Assembly (NCBI GenBank): GCA_051294905.1
Contig: CM119373.1
Span: 1,924,001 to 1,988,000 of the forward strand
From: Botryllus schlosseri
Taxonomy: Eukaryota
Length of the DNA stretch: 64,000 bases
Direction: 5' to 3'
A model generated the notes under the pieces. It had not been told where the DNA came from. It worked only from the letters and a program-made list of their open reading frames with translations, and searched no databases. The position numbers and the translations under genes are program-made. Of the stretch, positions 1 through 64,000 are shown piece by piece; the first letter of the stretch is position 1, and each line of letters opens with the position of its first letter.

Positions 1-2135
1 CACCTCTGGCAGCATCAGAATCGAGAAAGTCCGATGATGATCATTTACGGGCGCCGGAACTTAGTAAACTACAAATAGTATATGATACGGTAAAACCTCC
101 TTAATACGGTTAGTTTACATATGCGTTTGACTTGATGGTTAGTGGTCCAATGGTTCTAAAAACGTGGGGAATTAATCATTTCCTGGTCGGGAACAAACAC
201 ACTTGAAAAATCAATACATACAGTAAATATAAACAGCTGCGGAGGCATAATCTATCAATTTTGTCGGACATACTTTCATATCGAAATCTTCGACTCGGCC
301 TCCGACTCCACGGACAGCTTCTAAAATTTGGAACTCCTAACTCCGGCTCATGTATGACCCTGACCGCAAGCCTGTTTACATCCTTTGAGCGGCTTTTAAC
401 ACTCGCTCTCTTTCATCACCGGCCTCCCCCGATTTTCATGCGCCCGTGGGCGTATCCTTGTCCCTACTGCCGACTTCTGGGCTCGAGCTTTTCATACAAT
501 GCAATGGCAGCGAGGTTAGCGTCGAGGAAGCAAGATAAAACTCCGACACAAGAGGGGTTTGCCATTGGGTTTGCCACGGCTGGACTTATCCGCATTTCCC
601 GGTAATGTGTGGTGTTGACTAAAAAAAAAGGTCATCATTTCCACTCGGATCACGATTCCCCTGACGTTCGCTGCGACGAACTCGAGTTTTTTGATCGCAC
701 TTTAATACTCTTCCCACAAAAAATAAATGGTATGGTATCACTCCGTCTGATTACGGAAAACTGATTGCAAATTAGTAATGTACATTTTATACATCTGGGA
801 TGGTTGTCGATTTAGTGTGATTATCGAAAGATATGATGATAATTTTTTTCCAACCCAAGGTAGATTTTTTTGTGCTCGACACGCATTTTTCGCAGCTTAG
901 AGGGAATATGCAAATCATACTATCTTCGATTTGTCAAATCGAATACATGCCTCAGAAAATCGTCCATTTGACAGTTGACAGGTCTTTTGTTATATCAAAT
1001 TGCGATTCGGACTCACCCATCCTGATCATCATCTATTTGAAGTTGTGCCACTCACATATGAAGAAAAGTAATTTTAATGATAATTAGTCCATCTGCGTAT
1101 TGTTAGAAACTAACAATACTCGACCGCGGTCTTGGTACAACGTCACAGCTTATATTTCCTTATCGTAACCTCCACACCGTAAACTATACCAAGAGGAGTT
1201 TTAAAATCGTAGACTCTATGAAAGTAGCAGTTACATGAATACGAATACTTATATCAATTTGTTGAAGGTAGAAGTCATTTCCAAATAGGGTTTCATTTAA
1301 AACAAAAATGAAATTAAAACAAACATGTTTAAACCAAGGTCCTATAATTAATATCGTGTTGTTTGAAGAAATAACGTCACGAATATCCGATTGTGAGGTC
1401 ATAATGTATTGAGATTGTCAATTTAAAATATAGGGTAAATATAGATTCTTTGACGAAATATCTGCACTCTAAATGTTGAACCGACTATATTGAGGGTTCC
1501 AACCATCCCATATCAATATACGTCAGCTAAATCGGGTGGTAATTGTCCGTAGGCTCATGCCACATGTTTTTGGAAAGTATTTACACAATTATGGTCTTTT
1601 TTTTAAAACACCGTTTGTTTTAAAGGCAACCCTATTTCCCACACTTTGCTCGAATAATCACGAGATGGCTATTTTACATATGCATCATTGTCAATTCGAA
1701 ACTATGTAGCTATGTCATGCCGGACTCCAAAATGTAATAAGTTAACTTCTTTAAATTTGATTTTCTCCGATAAACGAATGGATATTGGATTGCATGGTTT
1801 GGAACGATTGAGGTGGGTATTTAGTATAGAAATTTCCAATTCCAGTCCACACCATATGCCCTGCTTTTTCCACGCGAACAAGTTGTTCACTGACCGCAAT
1901 CACACAATCGAAAATGTGTCTAAGCCTGCAATATACGAGGACATTCCGTCATCTGTGGTGGAACTTTATGATAAATTAGTTACAATGAGGTATTGATGAA
2001 ACGAGGATGCAGCTACCTTCTATATCACTCATAAGATCTGAATCTAGCCCCTGTCCATGTTCATGTGTCTTTAAATACAAGTTTTCTCACTTATGATACT
2101 CCTGTTACTCATTAAAACTGGCGAACTTGTGACAG

Positions 2136-2207
2136 AAATCAATGTTTCACAACCACCCGAAAGTATGGAAAATATATTGGATCAAGAGAGACTCCGATTA
2201 GAAGCAG
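2136..2207 (+). CDS. Candidate upstream exon of the NLR gene (INVSQPPESMENILDQERLRLEA)
   Basis: Perfect donor CAG|GTAAGT at 2207/2208 in phase 1, matching the phase-1 acceptor at 5392 (G+AG=Glu). The 5' boundary (gacag|2136) has a weak polypyrimidine tract and is uncertain. Confidence 0.45.
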
Positions 2208-3039
2208 GTAAGTGACCGATTACATTTTACACATTAGCTCGAAATGGTTGAAATATAGGCTACCGGAAAAATGAATTTTGTAATTACGGGTCGTGGCGGC
2301 ACCAGGGCGATATCTTAATATGTATGTAATATACGCTGAACGCTGAACGCTGAAGGATATTATTTCGCGCCTAGCGTGATTTCCAGTGGATATTTTGTGC
2401 GTGTCCAGGATCACTGTGTGGTGTCCTATAGCCATTAAGCGACACACGCGAAGTCGGTATCACAGTATGTGTCGATCTTTGTATCACACAAATTGGTTTG
2501 AATTCATGATATGATTTTTCCGACATTAGTTTGTCTGGATAGCACCGTCGAATATAGCTGAGATTATTTAGTGAAGAGGCGTTAAATAATCGGGTAGGGG
2601 AATATGAGACTCAGGTATTTCGATGCCAATCCCTACTGCATCGGAACCCATGATGACATGACGTATTAACCAACATCGGCTGATCATCGTGCAGTGCCAA
2701 GAAGATCTGCGGCGGTAAAAACTCACCAAAATGACCGTCACTGTTTGACCAAAACATTTGATAATAATAGCCCGGTCGTCGGAATCGTCGTTAACGGCAC
2801 AGTTCCGTGGCCAGCTCAGATAGCCTGCGTGAGGACCACAGATGATAGTAAAAAAGAAGGGGTCAGAAGAAGTGCTGATTCAGTCAAATCACAACGCATT
2901 CCAGGTGCAATAGGAATGCAAGCAATGTCAAGCGGGAGTATATTTGGTAAAGTTATCCAACCAGTCACATTCTTCCATGTTAACATTCGATAATAAAATT
3001 ATCACATATCGCTCTTGTGGAATCTGGAATCTTTATTAA

Positions 3040-3830
3040 CCCTAGACTGCTCAGGCGGGATATCGTTACACGATGCGTCAGGTGGGGTCAAATTGACCCC
3101 ATCAGTTAATATGCTTTTTTTCTTACCAATTTCGCTATAGATCTATCTAATAACCTTCTGCGGGACGTTATAACGATGCATCTACCTTTTTGGTACATGG
3201 AACCCTACTCTCTACCCATCCTAGACCACTGAGGTGGGATATCGTTACACGATGCGTCAGGTGGGGTCAAATTGACCCCATCAGTTAATATGCTTTTTTT
3301 CTTACCAATTTCGCTATAGATCTGTCTAATAACCTCCTGCGGGACGTTATAACGATGCATCTACCTTTTTGGAACATTGAACTTTACTCTCTACCCATTT
3401 CAAAGTTCCCGCTGAGGCCTAATACCATTACACGAATGGCGAGCTGTGGTCAAACACCCCCCATCAGTTATTTATTACAAAAATTATTACAATACAACAA
3501 TCGGAAAGCTATTCGTCATGTCTCGTTGACTCCACGTGACCTAAACAATGTAAAAGAATCATATAAACAGCTGGAATCGGTCCGATTACAAAGAGGAGAA
3601 AAATACTTAGTCTGGCCACTATACCTTTAGAATCTGACCCATGCTAAATCAATAGGTCATAGCGGCGAGGAAATAGAGAAAACCAGCTAATGCTTTATTC
3701 CAATTGATAGTGCATATGACCATTTATTAGGATTACATGGCCGTCAAGAACAATCTGACCGCACATGAAAATATGACTCATATATTTGCTCGCCTGGGGT
3801 GAAATTGACCCCAACCTGAGCTGTCTAGGG
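3040..3830. mobile_element. piggyBac-type non-autonomous element (MITE)
   Basis: TTAA on both sides (3036-3039, 3831-3834); TIR CCCTAGAC(T/A)GCTCAGG; internal ~179-bp tandem duplication (3062 vs 3241). Confidence 0.85.
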
Positions 3831-4577
3831 TTAATCACGAAGCCGGCACGCTTAGTATTACTTGATGCTGATATGACCGTTTACACATGTAACTGCTCTT
3901 TCTTTTTTAATCAACCTATTACCATGATCTGAAAAAAGACCAAAATTCCCGTACTGGGGTATGCTATTGTATCATTGTATCTTTTTGTAAAAGGTGCCCA
4001 TTCTGTCCTATTTTCGGATCTCAGAACATGGTAACCCTTATAGGCGAGAATAGCAATTGAAATTGAAATATTTGGGTTCGCTAGTTTGCACGATATTGAA
4101 TGTTTTGAATGTACTCTCACCATGGAACTCCGGATATACCCCAGACATGATTTCGGAGTGACAGAACACAGTGCGAACATATCCCAGATATAATTATCCG
4201 GGTGACAACAAAGTTCTAACATGCTCCATATAGGATGTCCTAGTGACATTACAGTCAGAACATGCCCCAGATATGATGTCCTATTGACACTACAGTCCGA
4301 GTATACCATGGACATAATGATATCCGGTCGCAGGCATACAATATCTATTTACAAATCGACCAGCAACCGGTTCTGCATCTGGGTACTGAACCGTGAATAC
4401 GACTAGTCACTAGAATAATAAAATGATAAAAGTGAATGACTTAATATTTAAAAAATGATGCGGAAGTAGCACAACGCAAAAACCCAGGACAATTAAACAA
4501 TAAACTAATCCAGTACCAGTAAAATATGATTTATTCGCTACGCACCGCGTTTCCCGGTTTTTCATGTCAGTGTAAAG

Positions 4578-5360
4578 CAGAGGTCTCAAACTAAAATGTG
4601 CTCGCGGGCCAATTTCCTACTTTTTGTGGCGCCGCGGGCCGCAGCACCAATAATAGGTGTATTCAATGTATTTCCAATTAGGCCTTATTTGATGGGACCT
4701 TGCAGACTGACATTCCACGGGCACCTTGAAAGTGTGATTTACTATTACGAATTCACGCCTGGCATGAAAAAATCACATTTTAACATATTTGAATAAATCG
4801 TTGCTCTACTTGGCATAGTTGCTGCATATTTACTTGGAGACACCATGCGAGAGTACAAATGCATCAGGACATCGTTAAAGCTATTGCGCTATAATGTTGC
4901 AGCTAGCGGACATTTGACGTGTCACAATTATACGTAGAATATTTTAGAATTTAGAAAAATATTGATCTGATATCAGAGCATTGGCGTAGTACAGCCTAAT
5001 CTGGGTTTTGGGCATACTCTTGATAACAAGGCTATTGATCATGTCATTTCCTAAGTCAAATTGAATCAGCGTTAGGTTTACCTTCGAATATTGGAACAGA
5101 TCTATAACAACTTGAATATAATAATTACTGAGCCATAGCAATAGAAATTTCCAATCGTTGAAGCGTTCATTGATCTTGCATTTCGTAGTAATTTTTGAAA
5201 TTGACGTAGCAGTGAAGTCTGATGACTAGTTTCAGGGCGAATTTCTAGTTTTCAAATTAAAAAAATATATTTGGCAGTTAAATATTGTCGAATACTTCAA
5301 AATCCAAAATACGGTCGCGGGCCGCACGAAATGGTCTCGAGGGCGTGTTTGAGACCTCTG
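4578..5360. mobile_element. hAT-type MITE
   Basis: TIR CAGAGGTCTCAAAC / GTTTGAGACCTCTG; perfect 8-bp TSD GTGTAAAG (4570-4577, 5361-5368); subterminal CGCGGGCC motifs. Confidence 0.9.
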
Positions 5361-5391
5361 GTGTAAAGCAATGGCCTAATATCTTTTTTAG

Positions 5392-6521
5392 AGAAAGGAT
5401 TTGTAGCCAAGACCAAGCGTCATCTGCAAAACGAGATACGTGGAAATCCTAATATCACAGCTCGACCGACCATGATGGTCATCGACATGAAGGGTACAAG
5501 TGCAGATGGTCATGGTGACGGCAAATCATTATTCGGCCGTGATCTGGAAGAAATCAGTCTTCATCAAATTCACGATCCGTATAATGAAATACCTACCAAG
5601 CATGTTACGATCCTCGGTGAAGCTGGGGCTGGGAAATCCACTCTTTCCGGAATGTACAGTTTGGCTGTTGCTAATGGCAATGTTAATACACTTGCGAAAA
5701 TACAACTCGTTCATTTCATCTCCGCAACAACCCTCCAAACTGACAGCACTACGACTGCGTTTAATCTTTTCTTCACAGAACAAATGGCTCACGACCCTGA
5801 GACTGAATTGAGTTCCCGTGAACAAGAAGCAGGAGCAGAATGGTTGAAAAACAATTCGTCCAAGTTGTTGATAACCATTGACGGCCTCGATCAATGTCTA
5901 GAAGAATTCGGCAATAAAAACTACCCTAGACTGACTGCGATGACCTACGCAAAAGCCAATGTCATCATCGCTAATATCATGTCCGGCAAAATATGGCGTG
6001 ATGCTCGGGTTCTCACTACATCACGTTGGAACACCTATTGGAAAATGAAGACTGATCAGAAACCTGACAAAGTAGTAGGCTTGAGAGGACTAGATGACGA
6101 GAACTTGAAACAAATCGCGCTCTCCCAATCTATTGACGGCGATTTGATGTTCGCCCAATTAAAAAATACTTCACCAAAGTTGCTGTCTTTGTGTAGAAAT
6201 CCCATGTTTCTCAATTACACGACCAAGATATTTCAAAACAATCGCAATAAGCTACCCGACAGCCTTGCTGGTCTCATGTCCGCATTCTTTCGCGAATTTC
6301 TAAGCTCATCCTCCGAAAAATATTATGGTCAAATTACTAGACTAGGCTATGACGCGATGCGAGAAAATAAATTCGTTTTCCCGCACAGCTATTTGAGCAG
6401 CCACGGAATCGATCCGAAGCAGCTCGATGACTTCTTGTCTACCGGGGTACTTCACGAGGATGGTCGCGACACCTTCAACTCGTTTGACAAATCCTCTGCG
6501 TTTTCTCACCAGACCATGCAG
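5392..6521 (+). CDS. NLR gene, NACHT NTPase exon
   Basis: Acceptor ttttttag|5392 and donor CAG|gttagt at 6522. The frame encodes Walker A GEAGAGKST (5616-5642), Walker B LLITIDGLDQ (5865-5894), sensor-1 VLTTSR, CRNPMF, and FSHQTMQ (first half of the winged-helix FxHxxxQEF motif). Confidence 0.93.
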
Positions 6522-6647
6522 GTTAGTTTTATGAAATGTTATACATCGATACGTCGGCTGTATGAAATTATCTTTACGAAAATAATTTTCATATTCGACT
6601 CAATATTCTGTTTATTTATTATATTTCTATTCTATTCATGTATTCAG

Positions 6648-6810
6648 GAGTTCTGTTGTGCAATGCACGTTCCGAGCTTGCCGAGAGAGGAGGTAAAGGC
6701 ATTCGTTACAAACGAACTGAATGACAGTAGAATGGAGCTGACAAGACACCTTCTGTACGGCTTGATCTTGGATGACAAAGTTACCAAACCCATGAGTAAC
6801 TACCTCGCAG
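6648..6810 (+). CDS. NLR gene, winged-helix/HD2 exon (EFCCAMHV...NYLA)
   Basis: Acceptor tattcag|GAG. Splicing from 6521 restores FSHQTMQ|EFCCA, the NACHT FxHxxxQEFxAA-type motif. Donor GCAG|gtatgt at 6811, phase 1. Confidence 0.88.
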
Positions 6811-7437
6811 GTATGTGACCTTAGAGTCCACCTATCCGGCGCATTATACAAGGATCACAATGGCTATGAAAAACATAATATCCACGAAATGGGGTTTTAT
6901 ACGGTGCTGTAATGAGTAGTGAAAGGAACCCGATTCACATAATGAAAACTTAATCTTTAACGCACATAACGAAAGGATGAGTACATCACTTATAAAAAGG
7001 TAAAGGTATCGCCATTCGGAAGGGATGAGTTTATATGTAGTAGTCACTTGCCACATGGGATGTATTCATATTTTGTATGTTGGAAAGAGGCCGATAAAAG
7101 AATCGCACAAACAATCAGACTCAAGGTCGCGTCCCGATCGTCGTGCGGAGATTGAAAAGTCTATAATACATTGCATATATGCAGTAAGATCCCTGATTTC
7201 CCACGGAGATTGTTTGAGTATATGCAACCCACACCATAAGGTACGATTGTACCTGTACTATGTGGACTGCAACGCTCCATTATTTAAAATATTCATACAA
7301 TAATTCATTCGACCAGCATATTATATATCCTTTCATATTTTTATTTCACTACCCCTTTTATTAGCTTGGTAGTTTTATTGATATGTGTCATTGGCCTCAC
7401 ACCTACGGTATAAGATAATCAGCCGCAATGCACACAC

Positions 7438-10400
7438 CAGGGCTGTGGAGTCGGTAAATTTTACCACCGACTCCGCTTCCGACTCCGACTCCACACATTT
7501 TCAATATACCGACTCCGACTCCAACTCCGACTCCTGAGTCTTTAAAGTCCTAAACCTAAAACTCCGCTACCAGATTGTAGCAGTCCGAAAGTTACACCGA
7601 ATGAGCATATCGGCGTATTCTTGGCTATTGTAGTTTAGGAGATATTGGCAGATTTAGCCATTTTGGGGGGTATGAAAATTTATGAAAAGTTCAATTATAC
7701 CAAGATTTTTTTATGTTCCCGAGGGCCTAAACCTACAACTCCGCTACCAGATTGTAGCAGTCCGAAAGTTACACCGAATGAGCCTATCGGCGTATTCTTG
7801 GCTATTCAAGTTTAGGAGATATTGGCAGATTTAGCCATTTTGGGGGGTATGAAAATTTATGAAAAGTTCAATTACACCAAGATTTTTCTATGTTCCCGAG
7901 GGCCTAAACCTATAACTCCGCTACCAGATTGTAGCAGTCCGAAAGTTTCACCGAATGAGCCTTTCCGCGTATTCTTGGCTATTGTAGTTTAGGAGATATT
8001 GGCAGATTTAGCCATTTTGGGGGGTATGAAAATTTATGAAAAGTTCAATTATACCAAGATTTTTCTATGTTCCCGAGGGCCAAAACCTACAACTCCGCTA
8101 CCAGATTGTAGCAGTCCGAAAGTTACACCGAATGAGCCTATCGGCGTATTCTTGGCAATTGTAGTTTAGGAGATATTGGCAGATTTAGCCATTTTGGGGG
8201 GTATGAAAATTTATGAGAAGTTCAATTATACCAAGATTTTTCTATGTTCCCGAGGGCCTAAACCTACAACTCCGCTACCAGATTGTAGCAGTCCGAAAGT
8301 TACACCGAATAAGCCTAATGGCGTACTCTTGGCTATTGTAGTTTAGGAGATATTGGCAGATTTAGCCATTTTGGGAGGTATGAAAATTTATGAAAAGTTC
8401 AATTATACCAAGATTTATCTATGTTCCCGAGGGCCTAAACCTACAACTCCGCTACCAGATTGTAGCAGTCCGAAATTTTCACCGAATGAGCCTATCCGCG
8501 TATTCTTGGCTATTGTAGTTTAGGAGATATTGGCAGATTTAGCCATTTTGGGGGGTATGAAAATTTATGAAAAGTTCAATTATACCAAGATTTTTCTATG
8601 TTTCCGAGGGCCTAAACCTACAACTCCGCTACCAGATTGTAGCAGTCCGAAAGTTACACCGAATGAGCCTATCGGCGTATTCTTGGCTATTGTAGTTTAG
8701 GAGATATTGGCAGATTTAGCCATTTTGGGGGGTATGAAAATTTATGAAAAGTTCAATTATACCAAGATTTTTCTATGTTCCCGCGGGCCTAAACCTACAA
8801 CTCCGCTACCAGATTGTAGCAGTCCGAAAGTTACACCGAATGAGCCTATCGGCGTATTCTTGGCTATTGTAGTTTAGGAGATATTGGCAGATTTAGCCAT
8901 TTTGGGGGGTATGAAAATTTATGAAAAGTTCAATTATACCAAGATTTTTCTATGTTCCCGAGGGCCTAAACCTACAACTCCGCTACCAGATTGTAGCAGT
9001 CCGAAAGTTACACCGAATAAGCCTAATGGCGTACTCTTGGCTATTGTAGTTTAGGAGATATTGGCAGATTTAGCCATTTTGGGAGGTATGAAAATTTATG
9101 AAAAGTTCAATTATACCAAAATTTTTCTATGTTACCGAGGGCCTAAAGTTTAAACGTACCGACTCCGACTCCTGGGTCTTTAAACGTGCCGACTCCGACT
9201 CCGACTCCTGACTCCGACTCCAGCATTATTACCAATTTACTTCGAAAATTATATGCCACATTGTCGGTTGAATAACTATCGTACAAGCATTAAACATATG
9301 CAAACATATGATTAACGGTGGCATGCTAAATTGTTTCATTGTGGCACAGCTCGAATCATCCACTATGCAATTAACATGAAAGAAAGATTTGCTTAATATC
9401 CTTCCTTTTTAAAGTTTTTATAACATGGACTCTCTAATATCCTGAAATGTATGAATCATTCAAATATGGCAGATATCCAATCCTGTATAATAAAAATGTA
9501 GATAAAAAATCCAAGTGTAGCTCTTGTGTATGAGTCAGCAACTAATAAAGAGATATCACTTACTAATTTTGTCATTGCACACTATCCTGATTACAGGCAC
9601 ACACACTCTTACTACTAAGAGTTATATCGGTCATAAATGGAATTTAGTTAAGTAGTCAAAGACCCATAGCCTATGTCTAGTCTACATGTACTTAATCAAG
9701 TATTCAAGGATTGGGACTTGCAGTCGTTCTTAATCATTTGTTCGACCCAAACAGCTAAGCTACACTACAAATATTTTTAATTTTGTCAAGTGGGAAGCAT
9801 CGTTTGGTCATATTTACATAATTTTTACAATTTTACAAAACCACCCGATGCATTTGCTCTGTCACAGTATCATGGTATAATTCCAAAAATTGCATCAATT
9901 TCGACTGCATCGCGAAAATGCATCTTGGCGATTTTCTACCCCTCTGCAACTGAGTTGTAATTTGCAAGTAATGTCTAATTTTATCAAAGTCAGGGTTGGG
10001 CAACTTTTTCGGCGAAAGGGACACCTGAGATTTACGAACCGTTGCGCGGGCAGCTGGAATGTTGATAACCCTGTTTTAGTCGTCGATAGGAGCGAACCGA
10101 ATTAGGTTACATTGCAAACAGGACTTATATCAATACGCTCTAAATTGATCACAATATGTCATGCAACTGTGCTGTGCGCAATCAGGCCCTGGTCGCGCGA
10201 AGCGCGAAATTTCTTTGCAAGATAACGACTGAATTAGGCTATATCAATAAATATGTCGCTAACATACATGGGGGGTCGCATCTGTATACTACTGGGCTCA
10301 TTTGGCAAGGACAGGATTATTCGACGTGTAGGCATAGCAAAATCGACGGTATCGGTGAACATGCCTCTATCATTTTGTGCAAATGTTTTGTCGACGATCT

Positions 10401-11119
10401 CGCTGCGAGTGCACAAGCGAAGCCGCATGTTGGACGACACGTTATCTCTTGATAGCGAATAGTTAGACTCAATTCGGTGAATAATATGTATTTATAATTT
10501 TCAGAAGGGCGCTCAAATACTGAATGCAAGAAATCTAGTGACAATGAATCATGCGAAGTACCGAGAAAAATTTCAATTCAAATAAATCTGCTATGAAATA
10601 TTCTACTTTATGGTCATATACGAAGATCTGGGATAAATTTTGCTGGCCCCTGGATACGTCAATGTTTCAGAACTGTTGTTTTAGTCATCATCAAATTTCG
10701 CGGTCATGCTAATCAAATTTTGGTTGGCCTTGCAATTGTACCTGATGTCATAAATAATTTCGAGAATTACCTCCCAGGCCACACCTAACCTCCTCCTGTG
10801 CCAAATTTGGCCTGCGTGCCACGGGCTGGCCGCACCTGATCTGTATGGTTACTATTAACAGTGCTTGTTGGTACATAAAAATTATATTGAAAATTCTTTG
10901 AAAGCAAATGTTTTCATGATAGAGAAGTTGGAGTCGGAGTCGGAGTCAAAGTCACGGTCATTCTCACAAACTCCGACTCCGACTGCAGTCAGTATTTCCC
11001 CACCGACTCCGACTCCAGCTATTATAGTTTTCACGACTCCGACTCCGACTCCATCAACCGAAAATTACCCCGACTCCGACTCCGACTCCACCGACTCCGA
11101 CTCCGACTCCACAGCCCTG
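7438..11119. mobile_element. hAT-type non-autonomous element with (GACTCC)n subterminal repeats
   Basis: TIR CAGGGCTGTGGAGTCGG / CCGACTCCACAGCCCTG; 8-bp TSD GCACACAC / GCACGCAC (1 mismatch). Contains the 177-bp satellite and probably a second decayed element (~9991-10838). Confidence 0.85.
7549..9148. repeat. 177-bp tandem satellite, 9 copies
   Basis: The motif actccgctaccagattg recurs at 7561, 7738, 7915 ... 8977 (period 177); units are nearly identical. Confidence 0.97.
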
Positions 11120-11825
11120 GCACGCACGCACCTACACGGAGCGACTAGGCATATTCCAAAGCCCGCAAATCCTAACATGCCGTTTGATGTCTCAGAGTCT
11201 GCTTTTATTCCGAATCAGGCCATACCAGAAAGAGTGTGAATCCAGTCCCGATCAGGGTCCGGCCAGAAATAGTATAATTCGACCAATATTCACCCAGGCT
11301 CCATGTCCGACAGCGTAGTATAATATGTATGAAGTATCCAGGGTACAACAATATTTACAACAGTTAATGGCATTGGATACATGCGACTCGGCCCGTATTA
11401 AAAATTGAAGATTCCGACTCCAAACTGGCTTTGTGGAAAAAGAGAACAAAATTAAAGTTGACATGACTCCTGACTCCTGATATGACCCCTGTTCCTAGTT
11501 TTACATGATCGGACGAAATACGTGTAGGCTGCCAACGTTCTAAATGGTTATTTCATAACCGTTTATTATCTCGGATAGTGCCATGCAGTCACTGTTATAT
11601 GTGTCGATGTGCAGTGCATGTTCATTGTTCAGTGCTCGCACTGCGAAACAGGTAATGAAATGAATTCTTTATTCACTAGTCAGTACAAACTGCAAAACAG
11701 ATTCCTACGTCATAAAGTGATGAAATATTTGATGTGTCATATAACATGTTTAATAATTCACTTTCTCTACATTTGATCTGCAATCATCGATCCGATATAA
11801 TTTAATCATTGATTCCTCATAACAG

Positions 11826-12148
11826 ATAGAAGAACTTCAATCCAGGAGTGCAGAGAAATATTATTTGGTTCACTTGATGGCATGATGGAAAACGGCACTA
11901 TAAAGGACATTCAAACAATTAAGCTTCTTAGTGAATGCGGAGATAAGACTATCAAGAATAGAATGGAAAAAGTACAAAGAATCGTCATCAACAACCTACC
12001 ATACCTGCTACAGAATGATTGTATATTATTGGCCACGATGATAAAGAGATTGTCACCACTAGCGGAAGTTGTTTTCGACCAATTCAATTTGGAGCCATCC
12101 GTGATTCCATACGTGAAAGGATTTCTCCCTCTCGTTCACTTATTCAAG
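11826..12148 (+). CDS. NLR gene, linker/first LRR-like exon (DRRTSIQECRE...VHLFK)
   Basis: Phase-1 acceptor aacag|AT matches the phase-1 donor at 6810. Open frame includes LLSEC and VQRIVINNL. Phase-0 donor AAG|gtatat at 12149. Confidence 0.8.
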
Positions 12149-12868
12149 GTATATCATAATTACGGTAGTCGAATAGCGTCACAATCTATTTAAATGTCAA
12201 TGCGCTGGTTCCGATCTAATCCGTCATTTGGTTATAATGCAATCAGATTGTGTGCTGAAGACATTAAACTTCATCCGAAATTTTGTTCATAGATAACTGA
12301 CGCTTTAGCGACACAGCCAATGATTTTTAATAAACCGAAATAAGAAATATAACGGGACCTCCAAATAGTTTTCAGTGATTGGATACGGCAGCCATTTTGG
12401 AGTCTGTACAAAAGCCTATAGTTTTAGCAAATGATTGAGATTTCTGTCATGAGCCACAAAACGGGCTGCACGAGAACTGCTTCGCTTTGCATAGTCGGCG
12501 GCCCATACAATATCTAAATACTTGAAACGAATCATCGGTCCACCGAATAATTATTATACAAGTTATCTTATTATGTAATTGCTAATTCTGTATTGATACG
12601 AAATACTGGTGCTCCCGTTCTTGATTGTATTTGCCCCTACAAATTACAACGTGAGTAATTCCATTCAAGGGTTTTTTCAATACTTTCGAATGTGTTGCTG
12701 AATCAACGTGATGGAGTATGTGGAAATCCTGAAATATGTCTTCGACGATTGAAAAACAAAGGCCCATTATACGATTCGTCATAATCTAATTATTCAAAAT
12801 ACTTACTTTTAACCTTCTGATGAATCATTTCATACTACTTGTGATGATCTTAGTACGCCTTTGTCTAG

Positions 12869-13036
12869 GTTACCGCAGTGGTGATTGAGGATACATACTT
12901 GGAGCACGATACTATTGTCGGGTATTTGGATATTTTACGGCTATGTCACAGCGGTGTTATCAGCCTGTGCCGATGTAATCTTACCAAGGAAAAACTACGA
13001 ATGATTGCGCAAGACTTCCAGATGGTTGACATCCAG
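12869..13036 (+). CDS. NLR gene, 168-bp LRR exon 1 (VTAVVIEDTY...VISLCRCNLTKEKL...DIQ)
   Basis: tctag| acceptor and CAG|gtattg donor; 56 codons, phase 0-0; two degenerate RI-like LRRs; aligns with the later 168-bp exons (CxLTxxKL, terminal IQ). Confidence 0.85.
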
Positions 13037-14008
13037 GTATTGGTCATTACATCTGTAGTTTTACACACATACGGTATATTATACAGTGGCATTCAGCTGA
13101 TTATAATTTGTTTGAATTTATCCCCAACAATCACCGGAGGCTCGCCAGACGGATCTTACAACCAATTCGGTATTGAATAAGCTCGAATGTATTCACGTTG
13201 CAAATAATGAGCTATTGAGCACTTACAAAACATGTAAATAAATGGCTGTCCGATACAGTTAAAGCACTCGGATGTTCTCTCAGATACAAACGAATAGCGC
13301 TGAAAGCATAACCTTAGATTTCCCCATTTTGTTGTTTTTCTTCCGGGGTTACAGTAGTGCAGGGATAGGAGGGCGAGAGTTTGTGTTCCATTTGCTGAGG
13401 TTGAACCATTGACATTAGAGCAAACGTTCCCAAATCACTTGTAATTGAGTATTGAAGTTAGCGGATAACATGGGATCGCAGAACGTAAGACTTGATCTAC
13501 AACATGCCGACATCATGCATTCTGAGGGTAGGCCGCCACATTGTTGCTTAATGTATGGTCGCTAAATTTTATTAACACGCATATTTGGGTTGCGCTATGA
13601 ATTTGAGCAACACTGTATACCAAAAAAGAGATTAACGGAATATTGCGACGTAGAAAAAAACAAATCAGTATGAATCCGTGTATGGTGTGTCACCAGCAGT
13701 CGAGCAGTATACACTAAATCTTTTTTCTAGCCACGCTAATTCCAACGGTCCACAAAATGTGGAAATATTCTGTAATTTCTAGTTTTTGAGCTATAGTGGA
13801 AAATTTAACTACTGGAGTTCTTTCAAAGTTAAAAGAATATTATAATTATACGTTTTACCGCCAAAAATGTCATAAAAAGTTCAATTTTAGGCCAATTTTC
13901 TATTTTTTGAGGTAAAAAATAATCACCCTAATTACAAAATCCATAGCCGGATGATCACCGCAAATAAACGCATAAAGTTTTATTGATGCTGCGATTCTTA
14001 TTCTATAG

Positions 14009-14176
14009 GTATCGAGTTTGGCAATCATCGATGCAGGAATGTCATCAGGTGCTTATCACGACATCCCATTTACACTCAAGTCCATGGGCTGCAAAAACAT
14101 TCAATTCCAAGGCTGCGATTTGACGAGAGCGAAACTATCTGAATTCTGCACTGGTTGTAACGACAACGACCTATAT
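14009..14176 (+). CDS. NLR gene, 168-bp LRR exon 2 (VSSLAIIDAGM...CKNIQFQGCDLTRAKL...DLY)
   Basis: ctatag| acceptor and |gtaagc donor; 56 codons, phase 0-0; same LxIxD...CKxLxLxxCxLTxxKL pattern. Confidence 0.87.
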
Positions 14177-16873
14177 GTAAGCCCGCTTGACATGCAGCGT
14201 TCAACTAGAGATTGTGGTGCTAGTAATCATTGGTTATGTAATTAATACTCTGCCCTGTATTGCACCCGCTGTCGCGGGTATGGCCTTTCTTCATTTGCCG
14301 ACATGATGTTAAGTTGTACGTCTCGCCAATATTAAAGTAATGTTGGACTCAGCGTTATGCGTCTCTGGTCATTGGATATAAAGTGTCTAAGTCAGGACAA
14401 GTATCCAGGGTATTAAAAACGAAATTGAAGGAATGGACCAGCAAAAGACTCATGTATCTCTTTTGATTTCTGAAAGCAACGCCTGGTGCTATTGATCCCC
14501 AATAAAAATATATTGTAAAATATCTTGGTAATACAATTGTAAATGATTATTTTAGATTGTGACAATATGACAATTTAAATCAAAAGTTAACGATGAAAGA
14601 CGATTTGGGCTGGCTCCGGCTACTATGAGCCAAGAAATCAATCTACAACGAAACTATTGGGAATTTTTATGAACTGGAGTTAGTGAAATTATATAAACGT
14701 CTTCCTTTACAACCACAAATGCAGCAGAGGTTACTTCGGTCTTTTTGCCATAGGTGATCAAAGCAGACAGGTCTTCTGCCAAAGTAGAAGTAGAACAATT
14801 ACCTAAAAGTACAAGTCACGCTTTAGTAACCCTGTCTAAAGTACTTCCAGTACACGTAGAAAATGAAAGGTGTGAAGAGTACTCAAAAAGAGTCTCATAT
14901 ATAATATATTTTGTCGTGGCGTCATATAGTTTTAGTATAGTCAAAATCGCCAGAGAACGGTACTTCAAAACGGAGATGTCTATTTTAACGAAATATATTG
15001 GTATAACGCCATTTTAATAATAGTCAATAAGGAGTTGGTAAACCTTACGTAATTCCCTGAACTGAGACCTGATAAGACCTTTGTGAGTCGTATATTTTGT
15101 CGTGTGAACGTAGATAACAAAGTATGAAATCGTACGATGTTTTGGTGCATAAACTCTCTCGTGGCTATTCGAGATATGCGTAGGTAATACCACGTAGAGA
15201 AATCGATTCACATTCATTCATAACTATTTCGCTGATTCGGAAGTCGATTGCATTGCCGTACGTGAATTTATAAAGTTACAAGTCGTGGAGACAGAAACAA
15301 AATATATTCGTCAGAGTGATCCAACGAATACGTGTGCAATAGACAGGCTTCGTGGTACATCAGCCAACAAGGCCGTACGGCGTGGTTACGCCGGTCGTCG
15401 AACGCAAGGGAACACGCAGCGAATCGTAACCGCAACCTTCTGGGGTTAATAATACATCTTGGAGTCAGATATACAATTATAACAACTACAAACATTCGCT
15501 CTGCGTTATATCTATTGCCTATTCAAGCCTTGTACACCGCGATGATAAGTCTGAATTGTCTTTGGATCGGTAATGTCTTGTACAACTACATGCCACCGCT
15601 TTACCAGTATCAAATCTAGCTCGCTTCAACGTATCCGTACTTTACTGGCGACTTCAAACTCACCTCACTATATCATTGGGCTTGCTCAAGCGCAATGTGA
15701 GTCACAATGAGGTCGGCAATTAGGAGCTTCAATAAAAATGGCGAGATGCATTTTCGATATTAACGCTTAGCGATGTCTTTTCAAATAAATACCATATCAA
15801 TATGTATATTCAGTGATCGTGATAGGAGAGGTATTCTCACGGTTTTCAAGACAATTTCACTCGTAAATCTGACGCAAAATAATACCACGACTTCCTACTT
15901 CACAAACCCAAATAGAAACCAGGAAAATGAAATTTTCTTGGCTTTTTAAACCGTCAAATAGAAGTGAAAGTGGTCTAAACGTCTGAACAATATTAATAGT
16001 GAAAGTAATACAAGGCTAAATCATGCTGAAACTCTGAACAAGTAAAAATACATTATTTCTGACCATCTCTGGTTTTCGTCGAAGAAATGTCGCGGATGCG
16101 TTTCTCGCTTGTTATCCTCCGAAACTGAGGCATTATGCAACCGGCTCCCGAAATCGGCTCCCAATCGTGTTTCCGTCATTTTCCACCAAGTTTCAAATCA
16201 GGTAAAGGCGTTTTGCTGATTAAAACGTTGCTTTCCCATCCGTTTCAAACGATGAGAACGACAATTACACCAATTCCCATTGCGATATATCCAGGGGTGG
16301 ATTTAGTTAGGGATGGTGTGAACGTGAGGCTCACGTTCGCGTTCTGTGTGTGAACCTGGGAAATTTAGAGGTTCACGTTCACAAACAAACCATGGTAGGT
16401 TCTGCACTGTGAACGTTTTTCATATATTACAGTTTTCACGTCATTAGAACATCTTTCTTGAAATTTATGGCATTGCAACTGCGGGCCACTCTACGCATGG
16501 CGCTGGCAGCATACAAATCAACACTAAACGAGCATGCACCTCGACAATCCCAATGATTTATCACCTTTGTTACAAATATTTGCTCGAAATATCCAGCTTT
16601 CAGTTTATGAATATTTCATGGCCATCTGCTGTGAGCTTGACTCACAATCACACAACAACAAGAGCGTAATACGCTACATGTAGGTCTGCGAATGATGCTT
16701 GTTCAACCAATCAATGAAATTGATGTCGTTTTCTGACGTAGAAAAATCTACCAAGCGTACGGGGTCCATCTCGGTTTCATATGTTTATTGTATCATAAAA
16801 ACCAAATCCGGGCGATTGGGGTGTTGGCTACTGCTGTATAACTTGTTAATGGGGTAAAAACCGTTTTACACTC

Positions 16874-16964
16874 TGCTCAACATCAACGTATAGCAACACT
16901 CATACGCCGAATACATTGATGCTCAACATCAACGTACAGCAACACTCATACGCCGAATACATTG
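16874..16964. repeat. 46-bp tandem duplication
   Basis: tgctcaacatcaacgta(t/c)agcaacactcatacgccgaatacattg occurs twice head-to-tail. Confidence 0.9.
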
Positions 16965-17360
16965 CCCAGTCTGGCCTAGACCATTAAGGCGTAAGCTTAT
17001 ATTCCCTTGTACGTCGTCGTCGAAATGTTGGCAAAGCGGCGGAAGATATTGTTGTTAGTGCCACTGATTTAGCGCTCCATAACTCTACTCAACAGACAAA
17101 TCATCGCATTTTTGCCAATTCCATTGTTCGGGAATAAAGTCGTTGCTAGAATATAAACACCATGATCCGTGATATGATTTAATGCACTATTAAGTATATA
17201 TGATCGATACTAGAATATTCACGTGAAAAATAAGGACATGTGGAAAAATTTTGAACCGAGTTGACTGATGGTCCGGCTCGTGACAGATTTGAAGGTTAAA
17301 ATCCGACCCGCGTCGCCATTTGAGTTTGACAACCCTGCTCCAAGCTGAATCGCCATAACA

Positions 17361-17545
17361 AGATAGCATAATGGTATGATCCACGGCTGCAACACCAATT
17401 GGTTGCGGGTTCGAGTCTGACCCAGGTCCACTCCAGAATTTCCAGCCAAGCGTTACAGATTTATCCAGGGCTAGGCTCCTCTTCATTCACCAGATCGGCG
17501 GTAGTTGTTTCTTAAAAAAGCCTAGAAGTGGACCGTGCTATGAGT
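17361..17545 (+). mobile_element. tRNA-derived SINE, 5' part (paralogues near 25483, 36201, 47190, 55819; related copy near 53288)
   Basis: A-box-like TAGCATAATGGT and B-box GGTTCGAGTC (17408-17417), followed by a body (ctaggctcctc...agaagtggaccgtgct) that is shared with copies ending in (CAAA)n tails near 25130, 35840, 46830, 51995 and 62970. Confidence 0.65.
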
Positions 17546-18332
17546 GCTCTCAATATTGCAGGCCCTGGGTGTTTTCTGCACAGCGATCAATGTATATTTT
17601 TAAAATTAAATGCCTCTTGGCTCTGCATTCAGGACAGTTTATTTTACATGCAATCGAAGTTTAAATCATTGGTAAAACAGAGTATATATTGCACGACGTT
17701 AAAAGCTGGTGATTTTGTTTATTATAACATTTGAGATTCTATATAGTTGCTGAGTGACGTATAGACCGAGTGAGTGTCTCACTTCGATTTCCCAAAAGTG
17801 TTTATGAATACTGGCTGAGGCCGTACAAACCCTCTTACTGTCGTTATTGAGTGATCACTAGTAAATTAGTAATCATAAAAACTGCATGAAGGTATGCTTT
17901 AAAGCTGCCAAACAATGTAGACCTGCCGTCTCCGTGGATTCAATCGGACAGATTTACTTGCCGACATCCTGATGGCGACCACTTTTTGAAGGAGGAATAG
18001 ATTGTTGTTATTCCAGTTAACAGAATTCAACGTCGAAATCAGCCAACACATATTTTACTCAGAGGACCGAGTTTCCAAATAATGTCAGCCAAATAGCTCA
18101 TAGGTAATTTTACAAATTTCTGTTGTGTTTGAGTGTATTCGATCAAATGAAATCTAGAACATTCTAATCGACTCGAAGATCAATTCTCGTTTCGGAATCG
18201 TATCTTCCGAGCCCTCGATTTCGCCCAGTCACAGTTGCAAGATTATGGTATTTTAAAGTCTACTGACAGTAATTTCGATTTCATTTTCGAAGCATAATAA
18301 AAGTCATTTTATCCGATATTTGATCATTTTAG

Positions 18333-18500
18333 TTGCAAAAGCTCGGAATCGTCGACAACTCAATGAAAGAAGATGGATATGAAATACTCGTTCACATTCT
18401 GAAGCGGTCAGATTGCAAGGAATTGCAACTCCAAGATTGTTGTCTCACCAAGACTAAGTTGCAAGGAGTATTGAACGGATGTCGGGATCAAAATATCCAG
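18333..18500 (+). CDS. NLR gene, duplicated 168-bp LRR exon copy A
   Basis: atcattttag|TTG...ATCCAG|gtgcgt. Encodes LQKLGIVDNSMKEDGYEILVHILKRSDCKELQLQDCCLTKTKLQGVLNGCRDQNIQ. Confidence 0.88.
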
Positions 18501-19299
18501 GTGCGTCATCATAAACAATCCGTAATATTCAAGAAGACATGTCATCTTACGATTCGAAATTGTTCGTCATCCTACTTCGCCTCAAATCCATGTAATATAC
18601 CATTCACCATTCACCATTTATTCTATCGTTTACCAATACTCGTCGAGTATTGGTAAACTAGTTGACAATATGCAACAGTATTTTAATAATCTGGAATATG
18701 TAGGCTATTGTGCTGCATCCGGAAAATTTCGCGAGCCTTATCTTTCATTACGTGTCGCTATATATCTGGCCGCAAAACCATGTATTCCATGAAGCTCATT
18801 GTAAAATGACAGCATGTAACGAAGTTTATTTAAGCGCTGTTAACGAAACGACCGGCGGACGGTCATATTATCAGTATATATTATAGGATAATAGCCCACG
18901 TTAGAAATCTAACCACCAACGCCGACTGAGTAACGAAAATCAATTTAGTGTTTGATGTTTGACTCAAATGCACTCGGGCTAATTTTCAAATTTTTGACTA
19001 CCCTGCGGAACACGACGTCAATATGAGTATTCAATGTATGTTCAAGTATGTCGTATTTGACGAGGTGAAATTGTACTATTGGCCGGAAATGCAGATTGAG
19101 ATTCCGAAAATATAGTGAACTTATGATTTACTACTTATTTTACCAATTTACGCGTGGCACCAATGAAAAACACATTCACAAATATTTGACTAAAATTGTC
19201 GTTCTACTAAGCAGGGAGTACGCATCATTTGTCGCAATTATGAGAAATAGGCACCATGGCCGAATCTAGGTTTGGGGTCCCATATTGATAAGTGTAGGC

Positions 19300-20853
19300 C
19301 CGGGGTAGGCAAACCCCGGCACGCGTGCCATTTGTGCCACGCGAAATGATTTTTCATGGCATGCCAAATGATTTCACGGAAACGACATATTCATACCATG
19401 TTTTTGCAAAAAGTGAAACAGAAGTTTTCAAATCGTGAAATGCTCGTAGGCGATCCAAAATTATTATTATTATTTCACATTTTACAGTGGTGCTTCTCGC
19501 CTTTTTCAGGCTATGTGCACCACGACACGAATATTTGTAATGTTCATAAGTCTTTGTCTTTGTGTTAATCTTGGGGACGACTTCTTCATTCTTTCGCACA
19601 TCCAGAGGTCAGTCTCTCTCGCACCAATGCGTCCCCGTCGAGGTCTTTGCTGCCGACTTCTAGGACGGCTCACTTTCAATCTGGGCTTTTTAATGCACTG
19701 CAACTGCAGTGAGATCGGCAATGGGTAGCCCAGAGAAACCTCCGACACATAGAGCCTGATGTGTTAATTATGCTGTGGGAACCCCCAATAAATAGATAAA
19801 TATATATGTTGTATTTATAAAATGTTTTAAAAATCTGTGCATAGTGTACAAAAATGAGTCAACCGTGTTAGCAGTTGTGAAAGAACATCAACCGAACATC
19901 GTTTGAAAACGTTTGGATTCTTTAGTCTAGGAGTGTTATTCACTGTGTAGCCTGCGGGAGTGCAACTACTGAACCGGCATTACGACGCTGGGCATCTTCA
20001 CGCTATATAATACATGACCTAGATATAGAGTTTCGGACAATATCCGACCATGCGACTAACAGGCGGTCTATGCGTTGCCAAAGTGATTGGCGGCGATAAA
20101 ACCTTCAAACAAAATAGCCGCTGCATCATGGACAAAACGTTAGACATTGATATGTCCATTGGCAAGGCGCCGAAGTGACCAGCGCCGAATGGCCAGCGCC
20201 CGCACCTGCAGCTTAAGCCGCACGTATCAAATGAGATCTGCCAAGGAAAATAATAAGCCCCGTGTCCAAATGCGAATCGTGTTCGTCTTTCGGGCGTAGA
20301 GTCTGGTGTGCACGCGATTCAATATCTTGAGCAACGCCAATCCTTACCGCTTGACTGCGACCTTTGCCGACAAATATAGTGTCAGACCGACCTTAATGTG
20401 ACGCCAAACCGATTTGAATGAGACTGTGGGGAGGGGGGAAACATTTTTCATCATCATCAGACCATATCATCGTAGCTACACTGATTGGCCCGTCATTTAT
20501 GATTTATTGGATACGGTAACCAACATAGTGGACTTGGAAACGATCCAATCAACCACACAAGATCGATCATTGCCCAATGGCGCGACTGAAAATAAATTAT
20601 GTAAATATCACGTGAGCCTACATATAAGCGATAGGTCGGGTACGGTAGTGTCCAAAATTCAATCCCTTCAAGACCAATCAAGAATTTCTGGCGTGACGAA
20701 TGGCGTTGCCGGTTGCAGAAAAACAGTTTGTGGTATTCCTTGCTGCTTGAAACGTTAAATATTAATAAATTCCATGTTCGGCACGCAAGCTGGTGAAAAA
20801 TTGAAATTTTTTGACATTTTGGCACGCTGCACATAAAAGGTTGCCGGCACTTG
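19300..20853. mobile_element. hAT-type non-autonomous element, copy in unit A
   Basis: Ends CCGGGGTAGGCAAAC / GGTTGCCGGCACTTG; degenerate TSD GTGTAGGC / ATATAGGC; paralogous to 28295-29798. Confidence 0.8.
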
Positions 20854-23800
20854 ATATAGGCTATTGATCATGTCATTGCCCTAGTCAAAATAAAACAGCG
20901 TTGGATTTAACTTACTGGTGTCGCAGAGGGGGAGCGTGCCATTGCGGTATTCGCTATCTTTAATCGGCCATAAAGCTATGGATGAAGGGATCAAAGATGC
21001 AACTGACTGCACATCTAGGGAGCAAGAAAATGCTAAATGTTGTTATAACAACTTGCGTCGATAGCGAAATACCATGTCACGAACGTATCATCTATTACGA
21101 TCCCCTGGTCACGCGAATAATAATTTTTGCATTCATGGTTATAATCATGTCACGACATTCCAAGCTACTCGGAGTCGACTCGAGTCATTTTCATCTTGTC
21201 ACCGAGTCATTCCGAGTGATTCAGCGAAAGGTCGCCTCTAACTCCAAGTCACAATTTTCATTCTCGAATCATATACGGTTCGTGTGTTACCATCATGATT
21301 AGGCTATTCTATGTAATAGCAGATCTTCCACCGCATAGTAGCGTATGAAAGTGATGCCATATAGCGAACTTTGATCAGTAGTTTTATGTTTTTAGGGTAA
21401 ATTTAAAGGGAATGATAACTTTTCATAGGTGACAAAAAGAAATGTTGCACTGAGCTGTATCCAAGTATCGCCTCCTTGTAAAATTGTATCGTGGCCGAGC
21501 AAAATGTCCTCGTGGGTCGCGTGTTCTGGACCCAGGCTTAGATCATGGGGTTACCACTATCAAAACTACTGCTGGTGTAAATGGAGAAAAGAATTTCTAG
21601 CTTTGACATGACGTTACTGGATTATTGCAAATTAATCGCAAAATATGCGGCGATATGAAATTTACGATTTTTGATCGAAAAGTGAGCATTTAACCCCACG
21701 CATGTCCGTTCTCTAATGTTGCTTGTAAAATGCAAATTATGACGGACGGAGCTATGTCGAACAATAGCAGAGAAATCTAGCGCACATGCAGTGGGACATA
21801 ATGCTTATTCTCTATGCGGAATGCGGTCACTAAATGTCGCTAAAAAGTCGCTGGTAATAACAACATGTCAATCCCTACGAGCAAATTAGCGTGCTTTTTG
21901 TGCTATCAAAAAACATCATGTCGATCCCAAAAAAACTCCTAAAACCGAGCCTAACCTAACCGAACTAATCTCCATGCTAATATACTTTCATCATTTCTGG
22001 TCTTCAATATTATTCACGACACATCGCACCGTAGATATCTTGACGATTGCGTTCTGCAACAAACTATAACACTGGTCAACAAAATAAAATAAAAAGAATT
22101 CGGCAGAAAATCTAGGACCTGTTATAGGGTTTTCAAGGTTGCCGATGACGAATATTAAACTTGTTGTGCCAGATTGACTTGCCCATCAGACTTGAGTCTT
22201 TTCTCTGGGTCATTTGCTGTCATCATTCAGGAGTTCAGCTCTCTCTTCGTCTGAGCATTTCAATACGCTGTATTTACAGCGGATCGAATCGCATAGAAAC
22301 ATGGCAGCGCCGAGACTCGGACCACCAACCAAGTGTTTAACCAACTGCGCCACTCGCTTCCCCGTGAGATAGATATATTCCTATTCTAATGACGCGGTCA
22401 CATGTTAACGTAGCTTATATAGACGTGGTGGCATACTAGCGTTACAACTATAGGGATTGCTCGCATGATTCTAACAATAATGAAGACGTGATAGTTCAGT
22501 CGTAACAAATGATAGATGGTGTTCTCTATTCTAACTCTAATCCTTTTAATGCTGTCTGTTGATCCGTGCGTAACCTCAATAATTCCGACTTTCAGCTGCA
22601 TCGGATTGTTCGCACGTTTCCATACCGCATTTTCACACCTACAGAATAGTCTGCCGTTCACTGTCGCAACAAGAACCACAATTACACACATTTATACATT
22701 CATTGCATTTATTACTCTGAAATCAAACTATTCACAAAACTACGTACAATCCTATCAATAATCACCAGAATAATTCAGGTATTCCTTGGTTGAAAATCCT
22801 TGCGCTCTTTTTGTCAAGAATGCTATTGTAGGATCTTCGCCCACATCTGATGTTTTACACTGTAACTGTTTCCCAGTCACGGAAAATTCATCTGGTTCCA
22901 TGAATTCGATTATCTAAGGTTTTAGTGGTCCGAAGCCTAGTGACTCATGAAAATAAGTCTGCCGCCCCCCTATTTTAAGGGGGTAGTAAAAAACAATGGG
23001 TAAGTGGTCGAAGTCCGCCTTCGGGTTGGCAATTCACTATTAGACCACTCGACAAATTCACGGTATCATTTTTATGCTGTTTTCGGGATCAAATCCAGGT
23101 TGTTATAACAACCATCGGGTAAGGACTACGAGCTCACGGCATTTGGTTCGAGATCGATGGACATATCTATAATTCTCCTCTGCGATTGGCAATACGGTGA
23201 ATAAAATTGTATTGGTTTCGTTTTATTGCTTTGTGTGACCACTTAATGAGATGAGAATACGGTAGAGATTTGCTCACATTACATTTAGTGCTGCTCTTAG
23301 CTTCAACATGAATGCGGGTAACAACCCTCAGCAGTATCACCCTGTATGATACGATGAAGAAATATTCTGACGACATAATTTGTGAGCTTTCAAATACAAG
23401 TATATTTAGTAACTCGTTTTTACCAAAAAGCTGCAAAACACCGTTAATGTACAAAGGACAACATTCTCGAAAGTTGTTCAGTAGTTTACGATTTAGGCAC
23501 GCAGTGCGCTTCAGGATAAAATATCTAGTTAAAAATATTTTATGGAAAACAACCCGAGCTATCAGTAAACATATCAGTTTATTATTATTTTCATCATTTC
23601 AAAACACCACAAAACTGTGATACCATGAAAGGATAGGAAGATGTCAAAACTACTTCGAGTAGTTAGCGTGAAAGGAGTGTTATAACGGGGAATTAGCAAT
23701 CCAAAAGTACGCCAAATTCATTTTACATAATTTGAAATAAACCACTGCATTCATGGAAGCATGGGTTGGTTGGATATTTCGCGATGAGCACAACGAAAAA

Positions 23801-26508
23801 CGTTGTGATTTGATAGATTTTCTCGAATGTTAGTTTGCAATGAGAAGTCAGGAATAATCATATGTACTTACTACACAATATGCTGCGAGACCATTTTCGT
23901 CAGCGCCCCAACCGCCTCCAGAGCCAAGTGCCCCCTATTTTGCCTCCTGAGCGTTTCCATCCCCTAAAAATCCAATTAGCCCCATGGGAGGCGCTGGAGA
24001 CAAGGTTGAGAACCACTGATCTAAATCATCAAGAACTATATTGGTAAAATTACGTCTCCTCCAGCTTCATAAACTGCTCCTCTTCGACAGTACAATGCTC
24101 CCGGACGCATAGAAGAGTAGCGTATGGCCAGTGTTGCTGAATACAAATTCTGTAGGCGGAATTGGGTTCTGAGCTGTCTTAAGAATTCGTCAGAAACAAC
24201 ATATGTAAATGCGCGTGGCCGCGTTCGTGTAGTTTTTGCACTATCACGAAGCAACTAACGATCCAGATTAGACGTTTAAATTCTAACCTTATCCAAGTCT
24301 ATATCATGGTCCCATGCTCAATCTTAGATATTTTTGTACTCAGCGCTCCTTCGGAAATTGTTTCAATCATCACATCCATCTCTGATCTGAACATATAAAT
24401 TGTCATTACCATGTTTTCATCTGCTATCACCCTAATCTAATTTTTGAATTGTTCTTCTGCTCTAATTTTAATCCTAATCTAATTTATAAAATGTTTCTAT
24501 GCTCCAATTTAATTATAATCTAATTTATGAATTGTTTCTATACCCTAATTTTCATTCTAATCCAATTTATTGTTTTCCTGAAAATGCCTATTTGACCGCG
24601 GCGTGTTGCAGCGATTCTCTCTCGCACACGGCAATCCCGAGCGAAGCCGCCATCGTATTACTTACACCAGGGGTCGCCAACTCAAAACGGGTCGTGGGTC
24701 ACTTTTCAAAGTTCGTAGCGGCCGCGGGCCGCATAAATTCAATATCGATATAAAGTAGGCAACCACGTTTTAAAACTCTATGTCAGTACAACGCTGTGCT
24801 ACCTAACATAGGCGATGGGCATAGTGACCACAAAAGTAACATTTTATTAAAGGAATAAAAATAGAACAGAATATCACCGTCATCAATTTCCTTTTATTTT
24901 GAACCCTTAGCTGTGCACGATACCTTGAAACGCTTTTTTGGGCTAGCGAGATACGTTACTAGATGAAAAGCTAAAAAAATTCTAGTTGTCCCAGTCTGCC
25001 GTGTAAGCGGCGTCTTATAAAAGCCTATGAGTGGGCCGTGCTGCAGGTCAGCAGCTACGAAATTTAAATGAAGCACATTGGCCTGGTGTAAATGACCATA
25101 GTAGTCGACAAACACCATGAATACCTCAAATCAAACAAACAAGCGACTAAAAAGGGAGCATAAAAATACGCCAACCTAATCGTCACTGATTCAGCGCTCC
25201 ATAACTGTATTCAACAGGCAAAGCATCGCATTTTTGCCATTTCCATTGTTCGCGAATAAAGTCGTTGCTAGAATATAAACACCATGATCCGTGATATGAT
25301 CTAATGTACTATCATGTGTATATGATCGACACTAAAATATTCAAGTGAAAAATAAAGACACGTGGCGAAATTTTGAACTGAGTTGTCTGATGGTCCGGCC
25401 CGTGACAAATTTGAAGGCTTGAATCCGACCCGCGTCACGATTTGAGTTTGACAACCCTGCTCCAAGCTGAATCGCCATGACGAGATAGCATAATGGTACG
25501 ATCCACGGCTGCAACACCAATTTGTTGCGGGTTCCAGTCTGACCGAGGTCGACTCCAGAATCCCCAGCCAAGTGTTATGGATTTATTCAAGGCTAGGCTC
25601 CTATTCATTCACAAGCTCGGTGGTAGTGGTTTCTTTGAAAAGCCTAGAAGTGGACCGTGCTATGGGTGCTCTCAATATTGCCGGCCCTGAGTATTTTCTG
25701 CACAGCGATCAATGTATATTTTTAAAATTAAATGCGTCTTGGCTTTGCATTCAGGACAGTTTGTTCTACATGCAATAGAAATTTAAATCATTGAAAAATC
25801 AGAGTATATATTGCACGACATTAAAAGCTGGTGATTTTGTCTATTATAACATTTGAGCTTCGATATAGTTGCAGAGTGACGTAAAGACCGAGTGAGTGTC
25901 CCAATTCTATTTCCCAAAAGTGTTTATGAGTACTGGCTGAGTGCCGTACAAACCCTATAATACTGTCGTTATTGAGTGATCACTATCAAATTAGTAATCA
26001 TAAAAACTGCATGTAGGTATGCTTTAAAGCTGCCAAACACTGTAGACCTGCCGTCTCCGTGGATTCAATCGGACAGATTTACATGCCGATATCCTAATGG
26101 CGACAGCATTTTGAAAGAGGCAGAGATTGCCATCATTCCCGTCATCAGAATTCTACGTCGAAATCGGCCCCACACATTTGTTACTCAGAAGACCGAGTTT
26201 CAAATATTGCCAGGGAACTAGCTCGTAGGTAATTTTACAAATTTCTGTTGTGTTCTAGTGTATCCGATCAAATGAAATCTAGAACATTCTATTCGACTCG
26301 AGGATCAATTCTCGATTTGGAATCGCGTCTTCCGAGCCCTCGATGTCGCCCAGCCACCATTGCAATATTATTTTACTTGAAATGATGCCGAAGCAATCGT
26401 AGCAGAGTAATGTGATACTAATAGTATTTTACAGTTTAATGACAGGAATTTCAATTTCATTTTCGAAGGCTAATGAAAGTAATGTTATACGATATTTTAT
26501 CATTTTAG

Positions 26509-26676
26509 TTGCAAAGGCTCAGTATCAACGACAATTCAATGAATGAAGATGGATATGAGATACTCGTTGACATTATGAAGCTGTCAGATTGCAAGCACCT
26601 GGTGCTCCAAAATTGTTGTCTCACCAAGACTAAGTTGCAAGGAGTGTTGAACGTATGTCGGGATCAAAATATCCAG
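26509..26676 (+). CDS. NLR gene, duplicated 168-bp LRR exon copy B
   Basis: Same splice sites as copy A. Encodes LQRLSINDNSMNEDGYEILVDIMKLSDCKHLVLQNCCLTKTKLQGVLNVCRDQNIQ. Confidence 0.88.
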
Positions 26677-28294
26677 GTGCGTCATCATGAACAATCCGTA
26701 ATATCCAAGAATAAATATCCATAATATAATAAAATAATATCCATAAATCTAGCCGAAAAGGCCGAAAGAGTGATAAAAATCGTTTTAGGGTTTGTTGGTG
26801 CGGTTCCATTCACCTGTTGTCATGGATTAGAATTTGGGAATTCTAGGAAAATTGTTGGTGGTAGAAATGCGAAAAATAATTTGCAGCTTTGGTATGGCGT
26901 CCCTGATCTACTGTGAGGTAATATGCAGAAACGAGCCGATGTTGCATTTAGGATTTTGGGCCGAAAATTGGGCACACTTTCATACTTTTACGTTGCCTAT
27001 AAATTAGGGTGGATAGAGCTATGTCGATTAATGATCGTCAACTTGGGAGGTCAAGAAATAACAGCATGCAACAAAGTGACTGATAAAAATTGGCCCACAG
27101 CATGATGCACCATTATGCAAAACTTGCCCTCAGTTTTTGAAGACACCCCTTGATTAACTCTACCGGTGAATGCAATCACGGGGGCTGAAAAAGAATTAAT
27201 TTTTGATAGCAATATGTGAAACTATCAACAATAATGACGAAATTAGTGAATCTGAAAGTTTTTCGCACTTCGCGCGATCATAACCGTTCCCGTAACATGA
27301 CCAATTGACCACTCGCGATTTCGGTGCCGGTGCGTGTAGTAAGCGAATATGAACTAATAGATAAGTCTGGAGCTCAACGGAAATAGAGATGGATCTCTTA
27401 ACGTCGGTATTTTGCATCCTGATTGTTCATCGCGACTATGCCATGGAATGTGGCCGCAGGCTACATGATTAATCGTAATGCAGCCGTGAATAGGAGAAGG
27501 GTTTGCAACCACTGATTCACCCCTTGGAAATGAATTCCAGCTAAGCTTTTCATTCAAGATAGCTTGATTCTCATCCACTCAAAATTCAAATAATTCAATT
27601 TTTTTTCATCCCGGTGTTGAAGCATTTACAATTTGCCAGCGACGTCTAAACTAGTCGACAATATGCAACAGTATTTTAATAATCTGGAATATGTAGGCTA
27701 TTGTGCTGCATCCGGAAAATTTCGCGAGCCTTATCTTTCATTACGTGTCGCTATATATCTGGCCGCAAAACCATGTATTCCATGAAGCTCATTGTAAAAT
27801 GACAGCATGTAACGAAGTTTATTTAAGCGCTGTTAACGAAACGACCGGTGGACGGTCATATTGTCAGTATATATTATAGGATAATAGCCCACGTTAGAAA
27901 TCTAACCACCAACGCCGACTGAGTAACGAAAATCAATTTAGTGTTTGATGTTTGACTCAAATGCACTCGGGGGCCAATTTCCAAATTTTTGACTACCCTG
28001 CGGAACACGACGTCAATATGGGTATTCAATGTATGTTCAAGTATGTCGTATTTGACGAGGTGAAATTGTACTATTGGCCGGAATAGCAGATTGAGATTCC
28101 GAAAATATAGTGAACTTATGATTTACTACTTATTTTACCAATTTACGCGTGGCACCAATGAAAACCACATACACAAATATTTGACTAAAATTGTCATTGT
28201 ACTAGGCAGGGAGTACGCATCATTTGTCGCAATTATGAGAAATAGGCACCATAGCCGAATCTAGGTTTGGGGTACCATATTGATAAGTATAGGC

Positions 28295-29798
28295 CAGGGG
28301 TAGGCAAACCCCGGCATTCGTGCCATTTGTGCCACGCGAAATGATTTTTCATGGCATGCCAAATGATTTCACGCAAACGACATATTCATACCATGTTTTT
28401 GCAAAAAGTGAAACAGAAGTTTTCAAAACGTGAAATGCTCGTAGGCAATCCAAAATTATTATTATTATTTCACATTTTACAGTGGTGCTTCTCGCCTTTT
28501 TCCGGCTATGTGCACCACGACAGGAATATTTGTAATGTTAATAAGTCTTTGTCTTTGTGTTAATCTTGGGGACGGCTTCTTCATTCTTCCGCACATCCAG
28601 ACGTCAGTCTTTCTCGCACCCATGCGTCCCCGTCGAGGTCTTTGCTGCCGACTTCTAGGACGGCTCACTTTCAATCTGGGCTTTTCAATGCACTGCAACT
28701 GCAGTGAGGTCGGCAATGGGTAGCCCAGAGAAACCTCCGACACATAGAGCCTGATGTGTTAATTATGTTATGGGAACCCCCAATAAATAGATAAATATAT
28801 ATGCATTTATAAAATGTTTTAAAAATCTATGCATAGTGTACAGAAATGAGTCAACCGTATTAGCAGTTGTGAAAGAACGTCAACCGAATATCGTTTGAAA
28901 ACGTTTGGATGCTTTAGTCTCGGAGTGTTATTCACTTTGTAGCCTGTGGGATTGCAACTTCTGAACCGGCATTACGACGCTGGGCATCTTCACGCTATAG
29001 AATACACGATCTAGATATAGAGTTTCGGACAACATCCGACCATGCGACTAACAGGCGGTCTATGCGTTGCCAAAATGATTGGCGGCGATAAAACCTTGAA
29101 ACAAAATAGCCGCTGCATCATGGACAAAACGTTAGACATTGATATGTCCACTGGCAAGGCGCCGGAGTGACCTGCGCCGAATTGCCAGCGCCCGCAGCTT
29201 GAGCCGCACGGAAGATAATGAGCCCCGTGTCGAAATGCGAATCGTGTTCGTCTCTCGGAAGTAGAGTCTGGTGTGCACGCGATTCCATATCTTGAGCAAC
29301 GACAATCTTTACCGTTCGACTGCGACCTTTGCCGACAAATCTAGTGTCAGACCGAACTTAATGTGACACCAAACCGATTTGAATGAGACTGTGGGGAGGG
29401 GGGAAACACTTTTCATCATCATCAGACCATATCATCGTAGCTACACTGATTGACCCGCCACTTACTGGATATGGTAACAAACATAGTGGACTTGGAAACG
29501 ATCCAATCAACCGCAGAAGATCGATCATTGCCCAATGGCGCGACAGAAAATAAATTATGTAAATGTCGCGCAGGCCTACATATAAGCGATAGGTCGGGTG
29601 CGGTAGTGTCCAAAATTCAATCCCTTCAAGACCAATCAAGAATTGCCGGCGTGACGAATGGCGTTGCCAGGTTGGTGGTATTCCTTGCTGCTTGAAACGT
29701 TAAATAATAATAAATTCAATGTTTGGCACGGAAACTAGTAAAAAATTGACATTTTTTGACATTTTGGCACGCTGCACATAAAAGGTTGCCGGCACCTG
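28295..29798. mobile_element. hAT-type non-autonomous element, copy in unit B
   Basis: Ends CAGGGGTAGGCAAAC / GGTTGCCGGCACCTG; perfect TSD GTATAGGC; empty site at 48928-48935. Confidence 0.88.
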
Positions 29799-32527
29799 GT
29801 ATAGGCTATTGATCTTGTCATTGCCCAAGTCAAAATAAAACAGCGTTGGATTTCACTTTACTGGTGTCACAGCGGTGGAGCGTGCCGCTGCGGTATTTGC
29901 CATCTTTAATCGGCCATAAAGCTATGGATTAAGGGATCAAAGATGCAACTGAGTGCACATTAAGGGGGCAACAGAATGCTAAATGTTGATATAACAACTT
30001 ACGTCGATAGCGAAATACCATGTCACGAGCTTATCATCTAATACGATCCCCTGGTCACGCGAAAAATAATTTTTGCGTCCAGGTTATAAACATGTCACGA
30101 CACTCCGAGTTACTCGGAGTCGACTCGAGTCATTTTCACTTTTTATCACCGAGTCATTCTGACTAATTCAGCGAAAGGTCGCCTCCAACTCCAAGTCACA
30201 TTTTTCAGTCTCGAATCATATACGGTTCATGTTTTATCATCAAGATTAGAATATTCTATGTAATAGCAGATCTTCCACCGCATAGTAGCGTTTGAAAGTG
30301 ATGCCATGTAGCGAACTTTAATCAGTAGTTGTATGTTTTTTTGGCAAATTTAAAGGAAATGATAACTTTTCAAATCTGACAAAAAGAAACGTTGCACTGA
30401 GCTGCTTCCAAGTATCGCCTCCTTGGAAATCCAAAATTTTGACGTGGCCGAGCAAAATGTCCTTGTGGGTCGCGTGTTCGGGACCCAGGCTTAGATCATA
30501 CGGGTTACCACTATCAAAACTACTGCTGGTGTAAATAGAGAAAATAATGCCTAGCTTTGGCATGACGTTACTGGATTATTGCAAATTAATCGTCAAATAT
30601 GCGGCAATACAAAATTGACGATTTTGGACCGAAAAGTTAGCATTTCACCACACGCATGTCCGTTCTCTAAGGTTGCTTGTAAAATGCAAATTAAGACGGA
30701 CGGAGCTATGTCGAACAATAGCAGAGAAATCTAGCGTACCGCCGTACATGCAGTGTGACATAATGCTTATTCTTTATGCGGAATGCGGTCCCTAAATGTC
30801 GCTAAAAAGTCGCTGGTAATAACAACATGTCAATGCCTACGCGCGAATTTGCGTGCTTTTTGTGCTACCAAGAAACATCATGTCGATCCAAAAAAACTCC
30901 TAAAACCGAACTAATCTCCGTGCTAATATATTTTCATCATTTCTGGCCTTCAATATTATTCACGACACATCGCACCGTAGATATCTTGAAGATTGCGTTC
31001 TGCAACGAACTATAGCACTGGTCAACAAAATGAAAAATAAAAAAAAATTGGCAGAACATCTAGGAACTGCTATAGGGTTTTCAAGGTTGCTGATGACGAA
31101 TAGTACATTTGTTTTGCCAGATTGACTTGCCCACTAGACTTGAGTCTTTTCTCTGGGTCATTTGCTGTCATCATTCAAGAGTTCGGCTCTCTCTTTGTCT
31201 GAGCTTTTCAATGCACTGTATTTATAGCGGGATCGGAGATGAGGAGCCCAGATAAACCTCCGACACATAGAAACATGGCAGAGCCGAGACTCGACCCACC
31301 GTGACAGCAGTGTTTAACCAACTGCGCCACTCGCTTCCCCGTGACATAAATATATCCTTATTCTTATGACGCGGTCACATGTTAACGTATAGCTTATACA
31401 GACGTGGTGGTGTACTAGCGTTACAGCTATAGGGATCGCTCGCATGATTATAACGATAATGAAGACGTCATAGTTCAGTCGTAACAAATGATCGATCGTG
31501 TTCTCTATTCTAACTCTAATCTTTTTAATGCTGTCTGTTGATTCGTGCGTAACCTGAATAATTCCGACTTTCAGCAGCATCGGATTATTCGCACGTTTCC
31601 ATACCGCTGCTTCACACCTACAGAATAGTCTGCCGATCACTGTCGCAACAAGAACCACAATTATACTCATTTATACGTTCATTGTATTTATTACTCTGAA
31701 ATCAAACTCTTAACAAAAACACGTACAATCGTTTCATTAATTTTTTTATCGTCACCAAAATAATTCAGTTATTCCTTGGTTGAAAAATTTTGAGCTCGTT
31801 TCGTCAAGAATGTTATAGTATGATCTTCGAACACATCTGATGTTTTACTCTGTAACTGTTTCCCAGTCACGGAGAATTCATCCGGTTCCATGAATTCGAT
31901 TATCCGAGGTTTTAGTGGTCCGAAACCTAGTGAAACATGAAAATGAGTCTGGCGCCCCCTATTTTAAGGACTGTAGTGTAAAAACCAATGGGTAAGTGGT
32001 CGAAGTCCGCTTTCCGGTTAGGAATTCACTATTAGACCTCTCGAATAATTAACGATATAATTTTTCATGCTGTTTTCGAGATCTAATCCAGGTTGTTATA
32101 ACAACCATCGGGTAAGGGCTACGGGCTCATGGCATTTGGTTCGAGATCGATGGACACATCTCGAATTCTCCTCTGCGATTGGCAATACGGTGAATAAAAT
32201 TGTATTGGTTTCGTTTTATTGCTTTGTCTGACCCCTTAATCAAATGAGAATGTGGTAGAGATTTGCTCACATTACATTTAGTGCTGCTCTTAGTTTCAAC
32301 ATGAATGCGGGTAACAACACTCAGCAGTATCACCCTTTATGATACGATGAAGAAATATTCTGACGACATAATTTTGTAGCTCTCAAATACAAGCATATTT
32401 AATTACTCGTTTTTACCAAAAAGCTGCAAAACACCTTTATTGTACAAAGGACATCACTCTCGAAAGTTGTTCAGTAGCCTTTAGCGCCTTTACGATTTAG
32501 GCACGCAGTGCGCTTCAGGATAAAATA

Positions 32528-33488
32528 GGGGAGATGTGGTACCCATGGATCACTGGGACCGAAAATACTTTAAAAATTCTCCATGATAATTCCATGATTA
32601 AACTCCGTGAACTTGTCTACAATTGCATGCTGGCCAAATCTTTCCTCACATGCAAAAAATTTCGACGTGCGCTAGCTATGAGGTCTTTGACAGATGTTTT
32701 CTGTTTATGGGGGTGTAAACTAAATTTAGATCGACACATACATTTTTCTTTATAACCTTGAACACGGACAAACCGGCAATCATTTTTAATGTGAAGTGTA
32801 GGGCTTGTATCAGGCTATATAATGACACCTATTATTTTTTCAATACCTACCTTGAGTGGAATTTTTTCCGATTCATGTATAAAATTCATAAGGTGGGGAC
32901 CGATGATACATTAGCCAAATCAAGCAAAATAATCAAGCATACTAATCATGCAACAACTAAAACATGCCTACGTACAGAAACACTTCATGTAAAACTTGCA
33001 TATGATGTTTTATCGCTATAACTAGGTATTTGGAAGTCACACTGTCGATTTTCGGACAATATGTATGTACCCTCAAATTTAAAAGTTCGAGCCTAAATCG
33101 AAACGTGATTTTATGGCAACATTTGAGTTGATTTTTATTTAATTTTTGGACGGTTGCAACCAAACATTCTTCTTTGGCTTGCTGTAGCTTAGATTATAAT
33201 ACTGAGCAAGAAAAGTTGTCACATTTGAGTTTTCGAGAGGATATGTCTCATAGGTCCCCAGGTCGTGTGTCATTGGACCCACCGGGTGGGGACCGATGAC
33301 ACGTTCAAGCTACAAATTTTGAACGTCAATAAATATTTTTTGAAAAGACGGATATTCATGTATATGTGCGCGAAAGGTAGAGCTTGTATCAAAGTTCTGT
33401 GCCAAAAAAAGATCTGCTGTTTTCGGCTGGACATTTTGGGGCCAGCGATAATTTTCCAATTTTTGATCCATCGGTACCACATCTCCCC
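32528..33488. mobile_element. TA-TSD MITE (Tc1/mariner-superfamily-like), unit B only
   Basis: ~25-bp TIR GGGGAGATGTGGTACC(C/G)ATGGATCA with TA on both sides; empty site ataaaatA(t/c)ctagt near 23520 and 44390. Confidence 0.85.
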
Positions 33489-36400
33489 TACCTAGTTAAA
33501 AATATTTTATGGAAAACAACCCGAGCTATCAGTATAAGTATCAGTTTATTATTATTTTCATAATTTCAAAACACCACGAAACTGTGATAAAATGAGGGGA
33601 TAGGAAGATGTCAAAACGACTTGGAGTAGCTAGCGTGAAAGGAGTGTTATAACGGGGAATTAGCAATCCAAAAGTACGCCAAATTCATTTTACATGATTT
33701 AAAATTAATCACTGCATTCATGAAAACAGGGGTCGGTTGATATTTCGCGATGAGCGCAACGAAAAACGTTGTGAATTAGCAGATTTTGTCGAATGTTAGT
33801 TTGCAATGAGAAGTCAGCAATAATCATATGTCCATACTACACCATATGCTGCGAGACAATTTTCTTCAGCGGCCCAACCGCCACCAGAGCCCAATGCTCC
33901 CTATTTCGTCCCCTGAGCGTTTCCGCCCCTTCAAAATTCAAGCCGCCCCCTGGTAGGCGCTGGAGACAAGGTAAAGAACCACTGATCTAAATAATCACGA
34001 ACTATATTAGTAAAATTACGTCTCCTCCAGCTTCATAAACTGCTCATCTTCGACAGAACAATGCTCCCAGGCGCATAGAAGAGTAGCGTACGGCCAGTGT
34101 TGCTGAATACAAATTCTGTAGGCGGAATTGGACTCTGAGCTGTCGTAGGAATTCGTCAGAAACAACATATACAAATGCGCGTGGTCTTATTCGTGTAGTT
34201 TTTGCGCTATCACGAAGCAACTAACGATCCAGATTAAACATTTAAATTCTAACCTTATCCAAGTCTATATCATGGTCTCATGCTCAGTCTTCTAGAATGA
34301 TAGATACTTTTGTGCTCAGCGCTTCTTTGGAAATTGTATCAATCATCACACCCATCTCTGATCTGAACATATAAAGTGTCATTACCATGTTTTCATCTGA
34401 TATCAAACTAATCTAATTTGTGAATTGTTCTTATGATCTAATTTTACTTCTAATCTAATTTATAAAATGTTTCTATGCTCCAATTTCAATTCCAATCTAA
34501 TTTATGAATTGTACTTATTCTCTAATTCTTATTCTTATCTAATTTGTGAAATGTTCCTATACTTTAATTTTAATTCTAACCTAATTTATTGTTTTTCTGA
34601 AAATGCCTATTAGACCGCGGCATTTTGCAGCGAGTCCCTACGAACAGGGAAATTCAGAGCCAAGCCGCCATCGCATTACTTACACCGTACATAATTAGTA
34701 GTTGTTGTGCGACGAATAATAGCCTACCGGCATGGTAGATTGTTCGTTTGTATTCTGGAACAATTGTGACGCTTATCGTCCAATCATGTTATTTGCGCCA
34801 TGATAATGAATGTTGCAATGTTCATCGATCTTTGCCTTTGGAACTCTTTTCGGACTACTTCCTATCACGCGTCCATTCATCATCGATATCTATCTCGTTT
34901 GCATGCGTCCTCTTCAGTGTCTTTTGCTGACGATTTTAGAAGCTCGACTTCAATAGATCAATTTGGGGTTTTCTTACGGTACTGCATACGCAGTGAGGTC
35001 AAATACAAATGAATCGATATTGGGGCTGGATAGACATGTAGCTAGGTGAAAGACTATCTCATCCTAAAGATTGATTGTGGGGAAGCTCAGGCCCATTTTC
35101 TAAGCGTCTCGGTCTTGGGCTTGGCGGTGTCGGGTCCATTGTACGTCATGGCAATATGCCTATTCATACTAGCTGACTCGCCATCGATGCAATGCTGTTG
35201 CCATCGTTGAAGCCATTTCCGCTATCGCGAGGAATAGTGTTGTTGAGCACAGACGAATAGGTTTATTTAAAATAACAACAATATTAATTTGAAAGTGAAA
35301 TCATTTTCCGCATTTAAAAATGCTTTATTCGCCTTTATTCAAATTCACAGATCAGATTGCCTGCCTCAAAATACAGATTCGCGGGCCGCGTGTTGATGAC
35401 CTCTGATATAGTGCAAAACGAGCAAAGCTTGATATACAGACGTTAACCAGTCTCTTTGTTATGAGACTCCATTGTGATTTGATATGTACTTAAATTTTGC
35501 TGCATTTATTTCTCATTCAGAATTCCATTCAATTTCCAAGTTTTTCCGAATTCAGTAGCCAAAGTCTAATTGTAATTATAATCTAATTTGGAAATAACTG
35601 TGTTAATCTAATTCTAATTCTAATCTAATTTGGAAAAATCGTATAGCTCTAATAATAATTATAATCTAATTCGGAAAAGCTAAAAATTTTCTAGTTGTCC
35701 TAGTCTGTCGCGTAAGTGGCGTCTTATAAAAGCCTATGAGTGGACCGTGCTGCAGGTCAGCAGCTACGAAATTTAGATGAAGCACATTGTCCTGGTGTAA
35801 ATGACCATAGTAGTCGACAAACCCCATGAATACCTCAAACCAAACAAACAAGCGACTAAAAAGGGAGCATAAAAATACGCCAACTTATATCGCCGTTAGT
35901 GCCACTGATTTAGCGCTCCATAACTCTACTCAACAGACAAATCATCGCATTTTTGCCAATTCCATTGTTCGGGAATAAAGTCGTTGCTAGAATATAAACA
36001 CCATGATCCGTGATATGATTTAATGCACTATTAAGTATATATGATCGATACTAGAATATTCACGTGAAAAATAAGGACATGTGGAAAAATTTTGAACCGA
36101 GTTGACTGATGGTCCGGCTCGTGACAGATTTGAAGGTTTAAATCCGACCCGCGTCGCCATTTGAGTTTGACAACCCTGCTCCAAGCTGAATCGCCATAAC
36201 AAGATAGCATAATGGTATGATCCACGGCTGCAACACCAATTGGTTGCGGGTTCGAGTCTGACCCAGGTCCACTCCAGAATTTCCAGCCAAGCGTTACAGA
36301 TTTATCCACGGCTAGGCTCCTCTTCATTCACCAGATCAGCGGTAGCGGTTTCTTAAAAAAGCCTAAAAGTGGACCGTGCTATGAGTGCTCTCAATATTGC

Positions 36401-37227
36401 AGGCCCTGAGAATTTTCTGCACAGCGATCAATGTATATTTTTAAAATTAAATGCCTCTTGGCTTTGCATTCAGGGCAGTTTGTTTTACATGCAATCGAAA
36501 TTTAAATCATTGGTAAAACAGAGTATATATTGCACGACAATAAAAGCTGGTGATTGTGTCTATCATAACATTTGAGATTCTATATAGTTGCTGAGTGACG
36601 TAAAGACCGAGTGTCTCATTTCGATCTCCCAAAAGTGTTTATGAATATTGGCTGAGTGCCGTACAAACCCTAATACTGTCGTTATTGACTGATCACTAGT
36701 AAATTAGTGATCATAAAAACTACATAAAGGTATGCTTTAAAGCTGCCAAACACAGTAGACCTGACGTCTCCGTGGTTTCAATCGGACAGATTTACTTGCC
36801 GATATCCCAATGGCGACAACATTTTGTAAGAGGCAGATATTGCTATCATTCCAGTCAACAGAATTCTACGTCGAAATCGGCCCCACACATTTGTTACGAC
36901 CGACGACCGAGTTTCCAAATAATGTGAGGTAACTAGCTCGTAGGTAATTTTACAAATTTCTATTGTATTTGAGTGTATACGATCAAATGAAATCTAGAAC
37001 ATTCGATCTAATCGATGCGAGGATCAATTCCCGATTCGGAATCGTATCTTCCGAGCCCTCGATGCCGCCCACCCGCAATTGCAATATTATTTTACTTGAA
37101 ATGATGGCGAAGTAATCGTAGCACAGTAATGTGATACTGATAGTCTTTTACAGTTTACTGACATAAAATTCGATTTCATTTTCGAAGCCTAATAAAAGTA
37201 ATGTTATACCATATTTTATCATTTTAG

Positions 37228-37395
37228 TTGCAAAAGCTCGTTATCGTCGACAATTCAATGAATGAAGATGGATATGAAATACTCGTTCACATTATGAAGC
37301 TGTCAGATTGCAAGGAATTGCAACTCCAAGATTGTTGTCTCACCAAGACTAAGTTGCAAGGAGTATTGAACGGATGTCGGGATCAAAATATCCAG
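37228..37395 (+). CDS. NLR gene, duplicated 168-bp LRR exon copy C
   Basis: Same splice sites. Encodes LQKLVIVDNSMNEDGYEILVHIMKLSDCKELQLQDCCLTKTKLQGVLNGCRDQNIQ. Confidence 0.88.
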
Positions 37396-39208
37396 GTGCG
37401 TCATCATGAATAATCCGTAATATCCAAGAAGACATTTCCCCAACGATTCGAAATTGTTCGTTATCCTACTTCGCCTCAAAAACCATTCAGGATAAAATCC
37501 TTCGCCATTTATTCTATCGTTTGCCAATACTCGTCGGAGGTAATTCGACTACCGCAGCGTTTAGTACTTTGCAACACAGAGAACATTGTATATTTTTAAA
37601 ATTGGTAACGATGCGACAGCGTAGATATCATAAATATAGGAATATTCATGACATAAATTTAGCCGAAAAGGCCGAAAGGGTGATAAAATTCGTTTTAGTG
37701 TTTGTTGGTGCGGTTCCATGCACCTGTTGTCATGGATTGGAATTCGTGAATTCTAGAAAAATTGTTGCTGGTAGAAATGCAGCAAATAATTTGCAGGTTT
37801 GGTATGGCTTCTTTGATCTATTGTGAGGTAATATGCAGAAAAGGGCTGATGTTGCATTTAGGATTTTGGGCCGAAAATTATGCACACTTTCATACTTTTA
37901 CGTTGCCTAGAAATTAGGGTGTATAGAGCTATGTCGATTAATAATTGTCAAATTGGGAGGTCAAGAAATAACAGCATGCAACAAAGTCACTGATAGCAAT
38001 TGGCCTACAGCATGATGCACCATTATGCAAAACTTGCCCTCAGTTTTTGAAGACACCCCTTGATCAACTCTACCGGTGAATGCGATCACATGGGCTGAAA
38101 AAGAATTAATGTTTGATAGGAATATGTGAAACTATCAACAATAATGACGAAATTCATTAGTGAATCTGAAAGTTTTTCGCACTTCGCGCGATCATAACCG
38201 TTCCCGTAACATGACCAATTGACCACTCGCGATTTCGGTGCCGGTGCGTGTAGTAAGCGAATATGAACTAATAGATAAGTCTGGAGCTCACCGGAAATGG
38301 AGATGGATCTCTTAACATCGGTATTTGGCATCCTGATAGTTCATCGCGACTATGCCATGGAATGTGGCCGCAGGCTACATGATTAACCGTAATGCAGCCG
38401 TGAATAGGAGAAGGGTTTGCAACCACTGATTCACCCCATGGAAAGGAATTCCAGCTAAGCTTTTCATTCAAGAGAGCTTGATTCTCATGCACTCAAAATT
38501 CAAATCATTCAATTTTTTTTCATCCCGGTGTTGAAGCATTTACAATTTGCCAGCGACGTCTAAACTAGTCGACAATATGCAACAGTATTTTAATAATCTG
38601 GAATATGTAGGCTATTGTGCTGCATCCGGAAAATTTCGCGAGCCTTATCTTTCATTACGTGTCGCTATATATCTGGCCGCAAAACCATGTATTCCATGAA
38701 GCTCATTGTAAAATGACAGCATGTAACGAAGTTTATTTAAGCGCTGTTAACGAAACGACCGGTGGACGGTCATATTATCAGTATATATTATAGGATAATA
38801 GCCCACGTTAGAAATCTAACCACCAACGCCGACTGAGTAACGAAAATCAATTTAGTGTTTGATGTTTGACTCAAATGCACTCGGGGGCCAATTTCCAAAT
38901 TTTTGACTACCCTGCGGAACACGACGTCAATATGGGTATTCAATGTATGTTCAAGTATGTCGTATTTGACGAGGTGAAATTGTACTATTGGCCGGAATAG
39001 CAGATTGAGATTCCGCAAATATAGTGAACTTATGATTTACTACTTATTTTACCAATTTACGCGTGGCACCAATGAAAACCACATTCACAAATATTTGACT
39101 AAAATTGTCGTTCTACTAGGCAGGGAGTACGCATCATTTGTCGCAATTATGAGAAATAGGCACCATGGCCGAATCTAGGTTTGGGGTCCCATATTGATAA
39201 GTGTAGGC

Positions 39209-40764
39209 CCGGGGTAGGCAAACCCCGGCACGCGTGCCATTTGTGCCACGCGAAATGATTTGTCATGGCATGCCAAATGATTTCACGGAAACGACATACT
39301 CATACCATGTTTTTGCAAAAAGTGAAACAGAAGTTTTCAAAACGTGAAATGCTCGTAGGCGATCCAAAATTATTATTATTATTTCACATTTTACAGTGGT
39401 GCTTCTCGCCTTTTTCAGGCTATGTGCACCACGACACGAATATTTGTAATGTTCATAAGTCTTTGTCTTTGTGTTAATCTTGGGGACGACTTCTTCATTC
39501 TTTCGCACATCCAGAGGTCAGTCTCTCTCGCACCAATGCGTCCCCGTCGAGGTCTTTGCTGCCGACTTCTAGGACGGCTCACTTTCAATCTGGGCTTTTC
39601 AATGCACTGCAACTGCAGTGAGATCGGCAATGGATAGCCCAGAGAAACCTCCGACACATAGAGCCTGATGTGTTAATTATGCTGTGGGAACCCCCAATAA
39701 ATAGATAAATATATATGTTGTATTTATAAAATGTTTTAAGAATCTATGCATAGTGTACAAAAATGAGTCAACCGTATTAGCAGTTGTGAAAGAACATCAA
39801 CCGAACATCGTTTGAAAACGTTTGGATTCTTTAGTCGAGGAGTGTTATTCACTGTGTAGCCTGCGGGAGTGCAACTACTGAACCGGCATTACGACGCTGG
39901 GCATCTTCACGCTATAGAATACATGACCTAGATATAGAGTTTCGGACAATATCCGACCATGCGACTAACAGGCGGTCTATGCGTTGCCAAAGTGATTGGC
40001 GGCGATAAAACCTTCAAACAAAATAGCCGCTGCATCATGGACAAAACGTTAGACATTGATATGTCCATTGGCAAGGCGCCGAAGTGACCAGCGCCGAATG
40101 GCCAGCGCCCGCACCTGCAGCTTGAGCCGCACGTATATCAAATGAGATCGGCCAAGGAAAATAATAAGCCCCGTGTCCAAATGCGAATCGTGTTCGTCTT
40201 TCGGGCGTAGAGTCTGGTGTGCACGCGATTCAATATCTTGAGCAACGCCAATCCTTACCGCTTGACTGCGACCTTTGCCGACAAATATAGTGTCAGACCG
40301 ACCTTAATGTGACGCCAAACCGATTTGAATGAGACTGTGGGGAGGGGGGAAACATTTTTCATCATCATCAGACCATATCATCGTAGCTACACTGATTGGC
40401 CCGTCATTTATGATTTATTGGATACGGTAACCAACATAGTGGACTTGGAAACGATCCAATCAACCACACAAGATCGATCATTGCCCAATGGCGCGACTGA
40501 AAATAAATTATGTGAATATCACGTGAGCCTACATATAAGCGATAGGTCGGGTACGGTAGTGTCCAAAATTCAATCCCTTCACGGCCAATCAAGAATTGCT
40601 GGCGTGACGAATGGCGTTGCCAGGCGTAGAAAAACGGTTGGTGGTGTTCCTTGCTGCTTGAAACGTTAAATATTAATACATTAAATGTTTGGCACGCAAG
40701 CTGGTAAAAAATCGACATTTTTTGACATTTTGGCACGCTGCACATAAAAGGTTGCCGGCACCTA
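39209..40764. mobile_element. hAT-type non-autonomous element, copy in unit C
   Basis: Paralogue of 19300-20853; TSD GTGTAGGC / GTATAGGC. Confidence 0.82.
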
Positions 40765-42430
40765 GTATAGGCTATTGGTCATGTCATTGCCCAAGTCAAA
40801 ATAGAACAGCGTTGGATTTTACTTCACTGGTGTCACAGCGGTGGAGCGTGCCATTGCGGCATTCGCCATCTTTAATCGGCCATAAAGCTACGGATGAAGG
40901 GATCAAAGATGCAACTGGCTGCACATTAAGGGGGCAACAGAATGCTAGATGTTGTTATAACAACTTGCGTCGATAGCAAAATACCATGTCACGAGCTTAT
41001 CGTCTATTACGATCCCCTGTTCACGCGAATAATAATTTTTGCCTCCATGGTTATAAACATGTCACGACACTCCGAGTTACTCGGAGTCGACTCGAATCAT
41101 TTTCATCTTGTCACCGAGTCATTCCGATTAATTCAGCGTAAGGTCGCCTCCAACTCCAAGTCACAGATTTCAGTCTCGAATCATATGCGGTTCATGTTTC
41201 ATCATCAAGATTAGGCTATTCTATGTAGGCCTAATAGAAGATCTTCCACCGCATAGTAGCGTTTGAATGTGATGCCATATAGCTAATGTTCTCGTGGATC
41301 GCGTGTTCGAGACCCAGGCTTATATCATTCGGGTTACCGCTATCAAAAATACTGCTGGTGTAAATAGAGAAAACAATGACGTTACTGGATTATTGCAAAT
41401 TAATCGCCTACGAGCAAATTTGCGTGCTTTTTGTGCTATCAAGAAACATCAAGTCGATCCCAAAAAACTCCTAAAACCCAGCCTATACTAACCGAACCCA
41501 AGTCAAACTAATCTCCATGCTAATATGCTTTCATCATTTCTGGCCTTATTCACGACACATCGCAGCGTAGATATCTTGACGATTGCGTTCTGCAACAAAT
41601 TATACCACTGGTCAACAAAATAAAATAAAAATAATTCGGCAGAAAATCTAGGTGCTGTTATAGGGTTTTCAAGGTTGCCGATGACGAATACTACTTTTGT
41701 TTTGCCAGATTGACTTGCCCACCAGACTTGAGTCTTTTTTCCGTGTCATTTGCTGTCATCATTCTGGAGTTCGGCTCTCTCTTCGCCTGAGCTTTTCAAT
41801 ACGCTGTATTTACAGCGGATCGGAGTTGAGGAGCCCAGATAGACCACATATAAACATGGCAGAGCCGATACTTGAACCACCAACCATTGGTGTCGTGACT
41901 GCAGTGTTTAACCAACTGCGCCACTCGCTTCCACGTGACATGAATATATCCTTATTGTTATGACGCGGTCACATGTTAACGTAGCTTATATAGCGTTACA
42001 ACTATAGGGTTCGTTCGCATGATTCTAACAATAATGAAGACGTCATAGTTCAGTCGTAACAATGATACATGGTGTTCTCTATTCTAACTCTAATCCTTTT
42101 AATGCTGTCTGTTGATCCATGCGTAACCTGAATAATTCCGACTTTCAGCTGCATCGTATTATTCGCACGTTTCCATACCGCTGTTTCACACCTACAGAAT
42201 AGTCTGCCGTTCACTGTCGCAACAAGAACCACAATTATACACATTTATACATTCATTGCATTTATTACTCTGAAATAAAACTATTCAGAAAAACACGTAC
42301 AATCGTATCAATAATCACCAGAATAATTCAGGTATTCGTTGGTTGAAAATCCTTGCGCTCTTTTTGTACACTGTAACTGTTTCCCAGTCACGGAAAATTC
42401 ATCCGGTTCCATGAATTCGATTATCTAAGG

Positions 42431-43766
42431 CAGTGGTTCTCAACCTTTTTTGACACGCGCCCCCCCCCCCCCCTTGGAGATGGTCAAAAAAATCGCGCCC
42501 CCTGACCCCCCTTGCATTTATCGTCATGTCAAAAAGAGCACATCATCTAATACAGAGGTGGGCAACGTTTTTGATAATCATGACTGCATTTAGATTGCTT
42601 ATGTAGCGTAAGGCCGCATTCCAGGGCATAGCCGCAATGAACGATCTGGACGCAACATTCCTATGGTAAACTGTCCATATCCATCTCCGGTGAACTCCGG
42701 ACTATTCTACTTTTCACAATGGCCTATTGTATGCGCCGAAATCGCGAGTGGCAATGTTATGAATAATTGCCGGGAGGCGCATATTGTCGCGCGGAGCGCG
42801 AAAATTTTTCAGGGCCGCGAACGAATTGTTATTTCTTGCCATTTCCCATTCCGGCTCAGATTAAGAAGGGCGCTACTGCAATAAAATCGAAAAATGAAGT
42901 CGTGTTGAATTGCACGGAGGGCGAAGAAAATTTCAAAAATTGCGGAAAATGCGGGAGTGAATTCGTAATTGCAATTTCCATGTCTACGGCCGCCAACACA
43001 TCCTAATTGATCGAATGAGGCGTCGACGGCCGCTCGAATTCCCTTCTAGGACCGCAGGCTGCCCACCCCTGATCTAATAGTATACATAAGGTATATCTTA
43101 CGTCTATTTTGAATCTGCATTCCAGTTGTTGAGTCTTTTACATTGCTGACAAATTTCTCCAAACTTGTTTGAAAATAACAATAAAACATTGAACAAGACA
43201 TCCATTAATTAATTTCAAGGTAGGTCACCCTGAGACTAATCCTGATGCTGGTAGTGAGTACAGAGAGCAAGGCGTCGTTCTGTCCTGCCAGGCTAAATTT
43301 GATCAGTTTTGAAAATTAATAAAATTGTGTTGATTTATAGCCTAATCGAGGGCGAAACCGTGCAACCTATGTTGCATCTAAGTCTGCCTTAGGTAGTGCA
43401 GTTCACAAGCTACTAACAACAGCTGCCCAGCGCGACAAGCTTTAGGCTACTGTCAAAGCTATGAATCAATGAATGACTTACACGTGGGAATTGCTCTCTA
43501 TATCTCCAAAGAATATCAAAAATTTGCTCAAATGAAGTTGAAATCAGACTATACTCCGTTGAGCGCGGTTGCTAGAGTTTGTATTTTGCAAGCTTTCCTG
43601 AATATGGAATAATTTTCATCTCCATCAATCGTCTTCTCATAATGGATGTGAAACACATGTTCAGACATGTACAATTTATACTGACCTTGTCAATTTCTCG
43701 CGCCCCCCCCCCCCCCCCTATACTGACTTCGTCAATTTCTCGCGCCCCCCAGGTTGAGAACCTCTG
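42431..43766. mobile_element. hAT (Charlie-like) MITE, unit C only
   Basis: TIR CAGTGGTTCTCAACC / GGTTGAGAACCTCTG; perfect TSD ATCTAAGG; empty site near 22915. Confidence 0.9.
42553..43071. mobile_element. Nested hAT-type MITE
   Basis: Ends CAGAGGTGGGCAAC / GCTGCCCACCCCTG; perfect TSD ATCTAATA. Confidence 0.85.
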
Positions 43767-46536
43767 ATCTAAGGTTTTAGTGGTCCGAAACCTAGTGAAT
43801 CATGAAAATAAGTCTGGTGCCCCCCTATTTTAAGGGTGTAGTAAAAACCCAATGTGTAAGTGGTCGAAGTCCGCCTTCCGGTTAGGAATTCACTATAAGA
43901 CCACTCGACTGATCAAGGGTATAATTTTTTTTGCTGTTTTCGGGATCAAATCCAGGTTGTTATAACAACCATCGGGTAAAAACTACGGGCTCATAGCATT
44001 TGGTTCGAGATCGATGGACACATCTCGAATTCTCCTCTACGATTGCCAATACGGTGAATAAAGTTGTATTCGTTTCGTTTTATTGCTTTGTGTGACCACT
44101 TAATCAACTGAGAATGTTGTAGAGACTTGCTCACGTTACATTTAGCGCTGCTATTAAATTCAACATGAATGCGGGTAACAACACTCAGCAGTATCATCCT
44201 TTATGATACGATTACGAAATATTCTGACGACATAATTTTGTAGCTCTCAAATACAAGTATATTTAGTTACTCGTTTTTGCCAGAAAGCTGCAAAACACCT
44301 TTAATGTACAAATGACATCACTCTCGAAAGTTGATCAGTAGCCTTTAGCGCCTTTGCGATTTAGGCACGCAGTGCGCATCAGGATAAAATACCTAGTCAA
44401 AAATATTTTATGTAAAACAACCCGAGCTATCAGTATAAGTATCAATTTATTAATATTTTCATCATTTCAAAACACCACAAAACTTCGATACCATGAAAGG
44501 ATAGGAAGATGTCAAAACTACTTGGAGTATAGCTAGCGTGACGGGGTTGTTATGAAGGGGAATATAGCAATCCAAAAGTACCCCAAATTCATTTTACATG
44601 ATTTAAAATAAACCACTGCATTCATGGAATCATGAGTCGGTGGATATTTCGCGATGAGCGCGACTAAAAACGTTGTGATTTAACAGATTTTGTCGAATGT
44701 TAGTTTGCAATGAGAAACCAGGAATAATCATATGTCCTTACTACACCATCTGCTGCGAGACCATTTTCTTCAGCGCCTCAACCGCGTCCAGAGCCAAGTG
44801 CCCTCTATTTCGCCCCCTGAGCGTTTCCGCCCCTTCAAAATCCAAGTAGCTCCCTGGGAGGCGCTGGAGACAAGGTTAAGAACCACTGATCTAAATCATC
44901 ACGAACTATATTGGTAAAATTACGTCTCCTCCAGCTTCATAAACTGCTCATCTTCGACAGTACAATGCTCCCGGACGCATAGAAGAGTAGCGTACGACCA
45001 GTGTTGCTGATTATAAATTCTGTAGACGGAATTGGGCTCTGAGCTGTCGTAAGAAGTCGTCAGAAACAACATATACAAATGCGCGTGGTCGTGTTCGTGT
45101 AGTTTTTGCGCTATCACGAAGCAACTAACGATCCAGATTAAACGTTTAAATTCTAATCTTTTCCAAGTCTATATCATGGTATCATGCTCAATCTTCTAGA
45201 ATGATAGATACTTTTGTACTCAGCGCTTCTTTGGAAATTGTGTCAATCATCACACCCATCTCTGATCTGAACATATAAAGTGTCATCACCATGTTTTCAT
45301 CTGCTATCACACTAATCGAATTTTTGAATTGTTTTTATGCTCTAATTTTAATTCCAATCTAATTCATGAATTGTTCTTATGCTCTAATTCTAATCTAATT
45401 TATTGTTTTCCTGAAAATGCCTATTTGACCGCGGCATGTTGCAGCGAGTCCATCTCGCAAAGGGATATCCAGAGTCAAGCCGCAATTGCATTACTTACAC
45501 CGTACAGAAATAGTAGTTGTTGTGCGACGAATAATAGCCATACTGGAACAATTGTGACGCTTATCGCCGAATCATGTTATTTGTGCCATGAAAATGAATG
45601 TTGCAATGTTCATTGATCTTTGCCTTTGGAACTCTTTTTGGACTACTTCCAGTCACGTATCTATTCATCATATATCTATCTCGTTTGCATACGACCTCTT
45701 CAGTGTCTTTTGCTGACGATTTTCGAAGCTCGAGTTCAATTATTTAAACTGGGCTTTTCGTACGGCACTGCATACGCAGTGAGTTCAGCTACTAACGATT
45801 CGATATTAGGGCTATCCAGACATGTTGCTAGGTGAAAGACTATCTCATCCTAAAGATTGGCTTTGGGGACGCCCTATAGCCCTAGTTTTCCAAGCGCCTC
45901 GGTGTCGAGTGCACTGTACGTCATGGCAATATCCCTATTCATGCCAGCTGACTCTCCATCGATGGAATGCTGTTGCCTTCGTTGAAGCTATTTCCGCTAT
46001 AGCGAGGAATAGTGTTGTTGAGGACAGACGAATAGGTTTATTTAATACAACAACAATAATTATTTGAAACTGAAATCAATTTTCGCATTTCAAAATGCTT
46101 TATTCGCGTTCTTCCAAATTCATAGATCAGATCGCCAGCCGCAAAATACGACTTCGCGGGCCGCCTATTGATGACCCGGGTATAGTGCAAAACGAGCGAA
46201 GCTTGATATACAGACGTTAACCAATCTCTTTGTTATGAGACTCCACTGTGGTTTGATATGAACTGAACTTTTTGCTGTATTTATTTCTCATTCAGAATTT
46301 CATTCGATTTCCAAGTAGTTTTTCCGAATTCAGTAGCCAAATTCTAATTGTAAGTATAATCTAATTTGAAAATGACTGTGTTAATCTAATTCTAATTGTG
46401 ATCTAATTTGAAAAAAATTGTATAGCTCAAATTATAATTCTAATCTAATTCGGAAATGCTAAAAATTTTCTAGTTGTCCTAGTCTGCCGCGTAAGTGGCG
46501 TCTTATAAAAGCTTATGAGTGGGCCGTGCTGCAGGT

Positions 46537-46734
46537 ATTGTTTGTTTGTTTTGGGGTATTCATGGTGTTTGTCGACTACGATGGTCATTTACACCAGGCC
46601 GACATTCTTTTTATTTTCCGTAACTGCCGACTTATAGCACGGCTCACCTCTAGGCTTTTGTAAGACACCGCTGACGCGGATGAGGTGGCGAGGAGGAGCC
46701 TAGGTAAACCTCCAACACTTGGGTATCGAGATTC
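46537..46734 (-). mobile_element. 5'-truncated SINE inserted antisense into another copy of the same SINE family
   Basis: 13-bp TSD CCGTGCTGCAGGT (46524-46536, 46735-46747); (TTTG)n tail at the left end; reverse-complement match to the SINE body. Confidence 0.8.
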
Positions 46735-47744
46735 CCGTGCTGCAGGTCAGCAGCTACGAAATTTAAATGAAGCACATTGGCCTGGTGTAAATGACCATAG
46801 TAGTCGACAAACCCCATGAATACCTCAAATCAAACAAACAAGCGACTAGAAAGGGAGCATAGAAATACGTCAACTGATATCGTCGTTAGTGCCACTGATT
46901 TAGCGCTCCATAACTGTACTCAACAGGCAAATCATCACAATTTTGCCAATTCCATTGTTCGCGAATAAATTCGTTGCTAGAATATAAACCCTATGATCCG
47001 TGATATGATTTAATGTACTATTATGTATATATGATTGATAATAAAGTATTCAAGTGAAAATACGGACATGTGGCAAAACTTTGAAACGAGTTGACAGATG
47101 GTCGGGCCCGTGAGAAATTTGAAGATTTTAATCCTACCCGAGTAGCCATTTGAGTTTGACAACCGTTCTCTAAGCTTAATTGCGATGACGAGATAGCATA
47201 ATGGTATGATCCACGGCTGCAACACCAATTGGTTGCGGGTTCGAGTCTGACCGAGGTCGCCTCCAGAATTCCCAGCCAAGTGTTAGAGGTTTATATAGGG
47301 CTAGGCTCCACTTCATTCACCAGATCGGCGCTAGCGATTTCTTAAAAAAGGCTAGAAGTGGATTTTGCTATGAGTGCTCTCAATATTGCAGGCCCTGAGT
47401 ATTTTTCTGCACAGCGATCAATGTATATTTTTAAAGTTAGATGCCTCTTGGCTCTGCATTCAGAACAAGTCGTTTTACATGCAATCTAAATTCAAATCAT
47501 TGGTAAAACGGAGTATATATTGCACGACATTAAAAGCTGGCGATTTCGTCTATTATAACATTTGAGATCGACCGAGACCGAGTGTCTCATTTCGATTTCC
47601 CAGAAGTGTTTATGAATGCGGGTTGGGCACCGTTTAAACCCTAATACTGCCGTTATCGAGTGATCACATATTAAAATGGCTATCCGGACCACATATTAAA
47701 ATGCTCCATCTCTAGGGTATTGAAAAAATCGGATACAGGTCCAA

Positions 47745-47975
47745 AATATGGCCCTACCTTGGCTAGGTAACGTGTCTAGCCGTTTTGAAAAGCTTATTAA
47801 ATCGGCTGTTCACCGTTGCTATTACAGCGTTAACACGCATGTAGTGTACACGACGAAACCCTTGTTACCCAACTCTCGAAAAGATGTACTTCCTGCCTTT
47901 GATGCAAGTAATGTTGTTTACCAATACAAGTACCACTGTGATAGTAGGTATGTAGGATGTACGACCACTCGCAAT
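47745..47975 (+). mobile_element. Penelope-like retroelement remnant (linker plus start of GIY-YIG endonuclease)
   Basis: Translation LPWLG...KDVLP...SNVVYQYKYHCDSRYVGCTT resembles the PLE LPYxG...KD...VVYxxxCxC..YVGxT signature. Recognised by eye, no search run. Confidence 0.65.
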
Positions 47976-49228
47976 TTGGGTGCGTGTAGTAAGCGGATAA
48001 GAAATAATATAGATAAGTCCGGAGCTCATCGGAAATGGACATGGATCTCTCAATATTGGTAGTTGGCGTCCAGCTAGTTCATCGCGACTAAGCTCTGGGA
48101 TGCTGCCGTAGGCTACATGATTAATCGATATGCAGCCGTGAATAGTAAAAAGGTTGGCGACCCCTTGGAAATGAATTCCAGCTAAGCTTTTCATTTAAGA
48201 GAGCTCGTTTCTCATGCACTTGAAATTAACATCATTCAAACTTTTTTTTATAATGGTGTCGAAGCATATACACTTATACAATCTTCCAGCGATTTCAATA
48301 CCAATTGACAATATATACCAGTATTTTAATAATCTGTAATATGTATTGTGCTGCATCCGGAATATTTCGCGATCGGTATTTTTCGTTACATGTCGCTACA
48401 TCTCTAATCGCAAAACCATGTATTCCAAGGCGCCCATTGTAAAATGCCAACATGTAACAAGGTTTTAGTTATCGCTGGTAACGAAACGACCGGCGAACGG
48501 TCATATTATCAATATCTATTATAGGATAATAACTCATGGTATAAATCTAGCCGACTGAGTGAAGAAAATCGATTTAGTGTTTGATGCTTGACTCATATGT
48601 ACTCGGGATCCAATTTCCTAGTTTTTGATCACCCCGCTGGCCACAGCGTCAATATGGGTATGCAATGTATTTTTAAGTATGTCGTATTTGACGAGGTGAA
48701 ATTGTTCGATTGAAGGTTAACCGAAATAGCAGACTGAGATTCCACAAATATCGTGACATTGTGATTTACTATTTTTTAGCAATTTATGCGTTGCACGAAT
48801 AAAAACCACATTCATAAATATTTGACTAGAACTGTCATTGTACTTGACAGGGAGTACGCATCATTTGTCAAAATTATGAGAAATAGGCAACATAGCCGAA
48901 TCTAGTTTTAAGATATCATATTGATAAGTATAGGCTATTGATTATGTCATTGCCCAAGTCAAAATAAAACAGCGTTGGATTTAACTTCACTGGTGTTACA
49001 GCGGTGGAGCGTAGCACTACGGTATTCACCCTCTTAAATCGGCGATAAAGATATGGATAAAGGGGTCAAAGATGAAACTGACTACACATTCAGGGTGCAA
49101 TAGAATGCTCACTGTTGTTATAACAACTTGCGTCGATAGCGAAACACCGTGTCACGAGCTCAATTCCAATCAGTCGAAGCGGAGTTATTGCCGTCGCAAA
49201 ATTTTGGATTTGAATAAAATAGTATTTA

Positions 49229-50177
49229 CGATTACCAGAGAACCCGTCCCTTGGGGAACCCGTCCCTACCAACTCGGCCCTCGGAGAACCCGGCCCTTGG
49301 AGAACCCGGCCCTCGGGAAATTTTGCATATCAAGCACGCGTGGTCTACTTGTTGTCGTATTTACGGTGTTTTTCGACTACTCTGGACCTCGGAGAATGCG
49401 GCCCGCGAATAATTTTGTATTAAAAATGCAATAAATGTGAAGCCGGCCCTCGGGAAATATTGTATTCACCGGCAACCCTAATATCCCACCTCCACCAACC
49501 CTAATATCCCACCCCCGGCAACCCTAATATCCTAACCCTAACCCTAATATCCTCCCCCAACCCTAATATCCCCCTCCCCCAACCCTAATATCCCCCTCCC
49601 CCAACCCTAATATCCCACCTCCGGCAACCCTAATATCCCACCTCCACCAACCATAATATCCCACCCCCGGCAACCCTAATATCCCACCCCCGGCAACCCT
49701 AATATCCCACCCCCGGCAACCCTAATATCCCACCCCGGCAACCCTAATATCCCATCCCCGGCAACCCTAATATCCCACCCCCGGCAACCCTAATATCCCA
49801 CGCATGCCCTGACCTCCTTACAAGACCGACAAATCAGTTGATAATAACATTATTACTTTATTAATTCATAATAATACTTGTGAATACACTTAATTTCTAA
49901 ATTTCCCGAGGAATATTACTTTTCATTCAGTGTGCATGCCTCTTATTTACTTCGCCTATGCTAAGGTGGGTGTCTGATCTTAATGGCTACTCCAAGTTGT
50001 TTCGACACCCTCCTATCTTTTCATTGTATCGCAGTCTTGTGATGTTTTGAAACGATGAAAATATTAATAAACCTGACTGACTGACTTCACCGAGGGCCGG
50101 GTTCTCCAAGGGCCGGGTTCTCCGAGGGCCGAGTTGGTAGGGACGGGTTCTCCAAGGGACGGGTTCTCCGGCAACCG
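49229..50177. mobile_element. Unclassified TIR element with an internal AACCCTAA-containing minisatellite
   Basis: ~85-bp internally repetitive TIRs (GAGAACCCG(G/T)CCCT units); TATTTA duplicated at 49223-49228 and 50178-50183; internal ~23-bp repeat aaccctaatatcccacccccggc at ~49470-49800. Confidence 0.75.
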
Positions 50178-52111
50178 TATTTACGGTGACCGATTCTTTA
50201 ATCATTTATTACAATTGTGCCCACCGTAAATACTATTTTATGCAAATCCAAATTTGTCGACATCAATCACTACGCTACGGCTGGTTTGAATGGAGCCAAA
50301 TTTGGTGGACATCGTTTCTATCGACAACCTTACAATTTCATGGGTGAACAGAAAATTTTGAATTTTTTTTTAATAATTTTTAAATAATAAATAAAAAAAC
50401 TTTCTTCTCCTGTAGCAATGCGGCTACTGGTTGGAATTGAACCAAATTTGGTGTGTAGGCTTCAATTCGGTAATCTAACAATTTTATCAAGTAGCCAGTA
50501 GAATTTGAAAGAAAAAGTCATTTTTGAACACCCCTACTGTACGGTGTACAGACATTTGCTATTCCCATGCGCATAAGATGAACTATGATTTGATATTAAC
50601 GGGTGTGAGTATACACCATGGCACAAGAGACCTGAACGTACCTCATACTTATACCGCGGTATAAATCGAGTGCAATATTTTAATCCAAATTTTGCATGCA
50701 CTTAGGATATATGACCTCGATCTCATTATGACTCAGGTTTTGTTTTCATGTACCACCCTTTTCGGCCCCTTAGGTGCAAATACACATTATTTTCGCTAAA
50801 AGTGCACTCGAATAAAATATGCATGTTACGCATAAAACGCGTAGTATATTATGCCCATTAGAAATCGGTGTCTACTCTACCAGTTGTAAACCCAAATGTA
50901 CGAACGGGCAGTGCATTCATCGATTCGATATCTCTAAAATTCCATTGTGAGTCAACAAACCTGACTAAAATACGAGGTCACTGCAAATTGGTCGATTGTC
51001 GCTTCATTGCGAAACATTCATTATTTTCAATGAAACATTCTTTCTTTGACGATATAATCAGTGTTTTTCCAAATCGTAACGACCGTAAAAGCATTTCAGC
51101 ACTATTACACGCGGCATTTTTCATTTCATCGCCGATATCCACTAATTGCATATTAATATGAAATTCGCTAAAATATTCATTTATGCGAATGAGAATCTAG
51201 AGTTAGTGATCATTATGCAAAGGTGAATTGCAAAATATGGTCGGAAGTTTCATCGCCCTTATTCTTGAATAGGCAACACAACTGTGAGAAGTCCATCCGT
51301 CTGAAGTATAATTATGCGGTCGTTTTCACAATAAAATATTTTAAATTGATAATAATACAAACATCAAGTCAAGTGTTTAGATGTGCAAATCTGAATTCAT
51401 TAGCTATGAAAATTCTGTAACCGAAAATATATAAAAAGAAACGATATTTATCATGTTCCCAGCTATATTCGGATGAACTCTCGCAACTTTCGTATCTGAT
51501 ATCTTAAATTGGCTCATTAAACAAACGCTCTGTACGAATTCACATTCATATGACGATAATCAACATATGCGACTCGTAGCTTACATTGTCGTAAACTTGC
51601 TTACCTCAACCAGGCCTCTTGTATATAATTTAAATCAAACGAATATCGTTCATACGTTTATAATTGTATATCGTTGATAAGTAGGTGGGTAGGGTATTGA
51701 ACTATATCAATTTTAAACATTCTGAGGTTTCGTATGTTGTCCTCTATTTTGGCTGATATTTAAAGACTGGCTACATCGCCATACTTGCGTAGTTGAGCAG
51801 TTCTGCGTATGCGTGAGCGATACAGCGCCTCTTCATTCCATTACTCCTCGCCACTTAATCCGCGTAAGCCGTGACTTGCGCAAAGTCTAGAAGTGGGCCG
51901 TGCTATAAGTCGGCAGTTGACGAATAAATATGAAGAATATTGGCCTGGTGTGAATGGCCGTAGTAGTTGACAAACACCATGAATATCTCAAAACGAACAA
52001 ACAAACTATTTATTCGTTCGTCGATTCCGAATAAATGGGTACTTCATCTGTATTTAAAACAGTTAGCAAAATGTAATGACTTTGAATCATGTCCAGTACG
52101 TTGAAATTTCA

Positions 52112-52356
52112 ACTTGACTTGACTAGTGACTTGACTAGTGACTTGACTCGTGACTTGACTCGTGACTTGACTTGACTTGACTTGACTTGACTTGACTTGA
52201 CTTGACTTGACTTGACTTGACTTGACTTGACTTGACTTGACTTGACTTGACTTGACTTGACTTGACTTGACTTGACTTGACTTGACTTGACTTGACTTGA
52301 CTTGACTTGACTTGACTTGACTTGACTTGACTTGACTTGACTTGACTTGACTTGAC
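52112..52356. repeat. (ACTTG)n microsatellite
   Basis: About 48 pentamer units; a shorter paralogue lies at 63089-63147. Confidence 0.97.
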
Positions 52357-54564
52357 CCGAGTCACCTTTGAAAATCAAGTGACTTGACTTGACTCGAGTC
52401 AAAATGAATTGGCAACAAAACGTTTCCATGAATCTCGACGAAGTCACAAAATCAATGTAAATACAGGCCAATGGCACACAAAGGCAGACAAACGTTTACA
52501 GGGGATCCAAATATAAATAAGCAGTGGGACAGTATTGAATGCTTACACATCGGAATTGTATACTATATTGTTCCACATAATTCCATCGTTAATAATTCAA
52601 CGGTATGAAGTGTATGCTCGAGCAGTATAGCTAACCCGTCGCTTCCACAATTGCATGTCTTAAATTGATATTTATCGAAACTTCAAGTCAAAAATATGGA
52701 TGTGCGAACCTGAATCTAGTAGCTATGAAATTCTAAATCCGATATTGATCGAATGAACCCTGCAAGATTGATATCTGAAATCGGTTCATCAAACAAACGG
52801 TATGTGCGAATTCACAATCGTAATATCGAGAATCAACATCTGTGACTTTTCAGTGTCTTCTGATGGGAGTGCAATTCTTCAAAAAATATCACAAACCATA
52901 ACGTATTCTTTATTGCAGTCTTACCATAGCGGTACCCTATATAAAAAGATTGATGTGGCAATTATACAATTCATTTTTTATGTCGAAACAATAATACACC
53001 GTGTCGACCGGCACTGATATCTTAATGTCTAATATAATGAAAATCGAAACCACTAAGAATAATATTGTTAAAATTTCGTCTCCACCAGCTTCAGAAACTG
53101 CCCATCTTCGACAGTACACTACTCCCGGGTTCTTATTATGACGTGGCGGAAATTGCAAAAGCCACCAAATGCGCCGAAGTGTGTGTACCGAACCCAATTC
53201 CAACGTCCACGTTTACGGTTTAATCTCTTGTATTCTTACCAACGCACACTCGGGGTCAACATCCAGTTACGACTAAAAAGAGTGGTGGGATAGCGTAGTG
53301 GTGTAATCCACTGCTGCAACACCTATGGGTTACTGGTGCGAGTGCGACCAATTTCGACTCTAGAATTCCTAATTAAGTGTTGGAGGTTTAGCTAGGCTCC
53401 TCCTCGCCATCTCATACGCGTAACAGACTTGGACAACTAGATAATTCTAGTTGTCTAATTTCACTAAATTAGAGCGAAATAGCAGTAATCGAATTCTAAG
53501 CTAATTTATAAAATTTTCTATGCTCCAATTCTAATTCTAATTCTGATTCTAATCTAAATTGAGAAAAGTTCTTATACTCTAATTTTAATTCTAATCTAAT
53601 TCATTGTTTTCCTGAAAATGCCTATTTGACTGCGGCATGTTGCCGCGAGTCCCTCTCGTACAGGGAAGTCCAGAGCCAAGACGCCATCGCATTACTTGCA
53701 CCGTACAGAAATAGTAGTTATTGTGCGACGAATAAGAGCCATACTGGCATAGTAGCTTGTTTGTTGGTTTTCTTGAACAATTGCGAGGCTTATTGAATAA
53801 GCATGTTATATGCGCCATGATAAGAAATGTTGCAATGTTCATTGATCTTTGCCTTATGAACTCTTTTCGGACTACTTCCAGTCACACACCCATTCATCAT
53901 TGATATCCATCTCGTTTGCATACGACCTCGTCAGTGTCTTTTACCGACGATTTTCGAAACTCGACTTTAATTGATCAATCTGGGCTTTTCTTACGGCACT
54001 GCATACGCAGTGACGTCAGCTACTAACGATTCGATATTCGGGCAAGCCAGACATGTTGCTAGATGAAAGACTATCTCATCCTAAAGATTGGCTGTGGGGA
54101 CACCCTAGCCCGTTTTCCAAGCGTTTCGGCGTCGCGTGCATTCTACGTCATGGCAATATGCCTATTCATACCAGCTGACTCTCCGTCGATGGAATGCTGA
54201 TGCCTCCGTTGAAGCTATTTTCGCTATAGCGAGGAATAGTGTTGTTCAGGACAGACGAATAAGTTTATTTAAAACTACAACAATAATAATTTGAAACTGA
54301 AATCATTTTCGCATTTCAAAATGCTTTATTCGCGTTCTTCCAAATTAACAGATCAGATCGCCGGCCGCAAAATACAACCTCGCGGGCCGCCTGTTGATGG
54401 CCCCTGGTATTGTGCAAAACGAGCAAAGCTTGATATACGGACGTTAACCAATCTCTTTGTTATGAGACTCCATTGTGATTTGATATGAACTGAACTTTTT
54501 ACTGCATTTATTTCTCATTCAAATTTTCATTCGATTTCCAAGTTTTTCCGAATTCAAATTCTGA

Positions 54565-55300
54565 TGCTAATTATAATCTAATTTCGAAAAATTGTATAGC
54601 TCTAATTCTAATTCTAATCTAATTTGGAAAAAGCTGTGTAGATGTAATTCTAATTCTATTATAATCTGGAAAAAAAGCTGTGTAGATTTAATTCTAATTT
54701 TAATATAATTTGGAAAATATGCATAGCTCTAATTATAATTCTAATATAATTTGGAAAAAGCTGTGTAGATCTAATTCTAATTCTAATCTAATTTGGAAAA
54801 AGCTGTGTAGATTTAATTCTAATTTCAATCTAATTTGGAAAAATTGTATAGCTCTAATTATAATTATAATCTAATTTGGAAAAAGCTGTGTATATCTAAT
54901 TCTAATTCTAATCTAATTTGGAAATAACTGTGTTGATCTAATTCTAATTCTATTCTAATCTGAAAAAAAGCTGTGTAGCTTTATTTCTAATTTGAATCTA
55001 ATTTGAAAAAATTGTATAGCTCAAATTATAATTATAATCTAATTTGGAAAAAGCTGTGTAGATCTAATTCTAATTCTAATCTAATTTGAAAATAACTGTG
55101 TTGATCTAATTCTAATTCTATTCTAATCTGAAAAAAAGCTGTTTAGCATTATTTCTAATTTGAATCTAATTTGGAAAAATTGTATAGATCTAATTCTAAT
55201 TCTAATCTAATTTGGAAAAAGCTGTGTAGATCTAATTCTAATTCTAATCTAATTTGGAAATAACTGTATAGCTCTAATTCTAATTCTAATATAATTTGTA
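54565..55300. repeat. ~42-bp AT-rich minisatellite
   Basis: Unit tctaattctaattctaatctaatttggaaaaagctgtgtaga, roughly 17 copies; only ~3 copies at the paralogous sites ~35570-35680 and ~46345-46460. Confidence 0.9.
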
Positions 55301-56793
55301 AAAGCTTAAAAATTCTTAGTTGTCCAAGTAAGCGGTGTCATATAAAAGCATGAGTGGGCCTTGCAGCAAGTCAGCAGCTACGGATTTTAAATGAAGCACA
55401 TTGGCCCGGTGTAAATGACCATAGTATTCGACAAATCCCAAGATTACCTCAAAACAAACAAACAAGCGACTAAAAAGGGAGCATAAAAATACGCCAACTT
55501 CTATCGTCGTTACTGCCACTGATTTAGCGATCCATAACTGTACTCAACAGGCAAATCATCGCATTTTTGCCAATTTCATTGTTCGCGAATAAAGTCGTTG
55601 CTAGAATATAAACCCTATGATCCGTGATATGTTCTAATGTACTATTATGTATGTATATAATGATAGATAATAAAGTATTCAAGTGAAAATACGGACATGT
55701 GACAAAATCTTGAAATGAGTTGACTGATGGTCCGGCCTGTGAGAGATTTGAAGGTTTGAATCCGACTCGCGTCGCCTTTTCAGATGCACAATCCTGCTCT
55801 AAGCTGAATCGCCATGACGAGATAGCATAATGGTATGATCCACGGCTGTAACACCAATTGGTTGCGGGTTCGATGCTGACCGAGGTCGACTCCCGAATTC
55901 CCAGCCAAGTGTTACAGATTTATCTAGGGCTATGCTCCTATTTATTCACCAGATCAGCGGTAGTGGTTTCTTAAAAAAGCCTAGAAGTGGATCGTGCTAT
56001 GAGTGCTCTCAATTTCGCAGGCCCTGAGTATCTTCTGCACAGCGATCAGTGTATATTTTTATAATTGAATGCCTCTTGGCTTTGCATTCAGGACAGTTTG
56101 TTTTACATGCAATCGAAATTTGAATCATTGGTAAAACAGAGTATATATTGCACGACATTAATATTGCACACATTGTCTATTATAATATTTGAGATTCTAT
56201 ATAGTTGCTGAGTGACGTAAAGACCGAGTGAGTGTCTCACTTCGATTTCCCAAAAGTGTTTATGAATACTGGCTGAGTGCCGTAGAAACCCTATAGTACT
56301 GTCTTTATTGAGTGATCATTAGTAAATTAGTAATCATAAAAACTGCATAACGGTATGCTTTAAAGTTGCCAAACACAGTAGACCAGCCGTCTCCGTGGAT
56401 TCAATCGGACAGATTTACTTGCCGACATCCTGATGGCGACCACTTTTTGAAGGAGGAATAGATTGCTATTATTCCAGTTAACAGAATTCAACGTCGAAAT
56501 CAGCCAACACATATTTTACTCAGAGGACCGAGTTTCCAAATAATGTCAGCCAAATAGCTCATAGGTAATTTTACAAATTTCTGTTGTGTTTGAGTGTATG
56601 CGATCAAATGAAATCTAGACTATTCTACTCGACTCGAAGATCAATTCTCGTTTCGAAATCGTATCTTCCGAGCCCTCGATTTCGCCCAGTCACAGTTGCA
56701 AGATTATGGTATTTTAAAGTCTACTGACAGTAATTTCGATTTCATTTTCGAAGCATAATAAAAGTCATTTTATCCGATATTTGATCATTTTAG

Positions 56794-56961
56794 TTGCAAC
56801 AGCTCGGAATCGTCGACAACTCAATGAAAGAAGATGGATATGAAATACTCGTTCACATTCTGAAGCTGTCAGATTGCAAGGAATTGGTGCTCGAAAATTG
56901 TTGTCTCACCAAGACTAAGTTGCAAGGAGTGTTGAACGGATGTCGGGATCAAAATATCCAG
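56794..56961 (+). CDS. NLR gene, duplicated 168-bp LRR exon copy D
   Basis: Same splice sites. Encodes LQQLGIVDNSMKEDGYEILVHILKLSDCKELVLENCCLTKTKLQGVLNGCRDQNIQ. Confidence 0.88.
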
Positions 56962-58561
56962 GTGCGTCACCATGAACAATCCGTAATATCCAAGAAGACA
57001 TGTCATCTTACGATTCGAAATTGTTCGTCATCCTACTTCGCCTCAAATCCAGACATGGGGTAATCGCGATTAGTAATCGTAATCGATTACGACGATTACA
57101 GCATTTTGAAGTAATCGTAATCGCAATCGATTACATTCGGAAAAAATCCGAAGTAATCGTAATCGTAATCGACTACTTCCCATATCTAATCGATTTGTTT
57201 GTGAAAGAACGATTACTTTTTGTTTATACAAGGACTATGACATAAACTGAATATTCGTGAACAGGAATGAGATAATATACCACGTTAGCGTTAGCACAAA
57301 CGTCTGTTTTCAAACGCCACTGACTCATTATTACGTCAGAAGTATTAGCTCCGCTCGTCATTGCGTAACAAGTATCCACACATAGTAAACAGACATGCGA
57401 TGGACATTGTAGTGTGATTGTATGAACAGTGAACACCTCCCGTGGTGTATATCAGGTTATCAATACACTACAGAAGCCGCTACCTCGCAGCAGGATATTG
57501 ATCACCACTCTGCCTGTAGTTTCAAATAGTAACTTATGTATTAATGTTTGGTTGTGCTTAGTTAAACGCAGTTTACCATTGCTGCTTGGCGAGCAGGAGG
57601 CCTACGTACGCACGTGCACCTGACGAAGATTCGGAATTTTGTACTCGTCGAATAAGACATTGCAGTTTCCACAACGAAGCATTACAAACAAACAGCTGCT
57701 GATATATCTCATAACCGAGCCAAGCTTAGCCGTTTCTCGTAACAGCAGCTCGCTGTATATGTATTAAGTTGAAGGCAGAATTTTTATGTTAACCATATCT
57801 TATTCTCATATAACTACTTGAAACGGGCGTCAATCGTTATTTCACAGTTCGTTACTTAGCATTTGGACCTGCCGCCATAACCATCCGCTTATATAGCCTG
57901 ACATGTTAGCGTGGGTTGTAGCTAGAATCAGCAATTCAGCCAAAACAGCAATTCCCCTGTCCAACCGTTGGTCAATTTTCAAAAGTGAATATTTCGTCAA
58001 TAATATTGGTAATTGCGTTATATTACTATTCATTTATAACCTCTCTGAGCCCCGAGTGTCAGATTTACCTGTAAAGCTGGGGCACGTAATTCATATTCAT
58101 AGCATCTGGTATGTTGTTGTAATTACTGTATGTTGTTAATTCGCGACCTCCAGTCCGTTGTATAATCACAAGATATTGTACTCGCCAAAACGTAGCAGAC
58201 TAAAAGAATATCTTTTGTGAGACGCACACACAAATTGTCATGGCTTTATTCTTTTGTGGATGCGCCGGGTGACATTTGCATTGCGGGCCCAGATTGGAAA
58301 GACAGGAGTTATTAGTCCCGCCCACTCAGCGCGGCTATTGACAATGGACGAATACCCTAAGTTTCGGCCAAGGTATTTCTTTGGTATCACATCCCGTGGA
58401 GTTGCGTGTTGGCCGAAACTGCATATGTGTTTTGGTGTGTTGTAGGATCGTGGCGCGGTAATGACCGGCTACGAAATGCCTGTTCCCTTAAAATATAGCC
58501 TATGTATGTTTTTTCTTGAGGGGAAGGAGGTATGCATTTCAAACCCAGCTATCTACTGGAG

Positions 58562-59504
58562 CAGGGGTCATCAACTGTTTTGAAACAAAAAACTACTTCT
58601 TGTGTAGTGTGTACTGATTATTGCGACGACCGACGGGTTACCTCGTACTCCCATCGTTTATCCATGTTCAGTTGGATTTCTTCACTTAGAGTAAGACAAT
58701 CAGAGCACTGGGCCGGGTTTCCGCCCCTTATCAAGAAAAAAAAAACGCTCACTCGCAGGGACTCACACCAGCTCCTCCAAGCTCAGTTGCGTTGCTGCAG
58801 TGCGCGCAGAAGCGCCGATCTCCGCGTCTAGACTCGGGAAAATTAACTATATAGATTCCCGTTGAGCCGCCGCGTGGGCGAACACAAGCAATGCCCCGAG
58901 CGACTGCGTTCGTATGTTCCTTGGCGTCGGCCGACCCATGTTCAACTGCTGCTCATATGAAACGAGCTTCAACTATCAAATCTCTCATTTGGATATTTGC
59001 TACAGCGCAGGGGTGGCCATACGAACGGGGTGGGGGGGGGGGGGGCTTGGCGAGACTTACCGGGGGCCCCCTATAAGAATCTCTCCGTAACTTATGGGGG
59101 GCTTCGCCCCCCAGACCCCTCTTTCGCATCTGTTATTATTATCTATCTATCAAGGTTTGGCCAGGTGCTGGATTCGGCCATGTCTATTTTTTCATGTGTG
59201 CAAAGATACACGACATTAAAACTAAGTAATTCTACCGTATGCAGAGACGTGATGATTATCGGGATATGGTACTTTTCTAACAAATGCAAGATTTGATGAT
59301 GATTGACACATCTATACGGAATCCTATTCTTGCCTTACACGGATTTCCATGTTTATTCGTTATTATCCTTGAAAAAAGCGCATAACTCAAATAGGGGAGC
59401 CCTTCGGCCAGCCCCCCTGGCGACCGCCCACCTTGCCCACCCCAAAAGCCACCACTACTACAGCGACGGCGGGCGACTCATTTGGTCCGCGTTGGTGACC
59501 CCTG
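58562..59504. mobile_element. Nested hAT-type MITE
   Basis: Ends CAGGGGTCATCAAC / GTTGGTGACCCCTG; TSD TACTGGAG / TACTAGAG. Confidence 0.82.
59008..59457. mobile_element. Doubly nested hAT-type MITE
   Basis: Ends CAGGGGTGGC / GCCACCACTA; perfect TSD CTACAGCG (59000-59007, 59458-59465). Confidence 0.78.
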
Positions 59505-61144
59505 TACTAGAGATATTTGAATCGCAAAGCTCGAAAAACATTTACAAGAATTAATTAAATTCTCGAAAATGCTCTATAATATATGTTGGTTTACGAAATA
59601 CTTTTGAGTCCCCTTCGAGCACGCACCCACTCTATTAAGGAATTTTGGGCGCGGCATGTAAAGACCTGGCAATAAGGCAAATCGTTGGATGCGATAAATC
59701 ATCCACTATAAAGTTGGGCAATTGATATATTATGACGTAATAAGCAAATGACGCATGATGAAGAAAGTTGATATCTCATTAAGCCTTTTCATCGCAGTCC
59801 TTGTATTGTCTTCCCATATATCATTTAAGATTATAGTCCTAAGCTAAACAAATGTAATCGTGAGTAATCGTGATTACTTTTTCAATGTAATCGTAATCGT
59901 AATCGACTACTTCCTGATTTTGCTGTAATCGTAATCGTAATCGTAATCGCGTGCTTCCGAAGTAATCGTAATCGCAATCGATTACATTCATAAAGTAATC
60001 ACCCCATGTCTGCTCAAATCCATGCAGCACAAAATCGTTCATCATTTATTCTATCGTTTACCAATACTCGGCGGAGGTAATTCGAATACCGCAGGGGTTT
60101 AGTATTTTGCAACACAGATTACTTTGGACATTTTTAAAATTGTTGACGACGCGACAGCGTAGATATCATCAATATAGGAATATTCATGACATAAATCTAG
60201 CCGAAAAGGCCGAAAGAGTGATTTATCTAGGGCTAGGCTCCTCTTCATGCACCAGATCGGTGGGAGCGGTTTCTTAGAAAAAGCCTAGAAGTGGACCGTG
60301 CTATGAGTGCTCTCAATATTGCAGGCCCTGAGCATTTTCTGCACATCGATCAATATATATTTTTAAAATTAAATGGCTCTTGGCTTTGCATTCAGGACAT
60401 TTGTTTTACATGAAATCGAAGTTTGAATCATTGGTAACTCAGAGTATATATTGCACGACATTAAAAGCTGGTGATTTTGTCTATTATAACATTTGAGATT
60501 CTATATAGTTTCTGAGTGACGTAAAAACCGAGTGAGTGTTTGACTTCGATTTCCCAAAAGTGTTTATGAATACTGGCTGAGTGCCGTACAAACCCTAATA
60601 CTGTCGTTATTGAGTGATCACTAGTAAATTAGTAATCCTAAAACCACATATAGATATGCTTTAAAGCTGCCAAACACAGCAGACCTGCCGTCTCCTTGGA
60701 TTCAATCGGACAGATTACATGCCGATATCCTAATGGCGACAACATTTTGTAAGAGGCAAAGATTGCTATCATTCCAGTCAACAGAATTCTACGTCGAAAT
60801 CGGCCCCACACATTTGTTACTCAGAAGACCGAGTTTTTAAATTTTGCCAGGCAACTAGCTCATAGGTCATTTTACAAACTTCTCTTGTGTTAGAGTGTAT
60901 TCGATCTAATGAAATCTGGAACATTCTACTCGACTCGAGGATCAATTCTCGATTCGGAATCGTATCTTCGGAGCCTCGATGTCGCCAACCCACCATTGAA
61001 ATATTATTTTACTTGAAATGATGGCGGAGCTATCGTAGCAGAGTAATGTGATATTAATAGTATTTTACAGTTTAATGACAGCAATTTCAATTTCATTTTC
61101 GAAGTCTAATGAAAGTAATGTTATACGATATTTTATCATTTTAG

Positions 61145-61312
61145 TTGCAAAAGCTCGTTATCACCGACAATTCAATGAATGAAGATGGATATGAAATACT
61201 CGTTCACATTCTGAAGCTGACAAATTGCAAGAGATTGGTGCTCCGAAATTGTTGTCTCACCACGACTAAATTGCAAGGAGTATTGGACGGATGTCGGGAT
61301 CAAAATATCCAG
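61145..61312 (+). CDS. NLR gene, duplicated 168-bp LRR exon copy E
   Basis: Same splice sites. Encodes LQKLVITDNSMNEDGYEILVHILKLTNCKRLVLRNCCLTTTKLQGVLDGCRDQNIQ. Confidence 0.88.
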
Positions 61313-62555
61313 GTGCGTCATCATGGTCAATTCGTGATATCCATGAAGACATGTCGTCCAACGATTCGAAATTGTTTGTCATCGTACCTCGCCTCAGAAA
61401 CCATATAGCATAAAATCATTCACCTGTTAATCTACCGTTTACCAATACTCGTTAGACGCAATTGGAATACCACAGGCAATTAGTACTTTGCAACACAGAT
61501 TACTTTGGATATGTTTAAAATTGTTAACGACGCGACAGCGTAGATATTATCAATATATGAATATTCATGACAGTAATCTAGCCGACGAGGCCGAAAGAGT
61601 GATAAAAATAGTTTTAGTGTTTGATGATGCGGTACCATGCACCTGTTGTCAAGGCGTCGAATTTTGGAATCCTAGAATGATTGTTGCTGGTGTTAATGCT
61701 GAAAATAATTTGCAGGTTTGTTATGGCATCCCTGATCTACTGTAAGGTAGTCGCCAGAAAAGGAACAATGTTAAATTTAGGATTTGGGCCGAAAATTAGG
61801 CACACTTTCGTACTTTTACGCTTAGGTTTCAGGTAAATCAAATATATAAAATTTCCTTTATTGTTTTGACAATTGATATGGGTACACCTACGTCCATCGC
61901 GATAATAGAACATGGTACAGAAGTCATGGTCAAGTTTCAAAACAAATATAGCCTTTAGCGGGGCTATATCGTTATACCTATGTTATATATATGTTTATAT
62001 ATATGTGTGCGTAAAGTTTTGGATGTATCCTTCCAATTCATATTCCATAATGCACGCAATCAAACTTTAACTATCATTTAGGCCTACACCTTATTTCAGG
62101 GGCGGGCAACATACGGCCCGCGAAGGGATTTTGTCCGGCCCGCCGAGAGTTTTTATTCCGAAAGTGAAATTTTATTGTGAATGTATTGACAACTTTTCTG
62201 CGTCACAGAATGAATCGAAGTTTGCGAACCTGAAAAAGATGGACATTAAACTATACTTGCTCGGTTCGGGTCTACTTACATCTTCTACCATCGAACCAGT
62301 GTTGGGATGACTCGAGTCACCTTTTTCGTATGACTTGACTTGACTCGAGTCACCTTGGAAAATGACTTGACTTGACTTGACGCTTCTGAAATGTAGATTG
62401 ATTTATGACTCGAAGCAAAATTTACGAGTCAAGTTAGAGTCATCAAGTAATTTTATGTTGACTAAGTCTCTGTAACTTGTACAAGTTCGCCAAACCATCA
62501 TTGTTATATCACAAATATATTGATTGCAAACGCAGTGATCGGAGCTTATACAACA

Positions 62556-64000
62556 GCTTACATTGTCGTAAACTTGCTTACCTCAACCAGCCCTCTTGTA
62601 TATAATTTAAATCAAACGAATATCGTTCATACGTTTATAATTGTATATCGTTGATAAGTAGGTGGGTAGGGTATTGAACTATATCAATTTTAAACATTCT
62701 GAGGTTTCGTATGTTGTCCTCTATTTTGGCTGATATTTAAAGACTGGCTACATCGCCATACTTGCGTAGTTGAGCAGTTCTGCGTATGCGTGAGCGATAC
62801 AGCGCCTCTTCATTCCATTACTCCTCGCCACTTAATCCGCGTAAGCCGTGACTTGCGCAAAGTCTAGAAGTGGGCCGTGCTATAAGTCGGCAGTTGACGA
62901 ATAAATATGAAGAATATTGGCCTGGTGTGAATGGCCGTAGTAGCTGACAAACACCATGAATATCTCAAAACAAACAAACAAACTATTTATTCGTTCGTCG
63001 ATTCCGAATAAATGGGTACTTCATCTGTATTTAAAACAGTTAGCAAAATGTAATGACTTTGAATCATGTCCAGTACGTTGAAATTTCAACTTGACTTGAC
63101 TCGTGACTTGACTTGACTTGACTTGTCTTGACTTGACTTGACTTGACCCGAGTCACCTTTGAAAATCAAGTGACTTGACTTGACTCGAGTCAAAATGAAT
63201 TGGCAACAAAACGTTTCCATGAATCTCGACGAAGTCACAAAATCAATGTAAATACAGGCCAATGGCACACAAAGGCAGACAAAAGTTTACAGGGGATCCA
63301 AATATAAATAAGCAGTGGGACAGTATTGAATGCTTACACATCGGAATTGTATACTATATTGTTCCACATAATTCCATCGTTAATAATTCAACGGTATGAA
63401 GTGTATGCTCGAGCAGTATAGCTAACCCGTCGCTTCCACAATTGCATGTCTTAAATTGATATTTATCCAAACTTCAAGTCAAAAATATGGATGTGCGAAC
63501 CTGAATCTAGTAGCTATGAAATTCTAAATCCGATATTGATCGAATGAACCCTGCAAGATTGATATCTGAAATCGGTTCATCAAACAAACGGTATGTGCGA
63601 ATTCACAATCGTAATATCGAGAATCAACATCTGTGACTTTTCAGTGTCTTCTGATGGGAGTGCAATTCTTCAAAAAATATCACAAACCATAACGTATTCT
63701 TTATTGCAGTCTTGCCATAGCGGTACCCTATATAAAAAGATTGATGTGGCAATTATACAATTCATTTTTTATGTCGAAACAATAATACTACGTGTCGACC
63801 GGCACTGATATCTTAATGTCTAATATAATGAAAATCGAAACCACTAAGAATAATATTGTTAAAATTTCGTCTCCACCAGCTTCAGAAACTGCCCATCTTC
63901 GACAGTACACTACTCCCGGGTTCTTATTATGACGTGGCGGAAATTGCAAAAGCCACCAAATGCGCCGAAGTGTGTGTACCGAACCCAATTCCAACGTCCA
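62556..64000 (+). repeat. Near-identical duplicate of ~51579-53210
   Basis: Starts at gcttacattgtcgtaaacttgc in both copies, with very few substitutions apart from (ACTTG)n length; runs off the window end. Confidence 0.93.

Follow-up and report, generated by a model that had tools for sequence, protein, structure and literature searches.

A candidate giant NACHT-LRR gene in Botryllus schlosseri with an array of 168-bp leucine-rich-repeat exons

The 64,000-nucleotide stretch of Botryllus schlosseri DNA that we analysed (the window) probably holds part of a very large NLR gene. Our best explanation is one giant tunicate-like NLR gene composed of a NACHT exon, a link exon, two LRR exons (X1 and X2), 15 A-like cassette exons, Z-like exons and an exon Z of another LRR type. 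We give this reading a probability of about 0.7. The window would then hold the 5' quarter of a single gene with about 20 cassettes, or about 40 LRRs. All cassettes would be included in one transcript, and the protein would have a binding role and an immune function, likely as an intracellular sensor with a fast-diversifying recognition surface.

Tunicates are the sister group of vertebrates. To our knowledge, their NLR repertoires are poorly described. If our reading is correct, then an animal NLR family has a recognition domain that evolves like that of fungal allorecognition NLRs: the modules are alike, paralogues exchange them and the binding face changes. New relative to the fungal case would be that each module is an exon of its own and that the gene exceeds 230 kb. 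The locus would be a concrete, testable case of innate receptor diversification without somatic recombination. A 64-kb view or a short-read annotation misses most of such a gene.

The NACHT exon and the exons that follow it

The only ORF of at least 150 aa in the window lies at 5367-6818 on the + strand (stop to stop). It matches Pfam NACHT (PF05729) with E=3e-13 and 50.4 bits (cut-off 26.7), and the P-loop motif GxxGxGKS/T is readable in it. Its match to NOD2_WH (20.9 bits) is under the cut-off of 23.1. The Styela homologues P0004, P0006, P0007 and P0013 likewise show a weak or near-threshold NOD2_WH match.

The acceptor of the NACHT exon is likely the AG at 5390-5391, which implies an upstream exon (none was located). 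A GT..AG segment inside the ORF is likely a small in-frame intron (Table 1). Five Styela clava proteins align across this segment with a gap of about 42-50 residues, and the alignments of four unnamed proteins end at 6524. The donor of the NACHT exon, CAG/GTATGT between 6810 and 6811, leaves phase 1. In the intron behind it lies a satellite that contains no ORF of at least 150 aa.

The link exon enters at phase 1 and leaves at phase 0. Hence, it connects the NACHT exon to the 168-bp exons without a shift of frame, and the reading frame is unbroken across the predicted junctions from NACHT through link to the 168-bp exons. In tblastn, residues 874-931 of Styela P0007 match the link exon, immediately after the NACHT match of this protein.

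Upstream of the NACHT exon we found no start codon, no exon and no N-terminal effector domain (Death, CARD, PYD or DED). Pfam returned no relevant match on six upstream ORFs, Styela N-termini gave no tblastn match upstream of NACHT, and the Death domain (PF00531) had no match on contig C3, which carries the window, between 1.4 and 2.2 Mb. An effector exon could lie further upstream or be too divergent for detection. At the other end of the gene, we found neither a terminal exon nor a stop codon.

Table 1. Features of the window (position 1 is its first nucleotide).
Feature	Position	Strand	Description and basis
NACHT exon, first part	5392..6521	+	Pfam NACHT; sequence read at acceptor
Likely in-frame intron inside NACHT ORF	6522..6647	+	126 nt, GT..AG; sequence reading and protein alignments
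NACHT-associated helical exon, second part	6648..6810	+	Sequence reading, Styela alignment
177-bp satellite	7549..9147	.	9 copies, 96% identity; intron behind NACHT exon, non-coding; repeat finder
Link exon	11826..12148	+	323 nt, phase 1 in, phase 0 out; sequence reading, tblastn
LRR exon X1	12869-13036	+	168 bp, phase 0-0, unique; 25% identity to A
LRR exon X2	14009-14176	+	168 bp, phase 0-0; 34% identity to A
Cassette exon A	18333-18500	+	168 bp, phase 0-0; AG/GT scan
Cassette exon B	26509-26676	+	168 bp, phase 0-0; AG/GT scan
Cassette exon C	37228-37395	+	168 bp, phase 0-0; AG/GT scan
Cassette exon D	56794-56961	+	168 bp, phase 0-0; AG/GT scan
Cassette exon E	61145-61312	+	168 bp, phase 0-0; AG/GT scan
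Duplicated unit 1	17045..24965	+	Bears exon A; self-BLAST, repeat finder
Duplicated unit 2	24965..35674	+	Bears exon B; self-BLAST, repeat finder
Duplicated unit 3	35674..46735	+	Bears exon C; self-BLAST, repeat finder
Duplicated unit 4	46735..55300	+	Cassette exon lost; homology to units 2 and 3 ends at 47675, resumes at 47963
Duplicated unit 5	55300..60220	+	Bears exon D; self-BLAST, repeat finder
Duplicated unit 6	60220..64000	+	Bears exon E; ends with the window, array goes on past; self-BLAST, repeat finder

We searched the window by script for intervals of 168 nt between AG and GT with an open phase-0 frame. The scan returns exactly seven exons, all on the + strand, stop-free and in phase 0-0. 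These are all of the seven exons that the original prediction had placed 3' of NACHT. Relatives of X2 are plentiful genome-wide (143 genomic matches, none with a stop). Exons A-E have the acceptor context ...TTTTAG and the donor GTGCGT in common, and their pairwise nucleotide identity is 88.1-96.4%. Because all 168-bp exons are equal in length and in phase 0-0, every subset keeps the frame, again as predicted.

Self-BLAST and a repeat finder delimited the duplicated units. The units of exons A-E stand in tandem and in direct orientation, range in length from 4.3 to 11 kb, differ by 7-16% and carry private insertions and deletions. The claim that these five exons are paralogues, each in its own multi-kb unit, thus agrees with tandem units of 4-11 kb. 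In unit 4, about 288 bp (47675-47963) stand where the neighbours have an exon-bearing segment of about 1.3-1.5 kb. Rfam found no family in the 64-kb window, and Pfam found none above cut-off in 13 intronic or read-through ORFs. In some young copies, the frame stays open past the donor for up to 143 residues. We rejected this read-through as a conserved alternative C-terminus because the region is 75% alike, has about three indel events per pair and is frame-shifted or truncated in A-E.

When a profile of the seven exons is compared to the PDB, 22 of 22 matches are LRR proteins. The best are a designed RI-type LRR (1.2e-9), NLRP14 (0.004) and ribonuclease inhibitor (0.025). For exon A, AlphaFold2 predicts a strand at residues 3-7, a helix at 13-26, a strand at 30-34 and a helix at 40-48 (31-row alignment, mean pLDDT 75). 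As part of our overall reading, each 168-bp exon would encode two 28-residue ribonuclease-inhibitor-type LRRs, folded as strand-helix-strand-helix, and the exon borders would coincide with the start of the beta-strand motif. Two checks had been proposed for the domain assignment. The structure prediction, run on exon A alone, yielded the two strand-helix units of 28 residues, and the HMM search succeeded for NACHT, but Pfam reported no LRR family on single exons. A Foldseek search of the 56-residue exon A model against the PDB gave nothing at E <= 0.001 (best, ribonuclease inhibitor at E=0.5).

Extent of the gene in the assembly

Past the end of the window, the array continues for about 165 kb, an extent that the original prediction underestimated. 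On this part of contig C3, NACHT exons occur only at 1,422,162, at 1,696,710 and at 1,929,367 (the one in the window); the next one is at 5.03 Mb. Behind these three exons lie 5, 7 and 15 A-like cassettes, respectively, all on the + strand. The 15 cassettes behind the NACHT exon of the window are spread over 210 kb without a second NACHT. Exons A-E are inside the window and ten more are downstream of its end.

Exon Z lies at C3:2,162,870-2,163,037, 10 kb past the last cassette, and two candidate Z-like exons stand among the cassettes, at 2,017,929 and 2,118,082. A counterpart of Z with 90% identity is found 8.7 kb past the last cassette of gene 1 (NACHT at 1,422,162). In the 41 kb downstream of Z, we found no more LRR exons; a minus-strand gene is located there. 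Since the same NACHT exon is followed by cassettes and Z without a second NACHT, the gene would span at least 233 kb, where the long-range order of the array is that of one assembly and, downstream of the window, 50 kb were read as sequence and the remainder was taken from search matches. The introns measure 4-30 kb and are rich in repeats.

Such an array would also result from an assembly artefact in which, for instance, haplotypes or collapsed repeats are set in tandem. Some units are 98-99% alike, which is within the allelic range of polymorphic animals, and no contig of run X5 (DNA of another sample) spans a duplicated unit. However, the units in the window differ far more than this, both in sequence and in length, and have private insertions and deletions. 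The same architecture of NACHT and LRR cassettes recurs behind NACHT exons on contigs C1, C7 and C12. Furthermore, X5 contigs immediately upstream of exon A have a depth of about 670-680, about 17x single-copy, hence this sequence is multi-copy in an independent sample as well. For the region 11095-15010, X5 provides a 3,916-nt contig with 12 differences and a depth of 40. An artefact is therefore the least probable of the explanations that we consider.

X5 also contains joints between units 1 and 2 that keep the register and omit 8,123 and 8,994 bases. We do not read them as deletion alleles, because only 22-24 letters stand on the shorter side.

Constraint, possible use and exchange of the cassettes

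All 27 A-like cassettes in the region have an open frame together with AG and GT; 26 are 168 bp long and one is 162 bp long, which is in frame. The mean pairwise identity of the exon is 90.7% with 0.07 indel events per pair, compared to 75-81% and 1.8-3.1 indel events per pair for the adjoining 168-nt flanks (n=27). Conservation across the 27 genomic copies is much higher in the exon than in its flanks. Hence, the exon pattern is more than chance.

Changes within the exon are distributed unevenly. Across 29 cassettes, ten beta-strand x positions chosen a priori give N=73, S=12 and an omega of about 1.2, which is compatible with 1, whereas the remaining 46 codons give N=60.5, S=42.5 and an omega of 0.38 (Fisher p=4.5e-5 for the contrast in N/S); these are parsimony counts on a tree that is open to distortion by recombination. 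The counts support a focus of amino-acid variation on the predicted solvent-facing, ligand-facing beta-strand positions of both LRRs. In known LRR receptors, the solvent face of the beta-strands is the concave, ligand-binding face. Selection would hold each cassette spliceable and foldable, and solvent-facing beta-strand residues would change freely or adaptively.

RNA reads were compared with window positions 9300-29299. In the part of runs X21 and X23 that was read (about 6% and 13% of reads, respectively), depth is zero on the link exon, X1, X2, A and B. Contig run X7, presumably RNA, does not cover the link exon, X1 or X2; its only contig is 123 nt long and lies on 18378-18500, with 5 differences. 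No RNA data set is listed as carrying the NACHT exon. Among proteins, exon D has no database match in a comparison with longer proteins, the link exon has none in a comparison with proteins of similar length, and the NACHT exon has a single weak Styela match in a comparison with longer proteins.

The zero RNA depth would fit a scenario in which only the first few LRR exons are used and the downstream A-like copies are by-products of segmental duplication, that is, pseudo-exons that decay or are kept alike by gene conversion alone. Pairwise pN/pS within A-E alone (0.5-1.7), a unit that is already without its exon and introns full of high-copy repeats (X5 depth up to about 1.9e5) also fit this scenario. 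Yet all 27 copies are intact with their splice sites, and the exon is nearly indel-free and far above both flanks in conservation. The scaffold codons have an omega of 0.38, and gene 1 and gene 3 both have a conserved exon Z past the array. Pseudo-exons are thus an improbable explanation.

The same lack of RNA depth counts against alternative exons, where each transcript would use one or a subset of the at least 15 A-like cassettes, mutually exclusively or combinatorially, and one gene would make many receptors. The cassettes would allow for it: they have equal length and phase, the same acceptor and donor, and variation at the predicted binding positions. There is also a precedent, since human NLRP3 skips one of its modular LRR exons, according to PMC6642158. 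The cassettes are, however, 4-30 kb apart, compared to the compact clusters in which alternative exons are known to occur. A search for docking and selector sequences, which compared the intron behind X2 with the sequences flanking A-E by exact reverse-complement k-mer matches, found no excess over shuffled controls (one 11-mer against a shuffled maximum of 3). Furthermore, the Styela RefSeq proteins with their many tandem repeats argue for constitutive inclusion in relatives. We think it unlikely that each transcript selects among the cassettes. Equally unlikely is the broader claim that the at least 15 cassettes are used combinatorially or that their number or order varies between individuals. 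If it were true, a few giant NLR genes would equip every animal or cell with an individual set of recognition surfaces. A chordate without adaptive immunity would then have receptors that diversify in the germline or by splicing, possibly for self/non-self discrimination.

Our preferred reading, a single gene that includes all cassettes, also entails ongoing remodelling of the array. Identity profiles along pairs of units are mosaic, with jumps between about 85% and 99-100%. One unit behind NACHT-2 (L015) and one behind NACHT-3 (L017) have 99.4% identity across 3,471 nt; the NACHT-2 and NACHT-3 exons themselves have 75% protein identity. On a tree, the cassettes of genes 2 and 3 are intermixed. 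The mosaic identity and the near-identical units in neighbour genes indicate that unequal crossing-over or gene conversion has probably occurred. Of these, the original prediction had named unequal crossing-over, and gene conversion fits as well. The A-like array has expanded by duplication of multi-kb units, as anticipated and as the tandem units found by self-BLAST indicate. Remodelling would continue through in-register unequal crossing-over or gene conversion between multi-kb units within the gene, and also through exchange with the arrays of the two upstream NACHT genes.

Mosaic units and cassettes common to several genes, together with LRR modules of one type that extend for hundreds of kb next to a single NACHT exon, could also mean that the cassettes are not exons but gene-conversion donors, germline or somatic, for an expressed copy, as with bird pseudo-V genes or lamprey VLRs. 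But donors need no splice sites, and each of the 27 copies retains AG, GT and the tract that precedes the AG. All copies also have the same orientation and the full two-LRR register. A donor role is consequently very improbable.

Relatives and known systems

The nearest named relatives of the NACHT exon are uncharacterised NACHT proteins of Styela clava (XP_077976001, XP_039248824 and others), with 27-34% identity and E-values down to 2e-56. In the RefSeq proteins P0004 (1,650 aa) and P0006 (2,508 aa), long runs of 56/57-residue repeats, some of them near-identical, follow NACHT. The Styela proteins thus share with this locus the link segment and the long 56/57-residue repeat arrays. A Death domain is present at the N-terminus of three of the five, unlike at this locus, where none was found.

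Vertebrate NLRs are already known to use modular two-LRR exons. Hoss et al. (2019, PMC6642158) describe NLRP/NLRC and ribonuclease inhibitor genes with modular exons of 171 bp, each holding two RI-type LRRs (28+29). There, as here, one large NACHT exon is followed by two-LRR exons of constant length with a fixed repeat border, hence exons can be skipped in frame. Constant length, two (here predicted) LRRs and symmetric phase are found in seven exons of the window and in 27 A-like exons of the region. Unlike the vertebrate genes as described there, the exons here are 168 bp long (28+28) and about 20 in number. Fifteen of them are young paralogues that are 88-99% alike, 4-30 kb apart and apparently traded between neighbour genes.

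For the NLR-B30.2 genes of zebrafish, Howe et al. (2016, PMC4852459) report a clustered, lineage-specific expansion, one LRR module per exon and a variable number of LRR exons. They also describe extensive duplication of LRRs in some groups, together with exon shuffling and gene conversion, all of which resembles the present locus. However, their LRRs are not particularly variable and variation is found in the B30.2 domain. Here, variation is found at predicted LRR beta-strand positions, and no C-terminal domain was found.

Closest in mode of working are the fungal NWD genes het-d and het-e. According to Paoletti et al. (2007, PMC1805685), these NACHT-type STAND proteins have very alike WD repeats that vary in number, diversify at few surface positions and are exchanged within and between paralogues. 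Yet the fungal WD40 units are contiguous in one exon, whereas the LRR pairs here lie on separate exons. Hence, the recombining unit would be kilobases of intron plus the exon. The listings and passages covered by our literature search include no paper that deals with LRR-exon arrays or with the structure of NLR genes in ascidians.

In arthropod Dscam1 and lamprey VLR, too, one locus contains numerous similar cassettes through which a recognition surface could be diversified. Dscam exon clusters are compact and use docking/selector RNA pairing; the exact k-mer test detected no such signal here. Lamprey VLR cassettes are without splice sites and are copied somatically. In contrast, the splice sites are conserved in the cassettes of the present array.

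Gene model and structure of the 168-bp exons

The only long open reading frame that an ORF scan finds in the window (5367-6818, + strand) matches the Pfam NACHT family (E=3e-13, 50.4 bits, cut-off 26.7) and gives a NOD2 winged-helix match below the Pfam threshold. Inside it, a 126-nt GT..AG segment (6522-6647) is probably a small in-frame intron, because alignments of Styela clava homologues bypass it and those of four further homologues end there. The link exon matches the stretch immediately after the NACHT region in the Styela NACHT protein P0007, and all seven 168-bp exons that follow are phase 0-0. The frame is continuous over five independent junctions. No search had this built in, which supports a predicted single gene made of the NACHT exon, the link exon and the seven 168-bp exons.

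These seven exons were returned exactly by a mechanical scan for 168-nt intervals between AG and GT with an open phase-0 frame, as the original prediction had listed them downstream of the NACHT domain. Exons A-E share their acceptor and donor context and are 88.1-96.4% identical. Self-comparison places each of them in its own multi-kb unit; the units are direct tandem repeats and measure 8.1, 10.7, 11.0 and 4.3 kb or more.

Features of the window gene and of its neighbours on contig C3 (positions without prefix refer to the window)
Feature	Position	Strand	Remark
NACHT donor CAG/GTATGT	6810/6811	+	strong; leaves phase 1
Link exon	11826-12148	+	in: phase 1, out: phase 0
X1	12869-13036	+	168-bp scan
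X2	14009-14176	+	168-bp scan
A	18333-18500	+	168-bp scan
B	26509-26676	+	168-bp scan
C	37228-37395	+	168-bp scan
D	56794-56961	+	168-bp scan
E	61145-61312	+	168-bp scan
NACHT exon, gene 1	C3:1,422,162	+	85% protein identity to window NACHT
NACHT exon, gene 2	C3:1,696,710	+	75% protein identity to window NACHT
NACHT exon, gene 3 (window)	C3:1,929,367	+	reference
Window-gene cassettes after A-E	C3:1,991,679; 2,002,881; 2,033,580; 2,042,801; 2,056,786	+	A-like
Window-gene cassettes, continued	C3:2,064,297; 2,085,584; 2,103,033; 2,126,092; 2,152,361	+	A-like

The HMM check proposed for the locus held for NACHT but not for the repeats: Pfam has no family in any 56-residue exon searched singly. A profile of all seven exons against all PDB sequences gives 22 matches at E <= 10, every one an LRR protein. 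They include designed RI-type LRRs (1.2e-9 and 2.4e-4), NLRP14 (0.004-0.006), ribonuclease inhibitors (0.025-1), NLRP1, NLRP3 and RanGAP1. An AlphaFold2 model of exon A, built on an alignment of 31 cassettes (mean pLDDT 75), has strand 3-7, helix 13-26, strand 30-34 and helix 40-48, that is, two predicted strand-helix units of 28 residues. For this small model Foldseek finds no significant match: the best one is a ribonuclease inhibitor (E=0.5), and structures of NLRP1 LRRs also rank near the top, below significance. With this Foldseek caveat, we accept the 168-bp exons as putative pairs of RI-type LRRs.

A likely acceptor at 5390-5391 implies an exon further upstream. In window positions 1-5366 neither a start codon nor a Death or other effector domain was found, nor any homology to the N-termini of the Styela proteins, and this part of C3 has no Death-domain match. 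Genome-wide, the Death domain (PF00531) has 116 matches, many of them near-identical and in inverted pairs ~10-23 kb apart (for example G000:C4:20656892(+)/20667428(-) and C12:17220158(-)/17243607(+)); one pair is located within the LRR-cassette array of contig C12. The pairs suggest a mobile element or a palindromic duplication with a Death-domain ORF.

The intron right behind the NACHT exon holds a 177-bp satellite (7549-9147; 9 copies, 96% identity) with short open frames in every unit and no long ORF. Past the cassette donor, an ORF of ~105-143 residues with a common stop recurs in many units (L002:1862-2290 and equivalents in the assembly units L003, L004 and L014; window 37410-37826 and 61431-61745), in-frame in some young copies. 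Poor conservation and the lack of a Pfam match make it a probable relic, not a coding sequence.

Extent of the array and exchange between units

In the assembly the window corresponds to C3:1,924,001-1,988,000. The NACHT exon has 107 genome matches at E <= 1e-10. Only three lie in this C3 neighbourhood, and C3 has its next one at 5.03 Mb. The stretch 1.487-2.152 Mb carries 27 A-like cassettes, all on the + strand: 5 follow the first NACHT exon, 7 the second and 15 that of the window gene. A different LRR exon, Z (C3:2,162,870), again 168 bp between AG and GT, lies 10 kb past the last cassette, and gene 1 carries a counterpart of 90% identity 8.7 kb past its own last cassette. Two Z-like matches (78% identical) within the window-gene array, at 2,017,929 and 2,118,082, are candidate exons.

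The following 41 kb on the 3' side contain no more exons of this kind and hold an opposite-strand gene. Its ORFs of 300 and 272 aa (G000:C3:2,184,875-2,189,260 (-), stretch L034), one with a C2H2 zinc-finger-like motif, mark the next gene and the 3' bound of the NLR gene. The simplest reading of the sequence is a single gene that spans at least 233 kb and has ~20 two-LRR exons (~40 LRRs), and the array seen in the window is both confirmed and extended. This size matches the Styela relatives P0004 (1,650 aa) and P0006 (2,508 aa), which have long arrays of 56-/57-residue repeats, some of which hardly differ from the adjacent ones.

X2-like exons are also common elsewhere in the genome, with 143 matches, none with a stop, and make up similar arrays after other NACHT exons on C1, C7 and C12. 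Hence the architecture is a family trait and no single oddity. More remote paralogues in this NACHT family place their LRR cassettes only 0.6-0.8 kb apart (G000:C3:6,050,645/6,051,421 and 7,186,394/7,187,010/7,187,780), so giant introns are confined to some subfamilies.

Pairwise profiles show that identity along unit pairs is a mosaic. Units A and C are 99-100% identical at 1.0-1.3 kb upstream of the exon, 83-87% just upstream and 94% at the exon; A and D follow the opposite trend. Between the units L010 and L002, identity climbs from 62-66% to 97-99% along the unit. A 51-bp deletion in the five-unit alignment is common to A and D and absent from B, C and E; despite this, exon C is the closest to exon A. 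Near-identity also occurs between genes: L015 (behind the second NACHT exon) and L017 (behind the third) share 99.4% identity over 3,471 nt, though their NACHT domains are 75% alike, and gene 2 and gene 3 cassettes are intermixed on the tree. Unit 46735-55300 is homologous on either side, with ~288 bp where neighbouring units hold the exon, and has lost its cassette.

Taken together, the mosaic identity, the near-identity between genes and the exon-less unit indicate unequal crossing-over or gene conversion that acted repeatedly and in register, inside each of the three arrays as well as among them, and that both added and removed cassettes. The structural interpretation is supported, and so is the original prediction that unequal crossing-over diversifies the locus in the germline.

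An ORF at 47724-48062 (+) and one near C3:2,176,902 (-), in the downstream stretch L033, carry a cysteine/tyrosine-rich motif that resembles the GIY-YIG nuclease domain found in Penelope-like retroelements; neither has a Pfam match. An ACTTG microsatellite of 47 copies (52112-52356; also 63089-63147) lies within a duplicated segment. Segment 51578-53209 recurs ~10.8-11 kb downstream as 62555-64000 at 96-99% identity, a second, younger duplication layer near the window end.

Selection on the cassettes and known systems

All 27 A-like cassettes have an open frame and retain both AG and GT; the length is exactly 168 bp in 26 of them, and in the remaining one an in-frame deletion has removed 6 bp. 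Across the 27 copies, exons have a mean pairwise identity of 90.7% with 0.07 indel events per pair, against 80.7% and 1.8 in the upstream 168-nt flank and 75.2% and 3.1 in the downstream one. Judged by these patterns, the cassettes are under selection.

Parsimony counts of substitutions used a tree with 29 cassettes: the 26 copies that have 168 bp and three more, taken from a related locus at 33 Mb (the 162-bp cassette was excluded). The ten 'x' codons of the two LxxLxLxx motifs, picked a priori (2, 3, 5, 7, 8, 29, 30, 32, 34, 35), have 73 non-synonymous and 12 synonymous changes (omega ~1.2), the remaining 46 codons 60.5 and 42.5 (omega 0.38; Fisher p=4.5e-5). Within the predicted strands, variable positions 3, 5, 7 and 30, 32, 34 alternate with conserved L4, I6 and L31, L33, the pattern expected of solvent-facing residues on a modelled concave sheet. 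The cassettes look like a predicted functional, diversifying LRR sensor. This does not prove positive selection, since an omega of ~1.2 is no established excess over 1 and recombination distorts trees.

A study on human NLRs describes constant-length exons with two RI-type LRRs each and a border fixed within the repeat, calls this a precondition for alternative splicing and gives 171 bp for all NLRP3 LRR exons (PMC6642158). For zebrafish NLR-B30.2 genes, the published account reports one LRR module per exon in varying number, duplicated LRRs and gene conversion; its authors judge these LRRs not particularly variable (PMC4852459). Closest in mechanism is the fungal het-d/het-e family, whose highly conserved repeats vary in number and are swapped inside single paralogues as well as among them, with diversifying selection at a few surface positions (PMC1805685). 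The locus described here joins the exon design of vertebrates to the evolutionary mode of the fungal family, in one tunicate gene of >230 kb. In open-access papers and preprints we found no description of such an array for ascidians.

Transcription and independent DNA

Expression is the weak point of the gene model. The RNA-seq runs X21 and X23 of the same species, sampled at ~6% and ~13% of reads (7.4 and 10.0 million records) over 9300-29299, cover none of the link exon, X1, X2, A and B (depth zero); their reads fall solely on intronic repeats. Run X7, presumed RNA, places one 123-nt contig (5 differences) on 18378-18500. It ends precisely at the exon A donor, and the intron beyond is without coverage. 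On the link exon, X1 and X2 the run X7 has nothing, so this contig may derive from a different cassette or gene.

RNA piles up on a tRNA-like stretch of ~32-70 nt in the unit 1 intron (22292-22363; also 19637-19747 and 28672), with loose ends on either side, thousands of X21/X23 reads and a joint 19747>22292 supported by 99 reads in X21. One loose-end consensus resembles a library adaptor. The stretch has no Rfam match and seems to belong to a transcribed family of tRNA-derived SINEs, not to the NLR gene.

In the independent DNA sample X5, one 3,916-nt contig covers 11095-15010 at depth 40 and with 12 differences. Immediately upstream of exon A, contigs reach depths of 669 and 681, ~17x single copy, which agrees with a multi-copy cassette and bears on copy number, not on unit order.

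Follow-up and report, generated by a model that had tools for sequence, protein, structure and literature searches.

The window, a 64,000-nucleotide stretch of the Botryllus schlosseri sequence C3 (CM119373.1:1924001-1988000), carries a NACHT exon followed by a series of LRR exons, all on one strand, the LRR exons having phase-0 borders (Table 1). The NACHT exon is the sole one between C3 1.70 and 2.17 Mb; the closest Atlas clusters of its open frame are NACHT/NOD2-WH proteins, and its NOD2_WH match (E = 3.8e-4, 20.9 bits) lies under the curated cut-off of 23.1. The helical exon has no match in Pfam; it has 28 matches in the genome, those in the region being only at C3 1435821, 1715630 and 1935813, each adjoining a NACHT exon. 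LRR exon 1 has 5 genomic matches, one per gene, and the NACHT exon, the helical exon and LRR exon 1 are each single per gene. Phase 0 is common to LRR exons 1 and 2, the A-type exons (copies A to E and their relatives) and the terminal exon. T1-type terminal exons are present in the genome in 8 copies at 97% identity or higher, and the first 60 nt past the end of the window, which include the last 14 nt of T2 with its stop, are identical to T1. Besides the A-type exon, no coding content was found in the tandem units: 45 of 62 ORFs of at least 90 aa were scanned, with no Pfam family above cut-off, and no B30.2 domain was seen in the Pfam scan of the window's ORFs. Three genes have arrays of 5, 7 and 15 A-type copies, and this, together with the loss of the exon from unit 4, is an indirect sign of repeat-number polymorphism.

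Table 1. Exons and repeat units along the window (positions counted from its first nucleotide).
Feature	Position	Strand	Remarks
NACHT NTPase exon, open frame	5367-6818	+	Walker A GEAGAGKST; Pfam NACHT E = 3e-13, 50.4 bits (cut-off 26.7); ends are those of the frame, not of the exon
Family-specific helical exon, open frame between the NACHT exon and the LRRs	11813-12193	+	One per gene; ends are those of the frame, not of the exon
LRR exon 1	12869-13036	+	168 nt, AG..GT, phase 0; diverged, 25% identity to A
LRR exon 2	14009-14176	+	168 nt, AG..GT, phase 0; 34% identity to A
Array of six tandem units	17045-64000	+	4.3-11 kb each, 87-96% alike; starts near 17045, 24965, 35674, 46735, 55328, 60220
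Exon copy A	18333-18500	+	Two RI-type LRRs; 168 nt, AG..GT, frame 0 open
Exon copy B	26509-26676	+	168 nt, AG..GT, frame 0 open
Exon copy C	37228-37395	+	168 nt, AG..GT, frame 0 open
Junction without exon, unit 4	47675-47979	+	About 300 nt replacing the 1540 nt (36703-38243) that hold the exon in unit 3; from self-alignment offsets, no exon match
Terminal coding exon T1	53089-53223	+	Acceptor AG, 44 codons beginning LQKLPIFD, then stop
Exon copy D	56794-56961	+	168 nt, AG..GT, frame 0 open; 3.6 kb 3' of T1
Exon copy E	61145-61312	+	168 nt, AG..GT, frame 0 open
Terminal exon T2	63880-64000	+	Extends 14 nt beyond the window end

The hypervariable-strand pattern described in the initial annotation is confirmed in copies A to E, each of 56 codons (18333 being the first base of A and 61312 the last of E). 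A recount gives the same 16 amino-acid-variable codons (3, 5, 7, 12, 21, 23, 25, 26, 27, 30, 32, 34, 35, 40, 48 and 49) and the same five that vary only synonymously (9, 17, 31, 42 and 46). The codons with three states are exactly 3, 5, 7, 30 and 34, and all five, as had been claimed, lie within the two xxLxLxx motifs; with the motif class taken as the ten x positions of these motifs (codons 2, 3, 5, 7, 8, 29, 30, 32, 34 and 35), the hypergeometric probability of such a placement is 6.6e-5. Codons 32 and 35, also named as varying, are both among the 16, and the multi-nucleotide triplets quoted (GGA/AGT/GTT, GAA/CAC/AGA and CAA/GTG) are present in the alignment. Across the genome's copies, 7/10 of the codons with at least four residues fall inside the motif class (P = 5.2e-5). 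The statement that the strand L, I and C residues and the splice sites are invariant is true of A to E, and the AG and GT are kept in every genomic copy, but one copy of 30 has F at strand L codon 4, and one has F at strand L codon 33.

In total the A-type exon has 30 copies in the genome, every one with an open frame between AG and GT. About 15 of them lie behind this NACHT exon, together with 8 terminal exons, over some 220 kb (C3 1.93-2.16 Mb). Identity among these 15 copies, some of which may share an mRNA, averages 86% (range 77-98%); it is 94% at 49 codons as against 34% at the seven codons picked out by the selection tests described below.

Site models were run with our own codon-likelihood code, whose M0 log-likelihood (-1217.985) matches that of IQ-TREE; the M0 branch lengths were scaled by a common factor only, and posteriors are naive empirical Bayes. 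For the 30 copies M2a (lnL -1163.87) improves on M1a (-1184.85) with 2ΔlnL of 41.97 (p = 8e-10, omega2 = 4.81, p2 = 0.118), and M8 improves on M7 by 47.19 and on M8a by 42.08, the selected class having an omega of about 4.6-4.8 and comprising about 12% of codons. Posteriors exceed 0.5 at exactly codons 3, 5, 7, 30, 32, 34 and 35, being above 0.95 at 3, 5, 7, 32, 34 and 35 and 0.77-0.82 at 30. When the exon is instead partitioned a priori, the motif class has an omega of 2.98, against 0.53 for the 46 other codons (LRT 29.27, p = 6e-8 against omega = 1). Copies A to E alone give an LRT of 13.73 (p = 0.001), and the 15 copies behind this NACHT exon 15.49. Mosaic recombination among the copies is evident, so a single tree is an approximation and these LRTs can be inflated; the two halves of the exon, each on its own tree, give 16.45 and 9.51. 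Nei-Gojobori dN/dS within the ten motif codons, which hold only about five synonymous sites, is 1.31 for A to E, 1.75 for 25 copies and 0.82 for all 30, while dN at these codons (0.31-0.37) is about three times both the dS of the exon (0.10-0.11) and the Jukes-Cantor (JC) divergence of the flanking intron (0.09-0.10), the comparison with the intron being one that the initial annotation had called for and that comes out in its favour.

Per-site tests with site-specific synonymous rates give p < 0.1 at three of the seven codons (3, 34 and 35) and p = 0.68, 0.18, 0.38 and 0.51 at codons 5, 7, 30 and 32, respectively. In the same test the helix codons 20 and 23 have p < 0.05. Selection for amino-acid diversity at codons 3, 5, 7, 30, 32, 34 and 35 is supported. 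The diversifying selection proposed in the initial annotation stands in the M7 versus M8 comparison, with an omega of about 4.7 at the named codons, and neither of the two contrary outcomes that it had listed (dN/dS not above 1, or residues at buried or convex positions) has occurred, the sites lying on predicted strands.

As to fold, a profile of the copies matches RI-like designed LRRs (4.5e-7), NLRP14 (5e-4) and ribonuclease inhibitor (RNH1, 4e-3), and is in register with the LxLxxN and LxLxxC strands of NLRP14 and ribonuclease inhibitor. A Pfam scan of the single 56-aa exon gave no match, and a Foldseek search with the 56-residue model found nothing at E ≤ 0.001, the best hit being ribonuclease inhibitor at E = 0.14. 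The AF2 model of the exon (mean pLDDT 72) has the DSSP assignment E3-7, H13-26, E30-34, H40-48, and the varied sites fall on the two predicted beta-strands, with codon 35 just after the second. Since codons 3, 5, 7, 30, 32, 34 and 35 alternate with the buried L and I residues of these strands, their side chains should, according to the model, face the concave side of the LRR horseshoe. From LRR geometry and known complexes of RI and other LRR proteins, this face would be expected to contact ligand and to govern ligand specificity.

The best explanation, and in our judgement the probable one, is that an LRR-exon module of an NLR gene has been multiplied, homogenised and diversified by selection at seven strand codons; on this view the copies are genuine LRR exons, in phase 0, belonging to a NACHT-LRR gene of animal type, and may be spliced to the NACHT exon in its mRNA. 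Two hallmarks of animal NLRs are present, a NACHT domain with a Walker A P-loop (Pfam) and C-terminal ribonuclease-inhibitor-type LRRs (profile and AF2). Each 168-nt exon would encode a strand-helix-strand-helix module corresponding to two such LRRs, and tandem duplication would have multiplied this module along with the non-coding DNA around it, 8-11 kb in all cases but the shorter units. Ongoing exchange between units and with neighbouring genes, via unequal crossing-over or gene conversion, would then keep the scaffold about 94% identical, with selection favouring amino-acid change at codons 3, 5 and 7 and at 30, 32, 34 and 35, and the receptor surface would be diversified one module at a time. 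The simplest mRNA chain joined to the NACHT exon would be A-B-C-T1, with D-E-T2 as a second 3' set that may or may not be used. No protein joining such exons was found in the collection searched.

It is possible, if on balance doubtful, that part of the set, D and E behind the stop-bearing T1 in particular, consists of unexpressed 3' fragments of segmental duplications, their pattern inherited from expressed copies or refreshed from them by conversion. There is one NACHT exon for the roughly 15 A-type and 8 terminal exons, no 5' exon is seen in the 3.6 kb between T1 and D, and the segment that runs from T to the following exon is of recent origin (upstream pi 1.15%). In four bulk RNA runs, with 1.1-1.9 billion letters read from each and compared with 55345-64000, E had a depth of 0.13 in one run and of 0 in the other three, depth on the T2 stretch (63437-64000, 99% identical to T1) was 0, and no D-E or E-T joints were found; the low depth in the bin of D came from a repeat beginning at 57050. 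Yet T1 is equally blank in the RNA runs, which thus have no power to separate D and E from A to C, and the frame and splice sites are kept throughout: none of the 30 copies has a stop, whereas about 12 would be expected to if the same numbers of changes had fallen randomly. The only indel in the exon is a single in-frame 6-nt deletion in one of the 30 copies, whereas the flanks have 19-38 gap blocks per 168 nt, and on terminal branches the 46 scaffold codons have an omega of 0.61 (p = 0.034 against 1). The initial annotation had taken the copies to be functional; intact frames and scaffold constraint speak for this, and the four RNA runs, near-blank on E and T2, lend it no support.

Unlikely, in our estimation, is an account by which the two patches of 15-18 nt are ancient repeat differences, islands of old specificity in a homogenised array, conversion having erased the rest and selection having purged conversions that overwrite the patches; dN would then exceed dS because coalescence depths differ under diversity-maintaining selection, and not through a raised substitution rate. 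Several features of the array are what such a history would leave. Flank divergence has little bearing on that of the seven codons, which is 19.5% at a mean flank difference of 1.3% and 35-37% at 12-14% (278 of 351 pairs); at six loci the common upstream flank is 1.15% diverged as against 17-22% for the downstream flank, with a mosaic breakpoint at the exon; a PHI-type test gives p = 0.0485, with 30% of informative site pairs incompatible; two genes have identical exons in their arrays (L008 = L009, L017 = L018); and many of the differences are multi-nucleotide. Against it, synonymous rates in the patches are not raised: the buried codons interspersed there (4, 6, 31 and 33) have rates of 2.85, 0.83, 0.61 and 0, a mean of about 1.1 that is close to the exon average, and therefore the patches are not simply older. 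When the motif class is given its own synonymous rate, the scale of that rate is just 1.17 and omega is still 2.61 (p = 0.0046), and on terminal branches the omega of the motif codons is 2.56 (p = 0.011). The account is weakened by these results, whose power is low with about five synonymous sites.

Relaxed constraint alone, with exposed strand residues drifting freely at an omega of about 1 and the scaffold conserved as in any LRR protein, would accord with the general concentration of variation among successive repeats at x positions, which a compact paralogue also displays, but it is very improbable given the rejection of omega = 1 for the motif class, with or without its own synonymous rate, the preference for M8 over M8a and the threefold excess of dN over intron and synonymous divergence. 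Hardly tenable is a mutational artefact, clustered multi-nucleotide mutation or a local hot spot mimicking positive selection, for although several differences require two or three base changes per codon and double- and triple-hit rates improve M1a from -1184.85 to -1176.31, M2a still exceeds M1a by 37.95 with these rates in both, at the same seven sites, and the motif class has no elevated synonymous rate.

The preferred reading, a duplicated and homogenised NLR module under selection at its strand codons, has parallels in several receptor families. In the LRRs of plant NLRs (R genes), diversifying selection acts on the solvent-exposed xxLxLxx residues, and most plant LRR domains are encoded by a single large exon or a small number of them. 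The likeness to them includes omega above 1 confined to strand x residues, a scaffold that is conserved, and paralogues that lie in clusters and exchange sequence by unequal crossing-over or gene conversion; unlike them, the NTPase here is NACHT rather than NB-ARC, and the repeats are of RI type and about 28 residues, two to a phase-0 exon, with introns of 8-11 kb. What marks concave-face receptors of the plant NLR, VLR and TLR type, omega above 1 at the x positions of the xxLxLxx motif and selected residues on predicted strands alternating with the core, is found here. At lamprey VLR loci, as here, a single gene is accompanied by numerous LRR modules whose concave residues vary; the lamprey donor cassettes are non-spliceable and are copied into an incomplete germline gene. 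The modules of this locus have canonical AG and GT borders in phase 0 and so read as ordinary exons, the receptor is an intracellular-type NACHT protein, and nothing indicates somatic assembly; VLR-type assembly of cassettes is ruled against by the spliceable phase-0 copies (30/30) and by the gene's own in-line LRR and terminal exons.

The VLR comparison is also drawn in a study of the zebrafish NLR-B30.2 (NLR-C) family (PMC4852459), in which the last LRR is fixed and "barely differs between genes", a second LRR type being present in differing numbers. Those genes likewise combine NACHT with exon-modular LRRs, and their fixed and variable LRR types parallel the near-identical T exon and the A-type exon, respectively; in that study, however, the LRRs are "not particularly variable" and positive selection is placed in the B30.2 domain, whereas here the signal is in the LRR strands and no B30.2 was seen. 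The WD, ANK and TPR repeats of fungal NLRs, such as Podospora HNWD, are more than 85% alike, with concerted evolution within and between genes and a few positively selected positions that map to the binding face, according to PMC4986451, which also states that no LRRs were found in fungal NLRs and that high internal conservation occurs in just 0.8% of metazoan ANK, TPR and WD repeats. The likeness lies in highly similar repeats with few selected positions; as to the fungal measure, which asks for over 85% identity between repeats spanning 100 aa or more of a single protein, the mean here is 86% among the 15 copies, some of which may share an mRNA. The fungal repeats are contiguous coding DNA, whereas at this locus every module has an exon to itself within a unit of 8-11 kb. 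A further LRR system, described in PMC3341825, has repeats laid out as exon modules that are shuffled between loci, its LRR domain being under diversifying selection, and somatic recombination is proposed for it; that system, as described there, belongs to another kingdom, with ROC-COR or NB-ARC in place of NACHT and one LRR per exon rather than two.

A more elaborate use of the array is conceivable, though distinctly unlikely: a single NACHT "head" might be served by a germline library of about 220 kb, holding about 15 interchangeable phase-0 LRR exons with hypervariable concave residues and, between them, 8 near-identical stop-bearing terminal exons. Chains such as A-B-C-T1 and D-E-T2 would be drawn from it through alternative splicing combined with selection of a 3' end, or through a choice specific to the cell. 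That all the exons are in phase 0 and joinable to one another or to T, that a single 5' half serves the whole array, and that all copies are intact are compatible with such an arrangement, of which the RNA runs, blank over the stretch compared, give no sign. If it were true, an invertebrate-style NLR would possess a combinatorial repertoire, with a logic comparable to that of the clustered protocadherins or Dscam.

The five members of a repeat family that a repeat search finds in the window (at 18245, 26421, 37140, 56706 and 61057) lie in eukaryotic DNA of about 40% GC, C3 1924001-1988000 of an assembly of 495 Mb, and align over a sharply conserved 168-nt core with the borders ...TTTTAG and GTGCGT.... 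This core is the 56-codon LRR exon of copies A to E. The initial annotation had counted 16 codons with amino-acid changes and five with synonymous changes only (9, 17, 31, 42 and 46) among these copies, and had placed every three-state codon (3, 5, 7, 30 and 34) in the strand motifs; a recount gives the same numbers, and the variation is as it was described. With the motif class set a priori as the ten x positions of L1-x-x-L-x-I-x-D-N and C28-x-x-L-x-L-x-x-C, the presence of all five three-state codons in that class has a probability of 6.6e-5.

The peptide of the A-type exon, as the genome-wide family is called here, is LQKLGIVDNSM.EDGYEILVHILK.SDCKELQLQDCCLTKTKLQGVLNGCRDQNIQ and comprises a pair of LRRs of the ribonuclease-inhibitor type. 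In a profile search with the copies, designed RI-like LRRs (E = 4.5e-7), NLRP14 (5e-4) and ribonuclease inhibitor (4e-3) were matched, the LxLxxN and LxLxxC strands being in register. Mapping onto a predicted structure had been suggested as a check on the variable sites; the AlphaFold2 model of exon A (mean pLDDT 72), built on an alignment with 27 further copies of the family plus the two diverged LRR exons of the gene, predicts strands at 3-7 and 30-34 and helices at 13-26 and 40-48. Foldseek gave no match to this 56-residue model at E <= 0.001, ribonuclease inhibitor coming top at E = 0.14.

Features of the locus (window positions, except those marked C3, which are positions on the whole contig)
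Feature	Position	Strand	Remarks
NACHT (NTPase domain) open frame	5367-6818	+	Pfam NACHT 3e-13; NOD2_WH match slightly under its cut-off
Family-specific (helical) exon frame	11813-12193	+	
LRR1, diverged LRR exon	12869-13036	+	168 nt
LRR2, diverged LRR exon	14009-14176	+	168 nt
Exon copy A	18333-18500	+	frame 0 open, AG/GT borders
Exon copy B	26509-26676	+	frame 0 open, AG/GT borders
Exon copy C	37228-37395	+	frame 0 open, AG/GT borders
Terminal exon T1	53089-53223	+	AG acceptor, 44 codons from LQKLPIFD, then stop
Exon copy D	56794-56961	+	frame 0 open, AG/GT borders
Exon copy E	61145-61312	+	frame 0 open, AG/GT borders
Terminal exon T2	from 63880	+	99% identical to T1, flanks included
Unit-border minisatellites	24432-24570, 34408-34589, 35565-35678, 45314-45394, 46346-46450, 53486-53602, 54560-55303		
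Terminal exon frames	C3 1793875, 1835530, 1977041, 1987832, 2022162, 2038992, 2100722, 2122355		corresponding frame in window, 53041-53223

The exons of the locus (LRR1, LRR2, A-type and the stop-bearing terminal exons) are all in phase 0, so that any order is possible with the frame intact, and the simplest predicted transcript is NACHT...LRR1-LRR2-A-B-C-T1. Within the NACHT frame an odd hydrophobic low-complexity stretch at 6500-6700, between '...SHQTMQ' and 'EFCCAMH...', has the look of a short in-frame intron that has been read through; nine 177-nt tandem units, 96% alike, occupy 7549-9147, between this frame and the next exon frame. The only match to the NACHT frame in a protein search for longer proteins is a Styela clava protein, 21% identical, and a search for near relatives gave two proteins (49% and 41%); exon A found no match among longer proteins. 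Because these searches gave so little, no spliced product could be recovered.

The tandem units that carry the A-type exons of the window measure 4.3-11 kb and are 87-96% alike, the fourth unit having lost its A-type exon. A Pfam scan of 45 of the 62 ORFs of at least 90 aa found no transposon or other protein domain in the units, the remaining 17 ORFs overlapping already scanned exons or other listed frames. Related AT-rich minisatellites of 41-54 nt (mostly 42 nt) recur near the unit borders, the biggest of them, with 17.7 copies, directly before the unit of D; they may act as substrates in the unequal crossing-over by which the units multiply. The (ACTTG)n microsatellite that lies 5' of the terminal exon runs to 47 copies at T1 (52112-52356) but to only 11 at T2 (63089-63147), in a duplicate that is otherwise 98-99% identical.

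Across the whole assembly, searches at the protein and DNA level yielded 30 A-type copies, of which 27 lie at C3 1.487-2.152 Mb and three at C3 33.0-33.3 Mb; identity is at most 64% in the next relatives. Frame, AG and GT are kept in every one, a single copy having an in-frame 6-nt deletion. In C3 1.42-2.17 Mb there are only three each of the NACHT exon, the helical exon and LRR1 (near 1.42, 1.70 and 1.93 Mb), and 5, 7 and 15 A-type exons, respectively, come after the three heads. Interspersed among these are eight terminal exons of 97-100% protein identity, far more uniform than the adjoining A-type exons; the second array has two of them and the third six. Judged from this layout, the window contains the head of a gene or array of great length, D-E-T2 being the first of several further putative 3' sets behind T1. 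Two longer exon-like frames, absent from the window and each about 4.2 kb before a terminal exon (C3 2017890-2018084 and 2118043-2118237), resemble the terminal exon at 55% and the A-type exon at 33%. Exons of the 168-nt type also occur in a compact paralogue at C3 7.18 Mb, where they are spaced 616-770 nt apart and average only 53% mutual identity; copies L012 and L019 of the neighbouring gene's array (C3:1797675 and 1798569), 894 nt apart, are similarly spaced, and this compact arrangement may be the ancestral one.

The copies differ unevenly. The 15 behind the window's NACHT exon are 86% identical overall, with 94% identity at 49 codons and 34% at the other seven (3, 5, 7, 30, 32, 34 and 35). 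By pairwise Nei-Gojobori comparison of A-E, dN is 0.366 at the ten motif codons and 0.038 at the other 46, with an exon-wide dS of 0.113; for 25 close copies the values are 0.313, 0.029 and 0.103. Divergence of the flanking introns, a comparison also proposed in the initial annotation, is 0.09-0.10 in BLAST HSPs, which matches dS and is about one-third of dN at the motif codons. (Forcing 130- and 500-nt flanks into MAFFT alignments gave inflated and inconsistent distances, which were replaced by the HSP values.) Within the motif codons themselves, which hold about five synonymous sites, dN/dS is 1.31 for A-E, 1.75 for the 25 copies and 0.82 for all 30.

Site models were fitted with our own codon-likelihood program (GY94, F3x4 frequencies, the IQ-TREE M0 tree and one free scale), the M0 likelihood of which equals that of IQ-TREE exactly (-1217.985). 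For the 30 copies, M2a is favoured over M1a (2dlnL = 41.97, p = 8e-10; omega2 = 4.81 for 11.8% of codons), as is M8 over M7 (47.19) and over M8a (42.08), and the posterior exceeds 0.5 at precisely the seven codons. The sites are unchanged when double- and triple-hit rates are added to both models (2dlnL = 37.95), and A-E by themselves (LRT 13.73, p = 0.001) and the 15 copies of the window's array (15.49) also give the signal. With the partition fixed by motif, omega is 2.98 for the ten codons vs. 0.53 for the rest, omega = 1 being rejected (LRT 29.27). Given its own synonymous rate, the motif class has a scale of 1.17 and an omega still of 2.61 (p = 0.0046), so its excess is nonsynonymous and not mutational. 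Among the seven codons, those that pass p < 0.1 in a per-site test with site-specific synonymous rates, fitted on a grid, are 3, 34 and 35 only; helix codons 20 and 23 are flagged as well. The diversifying selection proposed from five copies is thus supported, and strengthened by the 25 further ones; contact between the hypervariable LRR face and a ligand is an inference from LRR geometry.

The array also recombines: a permutation test of the PHI type yields p = 0.0485, incompatibility is seen in 30% of informative site pairs, the seven codons diverge almost independently of the flanks, and arrays of two different genes share identical A-type exons. At six loci, including D, pi is 1.15% over the upstream 1.5 kb, 5.4% in the exon and 17-22% downstream, which places a block boundary at the exon. 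The closest pairs (flanks 1.3% apart, seven codons 19.5%) were discarded as evidence of speed, a mosaic breakpoint at the exon being the cause. Together these observations indicate that unequal crossing-over or conversion drives the evolution of the array, the exons serving as junction points. Any test that assumes a single tree is thereby weakened; as a control, the exon halves on their own trees give LRTs of 16.45, for sites 3, 5 and 7, and 9.51, for sites 34 and 35. Such exchange also lends weight to another explanation, that the variable codons are ancient patches in an array otherwise homogenised by gene conversion, with dN exceeding dS through coalescence depth rather than a raised substitution rate. 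We consider this unlikely, as codons 4, 6, 31 and 33, interleaved with the selected ones, have average synonymous rates, the synonymous scale of the motif class is close to that of the rest, and omega at the motif codons is 2.56 on terminal branches (p = 0.011). Selection favouring diversity at the seven codons is needed under either reading.

The initial annotation had further taken the copies to be functional. Their frames and scaffold agree with this: none of the 30 has a stop, where about 12 would be expected in simulations placing the same numbers of changes randomly; the exon holds one indel, in frame, where the flanks have 19-38 gap blocks per 168 nt; and omega for the scaffold on terminal branches is 0.61 (p = 0.034). 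The RNA data lend no support. A run search listed no RNA sequencing run holding the NACHT exon, and four raw RNA runs have no reads or splice joints on D, E or T2 (55345-64000, a repeat at 57050 discounted), depth on E being 0 in three runs and 0.13 in the fourth. With T1 and T2 so nearly identical, this blank extends to the terminal exon of the whole subfamily, A-C and D-E being indistinguishable in this respect. Neither AATAAA nor ATTAAA occurs in the 1.5 kb that follow the terminal-exon stop. Reads of all four runs map partially at 57050-57650, 59680-60260, 62281-62569 and 62859-63147, where 88-95% of them run into unlike sequence and variant letters are many; such reads come from dispersed repeats that are transcribed elsewhere and not from the locus.

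Diversifying selection on the binding face of the LRRs is a hallmark of plant NLRs, and the strand residues of the A-type exons bear a like signature. In large animal NLR families the recognising part is, to our knowledge, mostly unknown. The architecture, in which near-identical repeats evolve in concert and are hypervariable at a few surface positions, also matches the WD, ANK and TPR repeats of fungal NLRs; the account of these reports no LRRs in fungal NLRs, and such internal conservation in just 0.8% of metazoan ANK, TPR and WD repeats (PMC4986451). The LRR-ROCO genes of Ectocarpus are described as combining exon-per-repeat shuffling with diversifying selection (PMC3341825). The NLR-B30.2 genes of zebrafish, the best-studied case, similarly pair a fixed last LRR with a variable number of LRR exons; however, the paper on them calls the LRRs 'not particularly variable' and places the signal in the B30.2 domain, whereas here the LRR exons themselves carry the variability (PMC4852459). 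Our literature search found no report of the signature in LRR exons of an invertebrate-type animal NLR, which does not prove its absence.

The Botryllus locus is thus an animal-type NACHT-LRR gene with a very clean plant- or fungus-like signature, its scaffold 94% and its seven strand codons 34% identical at an omega of about 4.7. Seven residues per module are thereby picked out for mutation or exchange in binding tests, and the locus lends itself to direct tests, by long-read cDNA and population long reads, of the shuffling of repeats, the modularity of exons and possible alternative 3' cassettes.
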